Origin: Patescibacteria group bacterium
GTDB lineage: Bacteria; Patescibacteriota; Patescibacteriia; SBBC01; CAIJZX01
NCBI GenBank assembly: GCA_038065275.1
Contig: JBBTRH010000005.1
Location: 103,195 to 167,194 of the forward strand
Direction of reading: 5' to 3'
Length of the DNA: 64,000 bases
Numbering within the stretch: position 1 is the stretch's first letter; every line of letters begins with the position of its first letter. Of the stretch, positions 1 to 64,000 are shown one piece after another. A program made the position numbers and the translations under genes. The notes below the pieces were generated by a model. It was not told the DNA's origin. It saw nothing but the letters and a program-made list of their open reading frames with translations, and did not search any database.

Positions 1-230
1 GACAATAGAAATCGACGATGTATCGACCAATGCCAAACTGCCGTCTAAATCGCCAGCCGTGAAGCCGGTCGTTCTTAAGAAAACGCCAAAGCCGCTGTTC
101 AGCCGGCGTGGCAGTACGACGCAGTTGCCGGCGAAGAGATCTGTGAGATGTGAGATTATACAAACGTGGCATGACCCATTTAGTGAGCCAAGCCACAATT
201 GATTGTTAGTACGTTCAGGATATTCTGTCA

Positions 231-295
231 ACCCCCACCCCACCCCGGCGCACGGCACCACCCCTCCCTAATCAGGGAGGGGACGGGGGTGGGGT
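231..295 (-). terminator. GC-rich compound stem-loop immediately 3' of pilC (CCCCTCCCT-aatc-AGGGAGGGG nested in CCCCACCCC/GGGGTGGGG)
   Basis: Perfect 9-bp hairpin at 261..282 nested in an outer G/C stem. Lies directly after the pilC stop. No U-tract. Confidence 0.35.
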
Positions 296-1506
296 TACGA
301 AATCGCGCTCGACAGATTGTACATCGGCAGGAGGATGGCCATCACGATGACCGCCACCGCGCCGCCCATGATGACCAGAATCAGCGGCTCGATGATGCTG
401 ACCAGGTTGGCCACCATGTTTTCCAGCTCCTTGGCGTAGAAAGCGGCCAGCTTGTCGAGGACGATGTCGAGCTTGCCGGTCTGCTCGCCGACGATGATCA
501 TCTGCGGCAACATCGGCGGCACGACTTTGCTCTGGACTAGGGTGGTGGCGATCGAGTTGCCGGCTTCGACTTCTTGGATGGTTTGCAGGGTCAGTTCTTT
601 ATAGACCACGTTGCCGATCACGTCGGCCACGATTTCCAGGGCCTTCGTGACCGGAATGCCGGAAGCGATCAGGGTCGAGAAACTGCGCGAGAAGCGGACC
701 AGGTAGATCTTCTCGAAGATGGCGCCGAAGACCGGCAGGTGGAATTTCAGCACGTCATACTGCCGGCGGCCGGCCGGAGTCCGCAGGTATAGCCGTCCGA
801 CCGCGACGGCGATGCCGCCGACGGCGATTAACAACCACCAGTAGTGGATCAGAAAGTCGCTGGTGCCCATCAGGGCTCTGGTGGCCAGCGGCAACTTCGC
901 CCCGCCGGCGATCAGCGCGTCGGTCAGCTTCGGGATAACGAAGATCATCATCAACACGCCGATGACGATCATCGCCCCGAGGATGAAGCCGGGGTAGATC
1001 ATGGCCCCGCGAATTTTCCCTTCCAAGTCGTAGTCCTTTTCCTGCTGGTCGGCCAGGTAGTTCAGCGTCTCGTCGAGTTTGCCGGTGGTCTCGCCGGAGC
1101 GGATCATGTAGATGAAAAAATCGGAGAAGGCCTGGGGGTAGCGGGCTAAACTGGACGACAGTTTCGCACCGCCGTCGACTTCGTCGGCCACCTCGGAAAT
1201 GATGATCTTGAAGGTGATGTTCGAGGTTTGCTTGACCAGGATGCGCAGGGCCTGGACGATCGGCACGGTGGCCGAGATCATCACCGCCAGCTGGCGGGCG
1301 AACAGCACCACGTCCTTTTTCGGCACGCGGTTGAAGAACCCTAAGGACGATTGGAACAGCGTGTTCCGTTTCCGTTCGTTCAGCGACACCACGGTCATCC
1401 CCCGCTCTTTGAGCGTGTCCTGCGCGACCGCGTCGTTCGGCGCTTCGACCGCGCCGGTGATGGTCGCGCCGACGTTGTCTTTAGCTTTGTAGTCGTAGAC
1501 GGGCAT
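295..1506 (-). CDS. pilC: type IV pilus assembly platform protein PilC (GspF family)
   Basis: 403 aa. N-terminus MPVYDYKAKDNVGATITG.. matches PilC. Tandem GspF-like polytopic domains. Confidence 0.85.
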   Translation of the reverse strand: MPVYDYKAKDNVGATITGAVEAPNDAVAQDTLKERGMTVVSLNERKRNTLFQSSLGFFNRVPKKDVVLFARQLAVMISATVPIVQALRILVKQTSNITFKIIISEVADEVDGGAKLSSSLARYPQAFSDFFIYMIRSGETTGKLDETLNYLADQQEKDYDLEGKIRGAMIYPGFILGAMIVIGVLMMIFVIPKLTDALIAGGAKLPLATRALMGTSDFLIHYWWLLIAVGGIAVAVGRLYLRTPAGRRQYDVLKFHLPVFGAIFEKIYLVRFSRSFSTLIASGIPVTKALEIVADVIGNVVYKELTLQTIQEVEAGNSIATTLVQSKVVPPMLPQMIIVGEQTGKLDIVLDKLAAFYAKELENMVANLVSIIEPLILVIMGGAVAVIVMAILLPMYNLSSAIS

Positions 1507-1676
1507 CCCGTTAGAAGTTTATAAAGTTATTGGGAACTTGATTCACGGACTGGTGACGGCCTAGCCCCGCCGCTGGATTACATACATAAGTCCATGTGAA
1601 CCGCCAGTGGTTAAAAGGGAGAACGGTCGTTGTTAGAAAATAATTTGTCATATAATTTTTCCAAACTTCTAACGGG
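1507..1676. repeat. Inverted-repeat module 1: 14-bp perfect arms CCCGTTAGAAGTTT (1507..1520) and AAACTTCTAACGGG (1663..1676) around a 142-bp AT-rich spacer
   Basis: Arms are exact reverse complements. pilT stop TAA at 1678..1680. pilC ATG at 1504..1506 abuts the arm. Confidence 0.8.
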
Positions 1677-1677
1677 G

Positions 1678-2748
1678 TTAGCGAGTTGTAAGTTTTAGGT
1701 TGCTAGGATCCTGGGCGTTCTGGAGGGCGTCGTCAAGAGTGATCACGCCGGTGGCCACCAGTTGCGCCAGCGACCGGTCGAGCGAGATTAGGCCGGCCTC
1801 GCGGGAGGTTTGCAGGACGTTGCCGAGCTGGAACAGCGCCCCGTCGCGGATGACCGCCCGGACCGGCGGAGTCGGAACCATCACCTCCGTGACCGCCACC
1901 TGGCCGCCGCCGATCCGCGGCAACAGACGCTGGCTGACCACGCCGGCCAGCACGCCGGCCAGTTGGGTTCGGATTTTCCCGACGTCGGTGGAGGGGAAGC
2001 TGTTGAGGATCTTTTCGATGGTGCCCAGCACCGAGTCGGTATTCATGGTGGTCAGCACCAGCCGGCTAGCTTCGGCCGCGTCGAGGCTGGCGGCGATGAC
2101 CGAAGGCGCGGTGATTTCGGAAATGACGATGACGTCGATGTCTTCGCGGCTGGCGGCGATGATGGCCTGTTCGGAACTGAGCGCGTCGCGGCCGATTTCA
2201 CGCTGTTCAATCAAGCTCCGGTTATTAACGAACAGGTACTCAATCGGCTGTTCGATGGTGACGATGGTCACCGCCCGCGTTTCGTTGATAGTGTTGATAA
2301 TGGCGTTGAGGGTGGTCGTTTTCCCCGCGCCGTATGGACCGGTGATCAGCACCAGCCCCTTGGTCAGTTTAGCGAAGCCGGCCACCACCGGCGGCAGGTT
2401 AAGGTCTTCGATCCGGCGGACGGCCGCGGAGATGACGTGCATGGAAATGGCCGGCGAGCCGCGCTGGTAAACGGCGGTAATCTTGAAGCGCGCCTGGGGA
2501 TTGAGGCTGAAGGCGGTGGTCACTTCTTTCTGGGCCGCTAGCTGTTGGCGCTGGGGGTCGGTCAGGACCGTCTTGGCCACCAGGTCGATGAATTCCGGCG
2601 TGATGATCTGTTCGTCTTCCAGCGCTTTTAATTTACCGTCGATCCGCAGGGTCGGCTGGTTGCCGACCACGAAGTGCAGGTCCGAAGCGTGCCAGCCGGC
2701 GGCAGTGGTTAAGATGCGGTTAAAGGAAATGGAATCCGTCGCTCCCAT
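1678..2748 (-). CDS. pilT: type IV pilus retraction ATPase PilT
   Basis: 356 aa. N-terminus ...ASDLHFVVGNQPTLRIDGKL. Walker A GPYGAGKTTT. PilT/PilU size class. Confidence 0.8.
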   Translation of the reverse strand: MGATDSISFNRILTTAAGWHASDLHFVVGNQPTLRIDGKLKALEDEQIITPEFIDLVAKTVLTDPQRQQLAAQKEVTTAFSLNPQARFKITAVYQRGSPAISMHVISAAVRRIEDLNLPPVVAGFAKLTKGLVLITGPYGAGKTTTLNAIINTINETRAVTIVTIEQPIEYLFVNNRSLIEQREIGRDALSSEQAIIAASREDIDVIVISEITAPSVIAASLDAAEASRLVLTTMNTDSVLGTIEKILNSFPSTDVGKIRTQLAGVLAGVVSQRLLPRIGGGQVAVTEVMVPTPPVRAVIRDGALFQLGNVLQTSREAGLISLDRSLAQLVATGVITLDDALQNAQDPSNLKLTTR

Positions 2749-2750
2749 AG

Positions 2751-3143
2751 TTAGCGCCGTGATTTCAGTTGACGTTTAATCTTGTCCACCACTTCGGACG
2801 GCATAAAGTGGGCTTTGATCAAATAGTCGGCCGCCCCGAGGTCGAGTCCCTGGCTGACGTCGCCTTTCTGGCCCAAATTCGTCAGCAGGATGACCGGCAC
2901 GTCGCGCAGTTGCGGGTCGCCCTTCATCCGGCGCAGGACGTCGAAGCCGTTCATCTTCGGCAACAGGATATCGAGCAAGATCAGGTCCGGCCGCAGTGAT
3001 TCGGCTTTGGCCAGTCCGGCGGCCCCGTCCGTGGCCAGTTCGACTTGGAAATGCTCCATCGTCAACTTGGTGACGTACATACCGGCCAGAAAGGTGTCGT
3101 CCTCGATCAGGAGGATGATGGGTTTGGTGCGGGTGGTAGGCAT
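2751..3143 (-). CDS. single-domain response regulator (CheY-like receiver, PilH/PilG-like)
   Basis: 130 aa. IILLIEDD...D..LPKMNGFDVLRRMK receiver motifs. Embedded between pilB and pilT. Confidence 0.8.
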   Translation of the reverse strand: MPTTRTKPIILLIEDDTFLAGMYVTKLTMEHFQVELATDGAAGLAKAESLRPDLILLDILLPKMNGFDVLRRMKGDPQLRDVPVILLTNLGQKGDVSQGLDLGAADYLIKAHFMPSEVVDKIKRQLKSRR

Positions 3144-3155
3144 AGGCGTGGGTGG

Positions 3156-4910
3156 TTAGGCGCGGGTGACGTCCAAAACTTCGGTGATCGTGGTCAAACC
3201 CTGGAGGGCCTTGAAAATGCCGTCTTGTTTCATCAGGAACATCCCCTGGCCGACAAATGACTGCTGGATATTCTCGATCATGTCGCCGCCGGAGACGATG
3301 ATTTTCTTGACTTCGTCGTTGATGGCCAGCACTTCGGAAATGGCCACCCGACCCTTGTAGCCGGTGTTTTCGCAACGGACGCACCCTTGACCCTGCCAGA
3401 ACTTCAACGGCCGCTTGAGGGACAGGCCGGCGGGAATGGCGGCCGGCGTCAAGGCGCTGACGGCTTTGAGCACCTCGGCTTCGAGATCCGGCGGGATGTC
3501 GGTCGGCTGTTTACAGTACTGGCAAACCCGCCGCACCAACCGCTGGGCCATGACCACGTTGAGGGACGAGGAGATCAGAAACGGTTCAATTTTCATGTCG
3601 ATCAGCCGCGGCACGGCCCCGAAGGCGTCGTTGGTGTGGAGGGTGGACAGGACGATGTGCCCGGTCAGGGCGGCGTGGACCGCCAGGGCGGCCGTCTCGT
3701 TGTCGCGGATTTCGCCGACCATGATGATGTCCGGGTCTTGGCGCAGGATCGATCGCAGGCCGGCGGCGAAGGTCAGGCCGACCTCGGGATTGACTTGCGA
3801 CTGATTGATTCCCGGCATGTAGTACTCGACCGGGTCTTCGAGAGTAATGATGTTGACGCCCTCTTCGTTCATGATGTTCAACAGGGCGTAGAGGGTGGTC
3901 GACTTTCCGGAGCCGGTCGGACCGGTGATCAGGAACATACCGTGCGAACGGGTGGTGGCTTCTTTCATCACCTCCAGGTTCCGGCCGTCGAAGCCGAGAT
4001 TCTGGAGATTAATCAAGTTGGAGGAGGTGTCGAGAATGCGCATCACCACCTTCTCGTTGTTGATCAGCGGCAGGGTCGAGACGCGGTAGTCGATGTCGCG
4101 GCCGTCGATGGTCATGCGGAAGCGGCCGTCCTGCGGGACGCGCGTCTCGTCGATCTTCAAATTTGAAAGGACTTTGATCCGCGCCACCAACGACGAGTGG
4201 ACGTGTTTCGGCAGGATCAGCGAGGTGTGAAGGATGCCGTCGATGCGGTAGCGGATGCGGGTTTCGTTGCCGACCGGTTCGATATGCACGTCCGAGGCTT
4301 TGCCCTCGACCGCGTGACGGAGCACGACCGAGACGATCTTCGACACCGGCGCCGTCTTGACGATTTCTTCCAAGCCGGTGTCCGTCAGGTTGACTTGCTC
4401 CAACTGCTTGGCGGCGCCCTCCTCCGCTCCTTTGAGCGCTTCCTCGACTTCGGCCGATAGGCTGGCGTACTGCTGGAAAATATACTTCAAGCTGGCGCCG
4501 GAAGTAATGAAGTACTTGATCGCCAGGTTTTCCTTGCGGGCGATGAACTCGATGGCTTCCAGGGCCTGGAAATTCGTCGGATCGGCCATGGCCACCGAGA
4601 CGTCGTTGCCATCGCGGGCGAAGGCCACCATCCGGTAGTTGGTGGCCAGTTCCTGGGGGATGATGTTGAGGATCTCGGCCCGGACGATCTTGCCGAACAG
4701 ATCGACCGCCGGGATGTTGTACATCACCGACTTGGCCTTCGTCAGGTCGTCTTCACGAACCGCGCTCGACCGCTCGATGAAAGCGTCGATGGTTTCGTTG
4801 GCCTGCTGAGCCTGGGCCTGCAGTTCGCCGAGCTTGGCCGGGGTCAGGATCTTCTGCGCCAGGAGGATATCGGCCAGGCTCTGGGCGGCAGTCAGTCGGG
4901 GCAGAGGCAT
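3156..4910 (-). CDS. pilB: type IV pilus assembly ATPase PilB (GspE family)
   Basis: 584 aa. Walker A GPTGSGKSTT. N-terminal GspE-N domain. Tetra-Cys zinc motif CQYC...CVRC. Confidence 0.85.
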   Translation of the reverse strand: MPLPRLTAAQSLADILLAQKILTPAKLGELQAQAQQANETIDAFIERSSAVREDDLTKAKSVMYNIPAVDLFGKIVRAEILNIIPQELATNYRMVAFARDGNDVSVAMADPTNFQALEAIEFIARKENLAIKYFITSGASLKYIFQQYASLSAEVEEALKGAEEGAAKQLEQVNLTDTGLEEIVKTAPVSKIVSVVLRHAVEGKASDVHIEPVGNETRIRYRIDGILHTSLILPKHVHSSLVARIKVLSNLKIDETRVPQDGRFRMTIDGRDIDYRVSTLPLINNEKVVMRILDTSSNLINLQNLGFDGRNLEVMKEATTRSHGMFLITGPTGSGKSTTLYALLNIMNEEGVNIITLEDPVEYYMPGINQSQVNPEVGLTFAAGLRSILRQDPDIIMVGEIRDNETAALAVHAALTGHIVLSTLHTNDAFGAVPRLIDMKIEPFLISSSLNVVMAQRLVRRVCQYCKQPTDIPPDLEAEVLKAVSALTPAAIPAGLSLKRPLKFWQGQGCVRCENTGYKGRVAISEVLAINDEVKKIIVSGGDMIENIQQSFVGQGMFLMKQDGIFKALQGLTTITEVLDVTRA

Positions 4911-4914
4911 GCGA

Positions 4915-5196
4915 TCAGCGGAAGGGGTTGACCTGTCCGCCGTCGCGGTTGGCGTCGGCGTTGACGCTCATATCATACGACTTGAGAGTCGTGTAGCGCG
5001 GATCGTTGAGGATCGATTCGCCGAAATTAGTGATGACGGATTTAGTCCGGTTGGCGGCATTGGCGTTGCCTTCCAGGCCGCGATCGGTCAGGAAGAATTC
5101 GCGGAACAGGACGTAGCCGATGCCGGCCACCGCGATCACCACCGCCGCAACGATGACCAGGCGGGAAGCGTGGGAACGTTTTTTTGCTAGGGCCAT
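4915..5196 (-). CDS. small membrane-anchored pilus-operon protein (PilP-position, unassigned)
   Basis: 93 aa. N-terminal TM helix. Tightly packed between pilO and pilB. Confidence 0.4.
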   Translation of the reverse strand: MALAKKRSHASRLVIVAAVVIAVAGIGYVLFREFFLTDRGLEGNANAANRTKSVITNFGESILNDPRYTTLKSYDMSVNADANRDGGQVNPFR

Positions 5197-5200
5197 ACGA

Positions 5201-5887
5201 TTATCGTGGCGGGAGGTAGTAAGTCCGCAGGACCAGCGACCAGCCGGCGGCTCCGCCGCCGGGTTGACTGCCGCCGGTAGAGTCGGCGCCGCCGGCGCTG
5301 AAATTGACCGCGATCACGTCGAACAGGCGCTGGCTGGATTCGATCCGCGACAGCAGGCTTTTGAAGGCGTCATAGGACGTCCCGCCGGATACGGCGATCG
5401 CCACGTCTTGCGTCCTCAAGTTGACGCCGCTGACGGTCGCCGCTTGCACGCTTGACGAACCGCCGTCTTTGCCGGCCGCGGCGGCCGATCCGGCCGACCC
5501 CGCGGCGACCGCCAGCTGTCCCCCCTGACCGACGGTGATGCTGTCCAGCGTCAGCCGTGATTGCGTGACGATGTTCTTGACCGTCAGGATCAAACCCGGC
5601 CAATCCGGATCGGATGGGATGAAGTCGTCGATGTTCCGCCGGCGGTCGGTCGGCAACAGCGTCGAGAACTTGGCGTTCGACTGGGTCAGGGCGGCGGCGT
5701 AGTCCTCCTGGGATTTCAGTTCGGCTTCCGCATTTTTCCGGGCCGTGACTTGGCTGGTCTGGATCTCGGTGATGATCGGCGCCAGCACGATCAGGTAACC
5801 GGCGACCAGGACGATCGCCGCCACCCCGCTGATGAGCCAGCGGAAGTAGTCAGTCAGCGCTTTGATGATGATGGTGGGAGTTTTCAC
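5201..5887 (-). CDS. pilO: PilO-like pilus assembly protein
   Basis: 228 aa bitopic protein with coiled coil. 4-nt ATGA overlap with the upstream gene. Operon position after pilN. Confidence 0.5.
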   Translation of the reverse strand: MKTPTIIIKALTDYFRWLISGVAAIVLVAGYLIVLAPIITEIQTSQVTARKNAEAELKSQEDYAAALTQSNAKFSTLLPTDRRRNIDDFIPSDPDWPGLILTVKNIVTQSRLTLDSITVGQGGQLAVAAGSAGSAAAAGKDGGSSSVQAATVSGVNLRTQDVAIAVSGGTSYDAFKSLLSRIESSQRLFDVIAVNFSAGGADSTGGSQPGGGAAGWSLVLRTYYLPPR

Positions 5888-6864
5888 GGCGATGAGGGTA
5901 ACGACGGACCGGACGGCGTTGATGTATTGGTTGGCGCCGCCGGCGCGGGACCGGTGGATGGGGAACCGCTGGCTCGGTCGAATTCATCGGCGGTCATAGT
6001 AAAGTCGTTCGGCCAGAGCGTCATCGAGACGGCGAAAGTGGTCTTGGGCTGGCCCTCTTTCGTGGCCTGGCTGGCCGCGCCGGTGATGGAAAAGGCGCTG
6101 ATGAATTTCTGGTCGCGGACCAGTTGCTGAAAAATCAAGTACTGCCGGGCCACCTGTTCATAGCCGGTGGTCGTCGCCGTCAAGGTCACGGTGCCGTTGA
6201 GATCGCCGCTGAACGAGGGGCCGTAGGTCACCTCCGGCAAGGTGTACCGCTCGAGCAGGGCGAAAAACTTCGTCCAGCGCGTGTGCCGATCGACCAGCGA
6301 ACGAATGGCGCTGAGTTTTTGCACCGTGACGGCCGCCTGTTGCTGATCCTGGGCCAAGCCGGCGATGCGCTCTTTGACCGCCGTCAGGCGCTGTTCCGTG
6401 TCGGTGATGTGTTGCTTGACATTTCGCTGGTAAACGGCCAAGCCGCCATAGGCCAGGCCGACCACCAGCAACGCCCCGAGGGCGACGGCGCCCAGCAGGA
6501 TGCCGCGGCGGCGCGGATTGACCGTCGTGATCAGGTCTTCCGACAGCAGGTTGACACGATACGAAAGGTCGTCCTCGTCCGGCAGGGGAATGACGGCCGG
6601 CGCCGGCCGCTTTGATTCCGTTAAAATCCGTTCACTGCCCCTTGTTTTTGTGATCATCATTCTGGCCGGGGGCGAGACCGGCGGCGGCATCGGCGTCGTC
6701 GGCAACGGCCGCGGACGGCGGTTGAACAGGGATTTAAAAACGCCCCCTAAACCTTGGCCGGATGCGGCGGCCGGGGTGGTCAGCTCGGTCGGCCCGGGCG
6801 GCATCGGTTTGGCCGCCTGGGACGGGAGTTTCTCAGTGTCTTTGAGCAGATTAACGTCAGGCAT
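5884..6864 (-). CDS. pilN: PilN-like pilus assembly protein (Pro-rich cytoplasmic N-terminus, TM, coiled coil)
   Basis: 326 aa. Operon position immediately after pilM. The ATG abuts inverted-repeat module 2. Confidence 0.5.
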   Translation of the reverse strand: MPDVNLLKDTEKLPSQAAKPMPPGPTELTTPAAASGQGLGGVFKSLFNRRPRPLPTTPMPPPVSPPARMMITKTRGSERILTESKRPAPAVIPLPDEDDLSYRVNLLSEDLITTVNPRRRGILLGAVALGALLVVGLAYGGLAVYQRNVKQHITDTEQRLTAVKERIAGLAQDQQQAAVTVQKLSAIRSLVDRHTRWTKFFALLERYTLPEVTYGPSFSGDLNGTVTLTATTTGYEQVARQYLIFQQLVRDQKFISAFSITGAASQATKEGQPKTTFAVSMTLWPNDFTMTADEFDRASGSPSTGPAPAAPTNTSTPSGPSLPSSP

Positions 6865-7036
6865 CCCCGTTAGAAGTTCATTTAGTAAATCGAATTTCCA
6901 CTCGCGAACAGCCGGCTACCCAACCCTAACGCTGGGAACCGCGCCAAGTGCCTTGTTAGCGGACAGAGGTTGGGGACAGAATTTTCATAACTAATTGACA
7001 ATATTTCCATATTATTTTTCTGAACTTCTAACGGGG
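6865..7036. repeat. Inverted-repeat module 2: 16-bp perfect arms CCCCGTTAGAAGTTCA (6865..6880) and TGAACTTCTAACGGGG (7021..7036) around a 140-bp AT-rich spacer
   Basis: pilM stop TAA at 7037..7039 directly abuts the right arm. pilN ATG at 6862..6864 directly abuts the left arm. Confidence 0.85.
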
Positions 7037-8101
7037 TTAGGTCGGGAGCAGTTCACGCATGGCCAGGCCGATGGCTACCGCGAAGCGCGGGCCGATTTCC
7101 TGCAGGGCCGGTTTCAGCTCGACCGGATAAACTACCCGCGCCCAGGGGTCGCCGATGAAGGTTTTGATGGACAAGGTTTTTTCCAGGTAGGCCGGCAGGT
7201 TGAGCAGGAAGGCCGAGCCGCCGCTGAGCACGATGCGCTGAATCGGCCCGGCCCCTTGCGAGCGGTAGAGGTTAAGCACGAACCGAATCTCGTTGACGAT
7301 CGAACTGATGATGAACTCGACCGTCTTCGGCACTTGCGAGACCTGGCTCTGGCTGACGCTGAGGCCGAAGTCGCGTTTGAATTGCTCGGCCCGGCCGTGG
7401 TCGACGTTCAAGCTCTGGGCAATCGATTTGGTCATGGTGTTCCCGCCGACGTCGATCGAACGGTTGATCAGCGGGATGCCGTCAACCACCACCGCGATGT
7501 CGGTGGCCATGGCCCCGATGTCGACGATCATCACCGGCGCCGGATCGGTGCCGATCAACGACCGTTCGAGCGCCAAGGCTTCGGTTTCCAAATCGACGAT
7601 CTGCAGACCGGCGGCTTTGAAAATGTCGATGTACCGCCGGACCAGGGTTTTCGGAGCGGCGGTGATCAGGACGCGGAGGTTCTTCGGCGCCGCCGGACCG
7701 GCCGGCGCCGGGTGGGTGTCCTTGAGCAGTTTCCAATCCAACACCAGCTCATCGATCGGCATCGGCACGAATTTCTTGGCTTCCCAGCGGACGGCCGAGT
7801 TCAGCTCCTTGCGGTTCATCAGCGGCAGACTGATGATCGAGCTGAAGACGGTGAAACTGGGCAGAGCGGCCACGGCCCGGGTGGTCGAGACTTTGGCCTC
7901 GTGCAAGACCGTTTTTAAAGCGTTGGCCGCGGCCTCGCGGCTGGTGGCGGCGTCATTTTTGACCACGTCGGTCGCCTGCTCGATGTACCCGTAGGTCATC
8001 AGTCGCGGCCGCTGGTTATCTAACCCAAGTTGGACCGCCTTAATGCCGAAGGTCCCGATATCGACGCCGACGAAGCTTTGTTTCGGATTGAATGTTGCCA
8101 T
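7037..8101 (-). CDS. pilM: type IV pilus assembly protein PilM (actin-like ATPase)
   Basis: Likely start MATFNPKQSFVGVDIGTFGIKAVQL at 8101. The longer ORF to 8275 runs through inverted-repeat module 3 and is not believed. Confidence 0.75.
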   Translation of the reverse strand: MATFNPKQSFVGVDIGTFGIKAVQLGLDNQRPRLMTYGYIEQATDVVKNDAATSREAAANALKTVLHEAKVSTTRAVAALPSFTVFSSIISLPLMNRKELNSAVRWEAKKFVPMPIDELVLDWKLLKDTHPAPAGPAAPKNLRVLITAAPKTLVRRYIDIFKAAGLQIVDLETEALALERSLIGTDPAPVMIVDIGAMATDIAVVVDGIPLINRSIDVGGNTMTKSIAQSLNVDHGRAEQFKRDFGLSVSQSQVSQVPKTVEFIISSIVNEIRFVLNLYRSQGAGPIQRIVLSGGSAFLLNLPAYLEKTLSIKTFIGDPWARVVYPVELKPALQEIGPRFAVAIGLAMRELLPT

Positions 8102-8164
8102 AGGCCAGGTTCCCGAGCGTTTGTCCACATCGGGCCGCTTAGAAACGATTTTTGAAGCTGTTTG

Positions 8165-8173
8165 AATATAGCA
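8165..8173 (-). promoter_or_regulatory. extended -10 element TGCTATATT (minus strand), about 60 nt upstream of pilM
   Basis: Minus-strand TTTTGTGCTATATTCAAAC. Same TGcTAyAnT motif as four other promoters in the window. Confidence 0.4.
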
Positions 8174-8215
8174 CAAAAAGGGCTTGCCGTCAAAATTCGC
8201 TTCCTTCGGTTCAAA

Positions 8216-8314
8216 CCCCGTTAGAAGTGGGATAAATTTGTAGAAGCTGGTATCAAATAATCCGCTAAATTCCAAACAATTACAAAAAGAATGTTTCGGC
8301 CACTTCTAACGGGG
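8216..8314. repeat. Inverted-repeat module 3: 15-bp perfect arms CCCCGTTAGAAGTGG (8216..8230) and CCACTTCTAACGGGG (8300..8314) around a 69-bp AT-rich spacer
   Basis: Flanked on both sides by TCAAA. Here the module sits upstream of the pilM promoter, not abutting an ATG. Confidence 0.8.
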
Positions 8315-8334
8315 TCAAACCACTAGCGCAAAAG

Positions 8335-8455
8335 GTGTCGGCGTGTAATTGGTGTTGGTTACCGCTATCACTTCCCCCTCGGCTTCGCCGTATCCCCCTT
8401 CTGAATTCAGAAGGGGGACGCCAGGGGGAAGTGGCAATCTCCCCCAGCGCTTCCA
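8335..8455. repeat. 110-bp structured repeat, copy 1 (nested palindromes CACTTCCCC..GGGGAAGTG and CCCCCTTCTGAATTCAGAAGGGGG)
   Basis: About 93% identical to 40025..40145. Lies between the 3' end of the 1449-aa surface protein gene and the pilM promoter. Confidence 0.8.
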
Positions 8456-8466
8456 GGCACCGGCCC

Positions 8467-11400
8467 CTACGGTCCGCTGGCCACCGAATTCGGCAAGGCG
8501 TTGGCGAAATCGGTCATGCCCGGCAAGGGATTCGATTGCAGACGGCCGTCAAAGATGATCAGTTCCGACGGCAACGGATTTTCCACCGTCCCCGCGTACT
8601 GCCGTTTCAACACGAATTCCTTGGCGATCATCAACCCCTTAACCTCCAGCGGATATTGATTATCGCTAGCGCTGTCGATTGTATTAATCTTTCCGGTGAC
8701 GTAATAGGCGCCGACGATTTCTTGGACGGTGTTAGCGATGGTCAGGTTGCCCTTAACCACCACCGTCAAGGAGGCCAGTTTTCTCAAGTCGCCGATAGAG
8801 GCGCTGACGTAAGACAGCGGCTGGTTGATCGTCAGATTGCCGTTGACAATCAGGATACCGGCGCCGGAACCATAGGTAGCCAGGTCCGTGGCACCGTTGG
8901 GGGTATTGCTGAACGCGACAGATGTATCAATTGTGTAGTTTGAAGTTCCGTCCCCGACGACATACACCTTGCCGCCAAGTCCGTTCAATCCTGAGGGATG
9001 ATTCATTTCCGCTATCCACGAAGTTGAGATGCTGTTATTCGTTCCACTGGAAGTTAATGTCTCAATCTTAGAACCATACTTGTTCTTATGGTTCGCCGCA
9101 TCGGTTTCCGTCTCAATCCCCTTCAAATCGAACCGGCCGAGGATATTCTGGTACGTATTCTCGGCGGAGATGAGGGGGATTCGCGAGACTCCGGGTTGTA
9201 AAGCGGACGATCCCAAAGACGAGCAGAAGCCGGTGATGGATGCGGCTGAAGTGATCAGGTAGGTGGCGTTCGGCGTACCGGTGCAGGCTTGGCTGGCGGA
9301 ACCGATCTCACCGGTGGCGTAAATGTCGCCCAGTTTGGTCTGAATGAGCCGACTGCCGCCGTAACTGGTGCTCCGGAAGTCGAGCCAGCCGAAGTCCTGG
9401 CTCCAGGCATAACCGACGAACTTCCCGGTTTCGGTGTCCAGGTTGACGCCGTACTCGGCACAGGTGGCGCCGGAAACGCTACAGACCGCTCCGATAGCGC
9501 AAGTTCCCTTATTGCCCGCGCTACAAGTAGCGTCATCGGAGCAACGCAACGACTGGTCGCCGGTGCAGAATCCCGGCGCGGTGCAGGGGCCGGTTTTACC
9601 GGCCGCCGTGCAGTTGGCTGTCGTCGCACAGTGCGTAGTAAGGTCGTCCTTACAAACGTAATAACAGGCGGCGGTGGCGGCCGTATCGGACGGGACACAA
9701 CTGCGGTTTGATGCGTCCTGGCAGAAGGCACAGTTTTTAGCATTTGTTCCTCCGCCGTCACAGTCACGGCAACCGTAGAGCGACGGTTGGCCGTCGATGA
9801 TGGCCGGGGTTGGGGAAGCGACGTCATCACCGCGCAACCGCACCCACCCGCCGTCAGCTCCGTTAGCCATGGTCATAAACCGCCCCCAGCCGGAAAGTTC
9901 ATGGGCGCCTTTGTTTTGACCGTTCTGACCCACGTAATTCGCGTTGTGTCCGGGGTTCAGGGTGTTATATTTAACGCCGAAGCTCTCGGTCGGACTGTTT
10001 GGCGGAGTCGAGTTAGAAAAATCATTGGCATTGAACGACAACCACCCGACCGGCGTGCAGGCTAAGGGACTATTACCACTCGCACCCGAGCATGTCAGTT
10101 GAATACCGGGGGGGTTTTTGAGTTTACCGGTGTTACCGTCATAATTAATAGTACCACTTTCAGTTTCCGCACCGAGGCGGCAGTCGTCATCCCGGACGCA
10201 CAAAAATCCTTCATCCTTGGCGCACCGTCCGAAACAGTCGAAATCGTTGAGACAAGAACGCGTGGTTAGCGCCCCACTGGCACGATCTGATATACAGCGG
10301 CGCGCAGTAGTATCACATACTCCACAGTCGGAATTGTAAGAGCAGGAGCGCGTGGTTAGTCCACCGCCACTTAACTTACAGAGGCGCGCAACAGTATCAC
10401 ATACTCCGGTGGTGAGGTCGTATGGGTAAGTGCTTGCATCTATCAGGGCACTCGTTGACGGCGGATTGGAACACGACCCGAGATCCAGCGTTTCTTTGTC
10501 CTCGCCGCCCCCGCTTGGCTTGCCGAACCAGCCGCGGCCGGTCAATGAACCGATCAGGGTGCTATTGCTCGATGAGATTGGTTGGCGTTCAAGGCTGATG
10601 CCGTACGATTCCGGACTGCGCTGACAGAGCGTCGGGGTGCCGGTTTCAGCGCTGACACAGCTGACGGAGATATTGCCGATTGGGGACGAAGCCGCCGGGC
10701 CCGTCGGCGAGGTGGCGCCGGCCCAGATCGTGCCGGTCAGGGTGCTTGGGGTGCGGCCAAAGAGCGTCACGCCGGTCGTATCACCAGTCGAAACAACGGT
10801 TCCCTGACCGACCGCGAAGACGTGCTGGAGGCCGACGGCGGTCATGGCGTTGACATCGTTCATGATCGAGGATGTCGCATCGGACCGCACCTTGTTCGGC
10901 AGTGATTCGGCGGTGAATGCCCCGCCGCCGAGCGCGTCGGTATTGACCATGATGCCGTTAGCGGCGATATCCTTCCCAGCGGCGATGACGGTGTACGTGT
11001 CCCGCGCCGGAATCAGCGGATTGCTTATTTCCTCGACTTTCAGGTCGTCGCAAGTAACTTTGGCTCCGTAGGTGGCCTCGCAACGGACTTCGAGGACCAT
11101 CCGGCGTGGGGTGAGGCTAGCACCTTGACTGGCATAAATTGAAGAGAAAATCCGGTCTTCGCGCGAGAAGGTCAGGTCGATGGCCCGCCAGCCGTTCGTC
11201 CCATTGTGCGATCCATCGTCGACCGTAATGTACTTGCGGTTACTCAACGAGCAGTTGACGAATCCCGCTTGGCCGTACTTGATGTAGTTATTCGCCGCTC
11301 CGGCGCAACCGATGGCGACGCCGCCTTGCGGGGCCGGGGGGACAGGATACCAGACGGGCAAGGCCGGAAACTCTACCTTGACCCAACCGGTCAGGCGGAA

Positions 11401-12816
11401 CTTCTGCCCTTCGATCGTGGAGAGGTCGATCCGCTGGGTCATACCTTCGGTGTAGTACAGATCCAAATTCGCGTTGTTGCAAGTATTGTCATTGATGTAA
11501 CTTGGACTCGGTTGAATGACAACCGCGGTGTTGAGTCCCTCCGACTGGCCCTCAGCCATCCAGTAGTCGGCTGAGTTCGAAACGCAATTACCCGTACCAT
11601 CTTTATGATAGTGGGGAGCGGCATCGTAAAACAACCAGCCGTCAGGTAGGGAAGATGTAGACGACGTCGTGTGATTATCAAAATTGCCATTCGATAGGAG
11701 CGAGGTGCCGGTCCCGCCGCGATCGCGAATAGCCGTGACGGCATAGTACGGTTTACCGCTCGTTCCGGTGATCAGTGTTGTTGACGAACCCCCCGTAGCC
11801 TCATCGTACTTATATATTCCATCCGAGGCGGCGATCCACAACACGTTGCGGAGTGGGCCGCTCGTGCCGGGATCCGTTGACCGCGTCCCGACGGCTAAAC
11901 CATAGCCGCATTTACCATCAATGCTTGCGATTTGGGTCCAAGAATTTATCGCGCTGGTTGATACCTTATAGAGATATGTCTTTCGTCCACTGCCCGTGCA
12001 ATCACGATAATACGGCGCCATGGGCAGGCCATCTGAATCATTTGAGAATATCGTGGTCAGAATGTAAGCCGTGTTGTAATTCGTGAACCGGATGGCGGTA
12101 ACGTTTTCGCCGGATATTCCCGTATGCCCCACGCCTCCGTCAATGACGGCCGGAGTAATAATTTCCCAGTTAGCGCTCCCGGCGGTCTTCGCCACCAATC
12201 CGGCCTGGCCTCCGGCGATAACCGTCCCATTGTACGTCTGCGCGGCATCAATGGTATAAAAGTCTCGATTAGTATTCGTATTGTTTTCAGTGATGGTGCT
12301 TACTTGGAATTGTCCTGGGTATGGTGAATTGATATTACCGGGCGTGCGGTAATAGGTAGGGATCGTGGCTATACGACTGTCGGAGCCAACTACCCACAGC
12401 GGGTTTGGATTCCCTTCGCCGTTATTCTCTTGGCCAACGACCGCGTTCAAGCTGTAGACCGAAGCGCTATTGGCGAACGGCGCCGCGACTCTTGACCAAC
12501 GAGCGCCGTCGAAAAAGTAGAAGACGCCGTTCGTGTCGGAATTTGTGTTCGACTTGTCGACGCCAACGGCGTAAGCTTCGTATCGGTTGTACTCCGCGAG
12601 ATATTTGAACCCGCGATTAAACGCCCAGACACCGCGGAACTCGACCTGCTCGAGCGAATTCGTCGTATCGATGAACGGCACTTCGAATTCGGCTAAGGAC
12701 GAGCGGCCAAGCGCGGCCGCGGCCGCGAGCACGACCAGGATTACCCCGGGTCGCCAGATGCGCCAACGCGTTAGGAGCGGTCGGGACGGTTTGTTAGTTG
12801 GGCGTCGGAGAATCAT
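8467..12816 (-). CDS. giant secreted or surface protein (1449 aa) with internal Cys-rich tandem repeats
   Basis: Start MILRRPTNKP.. with a hydrophobic signal or anchor. It sits 2 nt after the stop of the upstream paralog. Repeats CDTVARLCKLSGGGLTTRSC... at about 10190..10440. Confidence 0.6.
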   Translation of the reverse strand: MILRRPTNKPSRPLLTRWRIWRPGVILVVLAAAAALGRSSLAEFEVPFIDTTNSLEQVEFRGVWAFNRGFKYLAEYNRYEAYAVGVDKSNTNSDTNGVFYFFDGARWSRVAAPFANSASVYSLNAVVGQENNGEGNPNPLWVVGSDSRIATIPTYYRTPGNINSPYPGQFQVSTITENNTNTNRDFYTIDAAQTYNGTVIAGGQAGLVAKTAGSANWEIITPAVIDGGVGHTGISGENVTAIRFTNYNTAYILTTIFSNDSDGLPMAPYYRDCTGSGRKTYLYKVSTSAINSWTQIASIDGKCGYGLAVGTRSTDPGTSGPLRNVLWIAASDGIYKYDEATGGSSTTLITGTSGKPYYAVTAIRDRGGTGTSLLSNGNFDNHTTSSTSSLPDGWLFYDAAPHYHKDGTGNCVSNSADYWMAEGQSEGLNTAVVIQPSPSYINDNTCNNANLDLYYTEGMTQRIDLSTIEGQKFRLTGWVKVEFPALPVWYPVPPAPQGGVAIGCAGAANNYIKYGQAGFVNCSLSNRKYITVDDGSHNGTNGWRAIDLTFSREDRIFSSIYASQGASLTPRRMVLEVRCEATYGAKVTCDDLKVEEISNPLIPARDTYTVIAAGKDIAANGIMVNTDALGGGAFTAESLPNKVRSDATSSIMNDVNAMTAVGLQHVFAVGQGTVVSTGDTTGVTLFGRTPSTLTGTIWAGATSPTGPAASSPIGNISVSCVSAETGTPTLCQRSPESYGISLERQPISSSNSTLIGSLTGRGWFGKPSGGGEDKETLDLGSCSNPPSTSALIDASTYPYDLTTGVCDTVARLCKLSGGGLTTRSCSYNSDCGVCDTTARRCISDRASGALTTRSCLNDFDCFGRCAKDEGFLCVRDDDCRLGAETESGTINYDGNTGKLKNPPGIQLTCSGASGNSPLACTPVGWLSFNANDFSNSTPPNSPTESFGVKYNTLNPGHNANYVGQNGQNKGAHELSGWGRFMTMANGADGGWVRLRGDDVASPTPAIIDGQPSLYGCRDCDGGGTNAKNCAFCQDASNRSCVPSDTAATAACYYVCKDDLTTHCATTANCTAAGKTGPCTAPGFCTGDQSLRCSDDATCSAGNKGTCAIGAVCSVSGATCAEYGVNLDTETGKFVGYAWSQDFGWLDFRSTSYGGSRLIQTKLGDIYATGEIGSASQACTGTPNATYLITSAASITGFCSSLGSSALQPGVSRIPLISAENTYQNILGRFDLKGIETETDAANHKNKYGSKIETLTSSGTNNSISTSWIAEMNHPSGLNGLGGKVYVVGDGTSNYTIDTSVAFSNTPNGATDLATYGSGAGILIVNGNLTINQPLSYVSASIGDLRKLASLTVVVKGNLTIANTVQEIVGAYYVTGKINTIDSASDNQYPLEVKGLMIAKEFVLKRQYAGTVENPLPSELIIFDGRLQSNPLPGMTDFANALPNSVASGP

Positions 12817-12818
12817 TT

Positions 12819-14120
12819 TTACCGCGGAGGAATAATGGGTTCCTCGTCGTCGCCCCCCCCGTCGCCCACGACGGTTCCGGTCGGAGTGGCCGAGGCAGAC
12901 AAGGCGGTTGAGTACCGCGGGTAGGGGTTCCCCTGATAGGCGCGGTAAGTGTAGGTCGTGTTGGCGATTAGGCCGTAGCCGGTATCGAAGAAGGAAGAAA
13001 GCGTGTTTTGGCCGTGGGTCTCGGCGTGGACGACCGCGAACGAACTCATGCCGCCGACCGCGTAAGTTAGGCCGTCGGCCGGCGCGAAGGTAAAATTCGG
13101 ATTGTCCGAACGGACGACCAGAACATTGACCGATCCCGCCGGCGATTGGCTGGCGGTGCGAAACGTCAGGCTGACCTGATTGTCGATTCCGGGCGTGGCC
13201 GTCGCCGTAAAAGAGGTCAGCGGGTTCACGGCCGCGCAATCAATCGCACAATTGTTCGCCGTTTCCGGAGCTGACCCGCCGGCGCTACAGAGGCCGTCGC
13301 CGCACTTCAGGTTAAGAGGAATATCGATCGGGTCGCCGAGGGTGATGGAGCCGGCGTTGAAGGCTGAAGCCAGGTTGACACTGCCGCTTTCGGTAACGGT
13401 CGTGGTCGAGGTTTGCAAAGTCAGTTTGTCGGCGGTCGACGCGGCGGGGATGTCCGTCCAACTGCTGATGCAGTCCGTCGGACCGGTACCGTTTAAGCAC
13501 AGGCGTCCCGAGGCACCCGATATACTCGGATTAATCGCCACCCGGCCGAAGAAATTTCCGGCGTAGTTGTCAATATTGAGACCGTCGGCAAACAAAGTGC
13601 TTAAACTGTTGCTGGACGGGCCGAGACGGAAGGTGTACGGGTTAGTTACCGATGCCGCCCCTTCCATCCGCACATAGCCATAACCCGGCTGGGGATTGGG
13701 GAGGTTAAGGTTGTCGAAACCGCTTGTAATCAAAGTTACGAACGATTCGGTCGCGGCGCCGGACAGGTCGCCCCAACTCTTGATGCATTTTGTCGTATCG
13801 TCAATAACAGCCGCGGCGTTCAGACACAGTTGGGCGCATACATTTCTATTACCACCAACCGCCAAGTCGCAAGTTGGTGAGCCAACTTGACTGCTACCCA
13901 ATATTAACGACCCGAGCTTCTGCTGGGCGACCGCTGACGCGTTGAGCGGTTTTGCGGTTTGGCCGCCGGGAGGCGGGGCGGTCGGATTGACAAGCAGGGC
14001 ATGGCTAATGAAGAACGGCCAAGCGCCTAGGCCGACGATGACCGCGGCGGCGAGCCAAACCGCCCTGGATCGGCGAAGTGTCTTACTAAGGGTGATCATT
14101 TGGTTCGAGGGTCTAGTCAT
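12819..14120 (-). CDS. secreted protein, paralog family member A (signal, 2x LCLN..C.SSW.D module, CGDGLCS..C.IDC motif, FN3-like C-terminus)
   Basis: 433 aa. Shares motifs with 14127..15668 and 15758..16732. Confidence 0.6.
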   Translation of the reverse strand: MTRPSNQMITLSKTLRRSRAVWLAAAVIVGLGAWPFFISHALLVNPTAPPPGGQTAKPLNASAVAQQKLGSLILGSSQVGSPTCDLAVGGNRNVCAQLCLNAAAVIDDTTKCIKSWGDLSGAATESFVTLITSGFDNLNLPNPQPGYGYVRMEGAASVTNPYTFRLGPSSNSLSTLFADGLNIDNYAGNFFGRVAINPSISGASGRLCLNGTGPTDCISSWTDIPAASTADKLTLQTSTTTVTESGSVNLASAFNAGSITLGDPIDIPLNLKCGDGLCSAGGSAPETANNCAIDCAAVNPLTSFTATATPGIDNQVSLTFRTASQSPAGSVNVLVVRSDNPNFTFAPADGLTYAVGGMSSFAVVHAETHGQNTLSSFFDTGYGLIANTTYTYRAYQGNPYPRYSTALSASATPTGTVVGDGGGDDEEPIIPPR

Positions 14121-14126
14121 GACGGA

Positions 14127-15668
14127 TCAGTCTCCTTCCTTGCCGCCGCCACCGCCTCCACCTCCACCTCCGCCGCCACCGCCTCCATCCGACGGAGCGA
14201 CGTTTAATTGGACGGATTTATTACCGCTGAGCTTGACCGTGCAGGTGGTCATGGTCAGCTGGTCACAGCCGCCCCATCCGGTGACAACGTAATCGGCGTC
14301 GATTGAGTTGACGGTCAGCGTCTCGGTGACGCCACGGTTATAGAGGGCCGCGCAGGAGCCGGGACAAGCGATGTTGCCGATTGTGCCGACCACCGACGCC
14401 TTGGTCTGGTTGGCCTGGTCGTTGATGCTGACCGTCAGTTGAACCGGCGTGATGGCCGCGGCTACCGTGGGCGTCGAATACCGCGGGTAAGCGTTGGCCT
14501 GGTAGGCTTGGTAGTAATACGTAGTGCCGGAGACGGGCGAGGTATCGGTCCAGTTATAGGCCCAGTTGATGTTTGGGTCCACCCTTATGATGGTGTCATT
14601 GCCGATGGTTGTTCCGGCGGTATAGGCGGTGCCATTAACCGGGCGGAAGACCGGCGGGTTCGGAGACGAGCGGACAATTAGGACGGTAACCTGGGAGCCG
14701 ACCGTCATTGACAGTTTAACATTCGGTTGGGGGAAGGCGGCCGTCAAGGCGGCGGTGAATTGCGCGGGCGACGGGACGGCGGCGCAGTCGATTGGACAGA
14801 AGGAGTCATTTTCATTGCTACTACAGACACCGTCACCGCAGGTATATGTCACATTTATTCCCGTCGGGTCGCCCAGGACCGCCGACCCGAAGCTAGCGTG
14901 GCCGCTAATGGAGGCGCCGCCGCCGAAAGTATTTTGTGTGGCTGGTGGATCACGCTGGACATAGTTTTTCGCCAGCGTGATATCGTTCCAACTGCTGATA
15001 CAGTACTGTGGTAAGACATCGGGGCCGAGGCAGATTTTGCCGGATTGGGGGGGGTTGTCGACCGCCCCGACGTAAACCCTGCCGTTGAACGATCCGGCCC
15101 AATTGGAGTTGCCGAAATTACCACCGTTGGCGTAGACCGCGGTAGCCGTGTAGCCGCAGTCGCTGTTCTTCGTACAACTCATCCCGTTGTTCAGACAAGT
15201 ACCCGGCGGTATTTGCGGTATTTGGCAAAAGACGACAGCCGGAGCTCTAACGATGGCGGCGGCGGCCTGATTACCACTCGCTTGTACATCAGCAAAACCG
15301 GACTGGGACTCGTAGGTGGTCGGAAATAAAGCCGACCCGAGCAGGATTAGGTTAGTTTTTAATCCGAGATATTGAGGCAAGGTGCCGGATAAATCGCTCC
15401 AAGAAGATACGCAATTCGCCGAATCATTCTCCCCCGCGACGGCATCGGCGTTCAGACACAACTTGCTGGTTGTCGTTCCATCGGGTCCGATTAGCAATGA
15501 GTCGGTTTTTTGCTGGGTGTTCGGACCGGCGTTCAGCGGCGGTGAAATGGAGTCAGACGAAGGAGGAATCGCCGTCACGGCTAAAGTCTGGGCGGCGCCC
15601 GAGACGGCCAGCCACCCGCCGGCGATCATTAAGACAATTAGGATGAGGCTCCGCGGGCTTACACCCAT
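14127..15668 (-). CDS. secreted protein, paralog family member B, with C-terminal poly-Gly (G15) tail
   Basis: Probable start MGVSPRSLILIVLMIAGG (ATG 15668). Motifs QQK.DSLLIG, KLCLNAD, NCVSSWSDLSG, CGDGVCS...CPIDCAAV. Confidence 0.6.
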   Translation of the reverse strand: MGVSPRSLILIVLMIAGGWLAVSGAAQTLAVTAIPPSSDSISPPLNAGPNTQQKTDSLLIGPDGTTTSKLCLNADAVAGENDSANCVSSWSDLSGTLPQYLGLKTNLILLGSALFPTTYESQSGFADVQASGNQAAAAIVRAPAVVFCQIPQIPPGTCLNNGMSCTKNSDCGYTATAVYANGGNFGNSNWAGSFNGRVYVGAVDNPPQSGKICLGPDVLPQYCISSWNDITLAKNYVQRDPPATQNTFGGGASISGHASFGSAVLGDPTGINVTYTCGDGVCSSNENDSFCPIDCAAVPSPAQFTAALTAAFPQPNVKLSMTVGSQVTVLIVRSSPNPPVFRPVNGTAYTAGTTIGNDTIIRVDPNINWAYNWTDTSPVSGTTYYYQAYQANAYPRYSTPTVAAAITPVQLTVSINDQANQTKASVVGTIGNIACPGSCAALYNRGVTETLTVNSIDADYVVTGWGGCDQLTMTTCTVKLSGNKSVQLNVAPSDGGGGGGGGGGGGGGGKEGD

Positions 15669-15757
15669 GGTATCTTTAGCTCTTGGGGCGGAGCGGAATC
15701 CGCCGAAGTCCCGCCGAGCGGGACGAAGGCGGATGAGAATGGATGGCCGTCCGTCGT

Positions 15758-16732
15758 TCATGGGACAATCGGCAATTTGCAATCAGCTGAACAGTTCTGT
15801 CGCGTTTCGTTGTTGACGATACTGCAGATTCCGTCGCCGCAACTGAAGTCGGACGATGTCGCGGACGTCGGTCCGCCGGCGACCAGCGATCCGGCCACCA
15901 GCGACCCGCCAGCCGCCGTGTTCCCCGAGTCGGAAGTTATCCTTTGGTCTAAGCCGAGATTCTGCAGGCGGACGATGGCCGCTTGGCTGGCGGTAATATC
16001 AGTCCAATTCGATATGCAGTCGTTGTCATTCAGGTTGCCATTCAGACTATCATTCAGGCAGATCTGTTGCTGGCCGCCGACCACGGCCAGCCGGCCGGCG
16101 AAGGTAGCGGCGTAACTGGCGTCCGTCAGAGCTTCACTGTATATGCCGGTCGGCGTGTTTGCAGACGCCGAGTCCGGCGCTTCGGCGATCAAGGTAATGA
16201 GTTGGGCGTTTTGGTTGCTTGAACTATAGGTATACGGCTTGGCTTGGATGGAAAACGCGCCGTTATCAATGGTATCGCCAGGCGGATCTGGGATGGCGTT
16301 ATCCGAGTGGGCCGGATTGTCTTGTCTGCGGACGTACGAGCCGCCACTACTTATCAGCCTGCTGGTTAGCATCGGCCACGAAGTAATACAGTTTCCGGTT
16401 GCCGGGTTGGAGTCGGTTGTCCCGGGGAAATTCGTCAGGTCGGGATTCAAGCATAGGCGACTGCATCCCGTTTCGCTGTCGGTGGTACAGTTCGAGAGCG
16501 CCCCGTTCCGTTCGCCGATCAGGAGACTGCCCTTTTTTTGCTGGGCGAACGCGGCACCGTTAATGAATTCGGGAATTTCGACAGTACTGACATTGTACTG
16601 CGGCGGGTTAGACAACGGTTCAGAATACGCGGCGTAACCGAAATCCGGGTGAAGAAGGGTCAGCCCCGATATGCCTCCGATGACGACCGCGGCTATCCAA
16701 AGTGTAGGGTTGTTTCGTGGTTTTGATGTCAT
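15758..16732 (-). CDS. secreted protein, paralog family member C (short form ending at CGDGICS..C.ADC)
   Basis: Probable start MTSKPRNNPTLWIAAVVIGG (ATG 16732). A TGGTATAGT -10-like element lies about 25 nt upstream. Confidence 0.55.
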   Translation of the reverse strand: MTSKPRNNPTLWIAAVVIGGISGLTLLHPDFGYAAYSEPLSNPPQYNVSTVEIPEFINGAAFAQQKKGSLLIGERNGALSNCTTDSETGCSRLCLNPDLTNFPGTTDSNPATGNCITSWPMLTSRLISSGGSYVRRQDNPAHSDNAIPDPPGDTIDNGAFSIQAKPYTYSSSNQNAQLITLIAEAPDSASANTPTGIYSEALTDASYAATFAGRLAVVGGQQQICLNDSLNGNLNDNDCISNWTDITASQAAIVRLQNLGLDQRITSDSGNTAAGGSLVAGSLVAGGPTSATSSDFSCGDGICSIVNNETRQNCSADCKLPIVP

Positions 16733-16862
16733 GACGGAATCAATAATCCGCACTAGTACTATACCACACAACACCGGTCCTGGCAACCCCGACGTTATAA
16801 GTTACATATCGTTACCGAGCGCAAATTCCGACCTGGCCGATCTGGAGAAAAGGGGGTATACT

Positions 16863-17504
16863 ATGCTTGTCAATCGCCCACAATACCGTATGCCGACCAC
16901 CCCCCCGCCGCCTGCTCCGCTTGTCCGCCGTAGTCCCAAGGACGAAGGAGGACTTGTCCGCCGACCTGTCCGCCAAAGCTTTAGCGTCGGCGGAAGTTTT
17001 AACGTAGGCGGGCTTGCCCGCCGTAGTCCCGCGGACGAAGGCGGGCCTGTCCGCCAAAGCCTTGGCGTCGGCGGACCCGTTCGCCGTTGGCCGTGGGAAG
17101 TTCTGGCTGGGTTTGGTATCGTCATCATCGCCGTCATCGTCACCCTCGTCACTCGCCCGCGGCCGCCGGCGGCGTCGGTTAGCGGTCAACCGTTGACGCG
17201 GCTGGCCGGCGTGCCCGACTCGTACTCCGACTTCGCCGGCAAGATCGTGTCGCTTGACGGGACGCGGCTGACCGTTAATTTCCGCGGCTGGGGCGCCGAC
17301 GGCCGCCTGTTCGATAAAATCTATCTCGTCCAGGTTGATCCGGCGACCGAACTGCAGATCCTTGACACGGTCAACGGCGAACGGCAAAAACGCCCCTTGA
17401 AACTGGCCGATCTCAAGCCCGACGACACGGTGCTGGTCAGCGGTGACGGCAACCTGGCCACGCAATCAAGTTTTACCGCCACCAAACTTTACCTCTACCA
17501 ATAA
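16863..17504 (+). CDS. membrane-anchored hypothetical protein with N-terminal 75-bp tandem repeat (RRSPxDEGG..VRQS..VGG x2)
   Basis: ATG 16863 is preceded by AAAGGGGG, the only strong Shine-Dalgarno in the window. The ORF-track start at 16671 is not believed. Confidence 0.55.
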   Translation: MLVNRPQYRMPTTPPPPAPLVRRSPKDEGGLVRRPVRQSFSVGGSFNVGGLARRSPADEGGPVRQSLGVGGPVRRWPWEVLAGFGIVIIAVIVTLVTRPRPPAASVSGQPLTRLAGVPDSYSDFAGKIVSLDGTRLTVNFRGWGADGRLFDKIYLVQVDPATELQILDTVNGERQKRPLKLADLKPDDTVLVSGDGNLATQSSFTATKLYLYQ

Positions 17505-17543
17505 TCATCAATTAACTCAATCACTAACCGACTGCCCTCGTTT

Positions 17544-18098
17544 ATGAACTATCTCATTACTATCGGTGCGATCGTCGTCCTTTTTCTGCTCTGGTTATGG
17601 ATGGCCTATAACGGCCTGATCCGCCTGAAGAACCAAACCGACGAAGCCTGGTCGGACATCGACGTCCAGCTCAAGCGCCGCTACGACCTGATCCCCAATC
17701 TGGTTGAGACGGTCAAAGGCTACGCCGCTCACGAACGGACCGCGTTCGAGAATGTGACTAAGGCCCGCGCCGCCGCCATGGGGGCCGCGACGCCGGAGGC
17801 CAAAGGTCAAGCCGAGAATATGCTCAGCGGCGCTTTGAAGACGATTTTCGCCCTGGCTGAAGCTTATCCCGACCTGAAGGCCAACCAGAATTTCGCCAAA
17901 CTGCAGGACGAGCTGTCCGACACCGAGAATAAAATCCAGGCCGCGCGGCGATTCTACAACGGCAACGTCCGCGATCTGAACACCCGCGTCGAATCCTTCC
18001 CGACTAATATGTTCGCGAAGCAACTCGGATTTAGTCAGCGCGAATTCTTCGAAGTCGGGAACGAAGCGGAGAAAGCCCCGGTCAAAGTGCAGTTTTAA
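17544..18098 (+). CDS. lemA: LemA family protein
   Basis: 184 aa. N-terminal TM then RLKNQTDEAWSDIDVQLKRRYDLIPNLVETVKGYAAHE. Confidence 0.85.
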   Translation: MNYLITIGAIVVLFLLWLWMAYNGLIRLKNQTDEAWSDIDVQLKRRYDLIPNLVETVKGYAAHERTAFENVTKARAAAMGAATPEAKGQAENMLSGALKTIFALAEAYPDLKANQNFAKLQDELSDTENKIQAARRFYNGNVRDLNTRVESFPTNMFAKQLGFSQREFFEVGNEAEKAPVKVQF

Positions 18099-18104
18099 GC
18101 GGTC

Positions 18105-19022
18105 ATGGCGACGACCTACGATTTCGTGGCCGCGAACAAACGGCGTTCAGCGTTGCTGATCGCCGTTTTCGTGGTGGTCATCGTGGCCGTCGGCTGGGTT
18201 TTTATGAAGCTCCTGGGTTACGGGCCGATCGGATTAGTAATCGCCGTCATCGTCGCGGTCGGCATGAGCCTAGTCGGTTATTACAGCGGTGACAAAATTG
18301 CCCTGGCCACCGCCGGCGCCCAAGGTCCGATCAAGAAAGAAGACCAGGCTTACCTCTACACAATGGTGGAAAATTTGTGTATCGCCGCCGGTTTGCCGAT
18401 GCCGCGGGTCTACCTGATGAATGATCCGCAAATCAACGCCTTCGCCACCGGTCGCGGTCCGGAGCGCGCTTCGATCGCCGTCACCACCGGCGCGATTGAA
18501 CAATTAGAGAATGAGGAATTGGAAGGCGTCCTGGCGCATGAACTGTCGCACGTAAAAAATTATGACGTTCGTTACATGACCTTAGTCGCCATTTTAGTCG
18601 GTATTCTGACTCTGCTGTCCAATTATTTTTGGCGGGCAAGTTTTTTCGGCGGGCGGCGGCGCGGTAATGACTCGGGTGGCGGGCAATTGCAAGCGATCTT
18701 CATGATTATCGGCCTGGTCCTAATCATCATCGCCCCCATTCTCGGCCAGCTAATCCAGCTGGCCGTCTCGCGCAAACGCGAATTCTTGGCCGACGCGTCG
18801 GGCACCTTGTTGACGCGGTATCCGGAAGGATTAGCTCGCGCCTTAGAAAAAATCGGCGCCACGACCAGTCCGCTGGATCACGCCAACCAAGCCACCGCGC
18901 ACCTGTACATCAGCAATCCGTTCGGCCCGCAAGCGAAAGGAATGAGTAAACTGTTCAGCACCCATCCCCCGATCGCCGAACGCGTTAAAGCATTGCGGGC
19001 AATGGATCATTCCCCGGCATAG
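18105..19022 (+). CDS. htpX: HtpX-like M48 zinc metalloprotease
   Basis: HELSHV (HExxH) motif, four TM segments, 6 nt downstream of lemA. Confidence 0.85.
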   Translation: MATTYDFVAANKRRSALLIAVFVVVIVAVGWVFMKLLGYGPIGLVIAVIVAVGMSLVGYYSGDKIALATAGAQGPIKKEDQAYLYTMVENLCIAAGLPMPRVYLMNDPQINAFATGRGPERASIAVTTGAIEQLENEELEGVLAHELSHVKNYDVRYMTLVAILVGILTLLSNYFWRASFFGGRRRGNDSGGGQLQAIFMIIGLVLIIIAPILGQLIQLAVSRKREFLADASGTLLTRYPEGLARALEKIGATTSPLDHANQATAHLYISNPFGPQAKGMSKLFSTHPPIAERVKALRAMDHSPA

Positions 19023-19049
19023 TTTTCACCCACTAAACCACCGGCGTTT

Positions 19050-19793
19050 ATGGAACAGCAGTCTGTCACGCCAACATCGAAGCCGCCGATGCGGCCGTTC
19101 ATGGACCTCTTCCGCGACGCCTGGGCGCGTTACAACCAACGGTTCATCATGCTGATGGGCATTTCTCTGCTGGCCAACGCGGGTGCGATTGGGGATTTGG
19201 TTTATCACCAGTTGGCCCGCCTGGCGGTCGCGCCCGGCAGTCTATTGGCCGCTCAAATCGCGATCTGGCTGATCGGAGCGGCGCTCAGCGTTTGGGGTTA
19301 CTTGGCGCTGTACGCCAGCGTCTGCCGGCCGAAACAGGTAGCCTCGGTCAGCCAAGCCTTTCGCGTCGGCGGGCCGTTTTTCCTGTCCAGCCTGACGACC
19401 GGCATTTTGGTCGGAGCCTGGGTACTGCTGGGGCTGATCCTGCTGATTCTGCCGGGCATTTATTGGGCTACACTGTACAGTGTGGCCATGTTCGTCGTCT
19501 TTAAGGAGGGGTTGACCAACACCGCCGCCTTGGCTCGCAGTAAGCAATTAGTCAAGCCGCATTGGTCGGGCGTGCTGTGGCGCCAATTGGGTTTTGGACT
19601 GGTGGTAGTCGTGCCGGCCACCGCCATTACGATGATATTGCCGCTCGGTTTTAAAGTCCTGCCGCCAGCCGTCGAATTGCTGGCCAATGACGCCGCCGTT
19701 TTGATTCTTAACGTCTTGTTGTATCCGGCTGGGCTGTTGTTTTTAACCACCATCTACGAGAACCTAGTCGAGCTCCAGGCTAAGCCGGCGTAA
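19050..19793 (+). CDS. polytopic membrane protein, hypothetical
   Basis: 247 aa with multiple hydrophobic helices. Confidence 0.5.
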   Translation: MEQQSVTPTSKPPMRPFMDLFRDAWARYNQRFIMLMGISLLANAGAIGDLVYHQLARLAVAPGSLLAAQIAIWLIGAALSVWGYLALYASVCRPKQVASVSQAFRVGGPFFLSSLTTGILVGAWVLLGLILLILPGIYWATLYSVAMFVVFKEGLTNTAALARSKQLVKPHWSGVLWRQLGFGLVVVVPATAITMILPLGFKVLPPAVELLANDAAVLILNVLLYPAGLLFLTTIYENLVELQAKPA

Positions 19794-19819
19794 CGCACGA
19801 CTGTTCTTCCACCACGCCA

Positions 19820-19845
19820 CATCGCACGCTTGAGAGCGTGCGATG
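19820..19845 (+). terminator. perfect 11-bp stem hairpin CATCGCACGCT-tgag-AGCGTGCGATG
   Basis: 27 nt after the stop of 19050..19793. No U-tract. Confidence 0.4.
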
Positions 19846-19917
19846 TAGAGAAGAGGGGTCACGACCTGACGACGTTTTCCTTTTTACGCGCCGCTAACTC
19901 TCCGGGGGGGTTTTTCG

Positions 19918-19946
19918 GTTGACACGGTCATTCGTTTCTGGTAGCC
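19918..19946 (+). promoter_or_regulatory. sigma70-like promoter TTGACA-N17-TAGCCT upstream of clpC
   Basis: -35 TTGACA at 19918..19923. Weak -10. Confidence 0.3.
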
Positions 19947-19950
19947 TGCG

Positions 19951-22542
19951 GTGGACGCATCTATAAACATGGACGATCTCAAACCCGACATCCTGGCCAA
20001 GTTCACGGCTCACCTCAACAGCGCCCTGACCTACGCGGCGGAGTTGACCGTCGAGCTGAAAAACCGCTATGTCAACCCCGAACATCTGCTGTTCGGCTTG
20101 GCGGAAACGAAAGGCGGCGTGGCCCACGAACTCCTGCGGAAGTCGGGCGTCAAACTCGACGCCCTGCGCGATTTAATTTCCGTGCGCAATGAACCGTTGA
20201 CCAAGCCGGGCCTTAGCCTGACCTTAACTGACGTCAAGTTTTCCCTGCCCGCTAAACGCGTCCTGGAAAAGGCCGTCTTGATCGCCGCCAACTACCACCA
20301 CAAGTACGTTGGGACCGAGCACGTGTTCGCTGGATTGCTGGAAATCGGCGACCCGACGCTCGAACAAATCATGAAGGAAAACGGCTTGAACGTCCGCGAA
20401 GCGAAACGCCAATTGGTCAGCGTCCTCAATAATACCTCGAAATTTCCCGACCTGGCCGGGTTTTTCGAGGGCGGATCCGAACCAGCTCAGCCGGAAGAGG
20501 CCATCGTCGCCCCCGGCGGGCCCGGCCGCCAGCCCGGAACCGGCCAGCATCCGGCCCTGGAATTTTTCGCCACCGATCTGACCAATGACCAGGTGCAAAC
20601 GACCATTGATCCGGTCATCGGCCGCCAGCGGGAGATTGAACGCGTCATCCACATCCTGTCCCGCCGGACGAAGAACAATCCCGTCCTGATCGGCGATCCC
20701 GGCGTCGGCAAGACGGCCATCGTTGAAGGCCTAGCCAAAAAAATTCTCCGCGGCGAGGTGCCGGAAGCGTTGCAACACAAGCGTATCTTAGCTCTCGATT
20801 TAGGCTTAGTCGTGGCTGGCACGATGTACCGCGGCGAATTCGAATCGCGCTTGAAGCAGATTATCGACGAAATCAAGGCCGATCCGAGCATTATCCTGTT
20901 CATTGACGAACTTCATACCATCATCGGCGCCGGGGCCGCCTCGGGCTCAATGGACGCCGCCAACCTGCTCAAACCGGCCCTGGCCAAGGGACAGATCCGG
21001 ACCATCGGCGCCACCACCCTGGAAGAATACAAGAAACATATCGAATCCGACGCGGCGCTGGAACGCCGTTTCCAGCCGGTGATCGTCGACGAACCGTCGC
21101 CGGCCGACACCCTCAGCATCCTCAAGGGCGTCCGGTCGAATTACGAGAAGTTCCACCATGTGGCGATTTCCGACGAAGCCATCGACGCGGCGGTCCAGCT
21201 GTCCGTCCGTTATCTCCAAGACCGCTTCTTGCCGGATAAAGCCATTGATCTGATCGACGAGGCCGCCTCAAAGCTCAAGGTCAGCCGCGGCAGTTCGCCG
21301 CTGGCCAAACAGCTCCGCCAGCTGGAAGAGCAGTTGGCTGATTTACACCGCCGCAAGCACCAGGCCGTTCAAGCTGAGCAGTTCGACGAAGCGCTGACTC
21401 TCAAGCACGACGAGCAAGCGCTACGCCAGAAGATCGTCAAACTCGAAAATCGCGAGCGGGCCGGTCCGGTCTCAACGGTCGGCACCATCGGCCAGCGGGA
21501 CATCGCCGACGTGATAGCCCGGATAACTGGCGTGCCGGTCGCCGACCTGGTCCAATCAGAGCGGCAACGGCTACTCAACCTCGACACGTTACTGCAACAG
21601 CGCATCGTCGGTCAAGATGAAGCCTTGCACACCATTGCCGACTTTATCCGCCGTTCCCGCGTCGGATTGGCCAACCCGAATAAGCCGATCGCGTCGTTCA
21701 TCTTCCTCGGCCCCTCCGGCGTCGGGAAGACCGAGACCGTTAAAGAGATCGCCCGCACGGTGTTCGAGGATGCGAGCGCGCTGATCCGCATCGATATGTC
21801 CGAATTCCAGGAGAGTTTCAACATCAGCAAGCTGATCGGCGCGCCGGCCGGTTACGTCGGCTACAAAGAGGGCGCCAAACTGACCGACGCCGTTAAGCGC
21901 AAACCGTACGCGGTCGTGCTGTTCGACGAAATAGAAAAGGCCCACCCCGACGTTTTCAATCTTCTGCTCCAGGTGCTCGACGAAGGACATTTGACCGATG
22001 CGGTGGGCAAGCGCGTGAATTTCAAGAACACCATCGTCATCATGACCTCGAACATCGGCCTGCAGGGGTTCAACCAAGCGCAGTCGATCGGGTTCGAAGT
22101 AACCGACCGGCCGGCCAAGCGGAAACTCGACGATGACTACGCCGCGCTGAAGGAGCGGGTGCTGGAAGAACTGCGCCGGACCTTCCGACCGGAGTTCCTG
22201 AACCGCATCGACCAGACCATCGTCTACCGGCCGTTGGCCCTGGCTTCAGTCGAGAAGATCGTCGAGTTGCATATGGCGGAAGTTCAATCCCGCTTGGCTA
22301 AGCAGAAGATTAAAATCAAAGTCTCGACCACCGCCCGCAAAAAGATCGCCGCCCTGGGTTTCAGCCCCGAGTACGGAGCCCGCGCCGTCCGGCGCGTCAT
22401 CCAGGAACAGGTCGAGAACCCCTTAGCCGGCCTGTTGCTCAACGGACAGTTGAAAGACGGCCAGACCGTCCAGGTCGGACTCCACCAGGGGAAGCTGGTT
22501 TTAGCCCCGTTAGAGGCGTTGAAACGGAAGGTCAGTCGATAG
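19951..22542 (+). CDS. clpC: ATP-dependent Clp chaperone ClpC/ClpB family
   Basis: 863 aa. Clp-N repeats, two AAA+ modules ([16 protein letters not shown]), short middle linker. Start may be 19969 (MDDLKPD..). Confidence 0.85.
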
Positions 22543-22578
22543 ACGGTTGTTGTTCTCCGATACGTGGCCGTAGTAGGA

Positions 22579-22607
22579 TTGACAAATCACCAGACCTAAG
22601 ATAAATT
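22579..22607 (+). promoter_or_regulatory. sigma70-like promoter TTGACA-N17-TAAATT just after clpC
   Basis: Inside the direct repeat GGATTGACAAA that recurs at 23203..23213. Confidence 0.35.
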
Positions 22608-22796
22608 AGGCCCAGTGACTTGGCACGCGTACTGCCGTTTTGTTTTCCTTGTCATTTCGAGCCCATTTTCTTTTTTGTCATTTCGACCCCGAGCCGGGTC
22701 GAGGGGGAGAAATCTGCTCTGAGATAACAGAAGCGCAACATGAACAACAAATTCTACAGGGAGTGATTACGGTCTACAATATTTTTAGCAGTTGAA

Positions 22797-23099
22797 ATGA
22801 GATGCGAACGACAATATTTCGTTTATATGATGGCTAGCGTCAATCGTCGGGCCTTGTATATTGGCGTGACGAATAACCTCATCCGACGCGTGCTTGAACA
22901 CAAACGCGGTGACGTGGCTGGTTTTACGAAACAATATCATTGCGTTGTCTTAGCTTGGTACGATGTAACCGACGACGTGGCGGGAGCAATTGATACAGAA
23001 AAACGAATTAAAAAATGGCGTCGCTCGAAAAAGAATGCCTTAATTGAAACGATCAATCCAAACTGGCTCGACTTAACGTCACAAATACTAGACGGGTAG
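22797..23099 (+). CDS. GIY-YIG nuclease superfamily small protein (UPF0213/YhbQ-like)
   Basis: YFVYMMASVNRRALYIGVTNNLIRRVLEHKRG matches the GIY-YIG core. Confidence 0.7.
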   Translation: MRCERQYFVYMMASVNRRALYIGVTNNLIRRVLEHKRGDVAGFTKQYHCVVLAWYDVTDDVAGAIDTEKRIKKWRRSKKNALIETINPNWLDLTSQILDG

Positions 23100-23243
23100 G
23101 GGGGCAGATCTCTCGCTTCGCTACGGCTTCGCTCGAGATGACAGGAGGCGTGGTGCTCTGTTCGAGATGACAGGGGGGTTTGCGTTTTAGTTGATGGGGC
23201 TGGATTGACAAAACCAAAGCTTATGTATTAACCTTAGAAGACA

Positions 23244-23969
23244 ATGGTTTGGCGTTCCGCCCTAGGCGGATTAGCTCAGTTTTTTATGTTCCTCGTCACC
23301 AAGTTCATCGATCTCATCTTCCCGCCGCTGTGCGTCCACTGCGGCCGCGAGGGCGCTTGGCTGTGCCTAACCGCCCAGACCAGCCTCAACCATGAACAAC
23401 TGTTGATTGATCCCCTGCCCATTCGCGGCGTGGATCGTGTCATCACCCGCGGCTCGTACGACTGCGAACCGCTAGCCCAGCTGATCCAGAAATTGAAATA
23501 CCACTACTGGACCGGCCTGTCCGAAGTGTTGGTTGGCGTCCTGGAACCATGCCGTTCGGAATTGTCCGGGCTGGCCGACGCGGTCCTGGTCCCGGTCCCA
23601 TTACACCGGCGCCGCCAGCGCGAACGAGGGTTCAATCAATCGCTCCTCATCAGCCAGGCCCTGCGTCGCGTCACCGGCCGGCCAATCACACCCCTGCTGG
23701 CCTGCATGAAGTACACCGCTCCGCAGGCGCGCTTGTCGGCCGTTGCCCGGCTGACGAACATGATCGGCGCCTTCGGACGCGACCGGCGGGTTGCCAGCCA
23801 CCGTCGAACTACGCGCGGCGAGGCCCCGCCTGCTGGCGGTGGGTGGCCGTCATCTGTTATACTCGTCGATGACGTCATCACCACCGGATCGACCATGGCC
23901 GAGTGCGCGTCGGTTCTTCGACAACACGGTGTCCGCGACATTACGGCCGTGGCGCTGGCGAAAGGGTAA
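23244..23969 (+). CDS. comFC: competence protein ComFC (zinc ribbon plus phosphoribosyltransferase domain)
   Basis: CVHCG..WLC ribbon. PRTase motif VILVDDVITTGSTMAE. Confidence 0.75.
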   Translation: MVWRSALGGLAQFFMFLVTKFIDLIFPPLCVHCGREGAWLCLTAQTSLNHEQLLIDPLPIRGVDRVITRGSYDCEPLAQLIQKLKYHYWTGLSEVLVGVLEPCRSELSGLADAVLVPVPLHRRRQRERGFNQSLLISQALRRVTGRPITPLLACMKYTAPQARLSAVARLTNMIGAFGRDRRVASHRRTTRGEAPPAGGGWPSSVILVDDVITTGSTMAECASVLRQHGVRDITAVALAKG

Positions 23970-23979
23970 TGCCAAGAGC

Positions 23980-24000
23980 GGAGAGGTGGCCGAGTGGCTG
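23980..24000 (+). pseudogene. truncated tRNA-Ser 5' fragment (GGAGAGGTGGCCGAGTGGCTG) followed by hairpin CCGGTCATCCGACCGG
   Basis: Identical to the first 21 nt of the intact tRNA-Ser(GCT) at 24527. No 3' half. Confidence 0.5.
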
Positions 24001-24084
24001 TCCGGTCATCCGACCGGATAAAAGGGCAGAGTTGCGGTTTATGAAATATTGGCGGCTTGGTAATGGTAATAAAGTGATTCGCTT

Positions 24085-24360
24085 ATGACATATGTTTATT
24101 TCTTACTGCTAAATAATGGTACAATCTACAAGGGCGCGACCGAATCGGTTAAACACCGTCTCGTAGAACATCGCTCCGGCCAAGTCAAATCGACGAGAAG
24201 TTACCTACCAGTGGTATTACTCGGTTATGAAGCATACAAATTGTCCAGCGACGCTTATCGAAGAGAACGATTTCTTAAAACAACCGAAGGTCGCAGGTTA
24301 TTACGTCAACAGTACCGGGATATTATTCAGGAAGAAATTATCAAACTAAAAACAACCTAA
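24085..24360 (+). CDS. GIY-YIG nuclease superfamily small protein, second copy
   Basis: YVYFLLLNNGTIYKGATESVKHRLVEHRSG. Flanked by two copies of the tRNA-Ser 5' fragment. Confidence 0.6.
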   Translation: MTYVYFLLLNNGTIYKGATESVKHRLVEHRSGQVKSTRSYLPVVLLGYEAYKLSSDAYRRERFLKTTEGRRLLRQQYRDIIQEEIIKLKTT

Positions 24361-24375
24361 ATCCTATCCCAGAGC

Positions 24376-24395
24376 GGAGAGGTGGCCGAGTGGCT
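24376..24395 (+). pseudogene. second truncated tRNA-Ser 5' fragment
   Basis: CAGAGCGGAGAGGTGGCCGAGTGGCT repeated (compare 23974..24000). Confidence 0.5.
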
Positions 24396-24526
24396 ACCCG
24401 CCTACGCCTGCTGGCTTCGGCGGATCCATCCTATCTGATCTTTGTGAAAGGAGATGGAAAGGCGGCAGGTTGTCCCGCCCCCTTAACAACACACTAGGTA
24501 ACGAAGGCGGGATCCCGCACCGGTGC

Positions 24527-24617
24527 GGAGAGGTGGCCGAGTGGCTGAAGGCGGCAGGTTGCTAACCTGTTATAGGGGGTTAAACCCTTATCGCGAGTTC
24601 GAATCTCGCCCTCTCCG
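24527..24617 (+). tRNA. tRNA-Ser (anticodon GCT)
   Basis: Full cloverleaf read by eye. Acceptor GGAGAGG/CCTCTCC, anticodon loop TTGCTAA, long variable arm, T-loop TTCGAAT. No encoded CCA. Confidence 0.75.
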
Positions 24618-25148
24618 CTCTGGTGCGGTGACTAACCTGTTATACGGGGTTAAACCCGTCCGGTCATCCGACCGGACGTCAGGGGTTAATCCCTTGACGT
24701 ATCGTGGGTTCTCCGCCTCCGTACCGCTTCGGCGGCACTGCGGCGGATCCGTCCGAAGTTGCCGCAGTAACGGAGGCGGAAAATTCCACCCTCTCCGCCC
24801 TGGGATGGTAAAATACTAAATCCTAGTCCGGTCGGATGACCGGATCGCCCTCTCCGCTCTGGGCAATAACGTCAGTTTGCCGACCACTGCCGAGCACTCT
24901 CGGCGGGGCCCGCCCGAAGGCGGTGGGTGGTCTTCCGCCTACGTCTGTCGGACTTCGGCGGATCCGCCCTACTTGACCGAAGTGAGCGGAGGCGGAAAAA
25001 CGATGGTCTTGTCACCGCACCAGAGCGGAGGAGTGCCGGAGTCCCCGAACCACTAATGGGTTCGGGGCAGGGGTTGAACGGGGCAGTCTTGTCACCGCCT
25101 TTGGCGGAAGGTTGGCTGAGTGGTCTAAACACAATTCATGGGGAGAGC

Positions 25149-25235
25149 GGAGGCGTGCGAGAGTGGTTGAATCGGGCAGTCTTGAAAACTGCTAGACCCG
25201 CAAGGGTCTCGTAGGTTCGAATCCTACCGCCTCCG
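25149..25235 (+). tRNA. tRNA-Ser (anticodon TGA)
   Basis: Acceptor GGAGGCG/CGCCTCC, anticodon loop CTTGAAA, variable arm AGACCCGCAAGGGTCT, T-loop TTCGAAT. Confidence 0.65.
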
Positions 25236-25366
25236 CTCTCCTTGTGAGTCTTGCCCGGCGGAGCCGGGTCCGGCTCTGCCGGAAAAACCGGAATACCCGC
25301 AAAGGATATCGAAAATTCCCCGCCCGCCCTTCCTATCCCCCCCTTCTCGGTTCTCAGCCGCTTCGT

Positions 25367-25375
25367 GCTATACTA
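25367..25375 (+). promoter_or_regulatory. extended -10 element TGCTATACT
   Basis: 11 nt upstream of inverted-repeat module 4. Confidence 0.4.
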
Positions 25376-25385
25376 TCCTCATGGT

Positions 25386-25455
25386 CCCGTTAGACGGGGC
25401 CTCCGACAAGTTTTAAACAATATGCAAAAACTCGTTTCCTTAACCGTCTAACGGG
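25386..25455. repeat. Inverted-repeat module 4: 12-bp arms CCCGTTAGACGG (25386..25397) and CCGTCTAACGGG (25444..25455) around a 46-bp AT-rich spacer
   Basis: Right arm plus G abuts the ATG at 25457. Variant with GAC in place of GAA. Confidence 0.75.
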
Positions 25456-25456
25456 G

Positions 25457-25948
25457 ATGCCCGACCCCCAAGAACCGCGCGGCGACGTGCTGATGGAGTG
25501 GACCTTCCCTGAGTTCGTCCGCCACGACCGCGGCCGAGCCTGGTACGTGGCCTACGCCGTCATCACCGCCGGACTGATTGTCTTCAGCGTGATGTCGAAG
25601 AACTACACCTTCGTCATGCTGTTGGTGTTACTGACCCTGGTCCTGCTCATCCGCCTCCGCCGCGAGCCGCCGCCGGTTCGTTTCGCCATCCGCGATGAAG
25701 GCATCGAAGTCGGCCATGATTACCACCCCTGGCGCGAGCTCAAAGAATTCTGGATCATCTACCGGCCGCCGATCGTCAAGAAGATTTACTTCACTTTCAA
25801 AAGCGGCCTGCGGCCGGAAATTGATGTGTCCCTGGAAACTGAGAACCCGGTCCGCGTCCGGCAATATCTCAGCGAACGGTTGCTCGAGAACGCCAGCCGC
25901 GAGGAAGAGCCGGCCGGCGACCAAATCACCCGGTACCTGAAAATTTAA
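25457..25948 (+). CDS. hypothetical membrane protein
   Basis: 163 aa with two TM helices. Start abuts module 4. Confidence 0.5.
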   Translation: MPDPQEPRGDVLMEWTFPEFVRHDRGRAWYVAYAVITAGLIVFSVMSKNYTFVMLLVLLTLVLLIRLRREPPPVRFAIRDEGIEVGHDYHPWRELKEFWIIYRPPIVKKIYFTFKSGLRPEIDVSLETENPVRVRQYLSERLLENASREEEPAGDQITRYLKI

Positions 25949-26040
25949 CGCGACGAATGCCTGACCGTCGTCCGGTCTTCTTGGCGGCGAACAGGACCGT
26001 CACGTTTTTCTAAGCACGGAAAATAATATGGAACGGAAAA

Positions 26041-26069
26041 TAGACAGCGTCTTTTCCATATGCTACCAT
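26041..26069 (+). promoter_or_regulatory. promoter TAGACA-N17-TGcTACCAT upstream of tRNA-Arg
   Basis: -35 at 26041..26046. Extended -10 at 26061..26069. Confidence 0.4.
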
Positions 26070-26082
26070 GGCCGAGCATTAC

Positions 26083-26159
26083 GCGCCCGTAGCTCAGTTG
26101 GATAGAGTACAAGCTTGCGGAGCTTGGGGTCGGAGGTTCGAATCCTCCCGGGCGCACCA
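26083..26159 (+). tRNA. tRNA-Arg (anticodon reads GCG; CCA encoded)
   Basis: Aligns position by position to E. coli tRNA-Arg(ACG), except for anticodon loop TTGCGGA. Confidence 0.8.
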
Positions 26160-26219
26160 ACTGACGGCGAGTTATGAAAGGGCGTTGTGGCCGACCGTTC
26201 GCGGGTCTGGTTGTTTGGG

Positions 26220-26228
26220 TGCTACAAT
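26220..26228 (+). promoter_or_regulatory. extended -10 TGCTACAAT 7 nt before the recG ATG (leaderless-type)
   Basis: TGCTACAAT-acccgcc-ATG. The predicted TSS coincides with the A of the start codon. Confidence 0.4.
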
Positions 26229-26235
26229 ACCCGCC

Positions 26236-28395
26236 ATGTCCCTCACTACCCCGATTGCGAAACTGCCGCGCATGCAGTCGGCGATCGCCGGGAAATTCGC
26301 GCAACTCGGGTTATTGACGCTCCGCGACGCGTTGTTCTATTTCCCGTTCCGGCATGAAGATTGGCGGCAACGGTCGACCATCAACGCGTTAGCGGTCGGA
26401 CAGGAAGTGACGGTGGCCGGGATCGTCGCGACCGTCAAATCGCGGCGGGCTTGGCACCGGCGCGGAACGACGATTACCGATGTGACCATGACCGACGACC
26501 GCCCTGAACCATCCGGTCCGGGGCGGAGCGTCGCCAAGTTGCACGTCGTCTGGTTTAATCTGCCGTTCCTGGGAACTAGCCTGAAACCGGGCGATCGACT
26601 CTACGTATCGGGGACCGTGATCACCGCCAAGGACGGCCGGCTGCAGATGAACAATCCGGTTTACGAACGGCCCAGTGACGACCCGCTCCATCAGCGGTTG
26701 GTGCCGGTCTACCGCACGACTGACGGTTTATCGCAACGGCAGTTGCGGCTGGCGGTTAAACAGGCCGTCAGTTTGGCTAATGTCGTTCCGGACCCCCTGC
26801 CCGCCGCCGCGCTCTCGGAGCTTCCGGCGGAGCCAGGCGTAGCCTGGCAGGCCGGACCCAGCCTGCCCGGCTCTGCCGGGGCTTCGCCGGGCAACCTGCT
26901 CCCGTTGCCGGAGGCGCTAACACAGATTCATTTTCCCGATACCCCGGACCTCGCTCACCGCGCCGTGGAACGGCTGAAGTTCGACGAGCTGTTGTCATGG
27001 CATCTGCGGATGGTGGCGGCGAACAACGCTATCGGTCGGCATCAGGCGCCGGTCATCCCCTTCCACGAAACCGAAATCCGCTCGTTCGTCCAGCACCTCC
27101 CATATGCCTTAACCGATGACCAGCGGGTCGCCGCTTGGCAGGTGCTCCAGGACTTAGCCCAGCCCCGGCCGATGTCCCGTCTGGTGCAAGGAGACGTTGG
27201 TTCGGGGAAAACCGTCGTGGCCGCCCTGGTCGCCTACAACGCCGCCTTGAGCCACTTGCAGGTGGCGCTGGTGGCGCCGACCGTGGTCTTAGCTGAACAA
27301 CACCGGCAGACGTTCATCAGCATGCTCGGCAAACACGCCACGCGGCTGGCGCTGTTGACCGGACAAACGGCCACTATTTTTTCCGCCGGTACGGCCACGG
27401 ACGTTTCCCCCCGGGAGTTACGCGAGTCCCTGGCCCGCGGCACCGTCGATATCATCATCGGCACTCACGCCGTGCTCCAACCGGACGTAGTCTTCCATCG
27501 CTTGGGCTTGGTCATCGTCGACGAACAGCAACGTTTCGGCGTTGACCAGCGGCAAGCCTTACTGGCCGGCCGCGACGAGACGCCGCACTTTCTCAGCCTG
27601 ACCGCCACGCCCATCCCCCGCAGTTTTGCGCTGTGGCTGAGCGGCATCCTGTCGATCAGCACCATCGCCACTAAACCGCCCGGCCGGGCGCCGATCGTCT
27701 CCGCGGTGATTGGGCCGCCGGAACGAACTGCGGTTGATCGAACGATCGCCGCCACCGTCGCCCGCGGCGAACAGGTCTACGTCATCACACCGTTGATTGA
27801 GGAATCCGACAGTCTCGGCGTGCGAGCCGCGACCGGCGAACACCAACGGTTAACTGCGGTCCTGCCGCGCGCCCGCGTCGGCCTGCTCCACGGCGCCATG
27901 CCGGCGGACGACCGCCTGGCCGAATTGGAACGCTTCCGGCGCCGCGAGCTTGACGTGCTCGTCAGCACCACCGTCATCGAAGTCGGCGTTGATGTGCCGA
28001 ATGCCACGCTGATGGTGATCGAGGGCGCCGAACGGTTCGGCCTGGCCCAGCTCCACCAGCTTCGCGGCCGGGTTGGCCGTGGGACGGCGCCCAGCCGCTG
28101 TTTGTTCGTCACTGATCGCGACGCGCCCGAAGTCCGCCGACGGCTGGAGCGCGTAGCCACGATGACAGACGGTTTTGCCGTCGCCGAGCTCGACTGGCAG
28201 GAGCGCGGCGGCGGCGACCTGTACGGTCAGCGGCAGTCCGGCTTACCGGCTTGGCGGTTGGCTAGCTTGAATGACCGCCGGCTGTTCGAACGCGTCCGCG
28301 CTTATGTCAGCCGCCTGTCGGCTGAAGAGATGACGCAACTCGAACACGCCCTGGGCGAAGACGAACCAGCCACGGGCGCGTGGCATCCGGAGTAG
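26236..28395 (+). CDS. recG: ATP-dependent DNA helicase RecG
   Basis: Wedge domain. Helicase motifs GDVGSGKT, DEQQRFG, C-terminal HQLRGRVGRG. Start at MSLTTPIAK. The upstream part of the ORF overlaps tRNA-Arg and is not believed. Confidence 0.85.
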   Translation: MSLTTPIAKLPRMQSAIAGKFAQLGLLTLRDALFYFPFRHEDWRQRSTINALAVGQEVTVAGIVATVKSRRAWHRRGTTITDVTMTDDRPEPSGPGRSVAKLHVVWFNLPFLGTSLKPGDRLYVSGTVITAKDGRLQMNNPVYERPSDDPLHQRLVPVYRTTDGLSQRQLRLAVKQAVSLANVVPDPLPAAALSELPAEPGVAWQAGPSLPGSAGASPGNLLPLPEALTQIHFPDTPDLAHRAVERLKFDELLSWHLRMVAANNAIGRHQAPVIPFHETEIRSFVQHLPYALTDDQRVAAWQVLQDLAQPRPMSRLVQGDVGSGKTVVAALVAYNAALSHLQVALVAPTVVLAEQHRQTFISMLGKHATRLALLTGQTATIFSAGTATDVSPRELRESLARGTVDIIIGTHAVLQPDVVFHRLGLVIVDEQQRFGVDQRQALLAGRDETPHFLSLTATPIPRSFALWLSGILSISTIATKPPGRAPIVSAVIGPPERTAVDRTIAATVARGEQVYVITPLIEESDSLGVRAATGEHQRLTAVLPRARVGLLHGAMPADDRLAELERFRRRELDVLVSTTVIEVGVDVPNATLMVIEGAERFGLAQLHQLRGRVGRGTAPSRCLFVTDRDAPEVRRRLERVATMTDGFAVAELDWQERGGGDLYGQRQSGLPAWRLASLNDRRLFERVRAYVSRLSAEEMTQLEHALGEDEPATGAWHPE

Positions 28396-28397
28396 GA

Positions 28398-29942
28398 TCA
28401 CCGGCCGTTGGCGCAGGCCGTAGCGTAGGCCTGTTTGAACTCAGCCATATAATTCTTTGCGTTCGCCCGGATCTGCTCAACTTTTGATCGGTCTTTGAGG
28501 AACGTAGTTGAGCAGAAACTGTCTGATGCGCCGCCGAGACCCTGGTTGTACGCCGCGGCCGCCAGTAGAAGGTTCTTTTGGACGCAACTTTGATTAAGAA
28601 GTTGCTGGCCGTAGTAATCGGAGATCATCTGCACCTGGGCTTGCATCCCGGAAATTCCCGTACCCATTTTTCCGGCCGTTCGTTTATCCAGCCAGGCTTT
28701 GCACGACTGGCTGATATGCTTTCCGTCGCAATCATACACCTCTTCGTGGGTGCATGTAGCTGGATCGGTGACGGTGGCGGTCCGACATCCCGGAGGCAAC
28801 CCGCCTGGATTGACTTTTTTTAACACCTCAACTAAAGTCGAAACTTTAAATTGTCCGAGTCCATATCCCGGCCCGGGCTGACCGTTGTCGGTCTTCCCCT
28901 CCGGGCCGGAGAATGGTTGTCCCTGCGTCGTTTTCGGACTCTCAATGGCAATGATTGCCTTGATGGCAAAAGCATCGAGATCTTTGTCCTTGCGCGCTAC
29001 GTACTGGATCACTGCGTTCAGATCGATGCATCCATAGTCAACGGCGCCGTTCTCTCCAGCTCCCGCAGTCGGACCGCTACAAGCTTTACTCGGTTCACCG
29101 GCAACTAGTTTTTTCGTGCAACGCGGTAGTTCACCGACTGAGGTGAGTAAATTATTAAGGTAGCTGGCTAATTCCTTGTCAATATAGCTCAACCCAATGC
29201 CGCGGAAGCTGGTTAGTCGCGGATTGATGGTGTTCAGCAGGACGACGGATACTAGGGCGATCAGCACGCCGATGATGGCGTCGTTGATGATCCCGCGCGC
29301 GTCGTTAATCCGGCCCGGATTTCCCGCCGCCGCGACCCATTTGATCCCGCCGTAGACGACCATCACCGTCGCCAGGATCCCGACCGCCCAGACGAAAGCG
29401 ACGAAAATAACCCTGATGTACTCGGCGATGGTGGTGTCGGAAATGTTCCACACCCCCTCTAAAAGTCCGGGGATAGTCAACTCGGGCTTGAAGGTCAGCG
29501 CGTCGGACGCCGCCGAGGCGGCCGGCGGTGTGGTAGGCTGGGTCGTCGGCGCGGTGGCTGGACAGGTTCCGCCGATGGTAAAAAAATAGCCGGCGTTCCG
29601 ACGTTCGTCCGTTTCACATTGAGCGCGGCTGGCCGCAAAACAACTATACGACGGACTGTATGTGACGCAGCGTCCAGTTTCTCCTTGCCGCCGCCACTCA
29701 ACGCATGTTCCGGCGAAGAACTTCCCCGCCGCGTACACGTCAATTCCGCCCCAGGCCTGCTTACAGGCATCAAAGGTCAGATCAACGCAGTCCGGACTGC
29801 CGACGTAGCCCGGCGGATTCAGACAGGCGCCCGTGACGCTTTGGGCCTGCACCTCGCGCGGCGGACGGAATCCGCCGGCGGCGACGGACAGGCCCGCCGT
29901 CACGGCTAGGACCAAACAGACAACCCGCGGGTAACGTGGCAT
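28398..29942 (-). CDS. secreted fusion protein: Cys-rich N-domain, VirB2/TrbC-pilin-like hydrophobic hairpin (..AAGNPG..), C-terminal lytic transglycosylase (SLT) domain
   Basis: YIRVIFVAFVWAVGILATVMVVYGGIKWVAAAGNPGRINDARGIINDAIIGVLIALVSVVLLNTINP. SLT motifs IAIES, GLGQF, AAYNQG. Convergent with recG (2-nt gap). Confidence 0.5.
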   Translation of the reverse strand: MPRYPRVVCLVLAVTAGLSVAAGGFRPPREVQAQSVTGACLNPPGYVGSPDCVDLTFDACKQAWGGIDVYAAGKFFAGTCVEWRRQGETGRCVTYSPSYSCFAASRAQCETDERRNAGYFFTIGGTCPATAPTTQPTTPPAASAASDALTFKPELTIPGLLEGVWNISDTTIAEYIRVIFVAFVWAVGILATVMVVYGGIKWVAAAGNPGRINDARGIINDAIIGVLIALVSVVLLNTINPRLTSFRGIGLSYIDKELASYLNNLLTSVGELPRCTKKLVAGEPSKACSGPTAGAGENGAVDYGCIDLNAVIQYVARKDKDLDAFAIKAIIAIESPKTTQGQPFSGPEGKTDNGQPGPGYGLGQFKVSTLVEVLKKVNPGGLPPGCRTATVTDPATCTHEEVYDCDGKHISQSCKAWLDKRTAGKMGTGISGMQAQVQMISDYYGQQLLNQSCVQKNLLLAAAAYNQGLGGASDSFCSTTFLKDRSKVEQIRANAKNYMAEFKQAYATACANGR

Positions 29943-29945
29943 GCC

Positions 29946-31196
29946 TTAGCGCAGTTGAACGCGCTGAATTGTGCCGGTGGCGGCGTCGGTGAAGAACAAA
30001 CTGCTCTCGTCGGCGGCCACTCGCAGGTTGGCGGCGCTGAAACGCTGGTTCTTATTCTGGTCAACCGGCCGGGCGACCAGCCCGACCGTGCCGGTGCGGA
30101 GATCGACTCGATAAATGTTGTCCGGGATGCCCCGCGAGAGTTCCGGCTGGGGTCCCGAGCCGGGATTGTAATAGTACGGCACCGCGCAATAAACCGACGA
30201 CCCGCTCGAGGCGAAAGCGCACTTGTCGGCGCTGGTGTCGAGGCCGAGGTCGAGGGAGTTCGTCCCTAAGCTTTCCGGCGAGCCGTTCATCAGATACAGG
30301 TGCGGATTGTCGTTGGTCAGCGGACTGTAGGCGCTGTACAGCAGTTTGCGGCCGTCCGGCGACCAGGCGGGAGTGAACCCGCGACCGGCGACGTTGACCG
30401 AGGGAAAGTTCTCGTTGTTGGCGCCCAAGAAAATGATTTCCTGCTGGTCGCCGCTGGTCGACTTGGCGTAGCTGGCGATAATCTGGTTGTTCGGCGACCA
30501 GGCGACCGTCACTTTATCGGCGTTCCCGCCGAGATGCTCGGCCGTCTGCGACTGCGTGCCGTCCGGCTTGCTGACCACCAGCCACTGGTTTTCTTCATCG
30601 CGCGGGTCGAGGTACTTGGCGGCGATCTGGTCGGACTGCGGCGAGAACGAAAAGTTGTTCAATTCCGACGGCAGGGTGGTCTGCTTCTTGGCGGTGAAAT
30701 CGTAGAGGACTTTCGATCCGTCCGGAAAACCGAGAATGGCCTGGTTGCCGTTCGGCGCCCAGTCGACCGACCGGACATCGGGATAGGGGTCGGTCGTCAG
30801 CGGCGTTTTTGTCGACCCGTCCGGGCTGATCTTGTAGAACAATCCCGAGGCGCGGTCATAAAACTGGAGGTCGCCGTTGTCCGGGTTGACCGCCAGCCCC
30901 CCGGCCGGACCGGTCGTCACCGGACTGGCGAAGGTGGCGCCGCCGTTGGCCACATTGCTCGGTTCGGATATCGGCGCGTTCACGGCCGGCAGAGCGTTGA
31001 CGTTCCGCGCCGGCCGGACGCGGTTGGCGTTGCCATTCTGTGGGCTGGGCAGGCCGTTGGTGATGCCGCCGGGGCGGTTGGTGGTTACCGGCGTGCCGCC
31101 CGGCCGGAAAAAGACGTACCAAATCAGGAAAAAGAATCCAACCACAACCAGGGCGAAGGCGGTGATGAAGAGAGATTTTTTTAGGCGATCGTTCAT
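29946..31196 (-). CDS. TolB-like beta-propeller protein, N-terminal membrane anchor
   Basis: Repeated WAPNG/WSPDG propeller-blade motifs. Probable start MNDRLKKSLFITAF (ATG 31196). Confidence 0.55.
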   Translation of the reverse strand: MNDRLKKSLFITAFALVVVGFFFLIWYVFFRPGGTPVTTNRPGGITNGLPSPQNGNANRVRPARNVNALPAVNAPISEPSNVANGGATFASPVTTGPAGGLAVNPDNGDLQFYDRASGLFYKISPDGSTKTPLTTDPYPDVRSVDWAPNGNQAILGFPDGSKVLYDFTAKKQTTLPSELNNFSFSPQSDQIAAKYLDPRDEENQWLVVSKPDGTQSQTAEHLGGNADKVTVAWSPNNQIIASYAKSTSGDQQEIIFLGANNENFPSVNVAGRGFTPAWSPDGRKLLYSAYSPLTNDNPHLYLMNGSPESLGTNSLDLGLDTSADKCAFASSGSSVYCAVPYYYNPGSGPQPELSRGIPDNIYRVDLRTGTVGLVARPVDQNKNQRFSAANLRVAADESSLFFTDAATGTIQRVQLR

Positions 31197-31204
31197 TGGA
31201 GAAT

Positions 31205-32218
31205 TCAATAAATCTTCTCGTGCGGACAAGTTTTACCCGGACAGCAAATATTGGGTATAAAATCTATTCCAGTTTGGGACTTTTCCGGTTTGGTTTTCGG
31301 GCCAACCAGGTAGCACTGGGGGTCAACATTTTCACCTGCCGATATATAACTACCAGCACACCACGGCCAGACTCCATCACGAGCTGGTGCAATGACACCG
31401 CAGTATCCCCGTAGCTGAGCCACGAACCAAAAATTAGTAGCTTGACTAACTTCCCATGTTCCACCTTCTTCCTTGGCTAAGACGTCCGTACACCCTTGAT
31501 GCGGTTTATAGTTGTTTTTTGAATCCATCTTAAGGGAACAAATATTTGTGTGTTCAGCGAAACCCGCGGCACCGCCCCGCGAACATGTCGTGCCCATGCA
31601 ATAATCGTCAACTTCCTTATCTTTACCGTCAACCTTTACTTTTACCGTACCGATTTTTTTCACCTCACCGCAGGTTATTCTTGGTTCGCTGGGGCAGATT
31701 ACCAGGGCGCGGACACCTTCGAAGTATTTTACCGAAATGGACGTTAGCCCTGGGATAGCTAACTGCGTAAGTTTCGGGTTGATAATGTTCAACAGCACGA
31801 CCGACACCAAAGCGATCAGCACCCCGATGACCGCGTTGTCAATAATGTCTCGCGCCTCTTTGATCTGACCGGGATTGCCGGCGGCGGACACCCAACGTAT
31901 CCCGCCGTACATGACCATCACCACCGCCACGATGCCGACCACCCAGACGAAGTAGATGTAGATCGCCCGGATGTAACGCGTCAGCAGGGTGTCGTCGGCG
32001 TTCTGCTCGCCGGTGAATACGACCGGGATGGGAATTTCCGGCGTGAACTTTTCGGATTTATCCGCCGCGGCCGGTTCCGCCGCGGCCGCACTGGGTTTGC
32101 TTTGGGCTTGCACCTCGCGCGGCGAACGGAATCCGAAGATGGCGACGGACAGGCCTGCCAGCATGGTCAGAAACACCGCTAGAGTGATGGCCGCGTTTCT
32201 TACGTGCGGAGCAGTCAT
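31205..32218 (-). CDS. VirB2/TrbC-pilin-like protein, paralog of 28398..29942, with Cys-rich C-terminal domain
   Basis: YIRAIYIYFVWVVGIVAVVMVMYGGIRWVSAAGNPGQIKEARDIIDNAVIGVLIALVSVVLLNIINP. Its leader FRSPREVQAQS and a 45-bp stretch of DNA are near-identical to the paralog. Confidence 0.45.
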   Translation of the reverse strand: MTAPHVRNAAITLAVFLTMLAGLSVAIFGFRSPREVQAQSKPSAAAAEPAAADKSEKFTPEIPIPVVFTGEQNADDTLLTRYIRAIYIYFVWVVGIVAVVMVMYGGIRWVSAAGNPGQIKEARDIIDNAVIGVLIALVSVVLLNIINPKLTQLAIPGLTSISVKYFEGVRALVICPSEPRITCGEVKKIGTVKVKVDGKDKEVDDYCMGTTCSRGGAAGFAEHTNICSLKMDSKNNYKPHQGCTDVLAKEEGGTWEVSQATNFWFVAQLRGYCGVIAPARDGVWPWCAGSYISAGENVDPQCYLVGPKTKPEKSQTGIDFIPNICCPGKTCPHEKIY

Positions 32219-32273
32219 CCGAGGCAAGCGTTGATCATGACGGTAGATGGTGGGCATGGTCGGTACGAGAAGT

Positions 32274-34526
32274 TTACTGGCCGGTGAAGAAATTGACAAT
32301 AGCTCCGATCGTCTTCAGTCCGAGTTTAGCGGCTTCAACGGGATTGGCGATAAGCCAAAGAAAGACAAAAATGAAGCCGTAAATGACTCCGGTCCAGGCG
32401 GCGACAATCATGAATTTCATGTGCCGCACGTAGTCGATCGGGTCGCTGATGCTGTAGCCGGGGATGAGTTGGACCGATACGCTCGTGTCCGGTTGATTGG
32501 CGGCGCTGTCCGGAGGCGGACGGGCGGTGATTTCTTTCGTGAACATATTGCCCATCATGTTTCCGCCCATCCACCGCAGGAGGTAGAGGCCGACGACCAC
32601 CGGACCGGAGAAAAGAAACAGGTCGGTCATGGACAGGGCTTGATCCTCGGCCACTTCTTGAGCGATTTGCCAGCCCCGTTTGTAGATTTTTTCGAGTCGT
32701 TCTTTTTCCGACTCATACTGCACCGGAATCTGCTTCGCCTTCTGCCCCGCTTGGATCGCCTGCCGCTGGCGGGCGCGGTCGGCCGCTTCAAATTGCGCCC
32801 GCCGCTGGGCGGCGAGTTTCTGCGACCGGAGTTCCTGGGCCATCATCTCCGGTGATTGTCCTTCCGCGTCTCCGGCCGCCTCCGGCGCGGTAGTGTCTTG
32901 AAATTCCGACGACTCTTCGGCGCTCGGCGCGGTGCGCTCCGTCGGGGTGGCGGCCGGAGTCGGGGCCGGCGCGGTGAACGGTTGATATTCTTCATCGACT
33001 CCCTCGAGCCGGCCGCCGCCGACCATTTCAGGCGGTCGAGGTTGGTCAGTCGGCACCGGTTGTTGTGCAATTGGTGTCGGAACCTTGGCTTCCGCCGCTG
33101 GAGCTTCCGGACTTGGGGTTTGGACGGGAAGTGTACTGCTAACTGGCACTCCTTCGACCGTGGCTTCAAACTCGGGCGGCGCGGCCGGCACGCTCGGCCG
33201 GTAGGCTTGGTGGTCGGGGTGTGACGGCGGGGGCGCGGACGGCGGCGGTGACGTCGTCTGGGCCGGTTGGCCGATTTGATCTGCCGGTAATCCCGGCGGC
33301 CCGGATGGCGCAGGTTCAGCGCCGCCGGCTATCGGTTCGACGCGCCTGGGAGAAATTGCCGGGTGAACACCGGTCTGGGCGAAAGCGGGCGATGGGGTCT
33401 GGTCAACCGGAGTCGTAGCTGGCGCCGGCCCACTGCCTCGAGGCGTCGCCCGCCGCGGACGTCGTCCATAACGCGGTGACGCTGATGGTGTTGCCACTGG
33501 CTGGCCGGTGGTGGGCGTCGGTTCGGACACTCCCGTCGGAGTAGCGCCGGTTGGAGATGGCCCTCCCTCCTCCTCTCGCCCCTCGCGCCGTCGCCAAAGC
33601 GGCTTTGGCGCGTCGGCGACCTCGGGCAGGAGGGGTGTAATACCTCGCCCATCTTCTGGCGGGGGGGGTGTGATGCCTTGCCCCTTTTCTGGCGGGGGGA
33701 GCGTGACGGGTGACTGTGGTGTACTTTCTTGTATTCCTGGAACCAGTAGCACTGTAGCCGGAGCCGCGCCGGCCGTGTCGGCTGAGACGTCGATACTGGG
33801 AACCTCGGCATTGATTCCTGGCGGAGTTTCTCCGACATCGGGTATTGTCACCGTCGGCGGAATCGAGGGCGGTACCGGACTGACCGGCGGAACTTCACTG
33901 CGCGGTTGAACCGGCAGTGTTGGAGTCACCGCGGTTGGCCCGGCGGACGATGCGGCCGGCGGTCCAATCGGCGGTGTAGAAACTCGCGGCGGGATTGGCG
34001 GAGCTGACACTCGGGCCGCTGGCGGCGCAGTATCGGTCACCGGCGGCGTGACTAAACGCTCAACCGCTTCCACGGCTTCGAGATGCCGATCCATCAACCG
34101 GTGCTGTTCGTTGGCCGGCAGATGCAACGATCTCGTCAGGTCACTGCTGGGGATGACCGGATCGAGCGCGACGACGCTGTGGCCGCTTGGTTCAAGGCGG
34201 CCGCGGTACACCCGGCCATTGCGCTTGACGTAGATCGGCCGGCCGCTCGAGCGCGCGGCGGCCAGCAGGCGCGCCGTGGCGATGCCGGTGTCATTGACAA
34301 TCCGGCCGTCGTTATCGAGCGTCACAAAATAGCCGGACACGATGTCCGGTTCATCGCCCCGGCCGGGAGCGACGACCACGCCGATATCCGTCTCGCCGAT
34401 GGCCGGATTCGGCTCGTCAGGCGGCGCGGTGGCGGGCTTGTCAGTGCGCTTGCCGCGCACCGCGGCTGAATCGTTTACCGCGGAGTCGGTTGTTTGGTCG
34501 AGTTCATCATCGACAACGGTGGCCAT
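32274..34526 (-). CDS. proline-rich membrane protein (750 aa), C-terminal TM helices; possible VirB10-like scaffold
   Basis: Long P/T/A-rich low-complexity region, then a coiled coil and three C-terminal TM segments. Confidence 0.4.
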   Translation of the reverse strand: MATVVDDELDQTTDSAVNDSAAVRGKRTDKPATAPPDEPNPAIGETDIGVVVAPGRGDEPDIVSGYFVTLDNDGRIVNDTGIATARLLAAARSSGRPIYVKRNGRVYRGRLEPSGHSVVALDPVIPSSDLTRSLHLPANEQHRLMDRHLEAVEAVERLVTPPVTDTAPPAARVSAPPIPPRVSTPPIGPPAASSAGPTAVTPTLPVQPRSEVPPVSPVPPSIPPTVTIPDVGETPPGINAEVPSIDVSADTAGAAPATVLLVPGIQESTPQSPVTLPPPEKGQGITPPPPEDGRGITPLLPEVADAPKPLWRRREGREEEGGPSPTGATPTGVSEPTPTTGQPVATPSASPRYGRRPRRATPRGSGPAPATTPVDQTPSPAFAQTGVHPAISPRRVEPIAGGAEPAPSGPPGLPADQIGQPAQTTSPPPSAPPPSHPDHQAYRPSVPAAPPEFEATVEGVPVSSTLPVQTPSPEAPAAEAKVPTPIAQQPVPTDQPRPPEMVGGGRLEGVDEEYQPFTAPAPTPAATPTERTAPSAEESSEFQDTTAPEAAGDAEGQSPEMMAQELRSQKLAAQRRAQFEAADRARQRQAIQAGQKAKQIPVQYESEKERLEKIYKRGWQIAQEVAEDQALSMTDLFLFSGPVVVGLYLLRWMGGNMMGNMFTKEITARPPPDSAANQPDTSVSVQLIPGYSISDPIDYVRHMKFMIVAAWTGVIYGFIFVFLWLIANPVEAAKLGLKTIGAIVNFFTGQ

Positions 34527-34535
34527 AGGAAACCC

Positions 34536-35093
34536 CTATTTCCACACCGCCGCGCTGACTTTCCAATCGGCCCCAACTTTGACCAGGTCTATTAATAAGT
34601 CTTTGGTTTGGACGGTCGCGGCCGTCCCGACCGTGACCGTTTGCTGGGTGGCCACGACCACCGACGCGGCCGCGGTTGTTTGCTTCAGCACGTTGAACAC
34701 CAGCGCCCGGGTGACGGTGCCGTGGTACTCCTTCGGCGGCGGGGCTGATCGCGCCTGGGCTATCTGCGCGCCGAGGAAATCGCCGTAGGCGGCGGTGGCG
34801 TACGCTTGGGCGTCAGTCAGATTGCGACCGCCGTTCTGATTCGATCCACTGCCGTACCGTTCGGTGAAGTTCCGCGCCACGTAGATTATGGCTTGACGAT
34901 CCGGGGTATAGGGCGAGCGGTTGGCGTTGGCGGGCGCGTCGGTCGGGCGATTGGTGACCGGCGGCGCGGTATTAGTCACCCGGTAGACGGCGTTCTGGAG
35001 ACGCGGGCTCCGGGTGACGCTGAGGATGATAACCAGGGCCAGGCCGATCATGACGACCAGGGCCGAGGCGAAAAAGATGATCCGGCGTCCCAT
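34536..35093 (-). CDS. bitopic membrane protein, hypothetical (VirB8-position)
   Basis: 185 aa. N-terminal TM. Sits directly downstream of the VirB4 genes. Confidence 0.35.
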   Translation of the reverse strand: MGRRIIFFASALVVMIGLALVIILSVTRSPRLQNAVYRVTNTAPPVTNRPTDAPANANRSPYTPDRQAIIYVARNFTERYGSGSNQNGGRNLTDAQAYATAAYGDFLGAQIAQARSAPPPKEYHGTVTRALVFNVLKQTTAAASVVVATQQTVTVGTAATVQTKDLLIDLVKVGADWKVSAAVWK

Positions 35094-35096
35094 CGG

Positions 35097-37025
35097 TTAG
35101 GCGTTTAACGGCGGAGCTGAGTCCATCACCGTCCCGGCGCCGGTGGCGACGCCGGCGCTGGCCGACTGCTCGAACTCCTTCTTCGCCGCTTCGATCTCGA
35201 GCAGCTGCTGCGGGTTGGTCGTCACGATCTGGTCCTCGGCAATCGAGGCCACGATTTTGATGGCGGCGTGCTTGCTGCCGGCGAAGAAAATCCCCTCCCC
35301 CAGGCCGGATTCGAGGAGCAAGTAGCGTTCCTGTTGGGTCAGGAGGAAAGTCTTGGTGACGATGTCGATGGCGGCCGGCGACTGTTTCATCAGCAGGGTC
35401 AAGGCCGAGTTGTTGATGATCGCCTGGCCGTAGGGGCTGAGCAAAAAGTCGTTGACGTCCTGGGTAATCGTGGTCACGCCGAGGTAGTACTTGCGCGAAC
35501 GTTTGACCAGGCCGTAGACGAACTTGGCCGAGTCTTCGTGCTGCATCAGCCACCAGGCTTCGTCAATCACCAGGATGCGGCGTTTCAAACTTGACCGGGC
35601 CAGGTTCCAGATGTAGGAGATGATGATTGACATGCCGATCGGCCTCAGCTCGTCCTCGAGGTCGCGGACGGAGAAGACCACCAATTGGTTGTTCAGCTCG
35701 ATGTTGGTCGGGCTGTTGAACAAGCCGGAGAAGGTGCCCTCGGTGTACTTCTTCAGCCGTTCCACCAGGCTGTCCGCGCCGGTCATGCCGCTCAAGACTT
35801 CCTGGAAATCAGCCATCACCGGCGTTTCGACGTTGGCCAGGTCGGCCTCGGGAGTGATGTCTTTCTTGGCGTATGTTTCCAGCAGGGCGCGATCAACGAT
35901 TGAATCTTCTTCATGGGTCAAGGCGCCGAGCATCAGGCGAAACATCGACTTGAGCGTGATGACCGCCGAGCGGATGATGTCGGCCGTCGTTTCGTCGCTA
36001 CTAATCGCCCGCGGCAAGTCGAAGGGGTTGATTTTGCTCTCAGCGTTGAGCGAGACATTGATGTAGGTGCCGCCGACCGCGTCGGACAGATACTTGTATT
36101 CGTGCTCCGGGTCGATGACGATGATGTCGGTGCCGAACATCATCGCCCGGATGATTTCCAGCTTGACGGCGTACGACTTGCCCGAACCGGCGGTGGCAAA
36201 AACGGTGTAGTTCGGGTTCTGCAAGCTGAAGCGGTCAAACAGGATCAGCGAGTTGTTATGCCGGTTGATGCCGTAGAGAATGCCGCTGTCCGAGGACAGG
36301 TCGGCGGAGATGAAGGGGAAGCTCGAAGCGATCGGCGAAGAGTTCATGTTGAACGTCACCTGGAGCTGGTCCACCCCGACCGGCAGAGTTGAGGCGAATC
36401 CTTGTTCGGTCTGGAAAAAGGCGCGCTTGGAAAACACCAGTCGCGAACCGAACAGCCCTTCGATCCGGCCGGTCAGGTTCTTCAGCTCCTCCACGGAATC
36501 GGCGTAGAGCGTGACGTACAGGGCGAACTGGAAGAATTTTTCCGTCCCTTGGGTCAGGTCGTCGCGTAGCTTCTCGATGTCCCGCAGGGCAGTCTCGCGC
36601 ATCGGGTCGCGCGGGGCGCCTTTTTCGCTGTCGGTAATCAACTGGGCTTCGAGGGCGCCGACTTTGTTCTTCAGCTGTTTCAGGATGATGTCCGACGGCA
36701 CCGGATAGAAGAACATGGCGATGTCCAGCGGGGTGTTGTAGTTGATGATCGGCGCAAACCAGCCGACGGAAATGTAGCGCGGGTAGGTGACCACAAACAG
36801 CGTCTGCAGGTATTTGCCGTTCAAACGGAGGAACGTCGGATCAACCTTCATCGCCGCCGGCGCGATCAAGTCGCGGACGGTGACCACGCCCTGGCGGTAA
36901 ACGCGCTCCGCGGTAATCAGTTCGCGCTCGTCCGACGGGCGGCTGACAGTCGGAGTCGGCGGCGGAGCGCCGGCCGCCTGATCGCGGAGGATGTCCGGTC
37001 GGGAGAGGTTAACGTTGGTGGGCAT
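35097..37025 (-). CDS. VirB4/TrbE-family T4SS ATPase, C-terminal ATPase portion
   Basis: Walker A FATAGSGKS. Walker B ILVIDEAWWL. 642 aa. Confidence 0.75.
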   Translation of the reverse strand: MPTNVNLSRPDILRDQAAGAPPPTPTVSRPSDERELITAERVYRQGVVTVRDLIAPAAMKVDPTFLRLNGKYLQTLFVVTYPRYISVGWFAPIINYNTPLDIAMFFYPVPSDIILKQLKNKVGALEAQLITDSEKGAPRDPMRETALRDIEKLRDDLTQGTEKFFQFALYVTLYADSVEELKNLTGRIEGLFGSRLVFSKRAFFQTEQGFASTLPVGVDQLQVTFNMNSSPIASSFPFISADLSSDSGILYGINRHNNSLILFDRFSLQNPNYTVFATAGSGKSYAVKLEIIRAMMFGTDIIVIDPEHEYKYLSDAVGGTYINVSLNAESKINPFDLPRAISSDETTADIIRSAVITLKSMFRLMLGALTHEEDSIVDRALLETYAKKDITPEADLANVETPVMADFQEVLSGMTGADSLVERLKKYTEGTFSGLFNSPTNIELNNQLVVFSVRDLEDELRPIGMSIIISYIWNLARSSLKRRILVIDEAWWLMQHEDSAKFVYGLVKRSRKYYLGVTTITQDVNDFLLSPYGQAIINNSALTLLMKQSPAAIDIVTKTFLLTQQERYLLLESGLGEGIFFAGSKHAAIKIVASIAEDQIVTTNPQQLLEIEAAKKEFEQSASAGVATGAGTVMDSAPPLNA

Positions 37026-37740
37026 GGTCGTCTTTGATGCTGGAAGTCTCTTCGAGGGTAATCTTGGCGGCGGGTTGGAGCGGCTGGGCGCGCGAGGTTT
37101 CCGGATTATAGGTGTTGTAGTACAGCTCGATCAGGTCCTGGGTGCGGAGGAACAACGATTTCAAGCCGGCCGAGCTGAGCGCGTTGGCGACGTTGTCGAC
37201 CCGCTTGAAGAGCTCGGTGCGGTACTGTTCGAACTGCTTCTGCTTGAGGTGGATGGTGGCCGTCGGCCGGAAGGTGTCAAACAGGCGGGTGAAGAACTTG
37301 CCGGGCCGGTCGACTTTCGGCGTGTAGGGCACCACTACGTAGAACCGCTTGGTCATGATGTCCGAGCCGGCCACTAAGTCGCTGACGAATTGCCGATAGT
37401 CGCGGATTTGCAACTGCAGGAGTTCGTTGGTCTGTTGTTTTTCCGTCGTCTTGAGGGTGGCCAGGTAGCTGTCGATGTTCAATCGCCGCGACTGGATGAC
37501 GATTTGGAGCGGGTAATCAATGGTGTTGAGGAAGGAGGTGTAAGCGGCGATCACCGCGTCTTGCTCTTCGTCCGACTTGAGCATGAAGTTGATCGAGGCC
37601 ACCAGCATCACCGCCACCACGCTCCCGTTCCGGAGGATGACCGTGTCATCGCGGATCTCCAGGATGTCCAGGTACTGCTGGGTCGAGGGGGTGGTTTTTT
37701 GGCGGCGGGGCTTGACCGCGGATGGGCGTGGCGGAGGCAT
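37009..37740 (-). CDS. VirB4-family N-terminal domain as a separate ORF overlapping the ATPase ORF by 17 nt
   Basis: DILEIRDDTVILRNGSVVAVMLVASINFMLKSDEEQDAVIAAYTSFLN resembles Gram-positive VirB4 (TraE/PrgJ-type) N-termini. Confidence 0.5.
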   Translation of the reverse strand: MPPPRPSAVKPRRQKTTPSTQQYLDILEIRDDTVILRNGSVVAVMLVASINFMLKSDEEQDAVIAAYTSFLNTIDYPLQIVIQSRRLNIDSYLATLKTTEKQQTNELLQLQIRDYRQFVSDLVAGSDIMTKRFYVVVPYTPKVDRPGKFFTRLFDTFRPTATIHLKQKQFEQYRTELFKRVDNVANALSSAGLKSLFLRTQDLIELYYNTYNPETSRAQPLQPAAKITLEETSSIKDDHAHQR

Positions 37741-37745
37741 TGTGG

Positions 37746-38237
37746 TTACGATTTTGCCGGTCGTGATGGATTCGGGAGATCGGTTCCCCAGAACGACGAT
37801 TCCTCTTCGTCCTCATGGAAGGCGCCGCCGGTATCGACCAGCAGGGCCAGTTTGGCTAAGGTGGTCTCCGCCAGCGGCTGTTTGGTCGGCCACGGCGGCG
37901 GAGGCGGCGGTTCACGGCGGTATTGGAGCCGTTCATTCACCATGTTGTTCCATAATCGCATCCGCGGGTTCTTGACCGACTGGAGCAGGCTGAGCACAAA
38001 AACATGGAACGGCCGGCCGTTGATCCGGACGAAGGCGAACAAAATGATGCCGATGAAAATGCCGACGGCGGTGAAGACAAAAGCTACCGTCAGGTTGGCC
38101 AATTTGAACAGGATCTGGTAAGCGCCAACAATCAGTCCGCCGCCGACCAAAAAAATGATGAATTGCCGGACGCTGATCGGACCGAGGATCTTGTCCTCGA
38201 CGTCGATGAATTGCGGGACTATAAACTGGTTGGCCAT
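37746..38237 (-). CDS. PrgI/TcpE-like (VirB3-analog) small membrane protein
   Basis: MANQFIVPQFIDVEDKILGPISVRQFIIFLVGGGLIVG.. Two TM helices. Sits immediately upstream of VirB4. Confidence 0.5.
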   Translation of the reverse strand: MANQFIVPQFIDVEDKILGPISVRQFIIFLVGGGLIVGAYQILFKLANLTVAFVFTAVGIFIGIILFAFVRINGRPFHVFVLSLLQSVKNPRMRLWNNMVNERLQYRREPPPPPPWPTKQPLAETTLAKLALLVDTGGAFHEDEEESSFWGTDLPNPSRPAKS

Positions 38238-38414
38238 CCCCGTTAGAGGTTCGACAAGTAAATTTTTAAGCAGTTGCGAACGTCTTGCCTGTCCACGCCT
38301 GAATGGAGATAGTTCTCACGAGCTCGCGCGTCTTTCATCGATTCGTCAACCTCGTCGTAAATCAATTTCATAAGTACATTGGTTTATTTCGTATCTCGGA
38401 AATCTCTAACGGGG
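38238..38414. repeat. Inverted-repeat module 5: 11-bp arms CCCCGTTAGAG (38238..38248) and CTCTAACGGGG (38404..38414) around a 155-bp AT-rich spacer
   Basis: PrgI-like ATG at 38235..38237 abuts the arm. The upstream stop is 6 nt from the other arm. Confidence 0.75.
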
Positions 38415-38420
38415 CATTGG

Positions 38421-39920
38421 CTAGACCTGAAGTTGGCGGTTAAGATCGGCGACCACGGTGAATTCGTGTTCGGATAGATAGGGCTGGCCGCGGCGGCCGC
38501 GGTCAGCGATAATCTGCGAAATGGGTTGGCCTAGTTCCAGGCTGTCCCGCCCCATGGACACGTACAGCTGGAAGACGTCGCTCTGCCGCCAACCGGCGAC
38601 CGCTTCCACCCAGACGGTGAATGACTCGCGCTGGAAGTGCTGGAACTTGTCAAGCAACTTGCGCGCCACCTCGGTCGCGCCCTGTCCCAGGCGTCGGAAC
38701 TCCAGCAAGGTCAGACTCCGCATTTCCTCGCCCGGACCAAGGGCCAGGGTCGGACGGACCACGTCGGCCACGGTCGGACGGTCGGTCAGGCGCGCCCCCG
38801 TCATCACGGTCGCGGCCGGGCGAGCGGGCGGCGGCGCCGGCCGGGGGATCGTCGTGGGCGTCGTCGCGGGCGACGGAATATCGGCCGGACGAATAATCGG
38901 GCGGCTCGGCCGCGGCGGTTCGGTCACGTTCGGCGGGATAACCGGCGCCGCCAACGGCGCGTCGCGGCGTAGCGGCGGCAACGGGGGCGGCGGCGCCTGG
39001 ACGACTGACGGGACGACCGGCGGGCGGGGCGGTTGAGGCGTCGCGGGCGTCTGGACCATGCCGCGCGATTTCAATTCGCCGGCGGAACGCTCCGCCGCCG
39101 CCGCGACCTGAGCGGCGATATCCGGGTCCAGGCCGAGTCCGCCGACTTTCGGATCGCGGGTCAGCAGGTCGGCCGTGGCCCCCGTCTGGCGGATATTTTT
39201 CAGGCGGGCCTTAATAATTGATACCGCGCGGCGACTCAGGAGTTCGTCGGCGAAAGCTAGGTTCTGCGCGGTCAGAATCGTCCGGGCCAGGCTGTCGAAA
39301 TCCTGGTTCGGATTAACGGTCGTCAAGGTCCGCAACTTCGCCGCCTGACGTTCGATTTCCGCCGCGTCATCATCGGAGTACTGGGTGATCGGCGCCTGAC
39401 TGCCGACCGGCGCAGCCGGGGTCAGCCAGGGAGCGGTCGGCGGTCTGATCGCGGCGACCGCCGGCGCGGTCTTTGGCGGTGGCCCGGGCGGCGCCGGCGG
39501 TCGGCTCGGAGCGCTCTCCGCCACCGGCAGATTCACCGGCGGGGCTGATCGCGGTGCGGGGGATACCGGCTGACGACCGGCCGGTGGAGCGGACGGCGGT
39601 TGAGAGGCGGGTTTCAAACCCGCCTCTTCGCCCCGGGCCAGCCCAAGATAATCCGCAATGTCGCCGACGAAGACTTCCTGCCGCAACCGCCGGGAAACCT
39701 CTTCGGCCGCCGGCCGATCGAGCGAGCATTCGGCCTGCAGTTTGGCCGACAGCTCACCGACCGGAAACTCGTGCACCACGACCCGCATGATCAGGTTCGC
39801 CAAATCGACCCCCGGGTACCGCTGTTCAAGGTCATCAACGGTGGCGATGGCTGACGGGGTCGCGACGCCGTCCCGAATCGCTTTCGGCAAGCTATGGAAT
39901 TGTTGCCAGATATCGACCAT
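38421..39920 (-). CDS. hypothetical protein (499 aa, central Pro-rich linker)
   Basis: First gene after structured-repeat copy 2 and the TGCTATAAT promoter. Confidence 0.5.
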   Translation of the reverse strand: MVDIWQQFHSLPKAIRDGVATPSAIATVDDLEQRYPGVDLANLIMRVVVHEFPVGELSAKLQAECSLDRPAAEEVSRRLRQEVFVGDIADYLGLARGEEAGLKPASQPPSAPPAGRQPVSPAPRSAPPVNLPVAESAPSRPPAPPGPPPKTAPAVAAIRPPTAPWLTPAAPVGSQAPITQYSDDDAAEIERQAAKLRTLTTVNPNQDFDSLARTILTAQNLAFADELLSRRAVSIIKARLKNIRQTGATADLLTRDPKVGGLGLDPDIAAQVAAAAERSAGELKSRGMVQTPATPQPPRPPVVPSVVQAPPPPLPPLRRDAPLAAPVIPPNVTEPPRPSRPIIRPADIPSPATTPTTIPRPAPPPARPAATVMTGARLTDRPTVADVVRPTLALGPGEEMRSLTLLEFRRLGQGATEVARKLLDKFQHFQRESFTVWVEAVAGWRQSDVFQLYVSMGRDSLELGQPISQIIADRGRRGQPYLSEHEFTVVADLNRQLQV

Positions 39921-39941
39921 TTAGTCTGTGTTTGAGGCGTT

Positions 39942-39950
39942 TATTATAGC
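39942..39950 (-). promoter_or_regulatory. extended -10 TGCTATAAT (minus strand) 21 nt upstream of the ATG at 39920
   Basis: Minus-strand GATTTGTGCTATAATAAACGCC. Confidence 0.45.
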
Positions 39951-40024
39951 ACAAATCGAGGGCCGTCGCAAAACTCCGCTTTAGCCGGCAACAGTGCCTT
40001 CGGGCCTCCAACCAATGATAGGAT

Positions 40025-40145
40025 GTGATTGATGTTGGTTACTGCTATCACTTTCCCCTCGGCTTCGCCGTATCCCCCTTCTGAATTCAGAAGGGGGACG
40101 CCAGGGGGAAGTGGCAATCTCCCCCAGCATTTCCAGCTCCGCTTC
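40025..40145. repeat. 110-bp structured repeat, copy 2
   Basis: See copy 1 (8335..8455). Same nested palindromes, including the central EcoRI-site palindrome. Confidence 0.8.
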
Positions 40146-40200
40146 CGTGTTGTTGATCGCCTGGCCTACGAACTCGGTGCGGGCGCTTTTTTGTCCGGTA

Positions 40201-40494
40201 TTAGCTCAGAGCTACGTACAATCGATCGGCTTCGGCTTGGACCGTCGGACCGTCATACTCGCCGCTGTGCTTATGAAACCCCTGGTAGGAGGGTTGTTTC
40301 TGATCGAGATGGAGGTTGAGACGGAGCTGGTCGCCCTGGTCCTCGAGGTAGAGGTGGAAGCGCGGGTAGAAGTGCGTCCCCAGCCGCCGCAAGTAGGAAC
40401 GCTCGCCGCTCCGCGGGTCGCGGAACGGAAAGTACCCGACGCGGCGGAGAACGACGTCGGACTGATAGGCCGGGCGCGGGACGCGGATGATCAC
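40201..40494 (-). CDS. small His-rich hypothetical protein
   Basis: 97 aa. ATGA overlap with the upstream gene suggests translational coupling. Confidence 0.35.
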   Translation of the reverse strand: MIIRVPRPAYQSDVVLRRVGYFPFRDPRSGERSYLRRLGTHFYPRFHLYLEDQGDQLRLNLHLDQKQPSYQGFHKHSGEYDGPTVQAEADRLYVALS

Positions 40495-41186
40495 GCCGCC
40501 CCCAGTTTCAGCACCACGTTCTTCAACCGCCGTTTGATGGCCGCCACTTCCAGCGGGTTGAGATCCTTAGTGTTGACGGCGTAGCTGAGGGCGTCGAGGC
40601 TGTGGAGCAGTTCCTCCCCCGCGGCTTCGTCAAGGCGCTGGGCTTTGACCGCCTCCTCGATTTGCTGCGACAGCGCCGTCAAACGCAGTAACACTTCGGC
40701 CCGGCCTTTAGTCGAGGTTAAACGTTCTTCAATCTGGCGCAGGATCGAGGGTTCTTCGCCCGTGTCTTTAGCCGCGGCCGGCTCCTTAGCCGGCGCCGTT
40801 TCCGTTTTTGCCTGGGGCGCGTAAACTTCCGGATAATTTTTCTTAGCCTCGGCGACGTATTTTTCCAAGTTGCCGCCAAGTTCTTTGATCAGCCCCTCGA
40901 CGTTGCCGACGTACCACTGCATCGGCAGGAACTTCCGGCCGAGCAAGTCGAGGGCCATTCCTTTGGCCTTGGTCTCGTCAAGCCCAAGGTCCTTCTTGAT
41001 CGTCGCCACCAGTTCGGCCGGAGTGATGGTCTTAAAGATGACCTTGCGAATGACCTTGACAAAGACGCCGATCTGCTTGCTGTTGATGCCGTACTTCTTC
41101 CCGATCTCCATGTTGATATCAACCGACACATCCTCGGCCAGGATGTCCTTCAACAGATCAGGAAGATTGGTAAAGAGATTGGCCAT
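40491..41186 (-). CDS. hypothetical protein
   Basis: 231 aa, no recognisable motifs. Confidence 0.45.
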   Translation of the reverse strand: MANLFTNLPDLLKDILAEDVSVDINMEIGKKYGINSKQIGVFVKVIRKVIFKTITPAELVATIKKDLGLDETKAKGMALDLLGRKFLPMQWYVGNVEGLIKELGGNLEKYVAEAKKNYPEVYAPQAKTETAPAKEPAAAKDTGEEPSILRQIEERLTSTKGRAEVLLRLTALSQQIEEAVKAQRLDEAAGEELLHSLDALSYAVNTKDLNPLEVAAIKRRLKNVVLKLGAA

Positions 41187-41189
41187 ATT

Positions 41190-44100
41190 TTATGGTGGAT
41201 CGGTGCGGGTGGAAAACGGTGAGAGTTCTTCCTTCCACCGTGCCCGATCGGATTTCTGCTTCATCATGACGTCGTTTGGTCCTGGCATTCCTGCATTAAC
41301 ACGTCCATAAGCATCATCCCAGGCTTTGACGACTTTTTCGGTAATGCCTTCTCTGATGCTATCAGCCAGTTTGGTCAATCCAGGTACTGAAACATGAGTC
41401 TGGAGTTCGTTTATAACCGTATCCCGAGCTGCATCGCTTGAGTATGCACCGACAGTGTGGTCTCCTTCGTCATAATTGTAGAACTTATACTTTCCGCCGT
41501 CGACACGGATTGCCGTCCGGAACTGAGATGTCGCCTGAGGCTGTATGACTGGGATGAAGCCAGTGGACATGGTCTCTAAAGCATTGTGCCGTACACCAGC
41601 ATCATCATCGAAGTACCCGCCACGAGCGGACACGCCGAGCCCGCGCTGCATGAGTATGTACTGCCGTCCACCGATGGTTGACCGATCGAAGCTGGCCTTC
41701 GCACCTCCAGTAATGACCCCTCCCGGTCCCATAATGCCCGTTCGATCGTGGATGGCCATTGCCGCCGCTGAAACTGGATCTTTCATCGTCTGGAAGGTGC
41801 TACCGACCGCGCGGTTGTAGACGGCGGCCACCTGCAGGTCCTTGGTCATCTTCTCGATCGAATCCTGGTCGAAGCCGGCGGTCTTGTGGAGGAGGAGTTC
41901 GATATCCACGTCACCGATGGTTGAGAGCGACAGTTTGCCGCCTTCGGCGTTCTCCACGATCTTGGCGGCATTGGCTTCGCGGTACTGTTCTGCTTGGGGA
42001 GCCTCGTAATCCGTCATGAACTGGCGGCGAGCGGCATCATATTGGATCCGCCCGGTGGCCGGGTCTCGTCGGTAGGTGTGGTAGGCCTCGCCGAGGAACC
42101 CTTCGTCAGCCAGCCAGCGCTTCTGTTCGCTGTTGATCTCGTCGTGGTCGAAGTAGGCACCGTCGCCGATAGCTTTGCGAGTCTGACGGTCGAGCGGGCT
42201 GAGCCAGCCGTTCAACTGTTTTTGACTCTTGGCCCGTTTGGTTAATTCTTTAAACAGGTAATTGGACCCCATTTGTTGTGCCGAGCGTCGATCGGTATCA
42301 TTTGTTGGATCAAGCGCGCGTCCATCGATCCCTCTAGTCGTGCTGATCTGATGTTTATAAAGCTGGTTGCTGAGCTGACCGAGGATTTCCGGCGTAAATC
42401 CTTCGAGCGACACCTCGCCGCGCTCGATGTCGTCAGCCAGGCGTTGCGCGTCAGACAATCCGTTTTGCCAGTTGCGATAGACCGATGACAATAGCAGGGC
42501 TGGATTATTCTTAGCCAACATACTCTTGAGCTTGCGATACTGTTCCGGGACGTTGCCGACGCTTCTGACGGCTAGGTCGGTTATCGTTCGTCCGTTGGCG
42601 TCATCTTGAACTTGATTATTCTCGAGCAACTGCCGAGCCGCGGCGCTGCGCTGGCCGCCATTCATGTTTTGATTGAGCGCCATCGCTTCAAGTTCGGCCT
42701 TTGAACGGCCGGCCGTGTCGAATTCTTTGGCTGTGGCGGCTTGCTGTCGGGCTTTCGTCTCGGCGATTCTTCCTTGGGCTTGTCGGTAACCGCGCGTGCC
42801 TTCCGCTAATCCGCTTCTGGCCGCTTGGCCGGCTTTTTCCAGCGCTTCCTGGGGAGTTTGTTTACCTCGGATGACTTTCCAGGCTCCCCGCGCGCCGGCA
42901 CCCATGGCACTTGTTACGGCGGCTCGTCCGCGGCCGATCTGTCCGATAGTTTTATTCGTCACCTGATCGGCGCGCATACCCAACGCCGCCGTCCGTTCGG
43001 CGACCGCTTCCTGTCGCCGTCTAGTTCGTTCTTTAAAGTACCCCTGCACCGGCGCCAGCGTCCGATCCCGAATCGCGTTCAGTCCGGTCAGCGTCGCGCC
43101 GACCCCGAAGCCGGTCGTCGCCACCTTGCCGGCGAAGCTGGCGCCGACCGCGCCGGATTTCTGGGCGTACTGCAGGCCCATCAGCAGGAAAATGATGCCG
43201 ACGATGAAGGTCATCAGCCGGTCGATGCTCAACAGCTCGCTCATGAAATCGCTACGCAGGTCTACGGTGTCGGTTTTGGCCTGGTCCATGGCGGTGTTGA
43301 CCGTCGGGTCGAAACGGAGCGGGTTTTTATCGCAATTCCCGTTACTGGGACAGCTGGTACTGCCGACCAGGGCCAGGGAGATCCACAGGAAAAAAGCCAG
43401 CACCGGCCCCAGGACGGCGTACTTGGTGAACTCGCTCCACCACTGGCTGGCGTATTTCTCGGTGTTCGGCAGGATGCGCAGGGCGTAGGCGATCGGCGAC
43501 AGGATGATCAACAGCCACAGGGCGATAATCCGGACGAAGAGCATGATCGTAATGGCCAGCATCACGACGAAAGCCACGATCATCATCGCCAGGCCGGCCA
43601 GCAAGGTGATAAAAATGCTCATGTTGGAGCCGGCCGAGCGGCTGTAAGTTTGACCGAAGTTGATCACCGCGTCGAGCCCGAACATGTGCGAAAAGTTGCC
43701 GAAGGCCACGTCGCGGAAGGCGTTGACGAAGGTGATCATCACCACCTGCGCGAATTGGAGGAGGAAGACGGCGATGAACTTGGAGAAATTGACCAGGAAG
43801 GCCATGATGATCAGTTTCCCGAGCAGGCGGTTGTAGCGGTAATTCTGCAGGCGCAGGACGGTGCCGGCCGAGATGATCAGCAGGGCGATGATAAACACCA
43901 TGTTCATCAGGTCGCGGACGATCGGCCAGCCGGATTTGACCACCGGCGCGTCGAGAAAGGTGTTGTAGCGGGCGACGACGACCAGGAGCGAAATGAAGAC
44001 GCCGGTCAGCGAAGCGAACATTTTCGTCATGGCCATGACGATATTGTTCAGGAGAAGAAAAATGGTGTTGCCGACGACGTCGACGACCACATTGGCGTGC

Positions 44101-44273
44101 GCTACCGGCCCGATGATCGCGCCGGCCAGGACGATCAGGCCGATGATGATGAGCGCGCGGCGTTGACCCAGTACCACTTTGGTCGAATTATGGATATTTC
44201 CCCAAAAGCTCATTTTAGAACCAATAGCATTTCTTAATAAGAACCGTATTTTAGCCAAAGTGGTGCTGGACAT
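41190..44273 (-). CDS. VirB6/TrbL-like polytopic membrane protein with large C-terminal soluble domain
   Basis: About seven N-terminal TM helices followed by a roughly 700-aa hydrophilic region. 4-nt gap to the upstream giant gene. Confidence 0.45.
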   Translation of the reverse strand: MSSTTLAKIRFLLRNAIGSKMSFWGNIHNSTKVVLGQRRALIIIGLIVLAGAIIGPVAHANVVVDVVGNTIFLLLNNIVMAMTKMFASLTGVFISLLVVVARYNTFLDAPVVKSGWPIVRDLMNMVFIIALLIISAGTVLRLQNYRYNRLLGKLIIMAFLVNFSKFIAVFLLQFAQVVMITFVNAFRDVAFGNFSHMFGLDAVINFGQTYSRSAGSNMSIFITLLAGLAMMIVAFVVMLAITIMLFVRIIALWLLIILSPIAYALRILPNTEKYASQWWSEFTKYAVLGPVLAFFLWISLALVGSTSCPSNGNCDKNPLRFDPTVNTAMDQAKTDTVDLRSDFMSELLSIDRLMTFIVGIIFLLMGLQYAQKSGAVGASFAGKVATTGFGVGATLTGLNAIRDRTLAPVQGYFKERTRRRQEAVAERTAALGMRADQVTNKTIGQIGRGRAAVTSAMGAGARGAWKVIRGKQTPQEALEKAGQAARSGLAEGTRGYRQAQGRIAETKARQQAATAKEFDTAGRSKAELEAMALNQNMNGGQRSAAARQLLENNQVQDDANGRTITDLAVRSVGNVPEQYRKLKSMLAKNNPALLLSSVYRNWQNGLSDAQRLADDIERGEVSLEGFTPEILGQLSNQLYKHQISTTRGIDGRALDPTNDTDRRSAQQMGSNYLFKELTKRAKSQKQLNGWLSPLDRQTRKAIGDGAYFDHDEINSEQKRWLADEGFLGEAYHTYRRDPATGRIQYDAARRQFMTDYEAPQAEQYREANAAKIVENAEGGKLSLSTIGDVDIELLLHKTAGFDQDSIEKMTKDLQVAAVYNRAVGSTFQTMKDPVSAAAMAIHDRTGIMGPGGVITGGAKASFDRSTIGGRQYILMQRGLGVSARGGYFDDDAGVRHNALETMSTGFIPVIQPQATSQFRTAIRVDGGKYKFYNYDEGDHTVGAYSSDAARDTVINELQTHVSVPGLTKLADSIREGITEKVVKAWDDAYGRVNAGMPGPNDVMMKQKSDRARWKEELSPFSTRTDPP

Positions 44274-44277
44274 GCGC

Positions 44278-47200
44278 TTACTGTTGAACGATAACTTTCA
44301 GGCCGGTGTCAACCCACTGTTTGGGGTCGTAGCGGTTATTGCCGAGGATATCGGTATCGTGACAGGCCGTATCGTTGCCGCTCAAATTGTCCGTCGCGTC
44401 GTTACACCAGCCCCAGCCGTCCTTAACCTGGATTTTGATGGCGAACTGGCAGGAGGTGCGGCCGTTGGTTGTGGCGCAGTTCTTGGTGTCGCCGCGGTTG
44501 ACGGCGTAAACATGGGAGAAGATGTGCGGCTTGGCCGGGTCATTGCGCGGCGCGAAGGGGTAGGCGAAGTCGTCCTGGCCGTCGCCCCAGTCGATGCGGA
44601 TCTTGCTCAGCGGCACCTGTTCCGGATCGGCGTTGGTGTTGAACTTGAGGCCGACGCTGCCGCCGCCGCCGACGATGGTGGCGGTTGTCGCCGACCCGGT
44701 CACGAACTTGACGTTGGTCACCGCGGGCGGAATGGCGCAGTAGTCGGCTTGACTGCCGGCCGCGTAGGGCGGACGGAGGTATTTCGCCTGCGGGGCGGCG
44801 GTCGGCTTGGCGGCGTTGGTGTACGTCGTATCCGATGTGCACCGACCGGTACAAGTGTATTTTCCATTGGTCGGTCCACCAGCATACGAACATGGGTTTT
44901 CCAACTTAAAGGTCGTGTACGGTACGATTGTTCCGGACAGGCCAGGGCAGTCTTCGGGATGGTTACCGTTACACGCGGTTTGGGTAGCGATATCACACCT
45001 ACCGGTGGTGTTACCGGTCGGTTGGCAATCAGTAACGGTCGTACAGGCTATACCGATGCGATTATTCGTCGTCGACGTATCGGAACACACTTTAACGGCA
45101 ATCGCATTGCACAGGGCGGTGGTGTTTACGGGTGGCCCGGATGGCCGGCAATCCGCATCGGTGGCGCATGTTTTTCCGATTCTAGAATTTGTAACTGTAT
45201 CTGAACACGCTTTCGGTACCGGCATCGTGATCGCCGTATTTGGGGCAATCGGAATGGTACCGGCGTAGGTTATCCCGCATCGTGTCAGGGCGTCCCTCAT
45301 GGCCGCCTGACGCAACTCCGCGTTATCGACTCCGGGAACAGGCGAGACCCCCGAAACTTGAGTTGAAGCCGAACACGTTTGCGGCACCGCTGAACAGGCG
45401 TTGGGGTCGGTGTAGGCCGGATTGGCCGGGCAGATCACGGCCGGCGGTTTCCAGCCGACGAAGGCCGCCGCGTCGGGATCTTCCGAATTGGGAACCAGCG
45501 TGTACTTCCCGCCGGAATAATTCCAAATACCATGCGACTGGGCGAACAGCCGCTTGATCCGCTCTTGCGCGAAATATGAATCACCGGTCGAGAGGGTCGA
45601 GCTGAAAAGTTGCGGCCCCTTTCCCGAGGCGGCATTGCTGGTGACGCCAGCACACTCGCCAGGGTCGGGCAAACCGTTCGTCTCGTGCTTCTGGCAGTTC
45701 TGAACAAGTTGCGGCGTTGAACAATTATTGCCCGGGTCGACCGTACAGACCATCTTGTCGCACGGCCCGTTGCAGGCGTACGGCGCGCCGCCGCGCGACT
45801 GGCCCGGCGCGGAGCGATTCACATAGTTAGGCTGTTCGACCGGGAGCAACGGCCAATCGGACGGATTATCCGAAATCTGCGGTTGAAGCGCCCCGCCGTA
45901 CGGAGTCAGGTCGGTTTTGAGGGAGTAGTCAAGGTCGGGTACTTTGTAAGTCGACGAATTAATGCGGCCGGCGAAGGAACTGTTTTGACCGGACGAGTTG
46001 ACGACTTGGACAAGTTTACTGCATTTTTCTTTCATGAAGAACCTGGCTTTGTACCATAGACCTCCGGCTCCAGACGTACCGTCATCGAAAGCGGCGTGAA
46101 TATACTTCAGGAATCCAGTAGTTGAATCAAATTCAAATCGTACCGCCAACCAGTCTGCAGGATTGCCCCCTTCAATACATATCGACCATGGTTGGTCACT
46201 GTAATACCCTCCGCATCCGCCATTAGCCGCTGTGCTCTGGGCTATCTTAACTGTTCCCGGCCAGCTGTTGCCACCGATCTGGTCCTGGAAATTCAACTCA
46301 ACGAAGTAAAGGTCCTGGACATTCACCTGGGTGTCGCTACCTAAAGGTGGGTAGGCATTACCCAATGCCGCACCGGTTGATTTCACGCAAATCCCTTTCG
46401 TTGATCCTGGGTTGCCGCATGTTGAACCACCCGAGAGCTGGCTCACGATCGGAGAACAAACACAACTAAAATTGCTATTACACTCTCCCAGGTCACTATC
46501 ACCACAAATCTTGGCTTGAATATTTGTAGCCATCTCCTGATAATAACCACTTGAATAACCGCTATTCACGGGGTAGCCAGCCGCCTCCGCGCACAAGAAC
46601 AACGGCGCGCGGTCTTGGTAGCCGGCCGTTTTTTCCGAGCCGAAGATTGAGCTTTCGCCTTTGATGATGTCCACCGGCCACCAGGATAGGCAAGTGCCGG
46701 TTTGCGAATCGCGTTCCAGGCAGTAGCCTTTCCAGCCTTTGTAGACGATGCCGTTCGGATCGGCGTAGTCGCAAGACGGCGAGTCGTTCTTCGGATACAA
46801 GCGGCAGGAGGGGGTGATGTAGTTGGGGTTGGTGTTGACCTGCAGGATCGGCTTGATGATCACGTCGTCAACCTGGAACTTGATGCCGCAGGAGGCTTTG
46901 TCGGCGCAGACGAAAGCCAGCCGGGTGGCGCCGCTCATACCTTTAATCGGCCCGATCGTCACCCGTTGCCAGGCGGACGTCGTCGGCACGTCAACGTAGG
47001 AATTGGTGGTGACGCTCTTAGTACTCGAACAGGTGCCCGGCGCGACGCACTCGCTGTCGGCTGAGCAGGCGCGGTTGAGGTCGTTACTGCAGACCTGGAC
47101 CTTGTCGTTGACGGAGAACTTCGTGTAGCCGCCGTGTCCGAACTGCATCCGCACGACCGGATTGCCGCCGTCGGCTTTGATCCGCGCTTCGGCGTAGTAG

Positions 47201-48969
47201 TATTCCGACGGCGCGGCGGTGAAGACGTTCGAAGCGGCGCCGGAGAATGGCGCGTCGATATTCTGATTGGTGCACGTTCCCGCCGGCGCCGGTGTAGCGC
47301 AATCAGTCGCTTGGGTAGCAACGGTACAGACCTTCGCTGAGCTGTTTGAACAGCGCAGGTCTTGAAATTGCGTAATCGGCTCGACGACGAGGACGTGGTT
47401 CGGGCCGCTGTCCCGATCTTCAAAATCAACGCGGATGGCCTCGGGCGGGGTAACGCCGGCCGGCACGGCGGACCACGGATCGACTTCCGGCGCGCGGTAT
47501 TCGAAGTCGCCGTTCTTGATCTGCGTCTCGCCGCCGATTTGGCGCATCAACTGCCACGGCAACTGCCCCTGGATGACGTTCGCCCCGCCCTGCTGACCCC
47601 AGTCCAGGCCGGCCGCCACGTGGCCGGACAGGTCGGCCACCTTGGCCACGTCGGCCGGCGTCCGGTAGGTCAGGGTTTGGAGGGCCTTGGTCGGGGCGCT
47701 CGGGTCGGGATTGTTGCAGGAGCCGCCGCCCTGGCAGTCGGTATCGGCACTGCAAAAGCGCAACGGATCGTTATTGCACTGCCCCTGGGGGAGATAGCGG
47801 TTGCACTGCCCCTTGGTGTTCAGGCTGTTGCAGGCGCCGAGGTTCAAGCACAGGTTCTCGCCGGGGCCGCTAGCCGAAGCGTCGGTTTGGATGCTGGTGG
47901 CGCAGGTCAGCCACAGGTTACAGCCGCGGTCGTTGCGGACTTTGAGGATGGTGTTGGCGTTGCACCGCGGCCAGGACGAGGAGCACCGGGCCGCGGCCGG
48001 GGAGATGAAATTTCCTTTGCTGTCGTAACAGGACGATTCGTTGCACTGGGTCGGCGCGTCGTTGAGCGGCGTGTCAATCGAGCACTCCCCGCTCGTCGCG
48101 CCGGAGCGGCACGTCTCTCCAGCCTGACAGGTATAGCCGCACTGGGTACAGTCCTTAATCAGTTGGCCGGCGGACGAACAGTATTGCGTCCCCAGACAAC
48201 TGCCGATATCGACCGTGGTGCCGCCGCTCGAACAGGAGCCGGTGGCAAAGACGTGGTCAGACGAGCTTAAACTGGTGGTCAAGGTCAGGTCGCCGGTGGT
48301 GAAGGTGGCGTTATTCGCGCCGGTCGCCATCAGGCGGTAGTGGTACTTAGTATCCCGATTGAACGGCGTTTGGGTGGCGGTCGGAATGCGTAGCGAACGG
48401 AAGGCGTCGCTGGCCGTCGCTTCGGACGCGCCGGCGGCGTAGTCGGTGAAGTTGAGCTGGCCGGCCGCGTCCCAGCGAACCTCGACCGTGGCCGGTTTGG
48501 TGGTCGCGAAGTAGACGGAGCAGTACCGGTCGACGCAGTCGGTGCGGATGCGTTCGATGATCAGCAAACCCGAATCGCCGCTGGCGGTGGTAAAGGTCCG
48601 GTCGGCGCTGGCGGTCAGCATCTCGTTGCCGGCGGCGGGGAAAATCTGAATGGAAAAGTGGTAGGTGGTGCCGGGGTTGAGGCCGGAGACGGTGACGCTG
48701 TCGTTGCCGGCCGGATCAGCCAGCGATTTCTTCGGCACCAGCCGGCCGTAGGCGGTCGTCGGCCCGTAGGCGACCTGATAGCGCAAGCCGCCGGTGGCGG
48801 AACTGGTGTAGCTGAAGGACAGAGTGGCGTTGGTGGCCGAGGTAATGACGATATTGACGGCGGTAATGGTGGCGCTGGCCGACGTCTGGGCCAGCGAGGA
48901 GCGGCCCAATACCAGCACCGCGGCCAGCAGGCCGAAAATGACGGTCAACGATGTCAGGCGGGCGCGCAT
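44278..48969 (-). CDS. giant Cys-rich surface protein with N-terminal FN3-like domains (1563 aa)
   Basis: Signal peptide MRARLTSLTVIFGLLAAVLVLG. TATLSFSY...YHFSIQ FN3 signatures. Dense CxxC patterns. Confidence 0.6.
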   Translation of the reverse strand: MRARLTSLTVIFGLLAAVLVLGRSSLAQTSASATITAVNIVITSATNATLSFSYTSSATGGLRYQVAYGPTTAYGRLVPKKSLADPAGNDSVTVSGLNPGTTYHFSIQIFPAAGNEMLTASADRTFTTASGDSGLLIIERIRTDCVDRYCSVYFATTKPATVEVRWDAAGQLNFTDYAAGASEATASDAFRSLRIPTATQTPFNRDTKYHYRLMATGANNATFTTGDLTLTTSLSSSDHVFATGSCSSGGTTVDIGSCLGTQYCSSAGQLIKDCTQCGYTCQAGETCRSGATSGECSIDTPLNDAPTQCNESSCYDSKGNFISPAAARCSSSWPRCNANTILKVRNDRGCNLWLTCATSIQTDASASGPGENLCLNLGACNSLNTKGQCNRYLPQGQCNNDPLRFCSADTDCQGGGSCNNPDPSAPTKALQTLTYRTPADVAKVADLSGHVAAGLDWGQQGGANVIQGQLPWQLMRQIGGETQIKNGDFEYRAPEVDPWSAVPAGVTPPEAIRVDFEDRDSGPNHVLVVEPITQFQDLRCSNSSAKVCTVATQATDCATPAPAGTCTNQNIDAPFSGAASNVFTAAPSEYYYAEARIKADGGNPVVRMQFGHGGYTKFSVNDKVQVCSNDLNRACSADSECVAPGTCSSTKSVTTNSYVDVPTTSAWQRVTIGPIKGMSGATRLAFVCADKASCGIKFQVDDVIIKPILQVNTNPNYITPSCRLYPKNDSPSCDYADPNGIVYKGWKGYCLERDSQTGTCLSWWPVDIIKGESSIFGSEKTAGYQDRAPLFLCAEAAGYPVNSGYSSGYYQEMATNIQAKICGDSDLGECNSNFSCVCSPIVSQLSGGSTCGNPGSTKGICVKSTGAALGNAYPPLGSDTQVNVQDLYFVELNFQDQIGGNSWPGTVKIAQSTAANGGCGGYYSDQPWSICIEGGNPADWLAVRFEFDSTTGFLKYIHAAFDDGTSGAGGLWYKARFFMKEKCSKLVQVVNSSGQNSSFAGRINSSTYKVPDLDYSLKTDLTPYGGALQPQISDNPSDWPLLPVEQPNYVNRSAPGQSRGGAPYACNGPCDKMVCTVDPGNNCSTPQLVQNCQKHETNGLPDPGECAGVTSNAASGKGPQLFSSTLSTGDSYFAQERIKRLFAQSHGIWNYSGGKYTLVPNSEDPDAAAFVGWKPPAVICPANPAYTDPNACSAVPQTCSASTQVSGVSPVPGVDNAELRQAAMRDALTRCGITYAGTIPIAPNTAITMPVPKACSDTVTNSRIGKTCATDADCRPSGPPVNTTALCNAIAVKVCSDTSTTNNRIGIACTTVTDCQPTGNTTGRCDIATQTACNGNHPEDCPGLSGTIVPYTTFKLENPCSYAGGPTNGKYTCTGRCTSDTTYTNAAKPTAAPQAKYLRPPYAAGSQADYCAIPPAVTNVKFVTGSATTATIVGGGGSVGLKFNTNADPEQVPLSKIRIDWGDGQDDFAYPFAPRNDPAKPHIFSHVYAVNRGDTKNCATTNGRTSCQFAIKIQVKDGWGWCNDATDNLSGNDTACHDTDILGNNRYDPKQWVDTGLKVIVQQ

Positions 48970-48973
48970 GGGA

Positions 48974-51148
48974 TCAGTTGGTGCAAAGATTGGAAATATT
49001 ACAGCTGGTGATGCGGTAGTGATAGAGCTTGTCGGGCTGGAGGTTCGTCAGGGTGACGCGGTGATCGGTGTAATTTGCGCCGGCATCCGTCGGGTTGGCG
49101 TCATCATACCGCTCGCCGAGCGAGTAGGTACAGGGCACCGACGTCCCGTCGGGACGGGTTTTTTGCTGGCTGCAATCGGTGGTCAGGCCGTATTCGACTT
49201 CGCTGGTCGAGGCTTCGTCGGTCTGCCAGTGAATCGTCGCTTGGCAGGTGCCGCCCGGACCGGTGCAGGAGATATTGATGGCTTCGGGTTCGCAAATGGT
49301 CTGCCCGGGGAGACACTGGACTTGCGGCGGCGAGGTGTCGTTGTTGACGGTCACCGTCACGCTGGTCCACGGCGAGGTAGTGGCTGGGCCGGCCGTCGAA
49401 ACCGCCTGGGCGGAGAGGACATAGTCGCCGTTCGGGACTGACCCGCTCATGGTGTTCCACTGGTAGGAGAACGGGCACGATGAAGCGGCGGAAGGTCCAC
49501 CGCCGGTACAGCTTTGCGAGAGCGGCGGACGATTCGCGGTGGTGCCGCAACTGTTGGCGTCGGTGCAGGTGCGGGACTGACTATTGTTCGTACAGGCCGA
49601 CCATGCGCTACACGACCAGTTTTCGGTGCATGACGAGGTACAGGTTTGGGTGAGCGCCGGTCGATTCGTCGTCGTGCCACAGCTATTCGCGTCAGTACAC
49701 GTCCGACTTTGGGAATTATTGACGCAGGTCGACCAGTTGCCGCACGACCAGTTCTCCGTACAACCCGGAATGGCGGCCAAGGAAGCGCCGACATCCGAGC
49801 CGCCGCTCCCGGCGCCCCGCGCCGGCGAGCCGGATTGCAGGGTGAAATCTCCGGCTCCGGCGTTAACGAACAAGGGGTCGGCTTCACGGGAATTTGCGTC
49901 ACTGCCGGTAGTCGAGCGCCAAGCTGATAGGCTTCCGCCTTGGTTGCCGAAAGAAACCGCGCCGGCGCGATTGTGGAAAAGGTTGTAGTCGCCGCTGTAC
50001 CGGTTATTAGCCCAGCCGTCGTAGGAAAAAACAGCGGAGCCGCTGTAATCGAAAATGTTGTTCGTCCACGTGTCAGCCGGCGGACCGTCGCGGTAGGACA
50101 TGGTTTGTATCCCTTGATTTGACCCCCGCACAACGAAGGTGTTGTGATCAAAGGTATTGCCGAAACCGCCGACAATTGATCCGGCCGTTTGGCCCCAAAA
50201 GATGTTGTTAGAAAAAGTGTTATTGCCGCCGATGGCTTGAAAATAGGTCGCGCCGGCCGCGTCGGATCGGAAGGTGTTGCGGATAAAAGCGTTGTTGGCG
50301 GGAAACGTTTTGTCGACGTTCCCGGAAGCAATCCGGATCGCTTCCTGACTGTTCGTCCAGAAGGTGTTGTTTTCATAACGACCGTTGTCGGATTCGTCCC
50401 GCATATACAGCCCGATCGTGGTGCCGGTGGAGCGAATCGAATTACCAGTAAAAACGGTGTGCGTGGCGCAACGGATGCGAACCGAGGCGGTCGCTTCCGG
50501 CGGCGGGTCGTTGCGAGTGTTCAGGATGGTATTATTCGTCACCTGAGCGTCCAGGCGCGGGCAGGGGTGGACGTTGTCGCCCCAAATCTCCAACAATATT
50601 TTTACATTGGTCGACCCGCCGGTAATGGTGTTATTGGTCACGATCGGACGCAACGGGTGCCAGCCGATGGTATCGCTGTCATTGACCTGAATGCCGCCGG
50701 CCCCGACTGTGTTATTTTGAATGACCGCGTCGTCGCTCCCGAGGATGTAGATGCCGTTGACCGTCAAATTCTGGAAAGTGACGTGATTGACGGTGTTCCC
50801 ATACGTTCGCACGCTGGAACTTGACGTAAAATTACTAACCGTCACATTGCTTGGCGCGCCGGACCCGTAATCGACCACTTCGAGCGCGTCACCACCCGTC
50901 GTGGTAATCGTTTTTCCGTTGCCGTCGAACGTCAGATTGGTGACGTTCCCGCGAATGGAAAAACACGTACTACTACTGCTGACGTCATTGGCTAACCGAT
51001 AGTTCCCGTTATTGGTAATATTTTGACAGCCGGTCAGTGAGATGACGGTTTGCGCCGAGCTCCGGGTGACAAAGAAACCAGCCACGGCCACGCCGGCCAA
51101 GATCAGGAATAGGCGCGGTTGAAAGAATGACTGATGGCTGGTATTCAT
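48974..51148 (-). CDS. secreted right-handed beta-helix (pectate-lyase/NosD-like) repeat protein with tandem Cys repeats and C-terminal FN3
   Basis: Repeating NNT..N/GN motifs. Duplicated 40-aa CTENWSC..SQSRTCTDANSCGTT unit. Confidence 0.6.
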   Translation of the reverse strand: MNTSHQSFFQPRLFLILAGVAVAGFFVTRSSAQTVISLTGCQNITNNGNYRLANDVSSSSTCFSIRGNVTNLTFDGNGKTITTTGGDALEVVDYGSGAPSNVTVSNFTSSSSVRTYGNTVNHVTFQNLTVNGIYILGSDDAVIQNNTVGAGGIQVNDSDTIGWHPLRPIVTNNTITGGSTNVKILLEIWGDNVHPCPRLDAQVTNNTILNTRNDPPPEATASVRIRCATHTVFTGNSIRSTGTTIGLYMRDESDNGRYENNTFWTNSQEAIRIASGNVDKTFPANNAFIRNTFRSDAAGATYFQAIGGNNTFSNNIFWGQTAGSIVGGFGNTFDHNTFVVRGSNQGIQTMSYRDGPPADTWTNNIFDYSGSAVFSYDGWANNRYSGDYNLFHNRAGAVSFGNQGGSLSAWRSTTGSDANSREADPLFVNAGAGDFTLQSGSPARGAGSGGSDVGASLAAIPGCTENWSCGNWSTCVNNSQSRTCTDANSCGTTTNRPALTQTCTSSCTENWSCSAWSACTNNSQSRTCTDANSCGTTANRPPLSQSCTGGGPSAASSCPFSYQWNTMSGSVPNGDYVLSAQAVSTAGPATTSPWTSVTVTVNNDTSPPQVQCLPGQTICEPEAINISCTGPGGTCQATIHWQTDEASTSEVEYGLTTDCSQQKTRPDGTSVPCTYSLGERYDDANPTDAGANYTDHRVTLTNLQPDKLYHYRITSCNISNLCTN

Positions 51149-54100
51149 TGGCAGGTGAATTGCGTATCGAGCAGCGGCATTGACGCGCCCGGGGCGGTAA
51201 TTTTGAAGTTGATTCGGCTCATCGGATTATTGTCCGCTCCGACGCCGGTGACGGTCACCGTGCCCCGGACTTCGGTGCCGCCGGCCGGCTGGGTGATGGA
51301 AATAGTCGGCGGGGTGTTGTCCGGCGCGGCCGAGGTGGTGAAGCGCAACGGTCCGCCGGCATCGGTTTTCAGAGTTGAAACGTTGCCGGTTGGGTAGGCC
51401 TGGTCTCGCGAGGTCAGGCCGTAGTAATAGGTAGTCAGCGGATTTAGGCCGGTGTAGGTAATGACGTGACAACCGGCGGTGCAATTGGCCGCGTCGTACC
51501 TGGTGCCGACGATGTTGGCGTCGTTTTGCGTCGCGTCGGGGTAGATGGTAATGCGCGAATCGGCCAGCTCATTGGTCTGCCAGGAAATCGTCACCTGATC
51601 GAAGCTGACGCTGGCCGTCGGGTTGGTAATCGTCGGCGGAATAATGTCGGGCATGACGCTGAGCGCGGCCGTGGTTTGTTTTTGGATGACGTCCGGCAGG
51701 GTGCCCGACGTGCCGGTCAGGGTCAGGGTAAAATTGCACGGTCCGGGCGGCGCACATTGGACCGGACTGCCGGCCGTCGCGTTGATCGTCACGCCGGTTC
51801 CGCCGCCGCCGGCCGGCACGAAATCATTGGGGCTGATGACGGCGGTGATGTTCGGGTCGGTTGACGTCAGGGCGAGGTGGACGGCGCCGGTAAAGCCGCT
51901 CAAGGCGGTGACGGCGGCGTTGAAGAACGCCGGCACTCCGGAACCCGCCACGACCGACCCGGCGGCGCTCCCGAGGGTCAGATCGAAGTCCGGCGGCGGC
52001 GTGGCCGTCAAGTAAACGGTCACGGAGTGCGTCAGCGTGCCGTCGTTAGCGGTCACGATAATCGGCGTATCCGTCGCCACGGTGACGGTCGTCGCCAGCG
52101 TCAAAATCGAGGTGGCGGTGCCGCCGCCGCTGGGGTTGCCGCTGAGGGGGGTGGAGGCGGCGGTCACGCCGGCCGGCAAGGCGCCGGTGGTCCAGCTCAG
52201 GCCGGGCGGTGAATTGTAGACGTAGGTCGACGAACCGGCGACATTCAGCGTAAAGCTGGCGCTTTGCCCGGCCACCACGGTCCGGCTGACCGGGACCGCG
52301 GACAGCGTGAAGTCCGGCGTGGCGGTCAGCGACAAGGTGACTTGCGCGGTCTTGGTGATGCCGCCGGAAGTTCCGGTCACGGTCAGGGTGTACGGTCCGC
52401 CGCCGGCGCCGGGGGTTGAAGTGACGATCAGCACCGAGTAGTCGGCGGTGACGCCGGCCGTCAAGGCGACGCCCGGCGACGACATCAAGGCGGTCAAACC
52501 GGTCGGCGGGCTGGTCGGCGTCAACCCCACCGTTCCGATGAAACCGTTCACCGCCGCCACCTTGATCGTGAAGAGCGCCGTCGTGCCGGCCGCGACCGTT
52601 CGGCTGGCCGGCGGGACGGGGGTTAGGTCGAAGGTCGGGACGTTGTAGGTGACGTTGGTGCTGGCCGAGCCTTCGTTGCCGGCCCGATCGGTCGCAAACG
52701 CCACCAGCGTGTTCAAGCTCGGGTTAAGCGCCAGCCCGCTGGCGGACCAACTGACGGCGGCGCTCGGAACGATGGAGACGTTCGAACGCGGCCCGCCGTT
52801 GACCGAGATTTCAATCTTCGACACTTGATCATTATCGTTCGCCGCGCCGTTAGCCGTCACGGTTGGCGTGGTCACGGTCGCCGGAGCGCTGATCGTCACC
52901 GTCGGTACGGTGTTGTCGAAAATAAACGCCGCCGTGGCGGGAGTCGAATTATTCGTGCCGTCGTTGGCTATGGCGGTGATCACATGATTCACCGCTCCGG
53001 TCAGCTGGGCGCAGGGCAACGACACTGACCACGAGGTCGTGCCGATCGCCGTCACCGGCGGGTTGCCGTCCAGCGTCACGGTCACGTTCTGGACCGCGCC
53101 GGGCGCCGTGTCAGACGCGGTGCCGGTAATCGTCAGCGGACAGGTTTTGTTGAACGGCGGGATGGGGTTGATGGCGATGGTGGGGGGGATGGCGTCGAGC
53201 GCGGGGGTGGTGAAGGAACCGCCAAAGGCACCTGAGCCGACGCTGGAGCCGAAAGATTCAGCGGCGTAGTAATATGTTGTATTTGCCATCAGGTTACTGA
53301 TAACCGGACTATGGCTGTAGGATGCGCTTCCGCCAGACCACGCTATTGCGCTGGAGGTCGGCATAGCGTATTTTGCGATACCTGTATTAAGACCGGTTGC
53401 TATCAGCTCATTTCCACGAACAACAGTAATACCAATGATACCTCCAGGAAGCAAGACTCCAGGATTACTATCAAACACCGCCGAGGGAATGGCTGTAGCT
53501 TTATAGTGTAGTATCGAACCCTCTGTTGCTGCCCAAAATTCATTAGCAGCCACCATGTGTATTTTTTCGATACGAACTGCGCCGGTGTTAACAAACACCG
53601 GTGCATTCCAAGTTGCTCCGTTATCTGGCGTAGTTATTTTATAGAGAAGACCGCTCGTAGAAAGGCCACCTATCCAAATGGTTTGACCATCGAAAGTGGC
53701 CACCGTAGAGAAGCTGTCTGAGATTGAAGTGATAACCGGCGTCCAGGTACACGCGCCTGGGTTCAGTATGTTCTCGCAGTGAATAATCGTTCCATTTCTT
53801 CCCACCGCCCAAACATCGCGGTTGCCAGATACCGTCATGGCATTCAACGACGTTGCACCGCTGTAGACTTGGTTCCAAGTCGTTCCGTTGTAATAATAGA
53901 TATACGATCCAACGCCATTATTCGGGGTTACCGAGACGACTGCCGTTGTCGACGAGGTAGCCACTATTGAAAAAACATTGTAATTCGAGGGTGACGGAGC
54001 AATAAATGGAAGCGGTACTGGCATCCAGGTTTGTCCGCCATTCGTTGACTGTAAAACAGTGTTGTTCTGTCCGGCTGCCCAAACAATTGAATCATTATAC

Positions 54101-54843
54101 GCTGAAATCGAATAAATGTAGGAGGTCGTCCCTGAGTTTTGCGCTCCCCAAACACCGGCGGGGTTGCGGTGAACGATATAGCCTTGCGTGCCACCTGCCC
54201 ACACATGCCCAGAACTCGTTGACTCGACGGATCCCAAGTGATAGCCGGAAACGAAAGGATTTGTTTCCATGGTCCAACTCGGAGGATTTGGCCCGTAGAT
54301 CACTGTTGAATCCCCCGGAAACGGCGTCGTCCAGCTTATGTTCCGTTTACAAGTAGTGGTGCATCCCGCATCGGCATCCGATGGGGTGAATTGAGGAGCC
54401 GGCCAGGTGGTGACCGGACCGACATTGACGTTATCGTACTGCGCGCCGCTCACCGCTTCGATAAAAATGTTCTGGTACGTCCGGCTGCTACGTAAGCCGG
54501 CGTAGGTTACGTTGCAGGGAGAAGATTCGCAGATACCCTGCGACAGATTCTTCCACATGGTCGGGTCGGAGAACTGGGAACCGACGCACTGCGTCGAGTT
54601 GCCGAGACAGGCATACACCTCGTAGCCCACGGCGCGGGCGGCATAGACATCGACGGTGAAACCGTCGGCCGTCGGCCGGAGATTGTCATAGCCGACAGTC
54701 AAGTCAGGACAGTTGTTGGGATAACATGGCGGGATTTCGGCTCGGACGCGTTCGGATCGGCTGAACACGAGCGTCGCCACGACCAGCGCTCCCAGCAACA
54801 GCGTGGTTTTCATCAGGTGCGAATGAGAAGACGATCGATTCAT
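51145..54843 (-). CDS. giant surface protein with BNR/YCF48-like propeller repeats and multiple Ig-like domains (1232 aa)
   Basis: BNR motifs STNGGQTW, DNGATWN. 4-nt overlap with the upstream gene. Confidence 0.6.
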   Translation of the reverse strand: MNRSSSHSHLMKTTLLLGALVVATLVFSRSERVRAEIPPCYPNNCPDLTVGYDNLRPTADGFTVDVYAARAVGYEVYACLGNSTQCVGSQFSDPTMWKNLSQGICESSPCNVTYAGLRSSRTYQNIFIEAVSGAQYDNVNVGPVTTWPAPQFTPSDADAGCTTTCKRNISWTTPFPGDSTVIYGPNPPSWTMETNPFVSGYHLGSVESTSSGHVWAGGTQGYIVHRNPAGVWGAQNSGTTSYIYSISAYNDSIVWAAGQNNTVLQSTNGGQTWMPVPLPFIAPSPSNYNVFSIVATSSTTAVVSVTPNNGVGSYIYYYNGTTWNQVYSGATSLNAMTVSGNRDVWAVGRNGTIIHCENILNPGACTWTPVITSISDSFSTVATFDGQTIWIGGLSTSGLLYKITTPDNGATWNAPVFVNTGAVRIEKIHMVAANEFWAATEGSILHYKATAIPSAVFDSNPGVLLPGGIIGITVVRGNELIATGLNTGIAKYAMPTSSAIAWSGGSASYSHSPVISNLMANTTYYYAAESFGSSVGSGAFGGSFTTPALDAIPPTIAINPIPPFNKTCPLTITGTASDTAPGAVQNVTVTLDGNPPVTAIGTTSWSVSLPCAQLTGAVNHVITAIANDGTNNSTPATAAFIFDNTVPTVTISAPATVTTPTVTANGAANDNDQVSKIEISVNGGPRSNVSIVPSAAVSWSASGLALNPSLNTLVAFATDRAGNEGSASTNVTYNVPTFDLTPVPPASRTVAAGTTALFTIKVAAVNGFIGTVGLTPTSPPTGLTALMSSPGVALTAGVTADYSVLIVTSTPGAGGGPYTLTVTGTSGGITKTAQVTLSLTATPDFTLSAVPVSRTVVAGQSASFTLNVAGSSTYVYNSPPGLSWTTGALPAGVTAASTPLSGNPSGGGTATSILTLATTVTVATDTPIIVTANDGTLTHSVTVYLTATPPPDFDLTLGSAAGSVVAGSGVPAFFNAAVTALSGFTGAVHLALTSTDPNITAVISPNDFVPAGGGGTGVTINATAGSPVQCAPPGPCNFTLTLTGTSGTLPDVIQKQTTAALSVMPDIIPPTITNPTASVSFDQVTISWQTNELADSRITIYPDATQNDANIVGTRYDAANCTAGCHVITYTGLNPLTTYYYGLTSRDQAYPTGNVSTLKTDAGGPLRFTTSAAPDNTPPTISITQPAGGTEVRGTVTVTGVGADNNPMSRINFKITAPGASMPLLDTQFTCQ

Positions 54844-54847
54844 AACA

Positions 54848-57800
54848 TTACTGCCCCCGGAAATTCAGGGCCGGATTAGTCGTATCGTTGAACGGCCGAC
54901 AGCCGATAGCGGCGTCAACTTTGCCGTTGCAGGAGCCGGCGTTCGTTTCCAGCGACTGGCGCAGGTAGTAGTACGGCCGACAACCGGGCAGGCCGAGGCT
55001 GGGCTGGGTGTCGCCGCCGATGCAGAAGTGAACGCCGTCGGCGTCTTGGCAATCCAGGTCGTTCTGGCAATTCTGGCCGGCGCGTTCGCCGTCGGCGCAT
55101 TGCGTCCGCCGACAGGCGCCGTCGACGTAGTCCGGACTGCCGCCTTGCGACAAGGATAGCGGGCATTCCGAGCGGCAACCGGCCGGGTCGGTCGGGTCGC
55201 GGTATTCGGTACACCCGTTCTGTTCGGCCGGACAACTGCCGGCCAGATAGACGCAACTGTTCCGATTGACATCGGTCGGATTGTAACAATCACTGTCGTT
55301 ACTGCATGCTCCGACGGCGTACCGACCGTCGACGGGCGAGTAGATTTGACCGATCCGCGAGGCGTCTCCGGCGCAGACCCCGCCACCCGGACATTCATCA
55401 GCCGCCGCCGGCAACATCGTACAGGCTCGGCCGTCTCGGTCGCCCCCCACGCAACGCGGACTGCACGACGGCCCGACCGGTCGCCCCACCAACGGCGGGG
55501 TGACGATCGGGCAGGGTTGGCTGGTGCCGGTGATGTACCATTGGCCGTTGCCGTCGCCGCCGGTGCGGTAATCGCAGACTCGCTGTCCGGGGTCTTTGAA
55601 GTAGGCGGCCGTGCCGTCGGCGGTGGTGTAGACCTGGCAGGAGAGTTCATTGTTTTCGCACAAGTCCCGGCTATGGCGATCGGGATCGTTGATCAGGTAC
55701 TGCGACAGATAGCTGATGAGCTTCTGGTCCGGTCCGTAAGTCGGGCGGCCGACCGCTTCGCAACCTTTAGCCGCCGCCGGACAATAGACCGCCGGGTTGT
55801 TGACCAGGGTGTAGATGGTGTCGGCCGGCGTGGTGACGCCCTTGACCGTCTGGGCGAACGGGCTGGCGCTGTTGCGGGTGTCAATCAGCGCTTCACAGCC
55901 GACCACCTGTTCCGAGCAGAGACGGGTGAACGAGGTTAGGTAGTTGGTCGTCCCGCGGCGATCGCGGTAAGCCGCGCAACCGACTTCGGCGTCGGAGCAT
56001 TGCGGCAAAGTGGAACTGATTAGGTAGACATGGTCGTTAACCTCGGTCAGCGCCACGTTGTCGACGTAGGCTGAGCCGCCAGCCAAGAGCAAAGCCAGCT
56101 GAGCGTCCGACCGGTCTTGATTAACCAATATCGGACCGAGGGTATAGCTCCGCCATTCCGGCCCCTTGGGGGTGATGTTATCGTTCCAGGTGGCGGCCGC
56201 GGTACCCGGGAAAGTAGTTTCGTTGGCTAAACCGGCGTTAAAGGGCTGGAAAGTATTGCCGTTCAACCGGCCGAAGGCGGCGGTGATCGTGGCTGGTGTC
56301 GAGCTCGCCGCCGCCGCCGTGAAGGTCAGCAGGTAGGTGCGGCCGGCGTAGATTTGGTTGGCCAGGGCCGCGTTTTTGGTCACAGCCGCCGATGACGGAC
56401 CGGCGGCGTCGATCAGCATCGAGTGGCCGTTGAGGTTGACCGACGCGTTCGAAGCCGTGCCGCCGTTCCAATTAGCGGTGCCGTTGTTTTCAAAATTGTC
56501 GCTGAATACTTGGCGGGTGGTGCCGCTGGCGTTGCCGGTGTAGGCCCGACAACCGGCCGCGGCGGCGCCGCAAGTCAGGTTTTCCTTGGTCGACAGGTAG
56601 TAGATATCATTCTGATGGGCTGGATCAGACTGGTCGATGGTATTGCGGTAGGGGTGACAATCTTCGGTAATGGAAACTGTTTTGGCTCGCAGGCGGTAAT
56701 AAATATTCAGCGCTGAGTCATAGTACTGCGAGCAGTCGGCGTTCTTGGCCAGGTCGCCGGCCGCGCTACAGTTGACTTGGGCGGCGCTTACCGTCGCGTC
56801 CGTATCGTTGCAGACCGGATTGTCGGTCACCGTGCCAATCTTCAACGACGTGCATGGTGCGCCGTCGGGGCGATTCGACTTGACCAGGTCATATGAACGC
56901 AGAACGTAGCCGAGTTTCGCGTCGCCGACCCAGGTATAATACGTGGCCGATTCGACCGGCGACTTGATTTGGGCGGGTTTCAGGCATTGCTTGACCGACT
57001 TGAAGTACTCCTTTCCTTCCCCGCCTTTTGCCACTTCATCGAGGTTGGTGTACTCTTCGCACCCGACGTCGGCGGCCGAGCAGATTTGACCCTGCGGGAT
57101 AACGACATTGACTGCTCCGCCGGAGCGGGGCGGCACGCCGGTAATCGGTTCGAGCTGGTAGGTCGCGCAGCCGACTTTATCGGCGCTGCAGCGGTTGCTG
57201 TTGCGCACCTGGCCGTTGATGTCGCTCCCGCCGGCCAGCGGCGTGTAGGTTTGGCAACCGACGTCGGCGACCGCGCATTGCTGGCGCTGGCCGTTGAGGT
57301 AGACGGCGTTGATCGTGCCGTAGTCGCGGTACGGCGACGGACCGGCCGACTCTTCAAGTTGGGCGCTGTCGATGATAAGTTCCTTGTCGGCGCAGTCGTT
57401 CAGCCGAATGGCCGCTTTCAGGTCGAGGGTCGGCGACGTGAACGTTATTTGATCCGTCCCGGGGATACTCAACGTCACGTCGTACGTATCCCACTCGGTC
57501 GTGACGGCTATGTTCGGCTGGTCGTTGCCCGGTACGCGCGGCCGATCACCCTGGGTAGTATCCGGTTCAAGCATCAGGGTCGCCGCGCAGGCGGTCTGGG
57601 CCTTGGCGCGAACCGACAGCGTGAATGAGCGTTCATACAGGTCGTAACCGGTATAGACGACCTGGGTTAAGGTAGCGGACGGAGTGTCGGACAGAGCGCC
57701 GGCCAGACTAACCGCGGCCGTGTTATTGGCCGTAAAGGCCGAGTCGCTGGCCGTGACCGGGAGAGCGCCGAGCGTCAGACTTTTGGCCCAACCGGCGTAG

Positions 57801-60532
57801 TTGGCGGAGAAGCCGCTGTCGAGCGGCTGATCGAAAGTTTCAAATCCGCTGTTGGCCAGGAGGTTCGTGCCGTCGGCGGTGCGCAAGAACTGGCGACAGC
57901 CGGCTTGCGATGACTGGCACTGTTGGACCTGGCCGGTGAAGTTGATAGTGTCGGGGTCGGAGCCGGGGCAGGTCTGGGTGATCGGGTCGTAACTCGTCGT
58001 GCTACAGTATTGCGTACAGCCGGCGTTATCGGCGTTGCAATTCCGGCTATCGAGCGTATTCGCCAGATAGGCTACCTGTTGGCCGACCGGATCGATGTAA
58101 GCGGTGCAACTGCTGTTCTCGGCCGAACACTGCGTGCCGTCGAACTTAAACTGCTGGCGCTCCTGGACGCAGTAGCCGAACGCTTGGCAACTGCCGTCTT
58201 CATTTTCGGCGATGCAGGACTGCGCGTCGGCGCAGGTGTCGCTGTTCCGCTCGATCACCCAGCGTCCGACGTCGGGGCGGGGGTTATTAGTAGTCGAGGC
58301 GACGCAATTCGGGGCTCCAGTATCCTGGCAGTCGCTGTTCGGCCCGCACGTTACGCCGGCCGGGATGACGTTGCCGGTCGTGGCGTCGACGTTGTTCTGG
58401 TCGCAGACGAATTCCTTGGCGATGATTTCTTCGCCGGCGCCTTGGCGGCGGCAGTACGTCTGCGGCGCCTTCAGGACCCAGTTCGGGTCGACCAGGCCGC
58501 AATACGGACTGGCGCCGCAAGTGATGGTGGCGTTATTTTCATCAACACCGCAGTCGTTGTCCTGCTGGCAAGATTGGTCGGCTTTAGTACCACGGGTGCA
58601 AACCGCATTTGTCTTGACGCGTGACGACACGACGCACGTATTCGTCGGATCAACATCGGTCGGGCACTGAGTATTCGTAGTGCAGTCGTTCCCGCCGACC
58701 GTACAGGTTTTTTTCACTTCCTCCTGACCGCACATGTTGTACCGGCTGGTCAAGTAACCGAGGCTGAGATCGCGGTGGTCGAAGAGCTGGCTGTACTTGG
58801 CCGCCAGTTCCCACCCGACCGGCGTGACCCGGAACTTGCGCAGATACTGCAGGGCCCGGAACGGATAGCCGTCGCGCGGCTCGACGCCGTTCTTGTCGAA
58901 CCCGAACGTCTTTTGCGGATCCAACAAACGCTGATCGAGCGCTTCTTTAACCGTCATCGTCCCCTCGATCGCCTGCCGGAACTGGGCGTCGATCAATCCG
59001 TTGCTGGACAATTGGTCGGTAATGCTGATTTCGTTCCGGCCGGGATCGCCGGTGGTAATCTGCGCTTGGCCGAGCTTGGCGTACAGGAGCTGGGCCCCGG
59101 CCGTTCCGGTCGGGCCGCCCGATCCGAAGACCAGCTGGCCGATGGTTGACCGGGCGTTCGACGGCCCCTTGCATAAATCCGGGTTCAGCCCGCACTTGCT
59201 CTTGAAATAATTGGCCAGCGCCTTGCCGACCGGACTGTTGAGAAACGAGGCGATGCCCTTAAGGACGTCGGCCACCGATGTTCCGGTATAAGTAAACTGG
59301 CCGCTCTGGCCGATGAAGGGGATGCCGAGCAAAGTGGAAGCGGTCGACGATGGCGATTTTACTTCTTCGCTGACCTTGGTCGTGACCGGCAGGACGTTCG
59401 GGTTGAGGTTCGTTTGTTCGCCGGTGACGACTTCCTGGATCTTCGCCGTCATTGCTCCGGCGGCGGTCAGAAACTGGCCGAGATCGCTCTTGTCGAGGGA
59501 TAAAGCGTTGGCTAACGCCGCCGGCGCCTTCCGCGGATCGGCGTTTTGGACGGCGCTGAAGATGTCGGTGGCGGTGAACCCGCTGATGGCGTTGGTGGCC
59601 GCGGTACCCTGCGCCTGGCAGGATTGATAACACTGGTTCGTCTCGGCTTGGGCGGCGGCTCCTTCATTATAAAAGGCCTCCTCTTGGCGTGTGTCACAGT
59701 CATCTAGTGTCATCGAGCCCTCAGTATATGAAGCCTCGGGATCGATAATCCAGGTCGTAGCGGTGCCGTTCGTCCGGCCTTCAGTCACGCCGCGGCAGAC
59801 GAAGTCCGTCGCTGTTTTAGCTTCCTTGGTTAGAAGCTGTAGGGTTCCGCCGGGTCCCAGCATGAAAAATTTCAGTTTCAAAATTTTCGCCTCATGGTCA
59901 TTGCGGGTCATGTTCATGAGCATTTCCGGTAAGTCGGTTTCTTTTACTTTTGTCCAATCTATTGAATCGATCGCGGCGGTCGATATGCTGAAGTTGTTAT
60001 CGCAATCCTGTTTGCACTGGGTCGTCAATCCGCCGACGACTTGCCCGGCTTGAGCGCGCAGGAGTCGTGTAATCAAAAATTTTCCGCGGGCGCCGCTGAA
60101 GGACGTGCCCGGCCCGGTTTCGCCGGTCGCGCCGCGCGAGAAGTCGTCGATAAAGTCGCCGGCCGCGGCGTTGGAGACGTTCTTGAAAAACTTCTTGGGG
60201 TTGGTCAGGAACAGCGGTTTCTGGCCCGGTCCGACGGTGGCCAGCTGGGTTTGAACTTCCCTAAGCAGTCGCGCTTGAAAAATTTCCAATGAGCTCTTGA
60301 AAGCGATATCGCCGACGGTTTTATATTTGCTAGCAACTTTTTTTACAACATCATCAATTTTTTTGGCAACCTTCGCAGGAATGTCGACGATAATTTGAAC
60401 TAGTGTAGGTGGGACAACCTGAACGGCAAATTGTGCTTTAGCCGACTGCGGGAAAACCGCCAACAGCGCCACCGACAGTAGCGTCAGAGTGGCAAGGGCT
60501 AACCGATATCGTCTCGAGGACGGTCGGGACAT
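54848..60532 (-). CDS. giant Cys-rich surface protein (about 1894 aa)
   Basis: Probable start MSRPSSRRYRLALATLTLLSVALLAVFPQSAKAQ (ATG 60532), 4 nt after the upstream stop. Confidence 0.6.
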   Translation of the reverse strand: MSRPSSRRYRLALATLTLLSVALLAVFPQSAKAQFAVQVVPPTLVQIIVDIPAKVAKKIDDVVKKVASKYKTVGDIAFKSSLEIFQARLLREVQTQLATVGPGQKPLFLTNPKKFFKNVSNAAAGDFIDDFSRGATGETGPGTSFSGARGKFLITRLLRAQAGQVVGGLTTQCKQDCDNNFSISTAAIDSIDWTKVKETDLPEMLMNMTRNDHEAKILKLKFFMLGPGGTLQLLTKEAKTATDFVCRGVTEGRTNGTATTWIIDPEASYTEGSMTLDDCDTRQEEAFYNEGAAAQAETNQCYQSCQAQGTAATNAISGFTATDIFSAVQNADPRKAPAALANALSLDKSDLGQFLTAAGAMTAKIQEVVTGEQTNLNPNVLPVTTKVSEEVKSPSSTASTLLGIPFIGQSGQFTYTGTSVADVLKGIASFLNSPVGKALANYFKSKCGLNPDLCKGPSNARSTIGQLVFGSGGPTGTAGAQLLYAKLGQAQITTGDPGRNEISITDQLSSNGLIDAQFRQAIEGTMTVKEALDQRLLDPQKTFGFDKNGVEPRDGYPFRALQYLRKFRVTPVGWELAAKYSQLFDHRDLSLGYLTSRYNMCGQEEVKKTCTVGGNDCTTNTQCPTDVDPTNTCVVSSRVKTNAVCTRGTKADQSCQQDNDCGVDENNATITCGASPYCGLVDPNWVLKAPQTYCRRQGAGEEIIAKEFVCDQNNVDATTGNVIPAGVTCGPNSDCQDTGAPNCVASTTNNPRPDVGRWVIERNSDTCADAQSCIAENEDGSCQAFGYCVQERQQFKFDGTQCSAENSSCTAYIDPVGQQVAYLANTLDSRNCNADNAGCTQYCSTTSYDPITQTCPGSDPDTINFTGQVQQCQSSQAGCRQFLRTADGTNLLANSGFETFDQPLDSGFSANYAGWAKSLTLGALPVTASDSAFTANNTAAVSLAGALSDTPSATLTQVVYTGYDLYERSFTLSVRAKAQTACAATLMLEPDTTQGDRPRVPGNDQPNIAVTTEWDTYDVTLSIPGTDQITFTSPTLDLKAAIRLNDCADKELIIDSAQLEESAGPSPYRDYGTINAVYLNGQRQQCAVADVGCQTYTPLAGGSDINGQVRNSNRCSADKVGCATYQLEPITGVPPRSGGAVNVVIPQGQICSAADVGCEEYTNLDEVAKGGEGKEYFKSVKQCLKPAQIKSPVESATYYTWVGDAKLGYVLRSYDLVKSNRPDGAPCTSLKIGTVTDNPVCNDTDATVSAAQVNCSAAGDLAKNADCSQYYDSALNIYYRLRAKTVSITEDCHPYRNTIDQSDPAHQNDIYYLSTKENLTCGAAAAGCRAYTGNASGTTRQVFSDNFENNGTANWNGGTASNASVNLNGHSMLIDAAGPSSAAVTKNAALANQIYAGRTYLLTFTAAAASSTPATITAAFGRLNGNTFQPFNAGLANETTFPGTAAATWNDNITPKGPEWRSYTLGPILVNQDRSDAQLALLLAGGSAYVDNVALTEVNDHVYLISSTLPQCSDAEVGCAAYRDRRGTTNYLTSFTRLCSEQVVGCEALIDTRNSASPFAQTVKGVTTPADTIYTLVNNPAVYCPAAAKGCEAVGRPTYGPDQKLISYLSQYLINDPDRHSRDLCENNELSCQVYTTADGTAAYFKDPGQRVCDYRTGGDGNGQWYITGTSQPCPIVTPPLVGRPVGPSCSPRCVGGDRDGRACTMLPAAADECPGGGVCAGDASRIGQIYSPVDGRYAVGACSNDSDCYNPTDVNRNSCVYLAGSCPAEQNGCTEYRDPTDPAGCRSECPLSLSQGGSPDYVDGACRRTQCADGERAGQNCQNDLDCQDADGVHFCIGGDTQPSLGLPGCRPYYYLRQSLETNAGSCNGKVDAAIGCRPFNDTTNPALNFRGQ

Positions 60533-60536
60533 GGAA

Positions 60537-61361
60537 TTACTGGCTGGTTTTGATTGCTTCTTGAAAAATTTGTCGGAGAGTGGCGTCATCGACCGCGTTG
60601 AGGGTGGCCTGGTCGAGGCCGTTCTGAACAAGGAGCTGGCGGATTTCGGCCGGCGTCAACTGTTGAAGCTGGGACAGCGCCGGCGGCGTGGACGCGTTGG
60701 TATTGGCGATTGATGGGACGGCGGTATTGGCGTTTTCGGCGGAACCGTTGGTGTTAGCGGTTGCATTAGTATTAGTCGCCGGCTGGCTCTTGACCACCTG
60801 CCGGTAGATGCCGAGCAGGCTGGCGTCATCCGTTTGATCGAGCGTCGACTGCGACACTCCGGCCGAAGCCAGGGCGCGGCGGAGGAATTCGGGGGTCAGC
60901 TGGCCCTGGGCGTCGACCGGCGAGGTCAAGAGGCGGAATCCTTCACAGACCTTCCCCTGCGGACAGTTCGGGTCGGTGCCTTTGTCGATTTCCGCTTGGT
61001 CCGACGCGCCGTCGCCGTCGGAGTCCTTCAGGTAGGGGCTGGTGCGGGTTTTGTACAGCTCGTCGTAGTCGGAGATGCCGTCGCCGTCGGTGTCTTTCTG
61101 TTTCAACTTCTCCAGTTCAGCCACGGCGGCGACGGCGACCGCGTTCGCATTGGCCGTCGGCTGGGGCCTTGCCGTAGTGGCGACGATGCCGCGGTAGATG
61201 AGCCAGCCGCTCGCCCCCAGCGCCAGTAATCCGATGATGACAATCGACCGGTAGGCGCGCGGCGTATCAAGCGCTCCGACCGGCGTCGAACCGGACGTAA
61301 CTCCAACCAGACCGTCGGAAACTCGTCGGCCCAGGTTTTTCAACCATGCTGGGGTGAGCAT
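60537..61361 (-). CDS. membrane-anchored protein with thrombospondin type-3-like Ca-binding repeats (DTDGDGISDYDE, DSDGDGASDQAE)
   Basis: First gene downstream of the 61479..61512 promoter. Confidence 0.5.
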   Translation of the reverse strand: MLTPAWLKNLGRRVSDGLVGVTSGSTPVGALDTPRAYRSIVIIGLLALGASGWLIYRGIVATTARPQPTANANAVAVAAVAELEKLKQKDTDGDGISDYDELYKTRTSPYLKDSDGDGASDQAEIDKGTDPNCPQGKVCEGFRLLTSPVDAQGQLTPEFLRRALASAGVSQSTLDQTDDASLLGIYRQVVKSQPATNTNATANTNGSAENANTAVPSIANTNASTPPALSQLQQLTPAEIRQLLVQNGLDQATLNAVDDATLRQIFQEAIKTSQ

Positions 61362-61478
61362 TATTTTACTTTATGTATGTGAGAGAAAAAACTTGCTCGA
61401 GCCGACTCGAGCCGAGGCGACGTTATCCAGAAAAATGCGGATCTATCCACAAGGGAAAGGGGCGAAAAAACTGTCTTT

Positions 61479-61512
61479 ACTATAGCACAGAAGACCCCTA
61501 TCGTCAACTGAA
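61479..61512 (-). promoter_or_regulatory. strong sigma70-like promoter TTGACG-N17-(TG)cTATAGT (minus strand) heading the surface-protein/T4SS supercluster
   Basis: Minus-strand GTTGACGATAGGGGTCTTCTGTGCTATAGT. Overlaps the 3' end of rsmA. Confidence 0.45.
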
Positions 61513-62319
61513 CTTTTTCGCCATACTCAGCCAATTTTCGAGGCTAAGCTCTTGCGGCCGGACCGTGGCCGGCAGGCCGATGGACGCGAGGTGTTGAATG
61601 ACTACTTCCGATTCAAGACGGCGAGTGGCGGCGATGGTATTGTGCAGTTGTTTACGACGCGAGGAAAAACCGGCGCGCATTAGGCGGAACAGCGCGCGAT
61701 CGAAGTCCGGGTTAACTGGCCGGAGGTCGTGGCCGTGTACCACCGACGAAGTGACCTTGGGAGCGGGGAAAAAACTTGACGGCGGAACGTCGAACAGGCA
61801 GGTCGGGCGGCAGTAGTGCTGTACCGTCAACGCCAGCAAGCTCATCGCGCCCGGCCGAGCGGTGATTCGTTTGGCGACGTCGCGCTGGATCATGACGGTC
61901 ATTGACGATGGCCGCGGGGAGAGGGTTAAAAAATTTCGAAAAACCAGTGACGTGGCGCTGTAAGGTAAATTCGCGACCAAGGCGTACTCACCCTCTTTAA
62001 ACAATTCGCTCAGGTTAACTTTGAAAATATCATTATTGATTAACCGTAATCGGGTTTGCCCCTTGAAGGCCTGTTTCATGTAAGCATACAGTCGCGTATC
62101 CAATTCAACGGCAATCACCTTCGCCCCGTGATGCAATAATGCTCGAGTTAGAATTCCCAACCCTGGGCCGATTTCCAAAACCGGCTGTCCGTCCTTGATC
62201 CCAGCGGCATCAACCATCGATTCCGCGATCCTCTCTTCAAGCAAAAAATTTTGTCCGGCGGCCTGTTGCGGACGGAGGCCGATGGTGCGGAGTATGCGTC
62301 GAGCTTCGATCGGGGTCAT
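61504..62319 (-). CDS. rsmA: 16S rRNA (adenine1518/1519-N6)-dimethyltransferase RsmA/KsgA
   Basis: QNFL, LEIGPGLG, ANLPY motifs. Confidence 0.85.
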   Translation of the reverse strand: MTPIEARRILRTIGLRPQQAAGQNFLLEERIAESMVDAAGIKDGQPVLEIGPGLGILTRALLHHGAKVIAVELDTRLYAYMKQAFKGQTRLRLINNDIFKVNLSELFKEGEYALVANLPYSATSLVFRNFLTLSPRPSSMTVMIQRDVAKRITARPGAMSLLALTVQHYCRPTCLFDVPPSSFFPAPKVTSSVVHGHDLRPVNPDFDRALFRLMRAGFSSRRKQLHNTIAATRRLESEVVIQHLASIGLPATVRPQELSLENWLSMAKKFS

Positions 62320-62349
62320 CCCATTAGAATGTTCTAGCTTCTAACGGGG
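62320..62349. repeat. Inverted-repeat module 6 (minimal): CCCATTAGAA-tgttctagc-TTCTAACGGGG hairpin between the MFS stop and the rsmA ATG
   Basis: Stop TGA at 62350..62352 and ATG at 62317..62319 abut the arms. One mismatch in the stem. Confidence 0.7.
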
Positions 62350-63519
62350 TCATCGGACCAGGAACAGAAAGTACAGGAGCGAGACTGCGGCGGCGGCGGT
62401 GAAGGCGGCGGTAAACGGCGGGACGAAAGCGGCCAGGACGATGACCGCGGCGGCGATCAACGTCTTGCCGAGCGCGAACCCTTGCTCGTACAGCACCGAC
62501 CGTTCAATGACCTTGTGCTCCCGTAATGCTTTGCTGTAACTGGCGGTCGTCAAGCTGACGTAGGTGGTGTTTTTCGCGATCCGGCCGATAGTATCGCTGG
62601 TGAAGACCGCGCCGACGGTGTTCAGGAACGGTCGGATCAGCCAGACTGCGACCGTCACCAGCGCCCCCCAACGGAGCGTCCGGACCGGCTGGTTGCGGTC
62701 AATCAGGCGGCCGATGTACAGCGTCACCAGCGCCGTCAGGAACGCCGCCGCGGCCAGCGCCCCGCCCATCCGCTCGTAAGTCGTGAAGGTCAGCGCGATG
62801 AACACCGGCCAGACGACGAGCATTATCAACTCCTCGCCCAGGGACAAGTAGGCCAGCGTACTGCGGAGGTGGAACCTGGTGAACGGTTGGATGAGCATCC
62901 GGCCGTAACTCATCAGCGTCCCGTGGTAAGTTGTCGGCGCGATGAACAGCGGCAGGTTGGACAGCACAATCAGCGCCATCACCAGGATGAACAGCACGTT
63001 GAAACCGGACTGCTGGATGATCAAGCCGCCGAGCGCCGGACCGATGATGTACACCATAGTCGACAGCGACCACAGTCCGGAGAACTCTTTGCCCCGCTCA
63101 TCCGGATCGGAGTTGAGGATGAAGTCGGTGTGATAGGCCGGCCAGTAGAGCGTCTTCTGGAGCGAGAAAAAGATCGGCGCGATCCAGAAGAACGCTCCCG
63201 CCCGGGCGACCAGGAGCAAGCTGAGGTAGTAGCCGATGAGCATGATCGAGCTGGCGGCCATGCTCCGGGCCGGACCGACCCGGGCCACGACTTGGCCGCC
63301 TAAGGGGACCAGGAAGTAGTACAACCCGTAGACGACGACGTAGTAGAGCAGGATATGCTGGATGGTGTACCCCAGCCGGTAGAGATAAACCGGCTCGAAC
63401 AGCACGACCATGGCCAAAGCGAAATCCAGCACCGTCACGGCGATATACAATCCGCCCAGCCGGCGGTTGATCCGCCGGTGAAAGTAGGAAGGGAAATGGT
63501 GGGCGGCGAGGTTAAACAT
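62350..63519 (-). CDS. MFS transporter
   Basis: 389 aa, about 12 TM helices. Confidence 0.75.
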   Translation of the reverse strand: MFNLAAHHFPSYFHRRINRRLGGLYIAVTVLDFALAMVVLFEPVYLYRLGYTIQHILLYYVVVYGLYYFLVPLGGQVVARVGPARSMAASSIMLIGYYLSLLLVARAGAFFWIAPIFFSLQKTLYWPAYHTDFILNSDPDERGKEFSGLWSLSTMVYIIGPALGGLIIQQSGFNVLFILVMALIVLSNLPLFIAPTTYHGTLMSYGRMLIQPFTRFHLRSTLAYLSLGEELIMLVVWPVFIALTFTTYERMGGALAAAAFLTALVTLYIGRLIDRNQPVRTLRWGALVTVAVWLIRPFLNTVGAVFTSDTIGRIAKNTTYVSLTTASYSKALREHKVIERSVLYEQGFALGKTLIAAAVIVLAAFVPPFTAAFTAAAAVSLLYFLFLVR

Positions 63520-64000
63520 GGACTGCGCCTAAGCGGTGGGTGATGATGCGGCGGCGTTGATATTCGATGACGGTCGACGGTTTCTGTTGATTTCCGCACC
63601 GACCAGGCATGATCAGTATACCAGGAAAATCACGTTTGACCTTGTGCCTAGATTTCGTCGGGGGTTGACTGGAGATATTGGCGCTGGTCGCCGTTAACGG
63701 CACACCCGCGTTTTTCGCCAACCGCCGCGCTCCCGCGTGCGCCGGCACCCGGACGCCGACTTTCGCTTGCCCCCTCCTTCGCGGAAGGAGGGGCGAAGGG
63801 GTGGTTAAACCAAGTAGTGCAGAAACCGCGATTTGCCTTTTAGGTTTCAGCAACATCGTCAACGCCCCAGGCCAATACTTCTTCGCCAACCGTAATTCCT
63901 CCGCCGACAGATAAAAAAACTTCCGCACTTGGCGTAAATCTGCCGCGATCAGCGCGATTGGATTTCCGCGCGCACGATGTTTCACGAGGAACAGTTGGCG
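63512..64000 (-). CDS. tsaC: L-threonylcarbamoyladenylate synthase TsaC/YrdC (5' end beyond window)
   Basis: VGVRVP.H...PLTATSANISSQP YrdC motifs. Contains an in-frame 26-nt perfect palindrome at 63769..63794. Confidence 0.5.
   Translation of the reverse strand, partial: RQLFLVKHRARGNPIALIAADLRQVRKFFYLSAEELRLAKKYWPGALTMLLKPKRQIAVSALLGLTTPSPLLPRRRGQAKVGVRVPAHAGARRLAKNAGVPLTATSANISSQPPTKSRHKVKRDFPGILIMPGRCGNQQKPSTVIEYQRRRIITHRLGAVHV

Follow-up and report, generated by a model that had tools for sequence, protein, structure and literature searches.

Organization of the locus

Two type IV secretion system (T4SS) pilin-like hairpins are encoded here inside large, Cys-rich proteins, one of which ends in a domain resembling a cell wall hydrolase. 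The window (the whole 64-kb stretch of DNA analysed) belongs to an ultrasmall bacterium of the Patescibacteria/CPR, with a metagenome-assembled genome related to Kerfeldbacteria (class ABY1). It contains a Gram-positive-type T4SS operon (VirB6, PrgI/VirB3, split VirB4), the 3' end of which is formed by the pilin-X, propeller and pilin-hydrolase genes. The features are as follows.

26236..28395, plus strand: recG, convergent, bordering the cassette on its right-hand side in a conserved position (RecG_wedge, DEAD and Helicase_C domains)
28398..29942, minus strand: pilin-hydrolase gene (protein 1), 514 aa, NCBI 'MAG: pilin' (ORF, PF18895, AF2 model)
28401..29195, minus strand: C-terminal cargo of protein 1, residues 250-514, SLT-like, 10 Cys (motifs and family profile)
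29196..29492, minus strand: pilin core of protein 1, residues 151-249 (FKPELTIPG motif, TM1 178-196, TM2 218-236, LLNTINP motif)
29553..29843, minus strand: N-terminal Cys-rich ectodomain of protein 1, about residues 34-130, 8 Cys, then a Pro/Thr/Ala linker (Cys positions)
29844..29942, minus strand: predicted leader/Sec signal peptide of protein 1, residues 1-33 (hydropathy; hydrophobic core 7-25)
29946..31196, minus strand: membrane-anchored PD40 beta-propeller, 416 aa from ATG (with a TTG start the ORF reaches 31229)
31205..32257, minus strand: pilin-X gene (protein 2), 350 aa, NCBI hypothetical AAB402_01675 (PF18895 38.0 bits; AF2)
31208..31756, minus strand: C-terminal cargo of protein 2, 12 Cys, about 8 conserved (family alignment)
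31757..32050, minus strand: pilin core of protein 2 (core HMM and alignments)
28395..33360, no strand: strain-variable island (window against sister strain L010)
32274..44273, minus strand: remainder of the T4SS operon (ORFs and Pfam/HMM matches), comprising the next eight entries
32274-34526, minus strand: Pro-rich protein with C-terminal TM
34536-35093, minus strand: 185-aa protein, N-terminally anchored
35097-37025, minus strand: VirB4
37009-37740, minus strand: separate VirB4 N-terminal/TraC-like ORF
37746-38237, minus strand: PrgI/VirB3
38421-39920, minus strand: 499-aa protein
40491-41186, minus strand: 231-aa protein
41190-44273, minus strand: TrbL/VirB6

The first-pass annotation had located both pilin ORFs correctly on the minus strand; its size of 338 aa for pilin-X corresponds to the ATG at 32221, while the NCBI start (ATG 32257) gives 350 aa and a TTG start (ORF 31205-32299) 364 aa. 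VirB4 belongs to the CD1110 family (359.5 bits, cut-off 325). Neither a coupling protein nor a relaxase was found among the scanned window ORFs of at least 150 aa, and the 514-aa protein apart, Pfam recognised no wall hydrolase in the operon. The stops of recG and the pilin-hydrolase gene lie 2 nt apart; recG/comF adjoining the T4SS has already been described for class ABY1 (PMC12102498). In 10/10 related genome loci the genes follow one another as here: pilin-X, propeller, pilin-hydrolase, convergent recG (recG adjacency being counted in all 10 that extend that far). The three-gene order is also kept in the closest metagenome loci. Operon gene order is the same throughout loci L001-L010, with the pilin genes linked to virB4 in all ten.

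The gene between the two pilin genes, initially described as TolB-like, does encode PD40 repeats (23.8 bits against a threshold of 20.9) but falls far short of the TolB equivalog TIGR02800 (34 bits, cut-off 343); it aligns with TolB 7mx5 at E=2e-5 over ~120 residues. It shares PD40-type propeller blades with TolB of Tol-Pal, whereas an N-terminal TM anchor (residues 19-37) and a Pro/Asn-rich linker replace the TolB N-terminal domain, and the organism is a monoderm without Tol-Pal context. The propeller separates the pilin genes in 10/10 related genome loci, at 42-95% identity. More distant propeller homologues adjoin PilM and ComF genes.

Pilin cores of the two proteins

Both proteins exceed the gathering score of T4SS_pilin PF18895 (26.6 bits), with 34.2 bits over residues 169-238 of the 514-aa protein and 38.0 bits for the 350-aa protein. 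Their cores are clearly paralogous, as evident from 48% identity over 156 aa (BLASTP E=3e-31) and 74% DNA identity over 209 nt, and the motifs YIRxI, YGGI[KR]WV[AS]AAGNPG and IGVLIALVSVVLLNxINP are present in both. The predicted topology agrees with hydropathy and AF2: two long helices (169-204 and 209-239 in protein 1; 89-125 and 129-159 in pilin-X), joined in protein 1 by the basic loop YGGIKWVAAAGNPGRINDAR between TM1 and TM2. The cores of both proteins are devoid of cysteine; protein 1 carries its 19 Cys in the N-terminal ectodomain (8), the C-terminal domain (10) and the leader (1), and protein 2 has all 12 in its C-terminal part, in line with the Cys-rich ectodomains first reported. In 152 single-core relatives the pattern is the same: their cores average 0.01 Cys, their C-terminal extensions 10.3.

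The TrbC/VirB2 family PF04956, to which the hairpin had been compared, is not matched by the window proteins at E<=0.1; two relatives match it below threshold in the corresponding region (E=0.001 and 0.009). A sequence search of the PDB with the core profile retrieves no solved VirB2 or TraA pilin, and the label 'VirB2-like' therefore rests on Pfam and the literature. A pilin-core HMM matches these two ORFs and no others in the 64-kb window; no small 'major' pilin was found there with this HMM, which does pick up a small stand-alone CPR pilin in a related locus. The embedding of a pilin domain in a large protein, earlier called atypical, is so with respect to classical VirB2 but is the rule in this subfamily, the best 150 cluster representatives all measuring 278-1147 aa.

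Cargo domains

The 514-aa protein (identical to database relative P0001) consists of a signal peptide, a Cys-rich N-ectodomain, the T4SS_pilin hairpin and the SLT-like domain. Candidate signal-peptidase sites may lie after A22 (VAA) or A33 (VQA). Homologues of the N-ectodomain are limited to P0003 (87%), P0033 and P0019, and its AF2 pLDDT is <50, whereas the C-terminal domain reaches ~90. The SLT fusion proposed earlier is upheld by motifs and family-level matches, but not by the protein's own PF01464 score of 13.1 bits (E=0.072), which is under the Pfam threshold of 21.3. The predicted catalytic Glu334-Ser335 (codons 28938-28943) is followed by Y360-G-L-G-Q364 and A462-A-A-Y-N-Q-G468; E334, Y360, G361, G363, Q364 and Y465 are invariant across 17 C-terminal homologues. 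The ES, GLGQF and AYNQG motifs of the first-pass annotation are all there, and in the family Glu-Ser, YGxGQ and AYxxG show little or no variation. PF01464 is matched by 14/17 of these homologues (best 6.9e-8). The family profile aligns with canonical pilin-SLT fusions (hhalign E=4.4e-6, spanning the ES, GLMQ-like and AYNxG motifs), which themselves match MltC, EmtA and Slt70 down to 8e-12, and with goose-type lysozyme (E=0.004). Foldseek returned an LT_GEWL protein as top match in BFVD (E=0.042, probability 0.77) and nothing in the PDB for the full-length model. Judged from these comparisons, the C-terminus is a diverged GH23/SLT domain with its catalytic Glu conserved; its own Pfam score is sub-threshold and the family-level evidence is good. 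The sequence cannot tell a lytic transglycosylase from a hydrolytic muramidase, and the 'SLT' domain of PrgK turned out to be a muramidase (PMC12857230).

Pilin-X (identical to P0032) is composed of a leader, the T4SS_pilin hairpin and a Cys-rich, beta-rich C-terminal domain (pLDDT 75-87), which has no recognisable catalytic motif and no match in Pfam, the PDB or Foldseek (PDB). Its cargo slot holds at least two unrelated Cys-rich families in related loci. The hydrolase slot holds an SLT-like or Peptidase_M23 domain in related genome loci and Peptidase_M15_4 in one closely related metagenome locus; downstream cargo in other relatives is M15_4 or GDSL. Further pilin-hydrolase fusions occur among 127 single-core relatives, where cargo is M23 in 15, SLT in 9 and M15_4 in 4. 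The SLT/muramidase and M23 classes are those of Gram-positive VirB1-like proteins (PMC12857230). In some orthologues the N-terminal part contains large domains resembling adhesins (Beta_helix and Big_7, ~1000 aa).

Strain variation and paralogue history

Comparison with L010 revealed flanks of 99-100% nucleotide identity around ~5 kb in which identity drops to 68-95%. This island runs from the 3' part of the Pro-rich/TM gene through pilin-X and the propeller to the downstream pilin gene, and ends sharply at the recG stop codon. Pilin-X is 70.5% identical in amino acids (dS 0.49), the propeller 95.4% (dS 0.21) and the N-half of the downstream pilin 88% (dS 0.23), as compared to 99.7% for VirB4 (dS 0.04) and 99.4% for RecG (dS 0.016). 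Positions 28395-29214 have no homology to L010, where an M23 peptidase domain replaces the SLT-like cargo. The cargo domain has been exchanged between strains, and within the operon it is the pilin/propeller block that differs from one strain to the other.

The leaders of the two proteins share 18/26 amino acids (BLASTP E=6e-7) and 82% of 77 nt; the 45 bp of near-identity noted at first is part of this longer, less similar stretch. Within the genome the leaders score 86 for similarity (background 28 +/- 10), a value that, with the leader DNA identity, would suit a recent tandem duplication yielding a pair without separate roles. However, the core tree separates the upstream cores from the downstream cores of 8 genomes, which form a single clade, the C-terminal domains of the pair are unrelated, every related locus has both genes in unchanged order, and leader similarity is high in only 2/10 genomes, which fits occasional 5' gene conversion. 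A recent origin is therefore most improbable. Of the two processes suggested by the first-pass annotation, recent duplication gives way to an old one, as read from the sequences, while local gene conversion of the 5' leader is plausible.

Proposed role and alternative explanations

With about even confidence, we propose that the PF18895 hairpins are carriers of extracytoplasmic domains, and that the hairpin tethers a VirB1-equivalent hydrolase at the secretion machine. Each protein would be exported by Sec and its leader removed; the hairpin would then insert in the manner of VirB2, its two ends outside and its short basic loop (K201, R211, R216) facing the cytoplasm. With both hairpin ends so placed, the disulfide-rich N- and C-terminal domains would lie outside the membrane. 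The two long helices, the basic loop, and the absence of Cys from the core with 8 + 10 in the flanks support this topology. The hairpin would dock the protein onto the VirB4/VirB3/VirB6 machine, where the GH23 domain would cut adjacent glycan strands and make an opening in the wall of the producing cell for the T4SS or its pilus-like stalk, the role of VirB1. The paralogue would present its Cys-rich beta domain, probably a binding module, and the membrane-anchored propeller probably scaffolds both ectodomains, the whole pilin/propeller block being surface-exposed. Among Patescibacteria genomes that carry VirB2-like genes, most are without a recognisable VirB1 (PMC12102498), a gap that such a pilin-hydrolase would fill.

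A less probable but sizeable alternative is an outward-directed weapon or adhesin, in which the hairpins are pulled out of the membrane and either incorporated in a T4SS pilus or mounted on its tip, and the displayed hydrolase and Cys-rich domain bind and breach the wall of the host bacterium that feeds the epibiont; the variable cassette would then set host range. F-type pili expose the two ends of each pilin on the outer face of the filament, which suits such display. The divergence island in otherwise near-identical genomes, with 70% identity in pilin-X and the swap of SLT-like for M23, the variety of cargo (SLT, M23, M15_4, GDSL), the adhesin-like N-termini, and the lack of a small 'major' pilin among the window's pilin-core HMM matches point the same way. 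So does the finding that the T4SS and pilins of Saccharibacteria are essential for epibiotic growth, a pilus having been proposed (PMC10633639; PMC12857230). Yet no pilus has been observed on these bacteria, helical packing would probably suffer from ectodomains of 100-650 residues at both ends of every subunit, phage pressure also diversifies surface-exposed proteins whatever their function, and the VirB1-like hydrolases of Gram-positive systems are modular and variable too. A purely housekeeping function on the cell's own wall does not easily account for such an island between near-clonal strains, nor for the glycosidase-to-endopeptidase swap; both fit an outward-facing role at least as well.

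It is unlikely that the proteins are pro-pilin polyproteins, cleaved at the core-flanking motifs to free a ~100-aa pilin and a hydrolase or binding domain. Both ends undergo processing in RP4 TrbC and in VirB2, the motifs FxPE[IL]x[IL]PG and LLNxI[NS]PxL are conserved across the family, and some relatives contain 2-6 or more tandem cores per polypeptide (P0077, P0074), one with a terminal SLT. But none of the operon's products was recognised as a dedicated protease, an uncleaved polytopic protein explains tandem hairpins equally, and the motifs may be structural helix caps. Very unlikely is a generic two-TM anchor on housekeeping wall hydrolases, unrelated to T4SS and pilin-like in composition only. 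The core profile's top PDB sequence matches are to the TM hairpin of a sensory rhodopsin transducer (E ~1), and PF04956 is unmatched; against this, PF18895 is above gathering score in both proteins and, over the first nine related loci, in 18/18 of the genes flanking the propeller; in the tenth locus both genes are recorded as members of this family, which also matches 126/127 single-core relatives. A stand-alone small CPR pilin in L007 matches the window cores (E=1e-7), and linkage to virB4 is strict. Above-threshold PF18895 scores within an operon containing VirB4, PrgI/VirB3 and TrbL/VirB6 thus argue strongly against the generic anchor that the first-pass annotation had named as its alternative.

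Comparison with known systems

VirB2-like pilin arrays of the CPR T4SS have been published for Southlakia epibionticum (SEML1_0006-0019; Wang et al. 2023, PMC10633639) and in a survey of Patescibacteria (Quinonero-Coronel et al. 2025, PMC12102498). These share with the window PF18895, an MPF-FATA-like operon with VirB4, PrgI/VirB3 and VirB6, the absence of a relaxase or coupling protein nearby, and the ABY1 context with recG and comF. They are presented as pilin genes, and no mention of fused domains was found in the text or in the supplements searched, whereas the window cores lie inside proteins of 350-514 aa, with Cys-rich ectodomains and a wall hydrolase added, and up to ~1000 aa in relatives. 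No paper was found describing pilin-hydrolase fusions or the variable cassette.

Classical VirB2/TrbC/TraA pilins (PF04956, F-type) resemble the window proteins in leader, two hydrophobic helices, short basic loop and virB4 linkage; the window proteins are 3-5 times longer and do not match PF04956. In Agrobacterium, the lytic transglycosylase VirB1/VirB1* is functionally linked to T-pilus biogenesis and VirB2. The window fusion would be a 'Rosetta-stone' version of that link, although VirB1/VirB1* are separate soluble periplasmic proteins of a diderm, with no homology to the window outside GH23. PrgK of pCF10, TraG of pIP501 and Orf14 of Tn916 are, like the pilin-hydrolase, membrane-anchored, extracytoplasmic, modular and encoded in T4SS operons; CwlT of ICEBs1 is another such Gram-positive VirB1-like hydrolase. 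A predicted cleavable leader and two-helix pilin hairpin form the anchor in the window protein, in contrast to the single N-terminal TM of PrgK, TraG of pIP501 and CwlT; it has one catalytic domain against two or three, and sequence similarity is absent outside the catalytic fold. The SLT/muramidase and LytM/M23 classes are common to both (PMC12857230).

A conserved N-terminal delivery module, a sharp breakpoint and an unrelated C-terminal enzyme swapped between near-identical strains also recall another kind of locus. Polymorphic toxin/effector loci swap C-terminal cargo in this manner, an analogy only; here the cargo is a wall hydrolase, no immunity gene is adjacent, and a T4SS pilin hairpin serves as the delivery module.

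Gene organization and paralogy of the pilin-core proteins

Three tightly packed open reading frames (ORFs) are present on the minus strand of the window:

28398-29942, minus strand, pilin-hydrolase (protein 1), 514 aa
29946-31229, minus strand, propeller protein, 427 aa from a TTG or 416 aa from the ATG at 31196, the start as in the orthologues
31205-32299, minus strand, pilin-X (protein 2), 364 aa at its longest, 350 aa from the ATG at 32257 (NCBI record), or 338 aa from the next ATG, the version of the first-pass annotation

Both pilin ORFs, and every motif that the first-pass annotation had quoted from them, were found in proteins 1 and 2. An NCBI entry identical to the 514-aa protein is named 'MAG: pilin [Patescibacteria group bacterium]', and the fusion proteins carry the database names 'pilin' or 'peptidoglycan DD-metalloendopeptidase family protein'. 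The relatives of the 514-aa protein are mostly from Candidatus Kerfeldbacteria, which a published survey places in class ABY1 (PMC12102498).

Proteins 1 and 2 have a common core, 48% identical over 156 residues (BLASTP E=3e-31), and also a common leader segment with 18 of 26 residues identical; the corresponding DNA is 74% identical over 209 nt in the cores and 82% over 77 nt in the leaders. The near-identity of the leaders, noticed earlier and ascribed to recent duplication or gene conversion, is real, but recent duplication does not explain it. In a tree of 20 cores from the downstream (pilin-hydrolase) and upstream (pilin-X) slots, the downstream cores from eight genomes cluster in a single clade with the upstream cores outside it, and pairs group by genome only in the two most distant genomes; by this phylogeny the duplication is an old one, and a recent event is ruled out. 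Core identity is 54-74% within a genome, and non-orthologous pairs between genomes average 53.5%. The leader pattern does not fit recent duplication either, as leader similarity within a genome lies far above the background of 28 ± 10 only in the window (86) and in one related locus, L001 (106). Such high leader similarity fits occasional 5'-end gene conversion or a shared constraint.

Family assignment and predicted topology of the pilin core

The T4SS_pilin family PF18895 (gathering score 26.6 bits) was matched above threshold by protein 1 (34.2 bits, residues 169-238) and protein 2 (38.0 bits, residues 105-173 of the 364-aa ORF), as well as by all 18 propeller-flanking genes of the first nine related loci; the same family is on record for both genes of the tenth, L010, from a sister strain. 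The pilin assignment of the first pass therefore stands with PF18895, but not with the TrbC/VirB2 family it had named, since neither protein matched PF04956 at E<=0.1 and two relatives gave only sub-threshold matches to it (16.7 and 19.7 bits vs 27.9). Protein 2 also matched weakly the 'pilin-like conjugal transfer protein' family of mycoplasma. A profile of 21 pilin cores matched no solved pilin among PDB sequences; its sole match, the hairpin of a sensory rhodopsin transducer at E ~1, was treated as noise, and the Foldseek match of the full-length protein 1 model to the Aeropyrum conjugation pilus (8dfu, E=9) was not significant.

Each protein displays a leader followed by two hydrophobic helices and a short basic loop, as evident from hydropathy (segments 7-25, 178-196 and 218-236 in protein 1; 23-41, 98-116 and 138-156 in protein 2) and from AlphaFold2 models, which predict a long helical hairpin for both cores. 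The loop joining the helices of protein 1 is YGGIKWVAAAGNPGRINDAR. The leaders are presumably cleaved. Placing the basic loop inside would position both flanking domains outside the membrane, which agrees with the distribution of cysteine: protein 1 has 8 in residues 40-127, 10 in residues 275-510 and none in the hairpin, all 12 of protein 2 lie beyond residue 188, and the C-terminal extension of 152 single-core relatives contains 10.3 on average, their core 0.01.

C-terminal domain of the pilin-hydrolase

The domain C-terminal to the pilin core, hereafter the cargo, had been read in protein 1 as an SLT domain. The whole protein gave no PF01464 match at E<=0.1, and its C-terminal 270 residues scored 13.1 bits (E=0.072), below the gathering score of 21.3 bits. 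The assignment is carried instead by the family: 14 of 17 C-terminal homologues match PF01464 (best 6.9e-8), and in their alignment E334, Y360, G361, G363, Q364, Y465 and G468 are invariant, with S335 kept in at least 90%. A profile of this family matched the goose-type lysozyme 3gxk (GH23) among PDB sequences (E=0.004), the alignment spanning the ES and AYN motifs. Comparison by hhalign with a profile of canonical SLT C-termini from other pilin fusions, which themselves match MltC, EmtA and Slt70 in the PDB down to 8e-12, gave a probability of 86.7% (E=4.4e-6) with the E-S, G-L-M-Q-like and A-Y-N-x-G motifs in register. The SLT claim thus holds for homology and motifs at the family level, but not for protein 1's own score.

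AlphaFold2 modelled this domain with a pLDDT of ~90. A phmmer search of PDB sequences with the whole 514-aa protein gave no match, and Foldseek returned nothing below E=1 among PDB structures for the full-length AlphaFold2 models of proteins 1 and 2, the disordered N-termini and long helices probably swamping such queries. In BFVD the full-length protein 1 model matched best a phage protein named for an 'LT_GEWL domain' (E=0.042, probability 0.77). We conclude from sequence that the domain is probably a diverged GH23 member in which an insertion containing Cys separates motifs II and III. Its sequence does not separate cleavage of the MurNAc-GlcNAc bond by a lytic transglycosylase, with a 1,6-anhydro product, from that by a muramidase, with a reducing end.

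Pilin-X cargo and the propeller protein

The C-terminal domain of protein 2 (~180 residues, with ~8 conserved Cys) is beta-rich at pLDDT 75-87 in the AlphaFold2 model and gave no Pfam, PDB-sequence or Foldseek match. The intervening protein consists of an N-terminal transmembrane helix, a Pro/Asn-rich linker and PD40 blades. It had been called TolB-like, a description borne out by its PD40 repeat (23.8 bits vs a threshold of 20.9) and by a match to TolB 7mx5 (E=2e-5 over ~120 residues), but it is not TolB itself, as its score against the TIGR02800 equivalog is 34 bits vs a cut-off of 343. Nor is the propeller exclusive to type IV secretion systems (T4SS), for large pilin-core ORFs lie alongside in only 32 of 80 metagenome loci with propeller homologues. 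In two loci of more distant CPR bacteria, L023 (2838-5957) and the similar L037, a PD40 propeller homologue (36-40% identity) has type IV pilus genes of the PilM/T2SSM kind on one side and a ComF-like gene on the other; neither locus has pilin-fusion genes near it.

The T4SS operon

Proteins 1 and 2 close a T4SS operon, on the same strand as VirB4, PrgI and VirB6. Its VirB4 ATPase belongs to the CD1110 family (359.5 bits vs a cut-off of 325), and PrgI/VirB3 and TrbL/VirB6 are also encoded. A 243-aa ORF of its own at 37009-37740 (minus strand) encodes the N-terminal, TraC-like part of VirB4 and overlaps virB4 (35097-37025, minus strand) by 17 nt; the split is kept in all ten related loci and so is not a frameshift artefact. 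Neither a coupling protein nor a relaxase was recognised among the scanned window ORFs of at least 150 aa.

The protein 1 gene is the last of the operon and encodes the sole wall hydrolase recognised there by Pfam. As a predicted wall hydrolase that is encoded in the operon and would be exported or held outside the membrane, protein 1 has, judging from its sequence, the features that structurally define a VirB1-like hydrolase.

Conservation of the triad and modularity of the cargo

Ten related loci were compared, nine from a GTDB genome scan and the tenth from a look-up of the closest homologue. All have the same gene order: 231-aa ORF, 499-aa ORF, PrgI, TraC-like ORF, VirB4, 185-aa ORF, Pro-rich transmembrane ORF, pilin-X, propeller and pilin-hydrolase, followed by convergent recG; the pilin genes are linked to virB4 in every one (10/10). 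The triad is also intact in the closest metagenome loci found via the propeller. Cargo differs among loci. The downstream slot encodes an SLT-like domain in six loci, the window counted, and Peptidase_M23 in four, L010 counted, one orthologue having an extra N-terminal Beta_helix and Big_7 region in a 1010-aa ORF; at least two unrelated families of Cys-rich domain are encoded in the upstream slot.

Searched exhaustively with HMMER, the 105-residue core matched 14,644 cluster representatives at E<=1e-3, of which 1,191 at E<=1e-10. The best 150 matches are all 278-1147 aa long. Among 127 single-core relatives, 126 match T4SS_pilin, 15 Peptidase_M23, 9 SLT and 4 Peptidase_M15_4; metagenome loci found via the propeller add canonical SLT (~75 bits) and GDSL lipase/acylhydrolase cargo. 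The latter was seen in a 758-aa pilin-core protein (L058, 5252-7525; 56 bits), which means that cargo is not limited to classical peptidoglycan hydrolases. A pilin domain embedded in a large protein, described on first pass as atypical, is so by comparison with the classical VirB2/TrbC pilin, a small precursor of ~100-150 aa with little beyond the hairpin, whereas the window proteins have 514 and 350 aa. Within this subfamily, however, embedding is the rule, as evident from the conserved loci, the lengths of the best matches and the cargo survey.

Two to six or more cores in tandem occur in 31 of 183 retrieved relatives (including P0077, P0074, P0092, P0095 and P0107), with six cores in the 552 aa of P0077 and four together with a canonical SLT domain in P0074; these could be polytopic proteins or pilin polyproteins. 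Small stand-alone pilin genes (ORFs of ~112-115 aa) lie just beyond recG in L007 (14986-15330; PF18895, 47 bits) and L001 (13185-13520), and none was detectable across the 64-kb window. Both of these loci, and L006, come from TPA MAGs titled 'uncultured Gammaproteobacteria bacterium', a label that is probably wrong; they have a CPR-type operon with VirB4 82-83% identical to that of the window.

A strain-variable cassette

L010 (GCA_964359265.1), the closest relative, and the window are nearly clonal. Nucleotide identity is 99-100% from 39,960 down to ~33,400 and 100% again from the recG stop onward, and between ~33,360 and 28,395 it drops to 68-95%. Homology is absent from 29,214 to 28,395, where the window has the SLT-like domain and L010 a Peptidase_M23, whose HxxxD and HxH motifs are directly readable in its protein (P0003). 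The left breakpoint of this cargo swap lies immediately past the second hairpin helix (residues ~243-257).

Divergence between the window and L010 (protein, amino-acid identity, dS)
VirB4, 99.7%, 0.04
Pilin-X, 70.5%, 0.49
PD40 propeller, 95.4%, 0.21
Pilin-hydrolase N-terminal half, 88%, 0.23
RecG, 99.4%, 0.016

The raised synonymous divergence suggests that the cassette was imported by recombination and speaks against rapid evolution in place. In this otherwise clonal operon, it is the fused genes that vary between the strains, whole enzymatic domains being swapped at a fixed breakpoint. Two small patches with reduced identity to L010 also occur outside the main island, 92% at the junction of virB4 and the 185-aa gene (34861-35160) and ~90% inside the Pro-rich gene (32764-33360), and the recombination history may be a mosaic. 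An exact-match scan of metagenome contigs with the 54-nt 3' end of recG gave 0 matches to further strains of the species.

Proposed role of the pilin-hydrolase cassette

Patescibacteria account for a large share of bacterial diversity and apparently live on other microbes. We favour, at roughly even chances for the joint reading, a model in which the hairpin holds the VirB1-equivalent hydrolase at the T4SS while the paralogue serves as a binding domain and the propeller as a scaffold. The hairpin would act as membrane anchor and docking module for the hydrolase of the system, which at the machine would open the wall for the T4SS or a stalk; pilin-X would present its binding domain, and the propeller would scaffold both ectodomains. 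Fusion of the hydrolase to a pilin hairpin would explain the remark of a 2025 survey that most Patescibacteria genomes with VirB2-like genes are without a VirB1-type hydrolase (PMC12102498); the 'missing' enzyme would, in this lineage, be attached to the pilin-like hairpin. As hypotheses, the pilin module may be a targeting or anchoring device for wall hydrolases, and, separately, the cassette may be a specificity determinant.

The main alternative, to which we give an appreciable but clearly smaller chance, is that the proteins decorate a pilus-like structure and attack the wall of the host; the divergence island, the swap of a glycosidase for an endopeptidase and the adhesin-like N-termini of some orthologues speak for such display, whereas the bulky ectodomains, and the fact that no pilus has been seen in these organisms, speak against it. 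A recent review speculates on a pilus (PMC12857230). Processing into a small pilin and a free cargo domain could account for the conserved motifs flanking the core and for the tandem cores of database relatives, but is considered quite improbable. A bolder version, which we hold unlikely, would make the triad a swappable 'warhead' cassette, its hairpins built into or processed to a pilus-like stalk that confronts the host with interchangeable wall-degrading enzymes of the SLT, M23, M15 and GDSL classes, together with Cys-rich binding domains, so that the allele decides which host walls can be breached. If true, it would help to explain in molecular terms why the epibiotic life of Patescibacteria depends on the T4SS; in Southlakia, the only species tested, this system and its pilin genes have proved essential (PMC10633639).

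The T4SS of Patescibacteria is already published, but pilin-hydrolase fusions, the conserved triad and the variable cassette were not found described in PMC12102498, PMC10633639, PMC12857230 and supplementary material, nor in further full-text searches of open-access papers and preprints. Even if the block should merely be housekeeping, anchoring of wall hydrolases by a pilin-like hairpin would be a new architecture for the T4SS, and the fusion set provides candidate enzymes for biochemistry.

Observations in the neighbourhood

The stretch immediately upstream of VirB6 (44278-60631, minus strand like VirB6) encodes four very large predicted surface proteins of 1563, 724, 1232 and 1927 aa, with fn3, Beta_helix, Big_7, BNR-like propeller and CBM_4_9 domains; they are possible adhesins of the same system. 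Large unannotated ORFs (8467-16786) follow a set of type IV pilus genes that lies ~20 kb from the T4SS, at 295-8275 (minus strand):

295-1506, minus strand, PilC/T2SSF
1678-2748, minus strand, PilT-like ATPase
3156-4910, minus strand, PilB with MshEN domain
7037-8275, minus strand, PilM

The further neighbours of the cassette are as follows:

23244-23969, ComF-like phosphoribosyltransferase protein
24527-24618, tRNA Ser-GCT
25149-25236, tRNA Ser-TGA
26083-26159, tRNA Arg-GCG

The mechanical ORF start of recG at 26068 overlaps the tRNA-Arg gene, and its orthologues start near 26236. Between the ComF-like gene and the tRNAs, a 91-aa ORF (24085-24360, plus strand) resembles by eye a GIY-YIG nuclease (YVYFLL...G.IYKG.T....R..EH).

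Follow-up and report, generated by a model that had tools for sequence, protein, structure and literature searches.

Which part of a Patescibacteria T4SS reaches the host cell is the question raised by the locus described here, in which a run of very large secreted-protein genes stands immediately ahead of virB6. The T4SS is essential in the sole genetically tractable member of Patescibacteria, and the literature calls its role completely unknown. The window, i.e., the whole 64-kb stretch of DNA that was analysed, comes from a Kerfeldbacteria-like member of Patescibacteria, its best protein matches being Candidatus Kerfeldbacteria, and the organism is ultrasmall and probably host-dependent. 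The earlier note on this DNA had described five linked genes, encoding a TSP3-repeat protein, a 1894-aa Cys-rich protein, a 1232-aa BNR/Ig protein, a 724-aa beta-helix protein with duplicated Cys modules and a 1563-aa FN3/Cys-rich protein, which follow one minus-strand promoter (TTGACG-N17-TGcTATAGT) and run straight into a VirB6-like gene.

The T4SS locus and its first transcription unit

Judged by gene content, the chromosomal T4SS locus is of the published Patescibacteria type (Gram-positive-like, MPF-FATA-related; Quinonero-Coronel et al. 2025, PMC12102498; Wang et al. 2023, PMC10633639) and of the ABY1 type as in PMC12102498, the latter assignment being based on VirB4, PrgI, a TraC-like protein, TrbL, two T4SS_pilin proteins, recG and a comF-like gene in the window (Table 1). 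It resembles the published systems in combining VirB4 and a separate, putatively TrsD/TraC-like N-terminal piece with PrgI/VirB3, VirB6 and VirB2-like pilins, and in being chromosomal, with ksgA nearby, the recG/comF context of class ABY1, and no Pfam family of relaxases or coupling proteins in any scanned ORF of the window. The TraC-like family PF26593 is found on the same-position gene of a relative (L081), in which the order of the whole T4SS block beyond g7b is matched as well. The two pilins of the cluster are paralogues.

Table 1. Features of the T4SS locus, in the direction of transcription (window positions).
Feature	Coordinates	Strand	Description
Promoter	61479..61507	minus	TTGACG-N14-TGC-TATAGT, extended -10 (N17 spacer overall), near-consensus
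Leader	61362..61478	minus	117 nt, between promoter and g1
g1	60537..61361	minus	274-aa type II membrane protein; TSP3_bac E 5e-11, 42.6 bits vs cut-off 25
g2	54848..60532	minus	1894-aa secreted protein, ATG start; N-terminal half of giant
g3	51145..54843	minus	1232-aa secreted protein; lies between the giant's halves
g4	48974..51148	minus	724-aa secreted right-handed beta-helix protein; two TSP1-like Cys modules, FN3-like domain
g5	44278..48969	minus	1563-aa secreted protein; residues ~320 to 1563 are C-terminal half of giant
g6	41190..44273	minus	extended VirB6/TrbL, 1027 aa; TrbL E 1e-6, 29.1 bits vs 25.9
g7	40491..41186	minus	231 aa, no TM helix, no known family match; begins 3 nt after VirB6
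g7b	40201..40494	minus	97-aa unannotated ORF; GTG start overlaps g7 stop (GTGA)
Palindrome	40074..40097	minus	perfect, 24 nt, CCCCCTTCTGAATTCAGAAGGGGG, no T run after; 3' of g7b
Second promoter	39943..39971	minus	TTGCGA-N17-TATAAT, TGC extension, weaker; precedes remaining T4SS genes
T4SS genes beyond g7b (block)	28398..39920	minus	Pfam
g8	38421-39920	minus	T4SS cluster gene
PrgI/VirB3	37746-38237	minus	Pfam PrgI E 3.8e-10, 40.6 bits vs cut-off 27
TraC/TrsD-like	37009-37740	minus	TraC_F_IV E 0.0095, below cut-off
VirB4 ATPase	35097-37025	minus	P-loop_TraG E 2.3e-28, AAA_10, DUF87
g11 and g12	within 28398..39920	minus	listed between VirB4 and VirB2-like pilin
VirB2-like pilin	31205-32299	minus	PF18895, E 1.8e-9
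Beta-propeller protein	29946-31229	minus	T4SS cluster gene
Pilin and SLT-like	28398-29942	minus	PF18895, pilin E 2.8e-8

The promoter that the earlier note had placed ahead of the run was recovered, with its -35 element overlapping the ksgA stop codon, and the same promoter occupies the interval from ksgA to the TSP3 gene in 58/65 related loci. Generic promoter-like matches were in no excess in the region (5 vs 6.1 in shuffles), and this one was the sole 10/12 match with a TG extension among them. Under the strict pattern TTGACN-N13-15-TGN-TA[TC]A[AG]T it is the only match in the 64 kb; the related loci, 1.58 Mb in all, contain 62 strict matches, of which 58 fall immediately upstream of the g1 orthologue. 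The conserved promoter offers a ready metagenome marker for where these loci begin.

All five ORFs of the earlier description are present with junctions of 4, 4, -4 and 4 nt, and VirB6 does begin 4 nt after g5. The five linked genes behind one promoter stand, but the unit is longer than had been claimed: the minus-strand junctions from g1 through g7b measure 4, 4, -4, 4, 4, 3 and -4 nt, and the putative transcription unit comprises eight genes (g1, g2, g3, g4, g5, VirB6, g7 and g7b; ~21.4 kb), whose co-transcription is predicted from sequence. Co-expression of the run with virB6 is expected from the 1-4 nt overlaps or gaps and from the promoter preceding the whole set. The median gaps in relatives are 7 nt between g1 and the giant, 0.5 nt between g2 and g3, 2 nt between g3 and g5, 1 nt between g5 and VirB6, and 25 nt between a fused giant and VirB6. 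The last two genes of the unit also have counterparts in L081, where an orthologue of g7 (39% identical) follows VirB6 and a 58% identical ORF occupies the place of g7b. The palindrome 3' of g7b likely marks the end of the transcription unit, as a putative terminator.

The run might alternatively not be one transcription unit, internal promoters or leader-hairpin attenuation causing the giants and virB6 to be regulated separately. At 21 kb the transcript would be long, the two leader hairpins with U runs between promoter and g1 could terminate or attenuate, and g3 has within it, on the minus strand, a weak promoter-like site scoring 9/12 (52860..52831). Nevertheless, we regard separate regulation as improbable: none of the intergenic gaps is big enough for a promoter or terminator, the run is free of strict promoters, either in the window or among the 62 sites of the related loci, terminator-like matches stay at chance level (25 vs 21.1), and the GC-rich leader hairpin is not conserved, most relatives having leaders of just 0-40 nt. 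Strict internal promoters, or terminators beyond chance level, of the kind that according to the earlier note would split the run into unrelated units, did not appear in the sequence, though other promoters may lie within the long coding regions.

One giant protein in two chains

The five ORFs had been taken for five separate proteins, and this part of the earlier reading changes, since the 1894-aa and the 1563-aa protein are, by alignment, halves of one giant. In ~40 related species a single gene encoding 2,400-4,500 aa lies between the TSP3 gene and virB6, and these single ORFs align colinearly with g2 first and then with g5 residues ~320 to 1563; as far as sequence comparison can tell, g2 and g5 correspond to the front and rear halves of an ancestral giant that is a single chain in most relatives. 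The signal peptide and the N-terminal FN3 domains of g5 are without counterpart in the fused giants, and in an unrooted tree the split forms group as a single clade that lies within the fused ones. That g2 and g5 could be paralogous duplicates was rejected, as BLASTP shows no similarity between them and they are successive parts of one protein. Across relatives the giants vary from 1,700 to 4,500 aa, some with VWA, and the order ksgA, TSP3 gene, giant, VirB6 is kept in the recovered related species-level genomes wherever the contig extends that far (76 related loci).

Behind its signal peptide, g2 has a helical N-domain of ~570 aa, two jelly rolls of CBM4/9-like type and three Cys-rich regions, in which 11 C-x6-C-x2-[YFL] motifs occur. 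Cysteines number 81 in g2 (4.3%), 17 in g3, 25 in g4 and 75 in g5 (4.8%), in agreement with the description of g2 and g5 as Cys-rich, and those of g2 are nearly all invariant across 27 orthologues, as expected of disulfide-bonded extracellular proteins. The N-domain matched no known family; its profile retrieved 882 clusters at 50% identity, nearly all of them giants with this domain N-terminal. AlphaFold2 modelled it poorly from 12 sequences (pLDDT 51) and Foldseek of the model returned nothing under E = 1, the top-ranking phage core proteins and alpha-pore-forming toxins being meaningless at such a pLDDT. The CBM_4_9 match of g2 (residues 1342-1427) reached 24.4 bits, just under the cut-off of 25.9; g2 orthologues are precomputed as PF02018, a fused giant (L030) scored 27.9 bits, and a profile of the 27 orthologues gave among PDB sequences only a weak match, to the laminarinase 16A CBM (E 0.019).

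In the g5 protein, fn3 scored 29.5 bits vs 25; the chain also has a conserved core, a domain of CBM-like type with an NGDFE motif, and a C-terminus that is PKD-like and carries DWGDG. The AlphaFold2 model of its residues 639-1563 (pLDDT 71) is beta-rich, with beta-sandwiches, and gave nothing under E 0.001 against the PDB and viral structures (BFVD); only generic Ig/FN3 sandwiches were similar, so that a phage tail-fibre-like origin is unsupported. Nothing usable came from Pfam at E up to 1 when the Cys-rich segments, the core of g5 and the extension of VirB6 were each searched in isolation.

Export signals were read from a hydropathy scan and N-terminal inspection (positive n-region, hydrophobic core, small -3/-1 residues). 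They comprise Sec-type signal peptides on g2 to g5, with the cleavage motifs AKA/Q, VRA/E, SSA/Q and SLA/Q, and a TM anchor at the N-terminus of g1, in line with the extracellular location that the earlier note had supposed. On these predictions, g2 and g5 are exported via the Sec pathway and not by the T4SS. The anchor of g1 is a TM helix at about residues 39-57, followed by a pair of calcium-binding TSP3 repeats and, at the C-terminus, by two helical repeats, and g1 is the TSP3-repeat protein expected as first gene. Among its orthologues, 66 of 67 have the TM helix and 65 of 67 have 1-2 TSP3 motifs, and an orthologue invariably stands immediately upstream of the giant gene in related loci. 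At the other end of the run, the VirB6 protein has ~9 TM segments within residues 30-365 (TM scan) and then a hydrophilic C-terminal extension of ~650 aa, for which Pfam gave no match.

Between the halves lie two genes of different distribution. The g3 protein combines a Ycf48/BNR-type beta-propeller with Big_7 Ig domains (33.3 bits vs 24.1) and FN3-like domains, which bears out its description as a BNR/Ig protein; split-type loci have a g3-type protein in this slot and fused-type loci are without g3, a pattern that marks g3 as a characteristic insertion of the split clade. Some accessory domains of the run score at or just under their Pfam cut-offs, as with CBM_4_9 above and with PSII_BNR of g3 (27.1 vs 27). 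In g4, the beta-helix (Beta_helix 45.1 bits vs 25.9) and the duplicated Cys module (CTENWSC..WS.C.NNSQSRTCTDANSCGT, residues 463-500 and 507-545) were likewise found, along with the FN3-like domain. No homologue of g4 occupies the same position in any of the 76 related loci (0/76), and g4 is on this distribution an accessory gene. The middle genes of some relatives were considered g4-like, wrongly, for Pfam makes them g3-type propeller/Ig proteins with only the FN3-like domain common with g4. A g4-like beta-helix (42% identity) does recur in one relative, fused to a VirB2-like pilin and SLT-like region resembling g15 (40% identity) in a protein (P0281) whose gene is the final one of the same T4SS cluster in that genome.

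A candidate for the host-touching part of the T4SS

We consider it fairly probable that the eight-gene operon opens the T4SS locus and that the giants together with g1, g3 and g4 form a surface structure docking the T4SS on the host. The extended -10 promoter on the ksgA stop codon would drive g1, g2, g3, g4, g5, VirB6, g7 and g7b in this order; g1 would serve as a calcium-binding membrane anchor; and g2 and g5, assumed to remain associated outside the cell, would form a large rigid surface structure, which g1 and/or the extended VirB6 would tether to the membrane beside the secretion channel and the VirB2-like pilus. Together with the exchangeable g3 and g4, the structure's CBM-like, PKD-like and Ig-like modules could bind and perhaps cut host cell-wall glycans, a contact by which the T4SS would be docked on its host. 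The role in adhesion or host contact is one that we infer from domain types and gene linkage, and the physical association of the proteins, their adhesion and any glycan specificity are equally putative. As the g2 N-domain and the g5 core are without known fold, the adhesin reading depends on the accessory domains. The proteins of the run matched no known adhesin family (PrgB, TraN) in the Pfam scan and hold no sortase signal or recognisable wall anchor.

Arrangements of this kind are known from conjugative systems. In pCF10, PrgA, PrgB and PrgC, which mediate cell-cell contact, are encoded upstream of and co-transcribed with PrgH (VirB6-like), PrgI (VirB3-like) and PrgJ (VirB4-like). The present locus is similar to this enterococcal system in having putative surface-protein genes upstream of the VirB6-like, VirB3-like and VirB4-like genes of a monoderm T4SS, but PrgA/PrgB/PrgC have no sequence or domain similarity to the proteins of the run. 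The latter are cysteine-rich and 5-10 times the size, and this system is chromosomal and apparently not conjugative. Features of PrgB/aggregation substance were sought in the run's proteins, with no Pfam match and no LPXTG with hydrophobic tail at the C-termini. In the F system, the Cys-rich, Sec-exported TraN and TraG, a VirB6-like protein with a large extra domain, hold the partner cell; a Cys-rich exported protein is likewise encoded here beside an extended VirB6, whereas the envelope is monoderm, the protein is much larger, its make-up is CBM-like/PKD-like, and it matches neither the TraN family domain (Pfam, NCBIfam) nor TraG (Pfam). The extended VirB6 of Rickettsiales is comparable in its five or more TM helices and large hydrophilic domain, but here the very large extracellular mass would be a separate Sec-exported protein, outside VirB6.

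Surface adhesins have a role in Gram-positive T4SSs, and the phylum-wide survey of Patescibacteria detected no adhesins such as PrgB (PMC12102498). The giant Cys-rich genes, the TSP3 anchor and the conserved promoter are undescribed in that survey, where the genes of the giant module would count as genes without a profile match. Literature searches turned up no earlier account of giant, Cys-rich proteins linked to a T4SS in CPR bacteria, and the giant-protein module appears to be new, the T4SS type being published and the module undescribed. The Cys-rich exported proteins are the best candidates for the host-touching part of the Patescibacteria T4SS. A bolder suggestion, which we advance only tentatively, is that the giant family (g2/g5 here) and the TSP3 anchor may constitute the T4SS's missing extracellular host-touching organelle and a new class of surface structure, whose gene was cut in one clade to open a slot for lectin-like or depolymerase-like proteins such as g3 and g4, like exchangeable host-range cassettes.

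The giant could also be a structural part of the apparatus and not primarily an adhesin, acting for instance as the base of the pilus, as a tip complex or as a conduit through the wall or S-layer, in place of the outer-envelope parts that monoderm T4SSs lack. This accords with its gene immediately preceding virB6, at a very short gap, in almost all relatives, with the highly conserved core and invariant cysteines, and with the g4-type beta-helix module fused to a pilin in one relative; moreover, no wall-spanning components are known for monoderm T4SSs, and pilins are an unusual feature of the Patescibacteria systems. We judge it unlikely, since lectin-like and Ig-like modules are typical of binding proteins, the variation in size and domains would be unusual for a channel component, and no pore-like or ring-forming fold was recognised in the models.

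Quite unlikely in our estimate is a general role in the envelope or in nutrient scavenging (as an S-layer-like coat or glycan-degrading enzymes), with adjacency to the T4SS due to inherited gene order near ksgA and not to a shared function. The locus is chromosomal and has been passed on vertically in synteny with housekeeping genes (MFS, ksgA), and KsgA is known to be commonly encoded near virB4 in Patescibacteria, but the tight junctions with virB6 behind a single promoter argue for co-expression, the pilin fusion links the g4 family to the T4SS pilus, and no catalytic family was matched at curated threshold. Beta-helix and BNR folds, as in g4 and g3, do occur in polysaccharide-active enzymes. 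That the giants are effectors or toxins secreted against the host cell is very improbable: large secreted proteins do lie beside a secretion system for which effector delivery has been proposed, but Sec signal peptides belong to the general pathway and not to the T4SS, no toxin or enzyme domain was found, no immunity-like gene adjoins, and, unlike polymorphic toxins, the giants occur once per locus and keep their core conserved.

Under the docking proposal, the giant beside virB6, found in 76 loci where the contig reaches and with its N-domain in 882 clusters, is a concrete candidate for coupling the T4SS to the host. Furthermore, the split/fusion pair and the beta-helix-pilin fusion yield interaction predictions that do not require culture.

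The leader

Within the leader, two small hairpins (61451..61436 and 61412..61395) both lead into a U run, and there are two DnaA-box-like motifs (61443-61451 and 61423-61431). The direct repeat reported for it earlier is present, CTCGAGCCGA occurring twice on the plus strand; since CTCGAG is palindromic, however, the repeat is also the 7-bp hairpin with T run at the second hairpin position, and it is specific to the window and absent from the closest relatives. A conserved attenuator role of the leader hairpin was ruled out, the GC-rich hairpin being missing in the closest relatives. A riboswitch or other known RNA was rejected as well, with no Rfam match and a fold no better than in shuffles (z-score -0.04). 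The DnaA boxes do not make the leader an origin, as the window has 7 boxes vs 6.5 expected and the GC skew keeps its sign there. With the origin reading dropped, a local, position-conserved DnaA-type box remains as an observation: the TGTGGATA[AG] box lies at an identical offset in three relatives (L004, L005 and L006).

Gene order, promoter and leader of the run

The five genes that an earlier note had described as one run under a single promoter are present as open reading frames (ORFs) arranged head to tail on the minus strand from 61361 to 44278 (g1 to g5), with successive junctions of 4, 4, -4 and 4 nt, and the domains it had named agree with Pfam. The start of g2 is taken as ATG; the mechanical ORF list prolongs this gene up to a TTG within g1. 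The claimed passage into the VirB6-like gene is also borne out, as 4 nt separate g5 from g6 and the gene series is unbroken into virB6. The gene g7 (231 aa) starts 3 nt past the end of g6, and g7b begins with a GTG overlapping the g7 stop; this small ORF is considered real because a 58%-identical ORF sits at the same place in a relative (locus L081, 1297-1572). In the public record of L081, g7b was unseen by the gene caller, and an opposite-strand ORF was called instead. The proposed single unit would extend beyond the five genes to eight, taking in g6, g7 and g7b. Further downstream on the same strand lie genes for PrgI/VirB3, a TraC/TrsD-like protein, VirB4, two other products, a VirB2-like pilin, a beta-propeller protein and a second pilin with an SLT-like C-terminus, followed by recG, tRNAs and a comF-like gene. 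Since the run continues into g6-g7b and the remaining type IV secretion system (T4SS) genes, it is the opening half of a ~33-kb T4SS super-locus.

Features of the window, with family assignments from Pfam where named
Feature	Position	Strand	Description
Main promoter	61507..61479		TTGACG-N14-TGC-TATAGT
Leader motif pair	61423-61451		two DnaA-box-like motifs
g1	60537-61361	minus	274 aa; TSP3_bac
g2	54848-60532	minus	1894 aa counted from ATG; CBM_4_9 just under Pfam cut-off
g3	51145-54843	minus	1232 aa; PSII_BNR + Big_7
g4	48974-51148	minus	724 aa; Beta_helix + FN3-like domain
g5	44278-48969	minus	1563 aa; fn3
g6	41190-44273	minus	1027 aa; TrbL/VirB6
g7b	40201-40494	minus	97-aa ORF; GTG start overlapping g7 stop
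Perfect palindrome	40074-40097		24 nt; after g7b
Second promoter, weaker	39971..39943		TTGCGA-17-TGCTATAAT; ahead of g8
Pilin	31205-32299	minus	Cys-rich extension
Pilin + SLT-like	28398-29942	minus	Cys-rich extension; counterpart of P0281
recG, mechanical ORF	26068-28395		5' end overlapped by tRNA-Arg (region 26068-26159)
tRNA-Arg	26083-26159
Type IV pilus cluster	295-16786	minus
ORF after PilM	8467-13239		1590 aa; no family match
PilM	7037-8275	minus
PilB/T2SSE	3156-4910	minus
PilT-like ATPase	1678-2748	minus
PilC/T2SSF	295-1506	minus

The strong single promoter that had been proposed is real, dedicated and conserved. Nothing else in the 64 kb of the window matches the strict consensus pattern TTGACN-N13-15-TGN-TA[TC]A[AG]T, and the same promoter recurs in 58 of the 65 related loci that include the spacer between ksgA, the upstream neighbour, and g1, with a promoter spacer of 17 nt in 49 loci and 18 nt in nine. 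Across both strands of 1.58 Mb of related DNA, 58 of 62 strict matches lie just upstream of a g1 orthologue, and the giant genes and their junctions contain none; generic promoter-like and terminator-like matches inside the window's run stay at shuffle level. The genes of the run would probably be co-transcribed.

The related loci (n=76) were collected by a pattern scan in which each species was represented by a single genome. Full-length orthologues of g2 share 40-67% identity, those with a name being Candidatus Kerfeldbacteria, and the order MFS transporter, ksgA, promoter, g1, giant, VirB6 is kept in every locus reaching far enough, as well as around a cluster representative whose match to the g2 N-domain profile reaches just E = 4e-27. 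Median gaps in the relatives are 7 nt (g1-giant), 0.5 (g2-g3), 2 (g3-g5) and 1 (g5-VirB6), with 25 nt between fused giants and VirB6 and a ksgA-g1 spacer of 60 nt. Among the related contigs L027-L079, many are titled 'uncultured Gammaproteobacteria' and single ones 'Pirellulales' or 'Bdellovibrionales'; in these, too, the Patescibacteria-type locus keeps its gene order, and the titles look like placeholder or wrong bin labels.

The leader measures 117 nt in the window, a length that marks its subclade; most relatives have 0-40 nt. With the ksgA stop inside the -35 element, the leader is the only place left for a ksgA terminator, and its hairpins may serve as one or attenuate transcription. The direct repeat reported there is present and doubles as a GC-rich hairpin of 7 bp with a T run behind it, but it is not conserved, and the leader has no family match in Rfam and no unusual folding energy. 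Beyond the promoter and some 20 initial transcribed bases, conservation in the leader is confined to the block TGTGGATA[AG], a DnaA-box-like 9-mer found 27 nt after the -10 in the window and its three closest relatives (L004, L005 and L006), and at +40 in L007. A second such motif follows 20 nt further on in the window, and the two are among only seven one-mismatch matches in the 64 kb. T4SS loci of this type are often near dnaA and the origin (PMC12102498). In the sole complete chromosome among the relatives (L030, CP181398.1), the locus occupies 1,276,716-1,302,079 of 1,309,938, ~8-33 kb from the end of the circular record and near its start, a position that would fit the reported closeness to the origin if the record begins at dnaA.

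Split and fused giant proteins

In accordance with the claim of secreted products, g2-g5 carry classical Sec-type signal peptides; g1 is instead membrane-anchored, with a cytoplasmic N-terminus and one transmembrane helix. Of its 67 orthologues, 66 contain this helix, and across the set g1 also retains one or two TSP3 motifs for calcium binding and a pair of helical repeats at the C-terminus. Cysteines number 81 in g2 and 75 in g5, and those of g2 are nearly all invariant across 27 orthologues. In g2 the signal peptide leads into an N-domain of ~570 aa that is mostly helical and belongs to no known family. Next come a first Cys-rich region and a jelly roll of CBM type, then a stretch of C-x6-C-x2-[YFL] hairpin motifs, and finally another CBM_4_9-like domain ahead of the closing Cys-rich region. 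Conservation is somewhat lower in the CBM-like parts (majority fraction 0.52-0.55) than in the Cys scaffolds (0.62-0.70). At 50% identity the N-domain profile recovers 882 clusters, 592 of them at E <= 1e-10; nearly all are proteins of 1,500-3,600 aa with the domain N-terminal, and the giant family is therefore large. In g5, an NGDFE-type CBM-like domain, a core of strong conservation (~0.7-0.8 at residues 690-800), variable Cys-rich repeats and a PKD-like end (DWGDG) could be distinguished. Structure prediction failed for the g2 N-domain (pLDDT 51) and gave a usable, beta-rich model of g5 639-1563 (pLDDT 71, pTM 0.58); searches of both models against PDB and BFVD returned no significant match, just Ig-like sandwiches.

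In ~40 loci a single ORF of 2,400-4,500 aa is colinear with g2 and then with g5 ~320-1563, and virB6 comes next. The ORFs of the 'five proteins' stand, but g2 and g5 are not independent, being two halves of what is elsewhere one giant. That g2 and g5 are paralogues of each other was ruled out. The signal peptide and FN3 domains at the g5 N-terminus are absent from the fused proteins. When the g2 core was placed in a neighbour-joining tree, the split loci grouped as a single clade within the fused ones, and midpoint rooting suggests that the fused form is ancestral. Elsewhere in the tree, a few loci carry a 'split' label because a contig end truncates them, and one or two may have split independently. 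The fused form predicts, by the Rosetta-stone argument, that g2 and g5 function together as a single assembly. The largest fused giant (locus L062, 9458-23086; 4542 aa) includes a von Willebrand factor A domain, which is absent from the proteins of the window, indicating that the family gains different binding modules by lineage.

Inserted modules, pilins and possible role

Between the halves, split-type loci usually hold one g3-type protein (Ycf48/BNR propeller, Big_7 and FN3-like domains, sometimes BACON or glucodextranase-B), and in a few the slot is empty. Only in the window does g4 occupy it, the g4 family being common in Kerfeldbacteria genomes. In L081, the last gene of the same T4SS cluster encodes P0281 (10001-13021), which joins a g4-like beta-helix with one Cys module (42% identity over g4 17-598), a Big_7 domain and a region 40% identical to the window's pilin + SLT-like protein, so that the beta-helix module is physically tied to a T4SS pilin. 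The window counterpart has a short Cys-rich N-terminal part in place of the beta-helix. It is a paralogue of the other pilin (48% identity over the pilin core), and its C-terminal region shows lytic-transglycosylase-like motifs (GLGQF ... AAYNQG), a likeness judged by eye, with no profile match.

This locus belongs to the Patescibacteria-type T4SS, whose components and ksgA, recG and comF neighbourhood were published in 2025 in a survey that found no adhesins (PMC12102498). This system is essential in Southlakia epibionticum, and reviews call its role unknown. Given the export signals, conserved cysteines and binding-type domains, the proteins could come together extracellularly as one large structure stabilised by disulfides, with g1 and/or the extended VirB6 as its tether, and this structure would dock the T4SS and pilus on a host envelope; g3 and g4 may be exchangeable modules recognising or cutting glycans. 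One rival, not distinguishable from adhesion on these data, would give the giants a structural, wall-spanning or pilus-base role. That they are envelope or scavenging proteins in merely inherited synteny with the T4SS, are regulated separately from virB6, or act as effector or toxin is disfavoured by the Sec signals, the absence of toxin domains and the operon structure. The adhesin or host-contact reading is supported as far as sequence allows, with amendments: the toolkit has eight genes and not five, two of its proteins are halves of a single giant, some of its genes are accessory inserts, and its promoter is conserved.

Functionally, the arrangement is like that of pCF10, with surface-protein genes upstream of prgH/I/J, and the pairing is like that of the Cys-rich TraN and extended VirB6-like TraG of the F system; neither shows homology, so membership in pCF10 or F-type adhesin classes is not claimed. 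No prior description of the giant family or its T4SS linkage was found in the literature. The giants would represent a variant of T4SS-associated surface proteins.

Other genes in the window

At its 5' end the mechanical recG ORF overlaps with the tRNA-Arg gene, so the true recG start must be further downstream. The window also holds a type IV pilus gene cluster, in which PilM is followed by four ORFs without family match (1590, 433, 551 and 342 aa) that may encode pilus-associated proteins.
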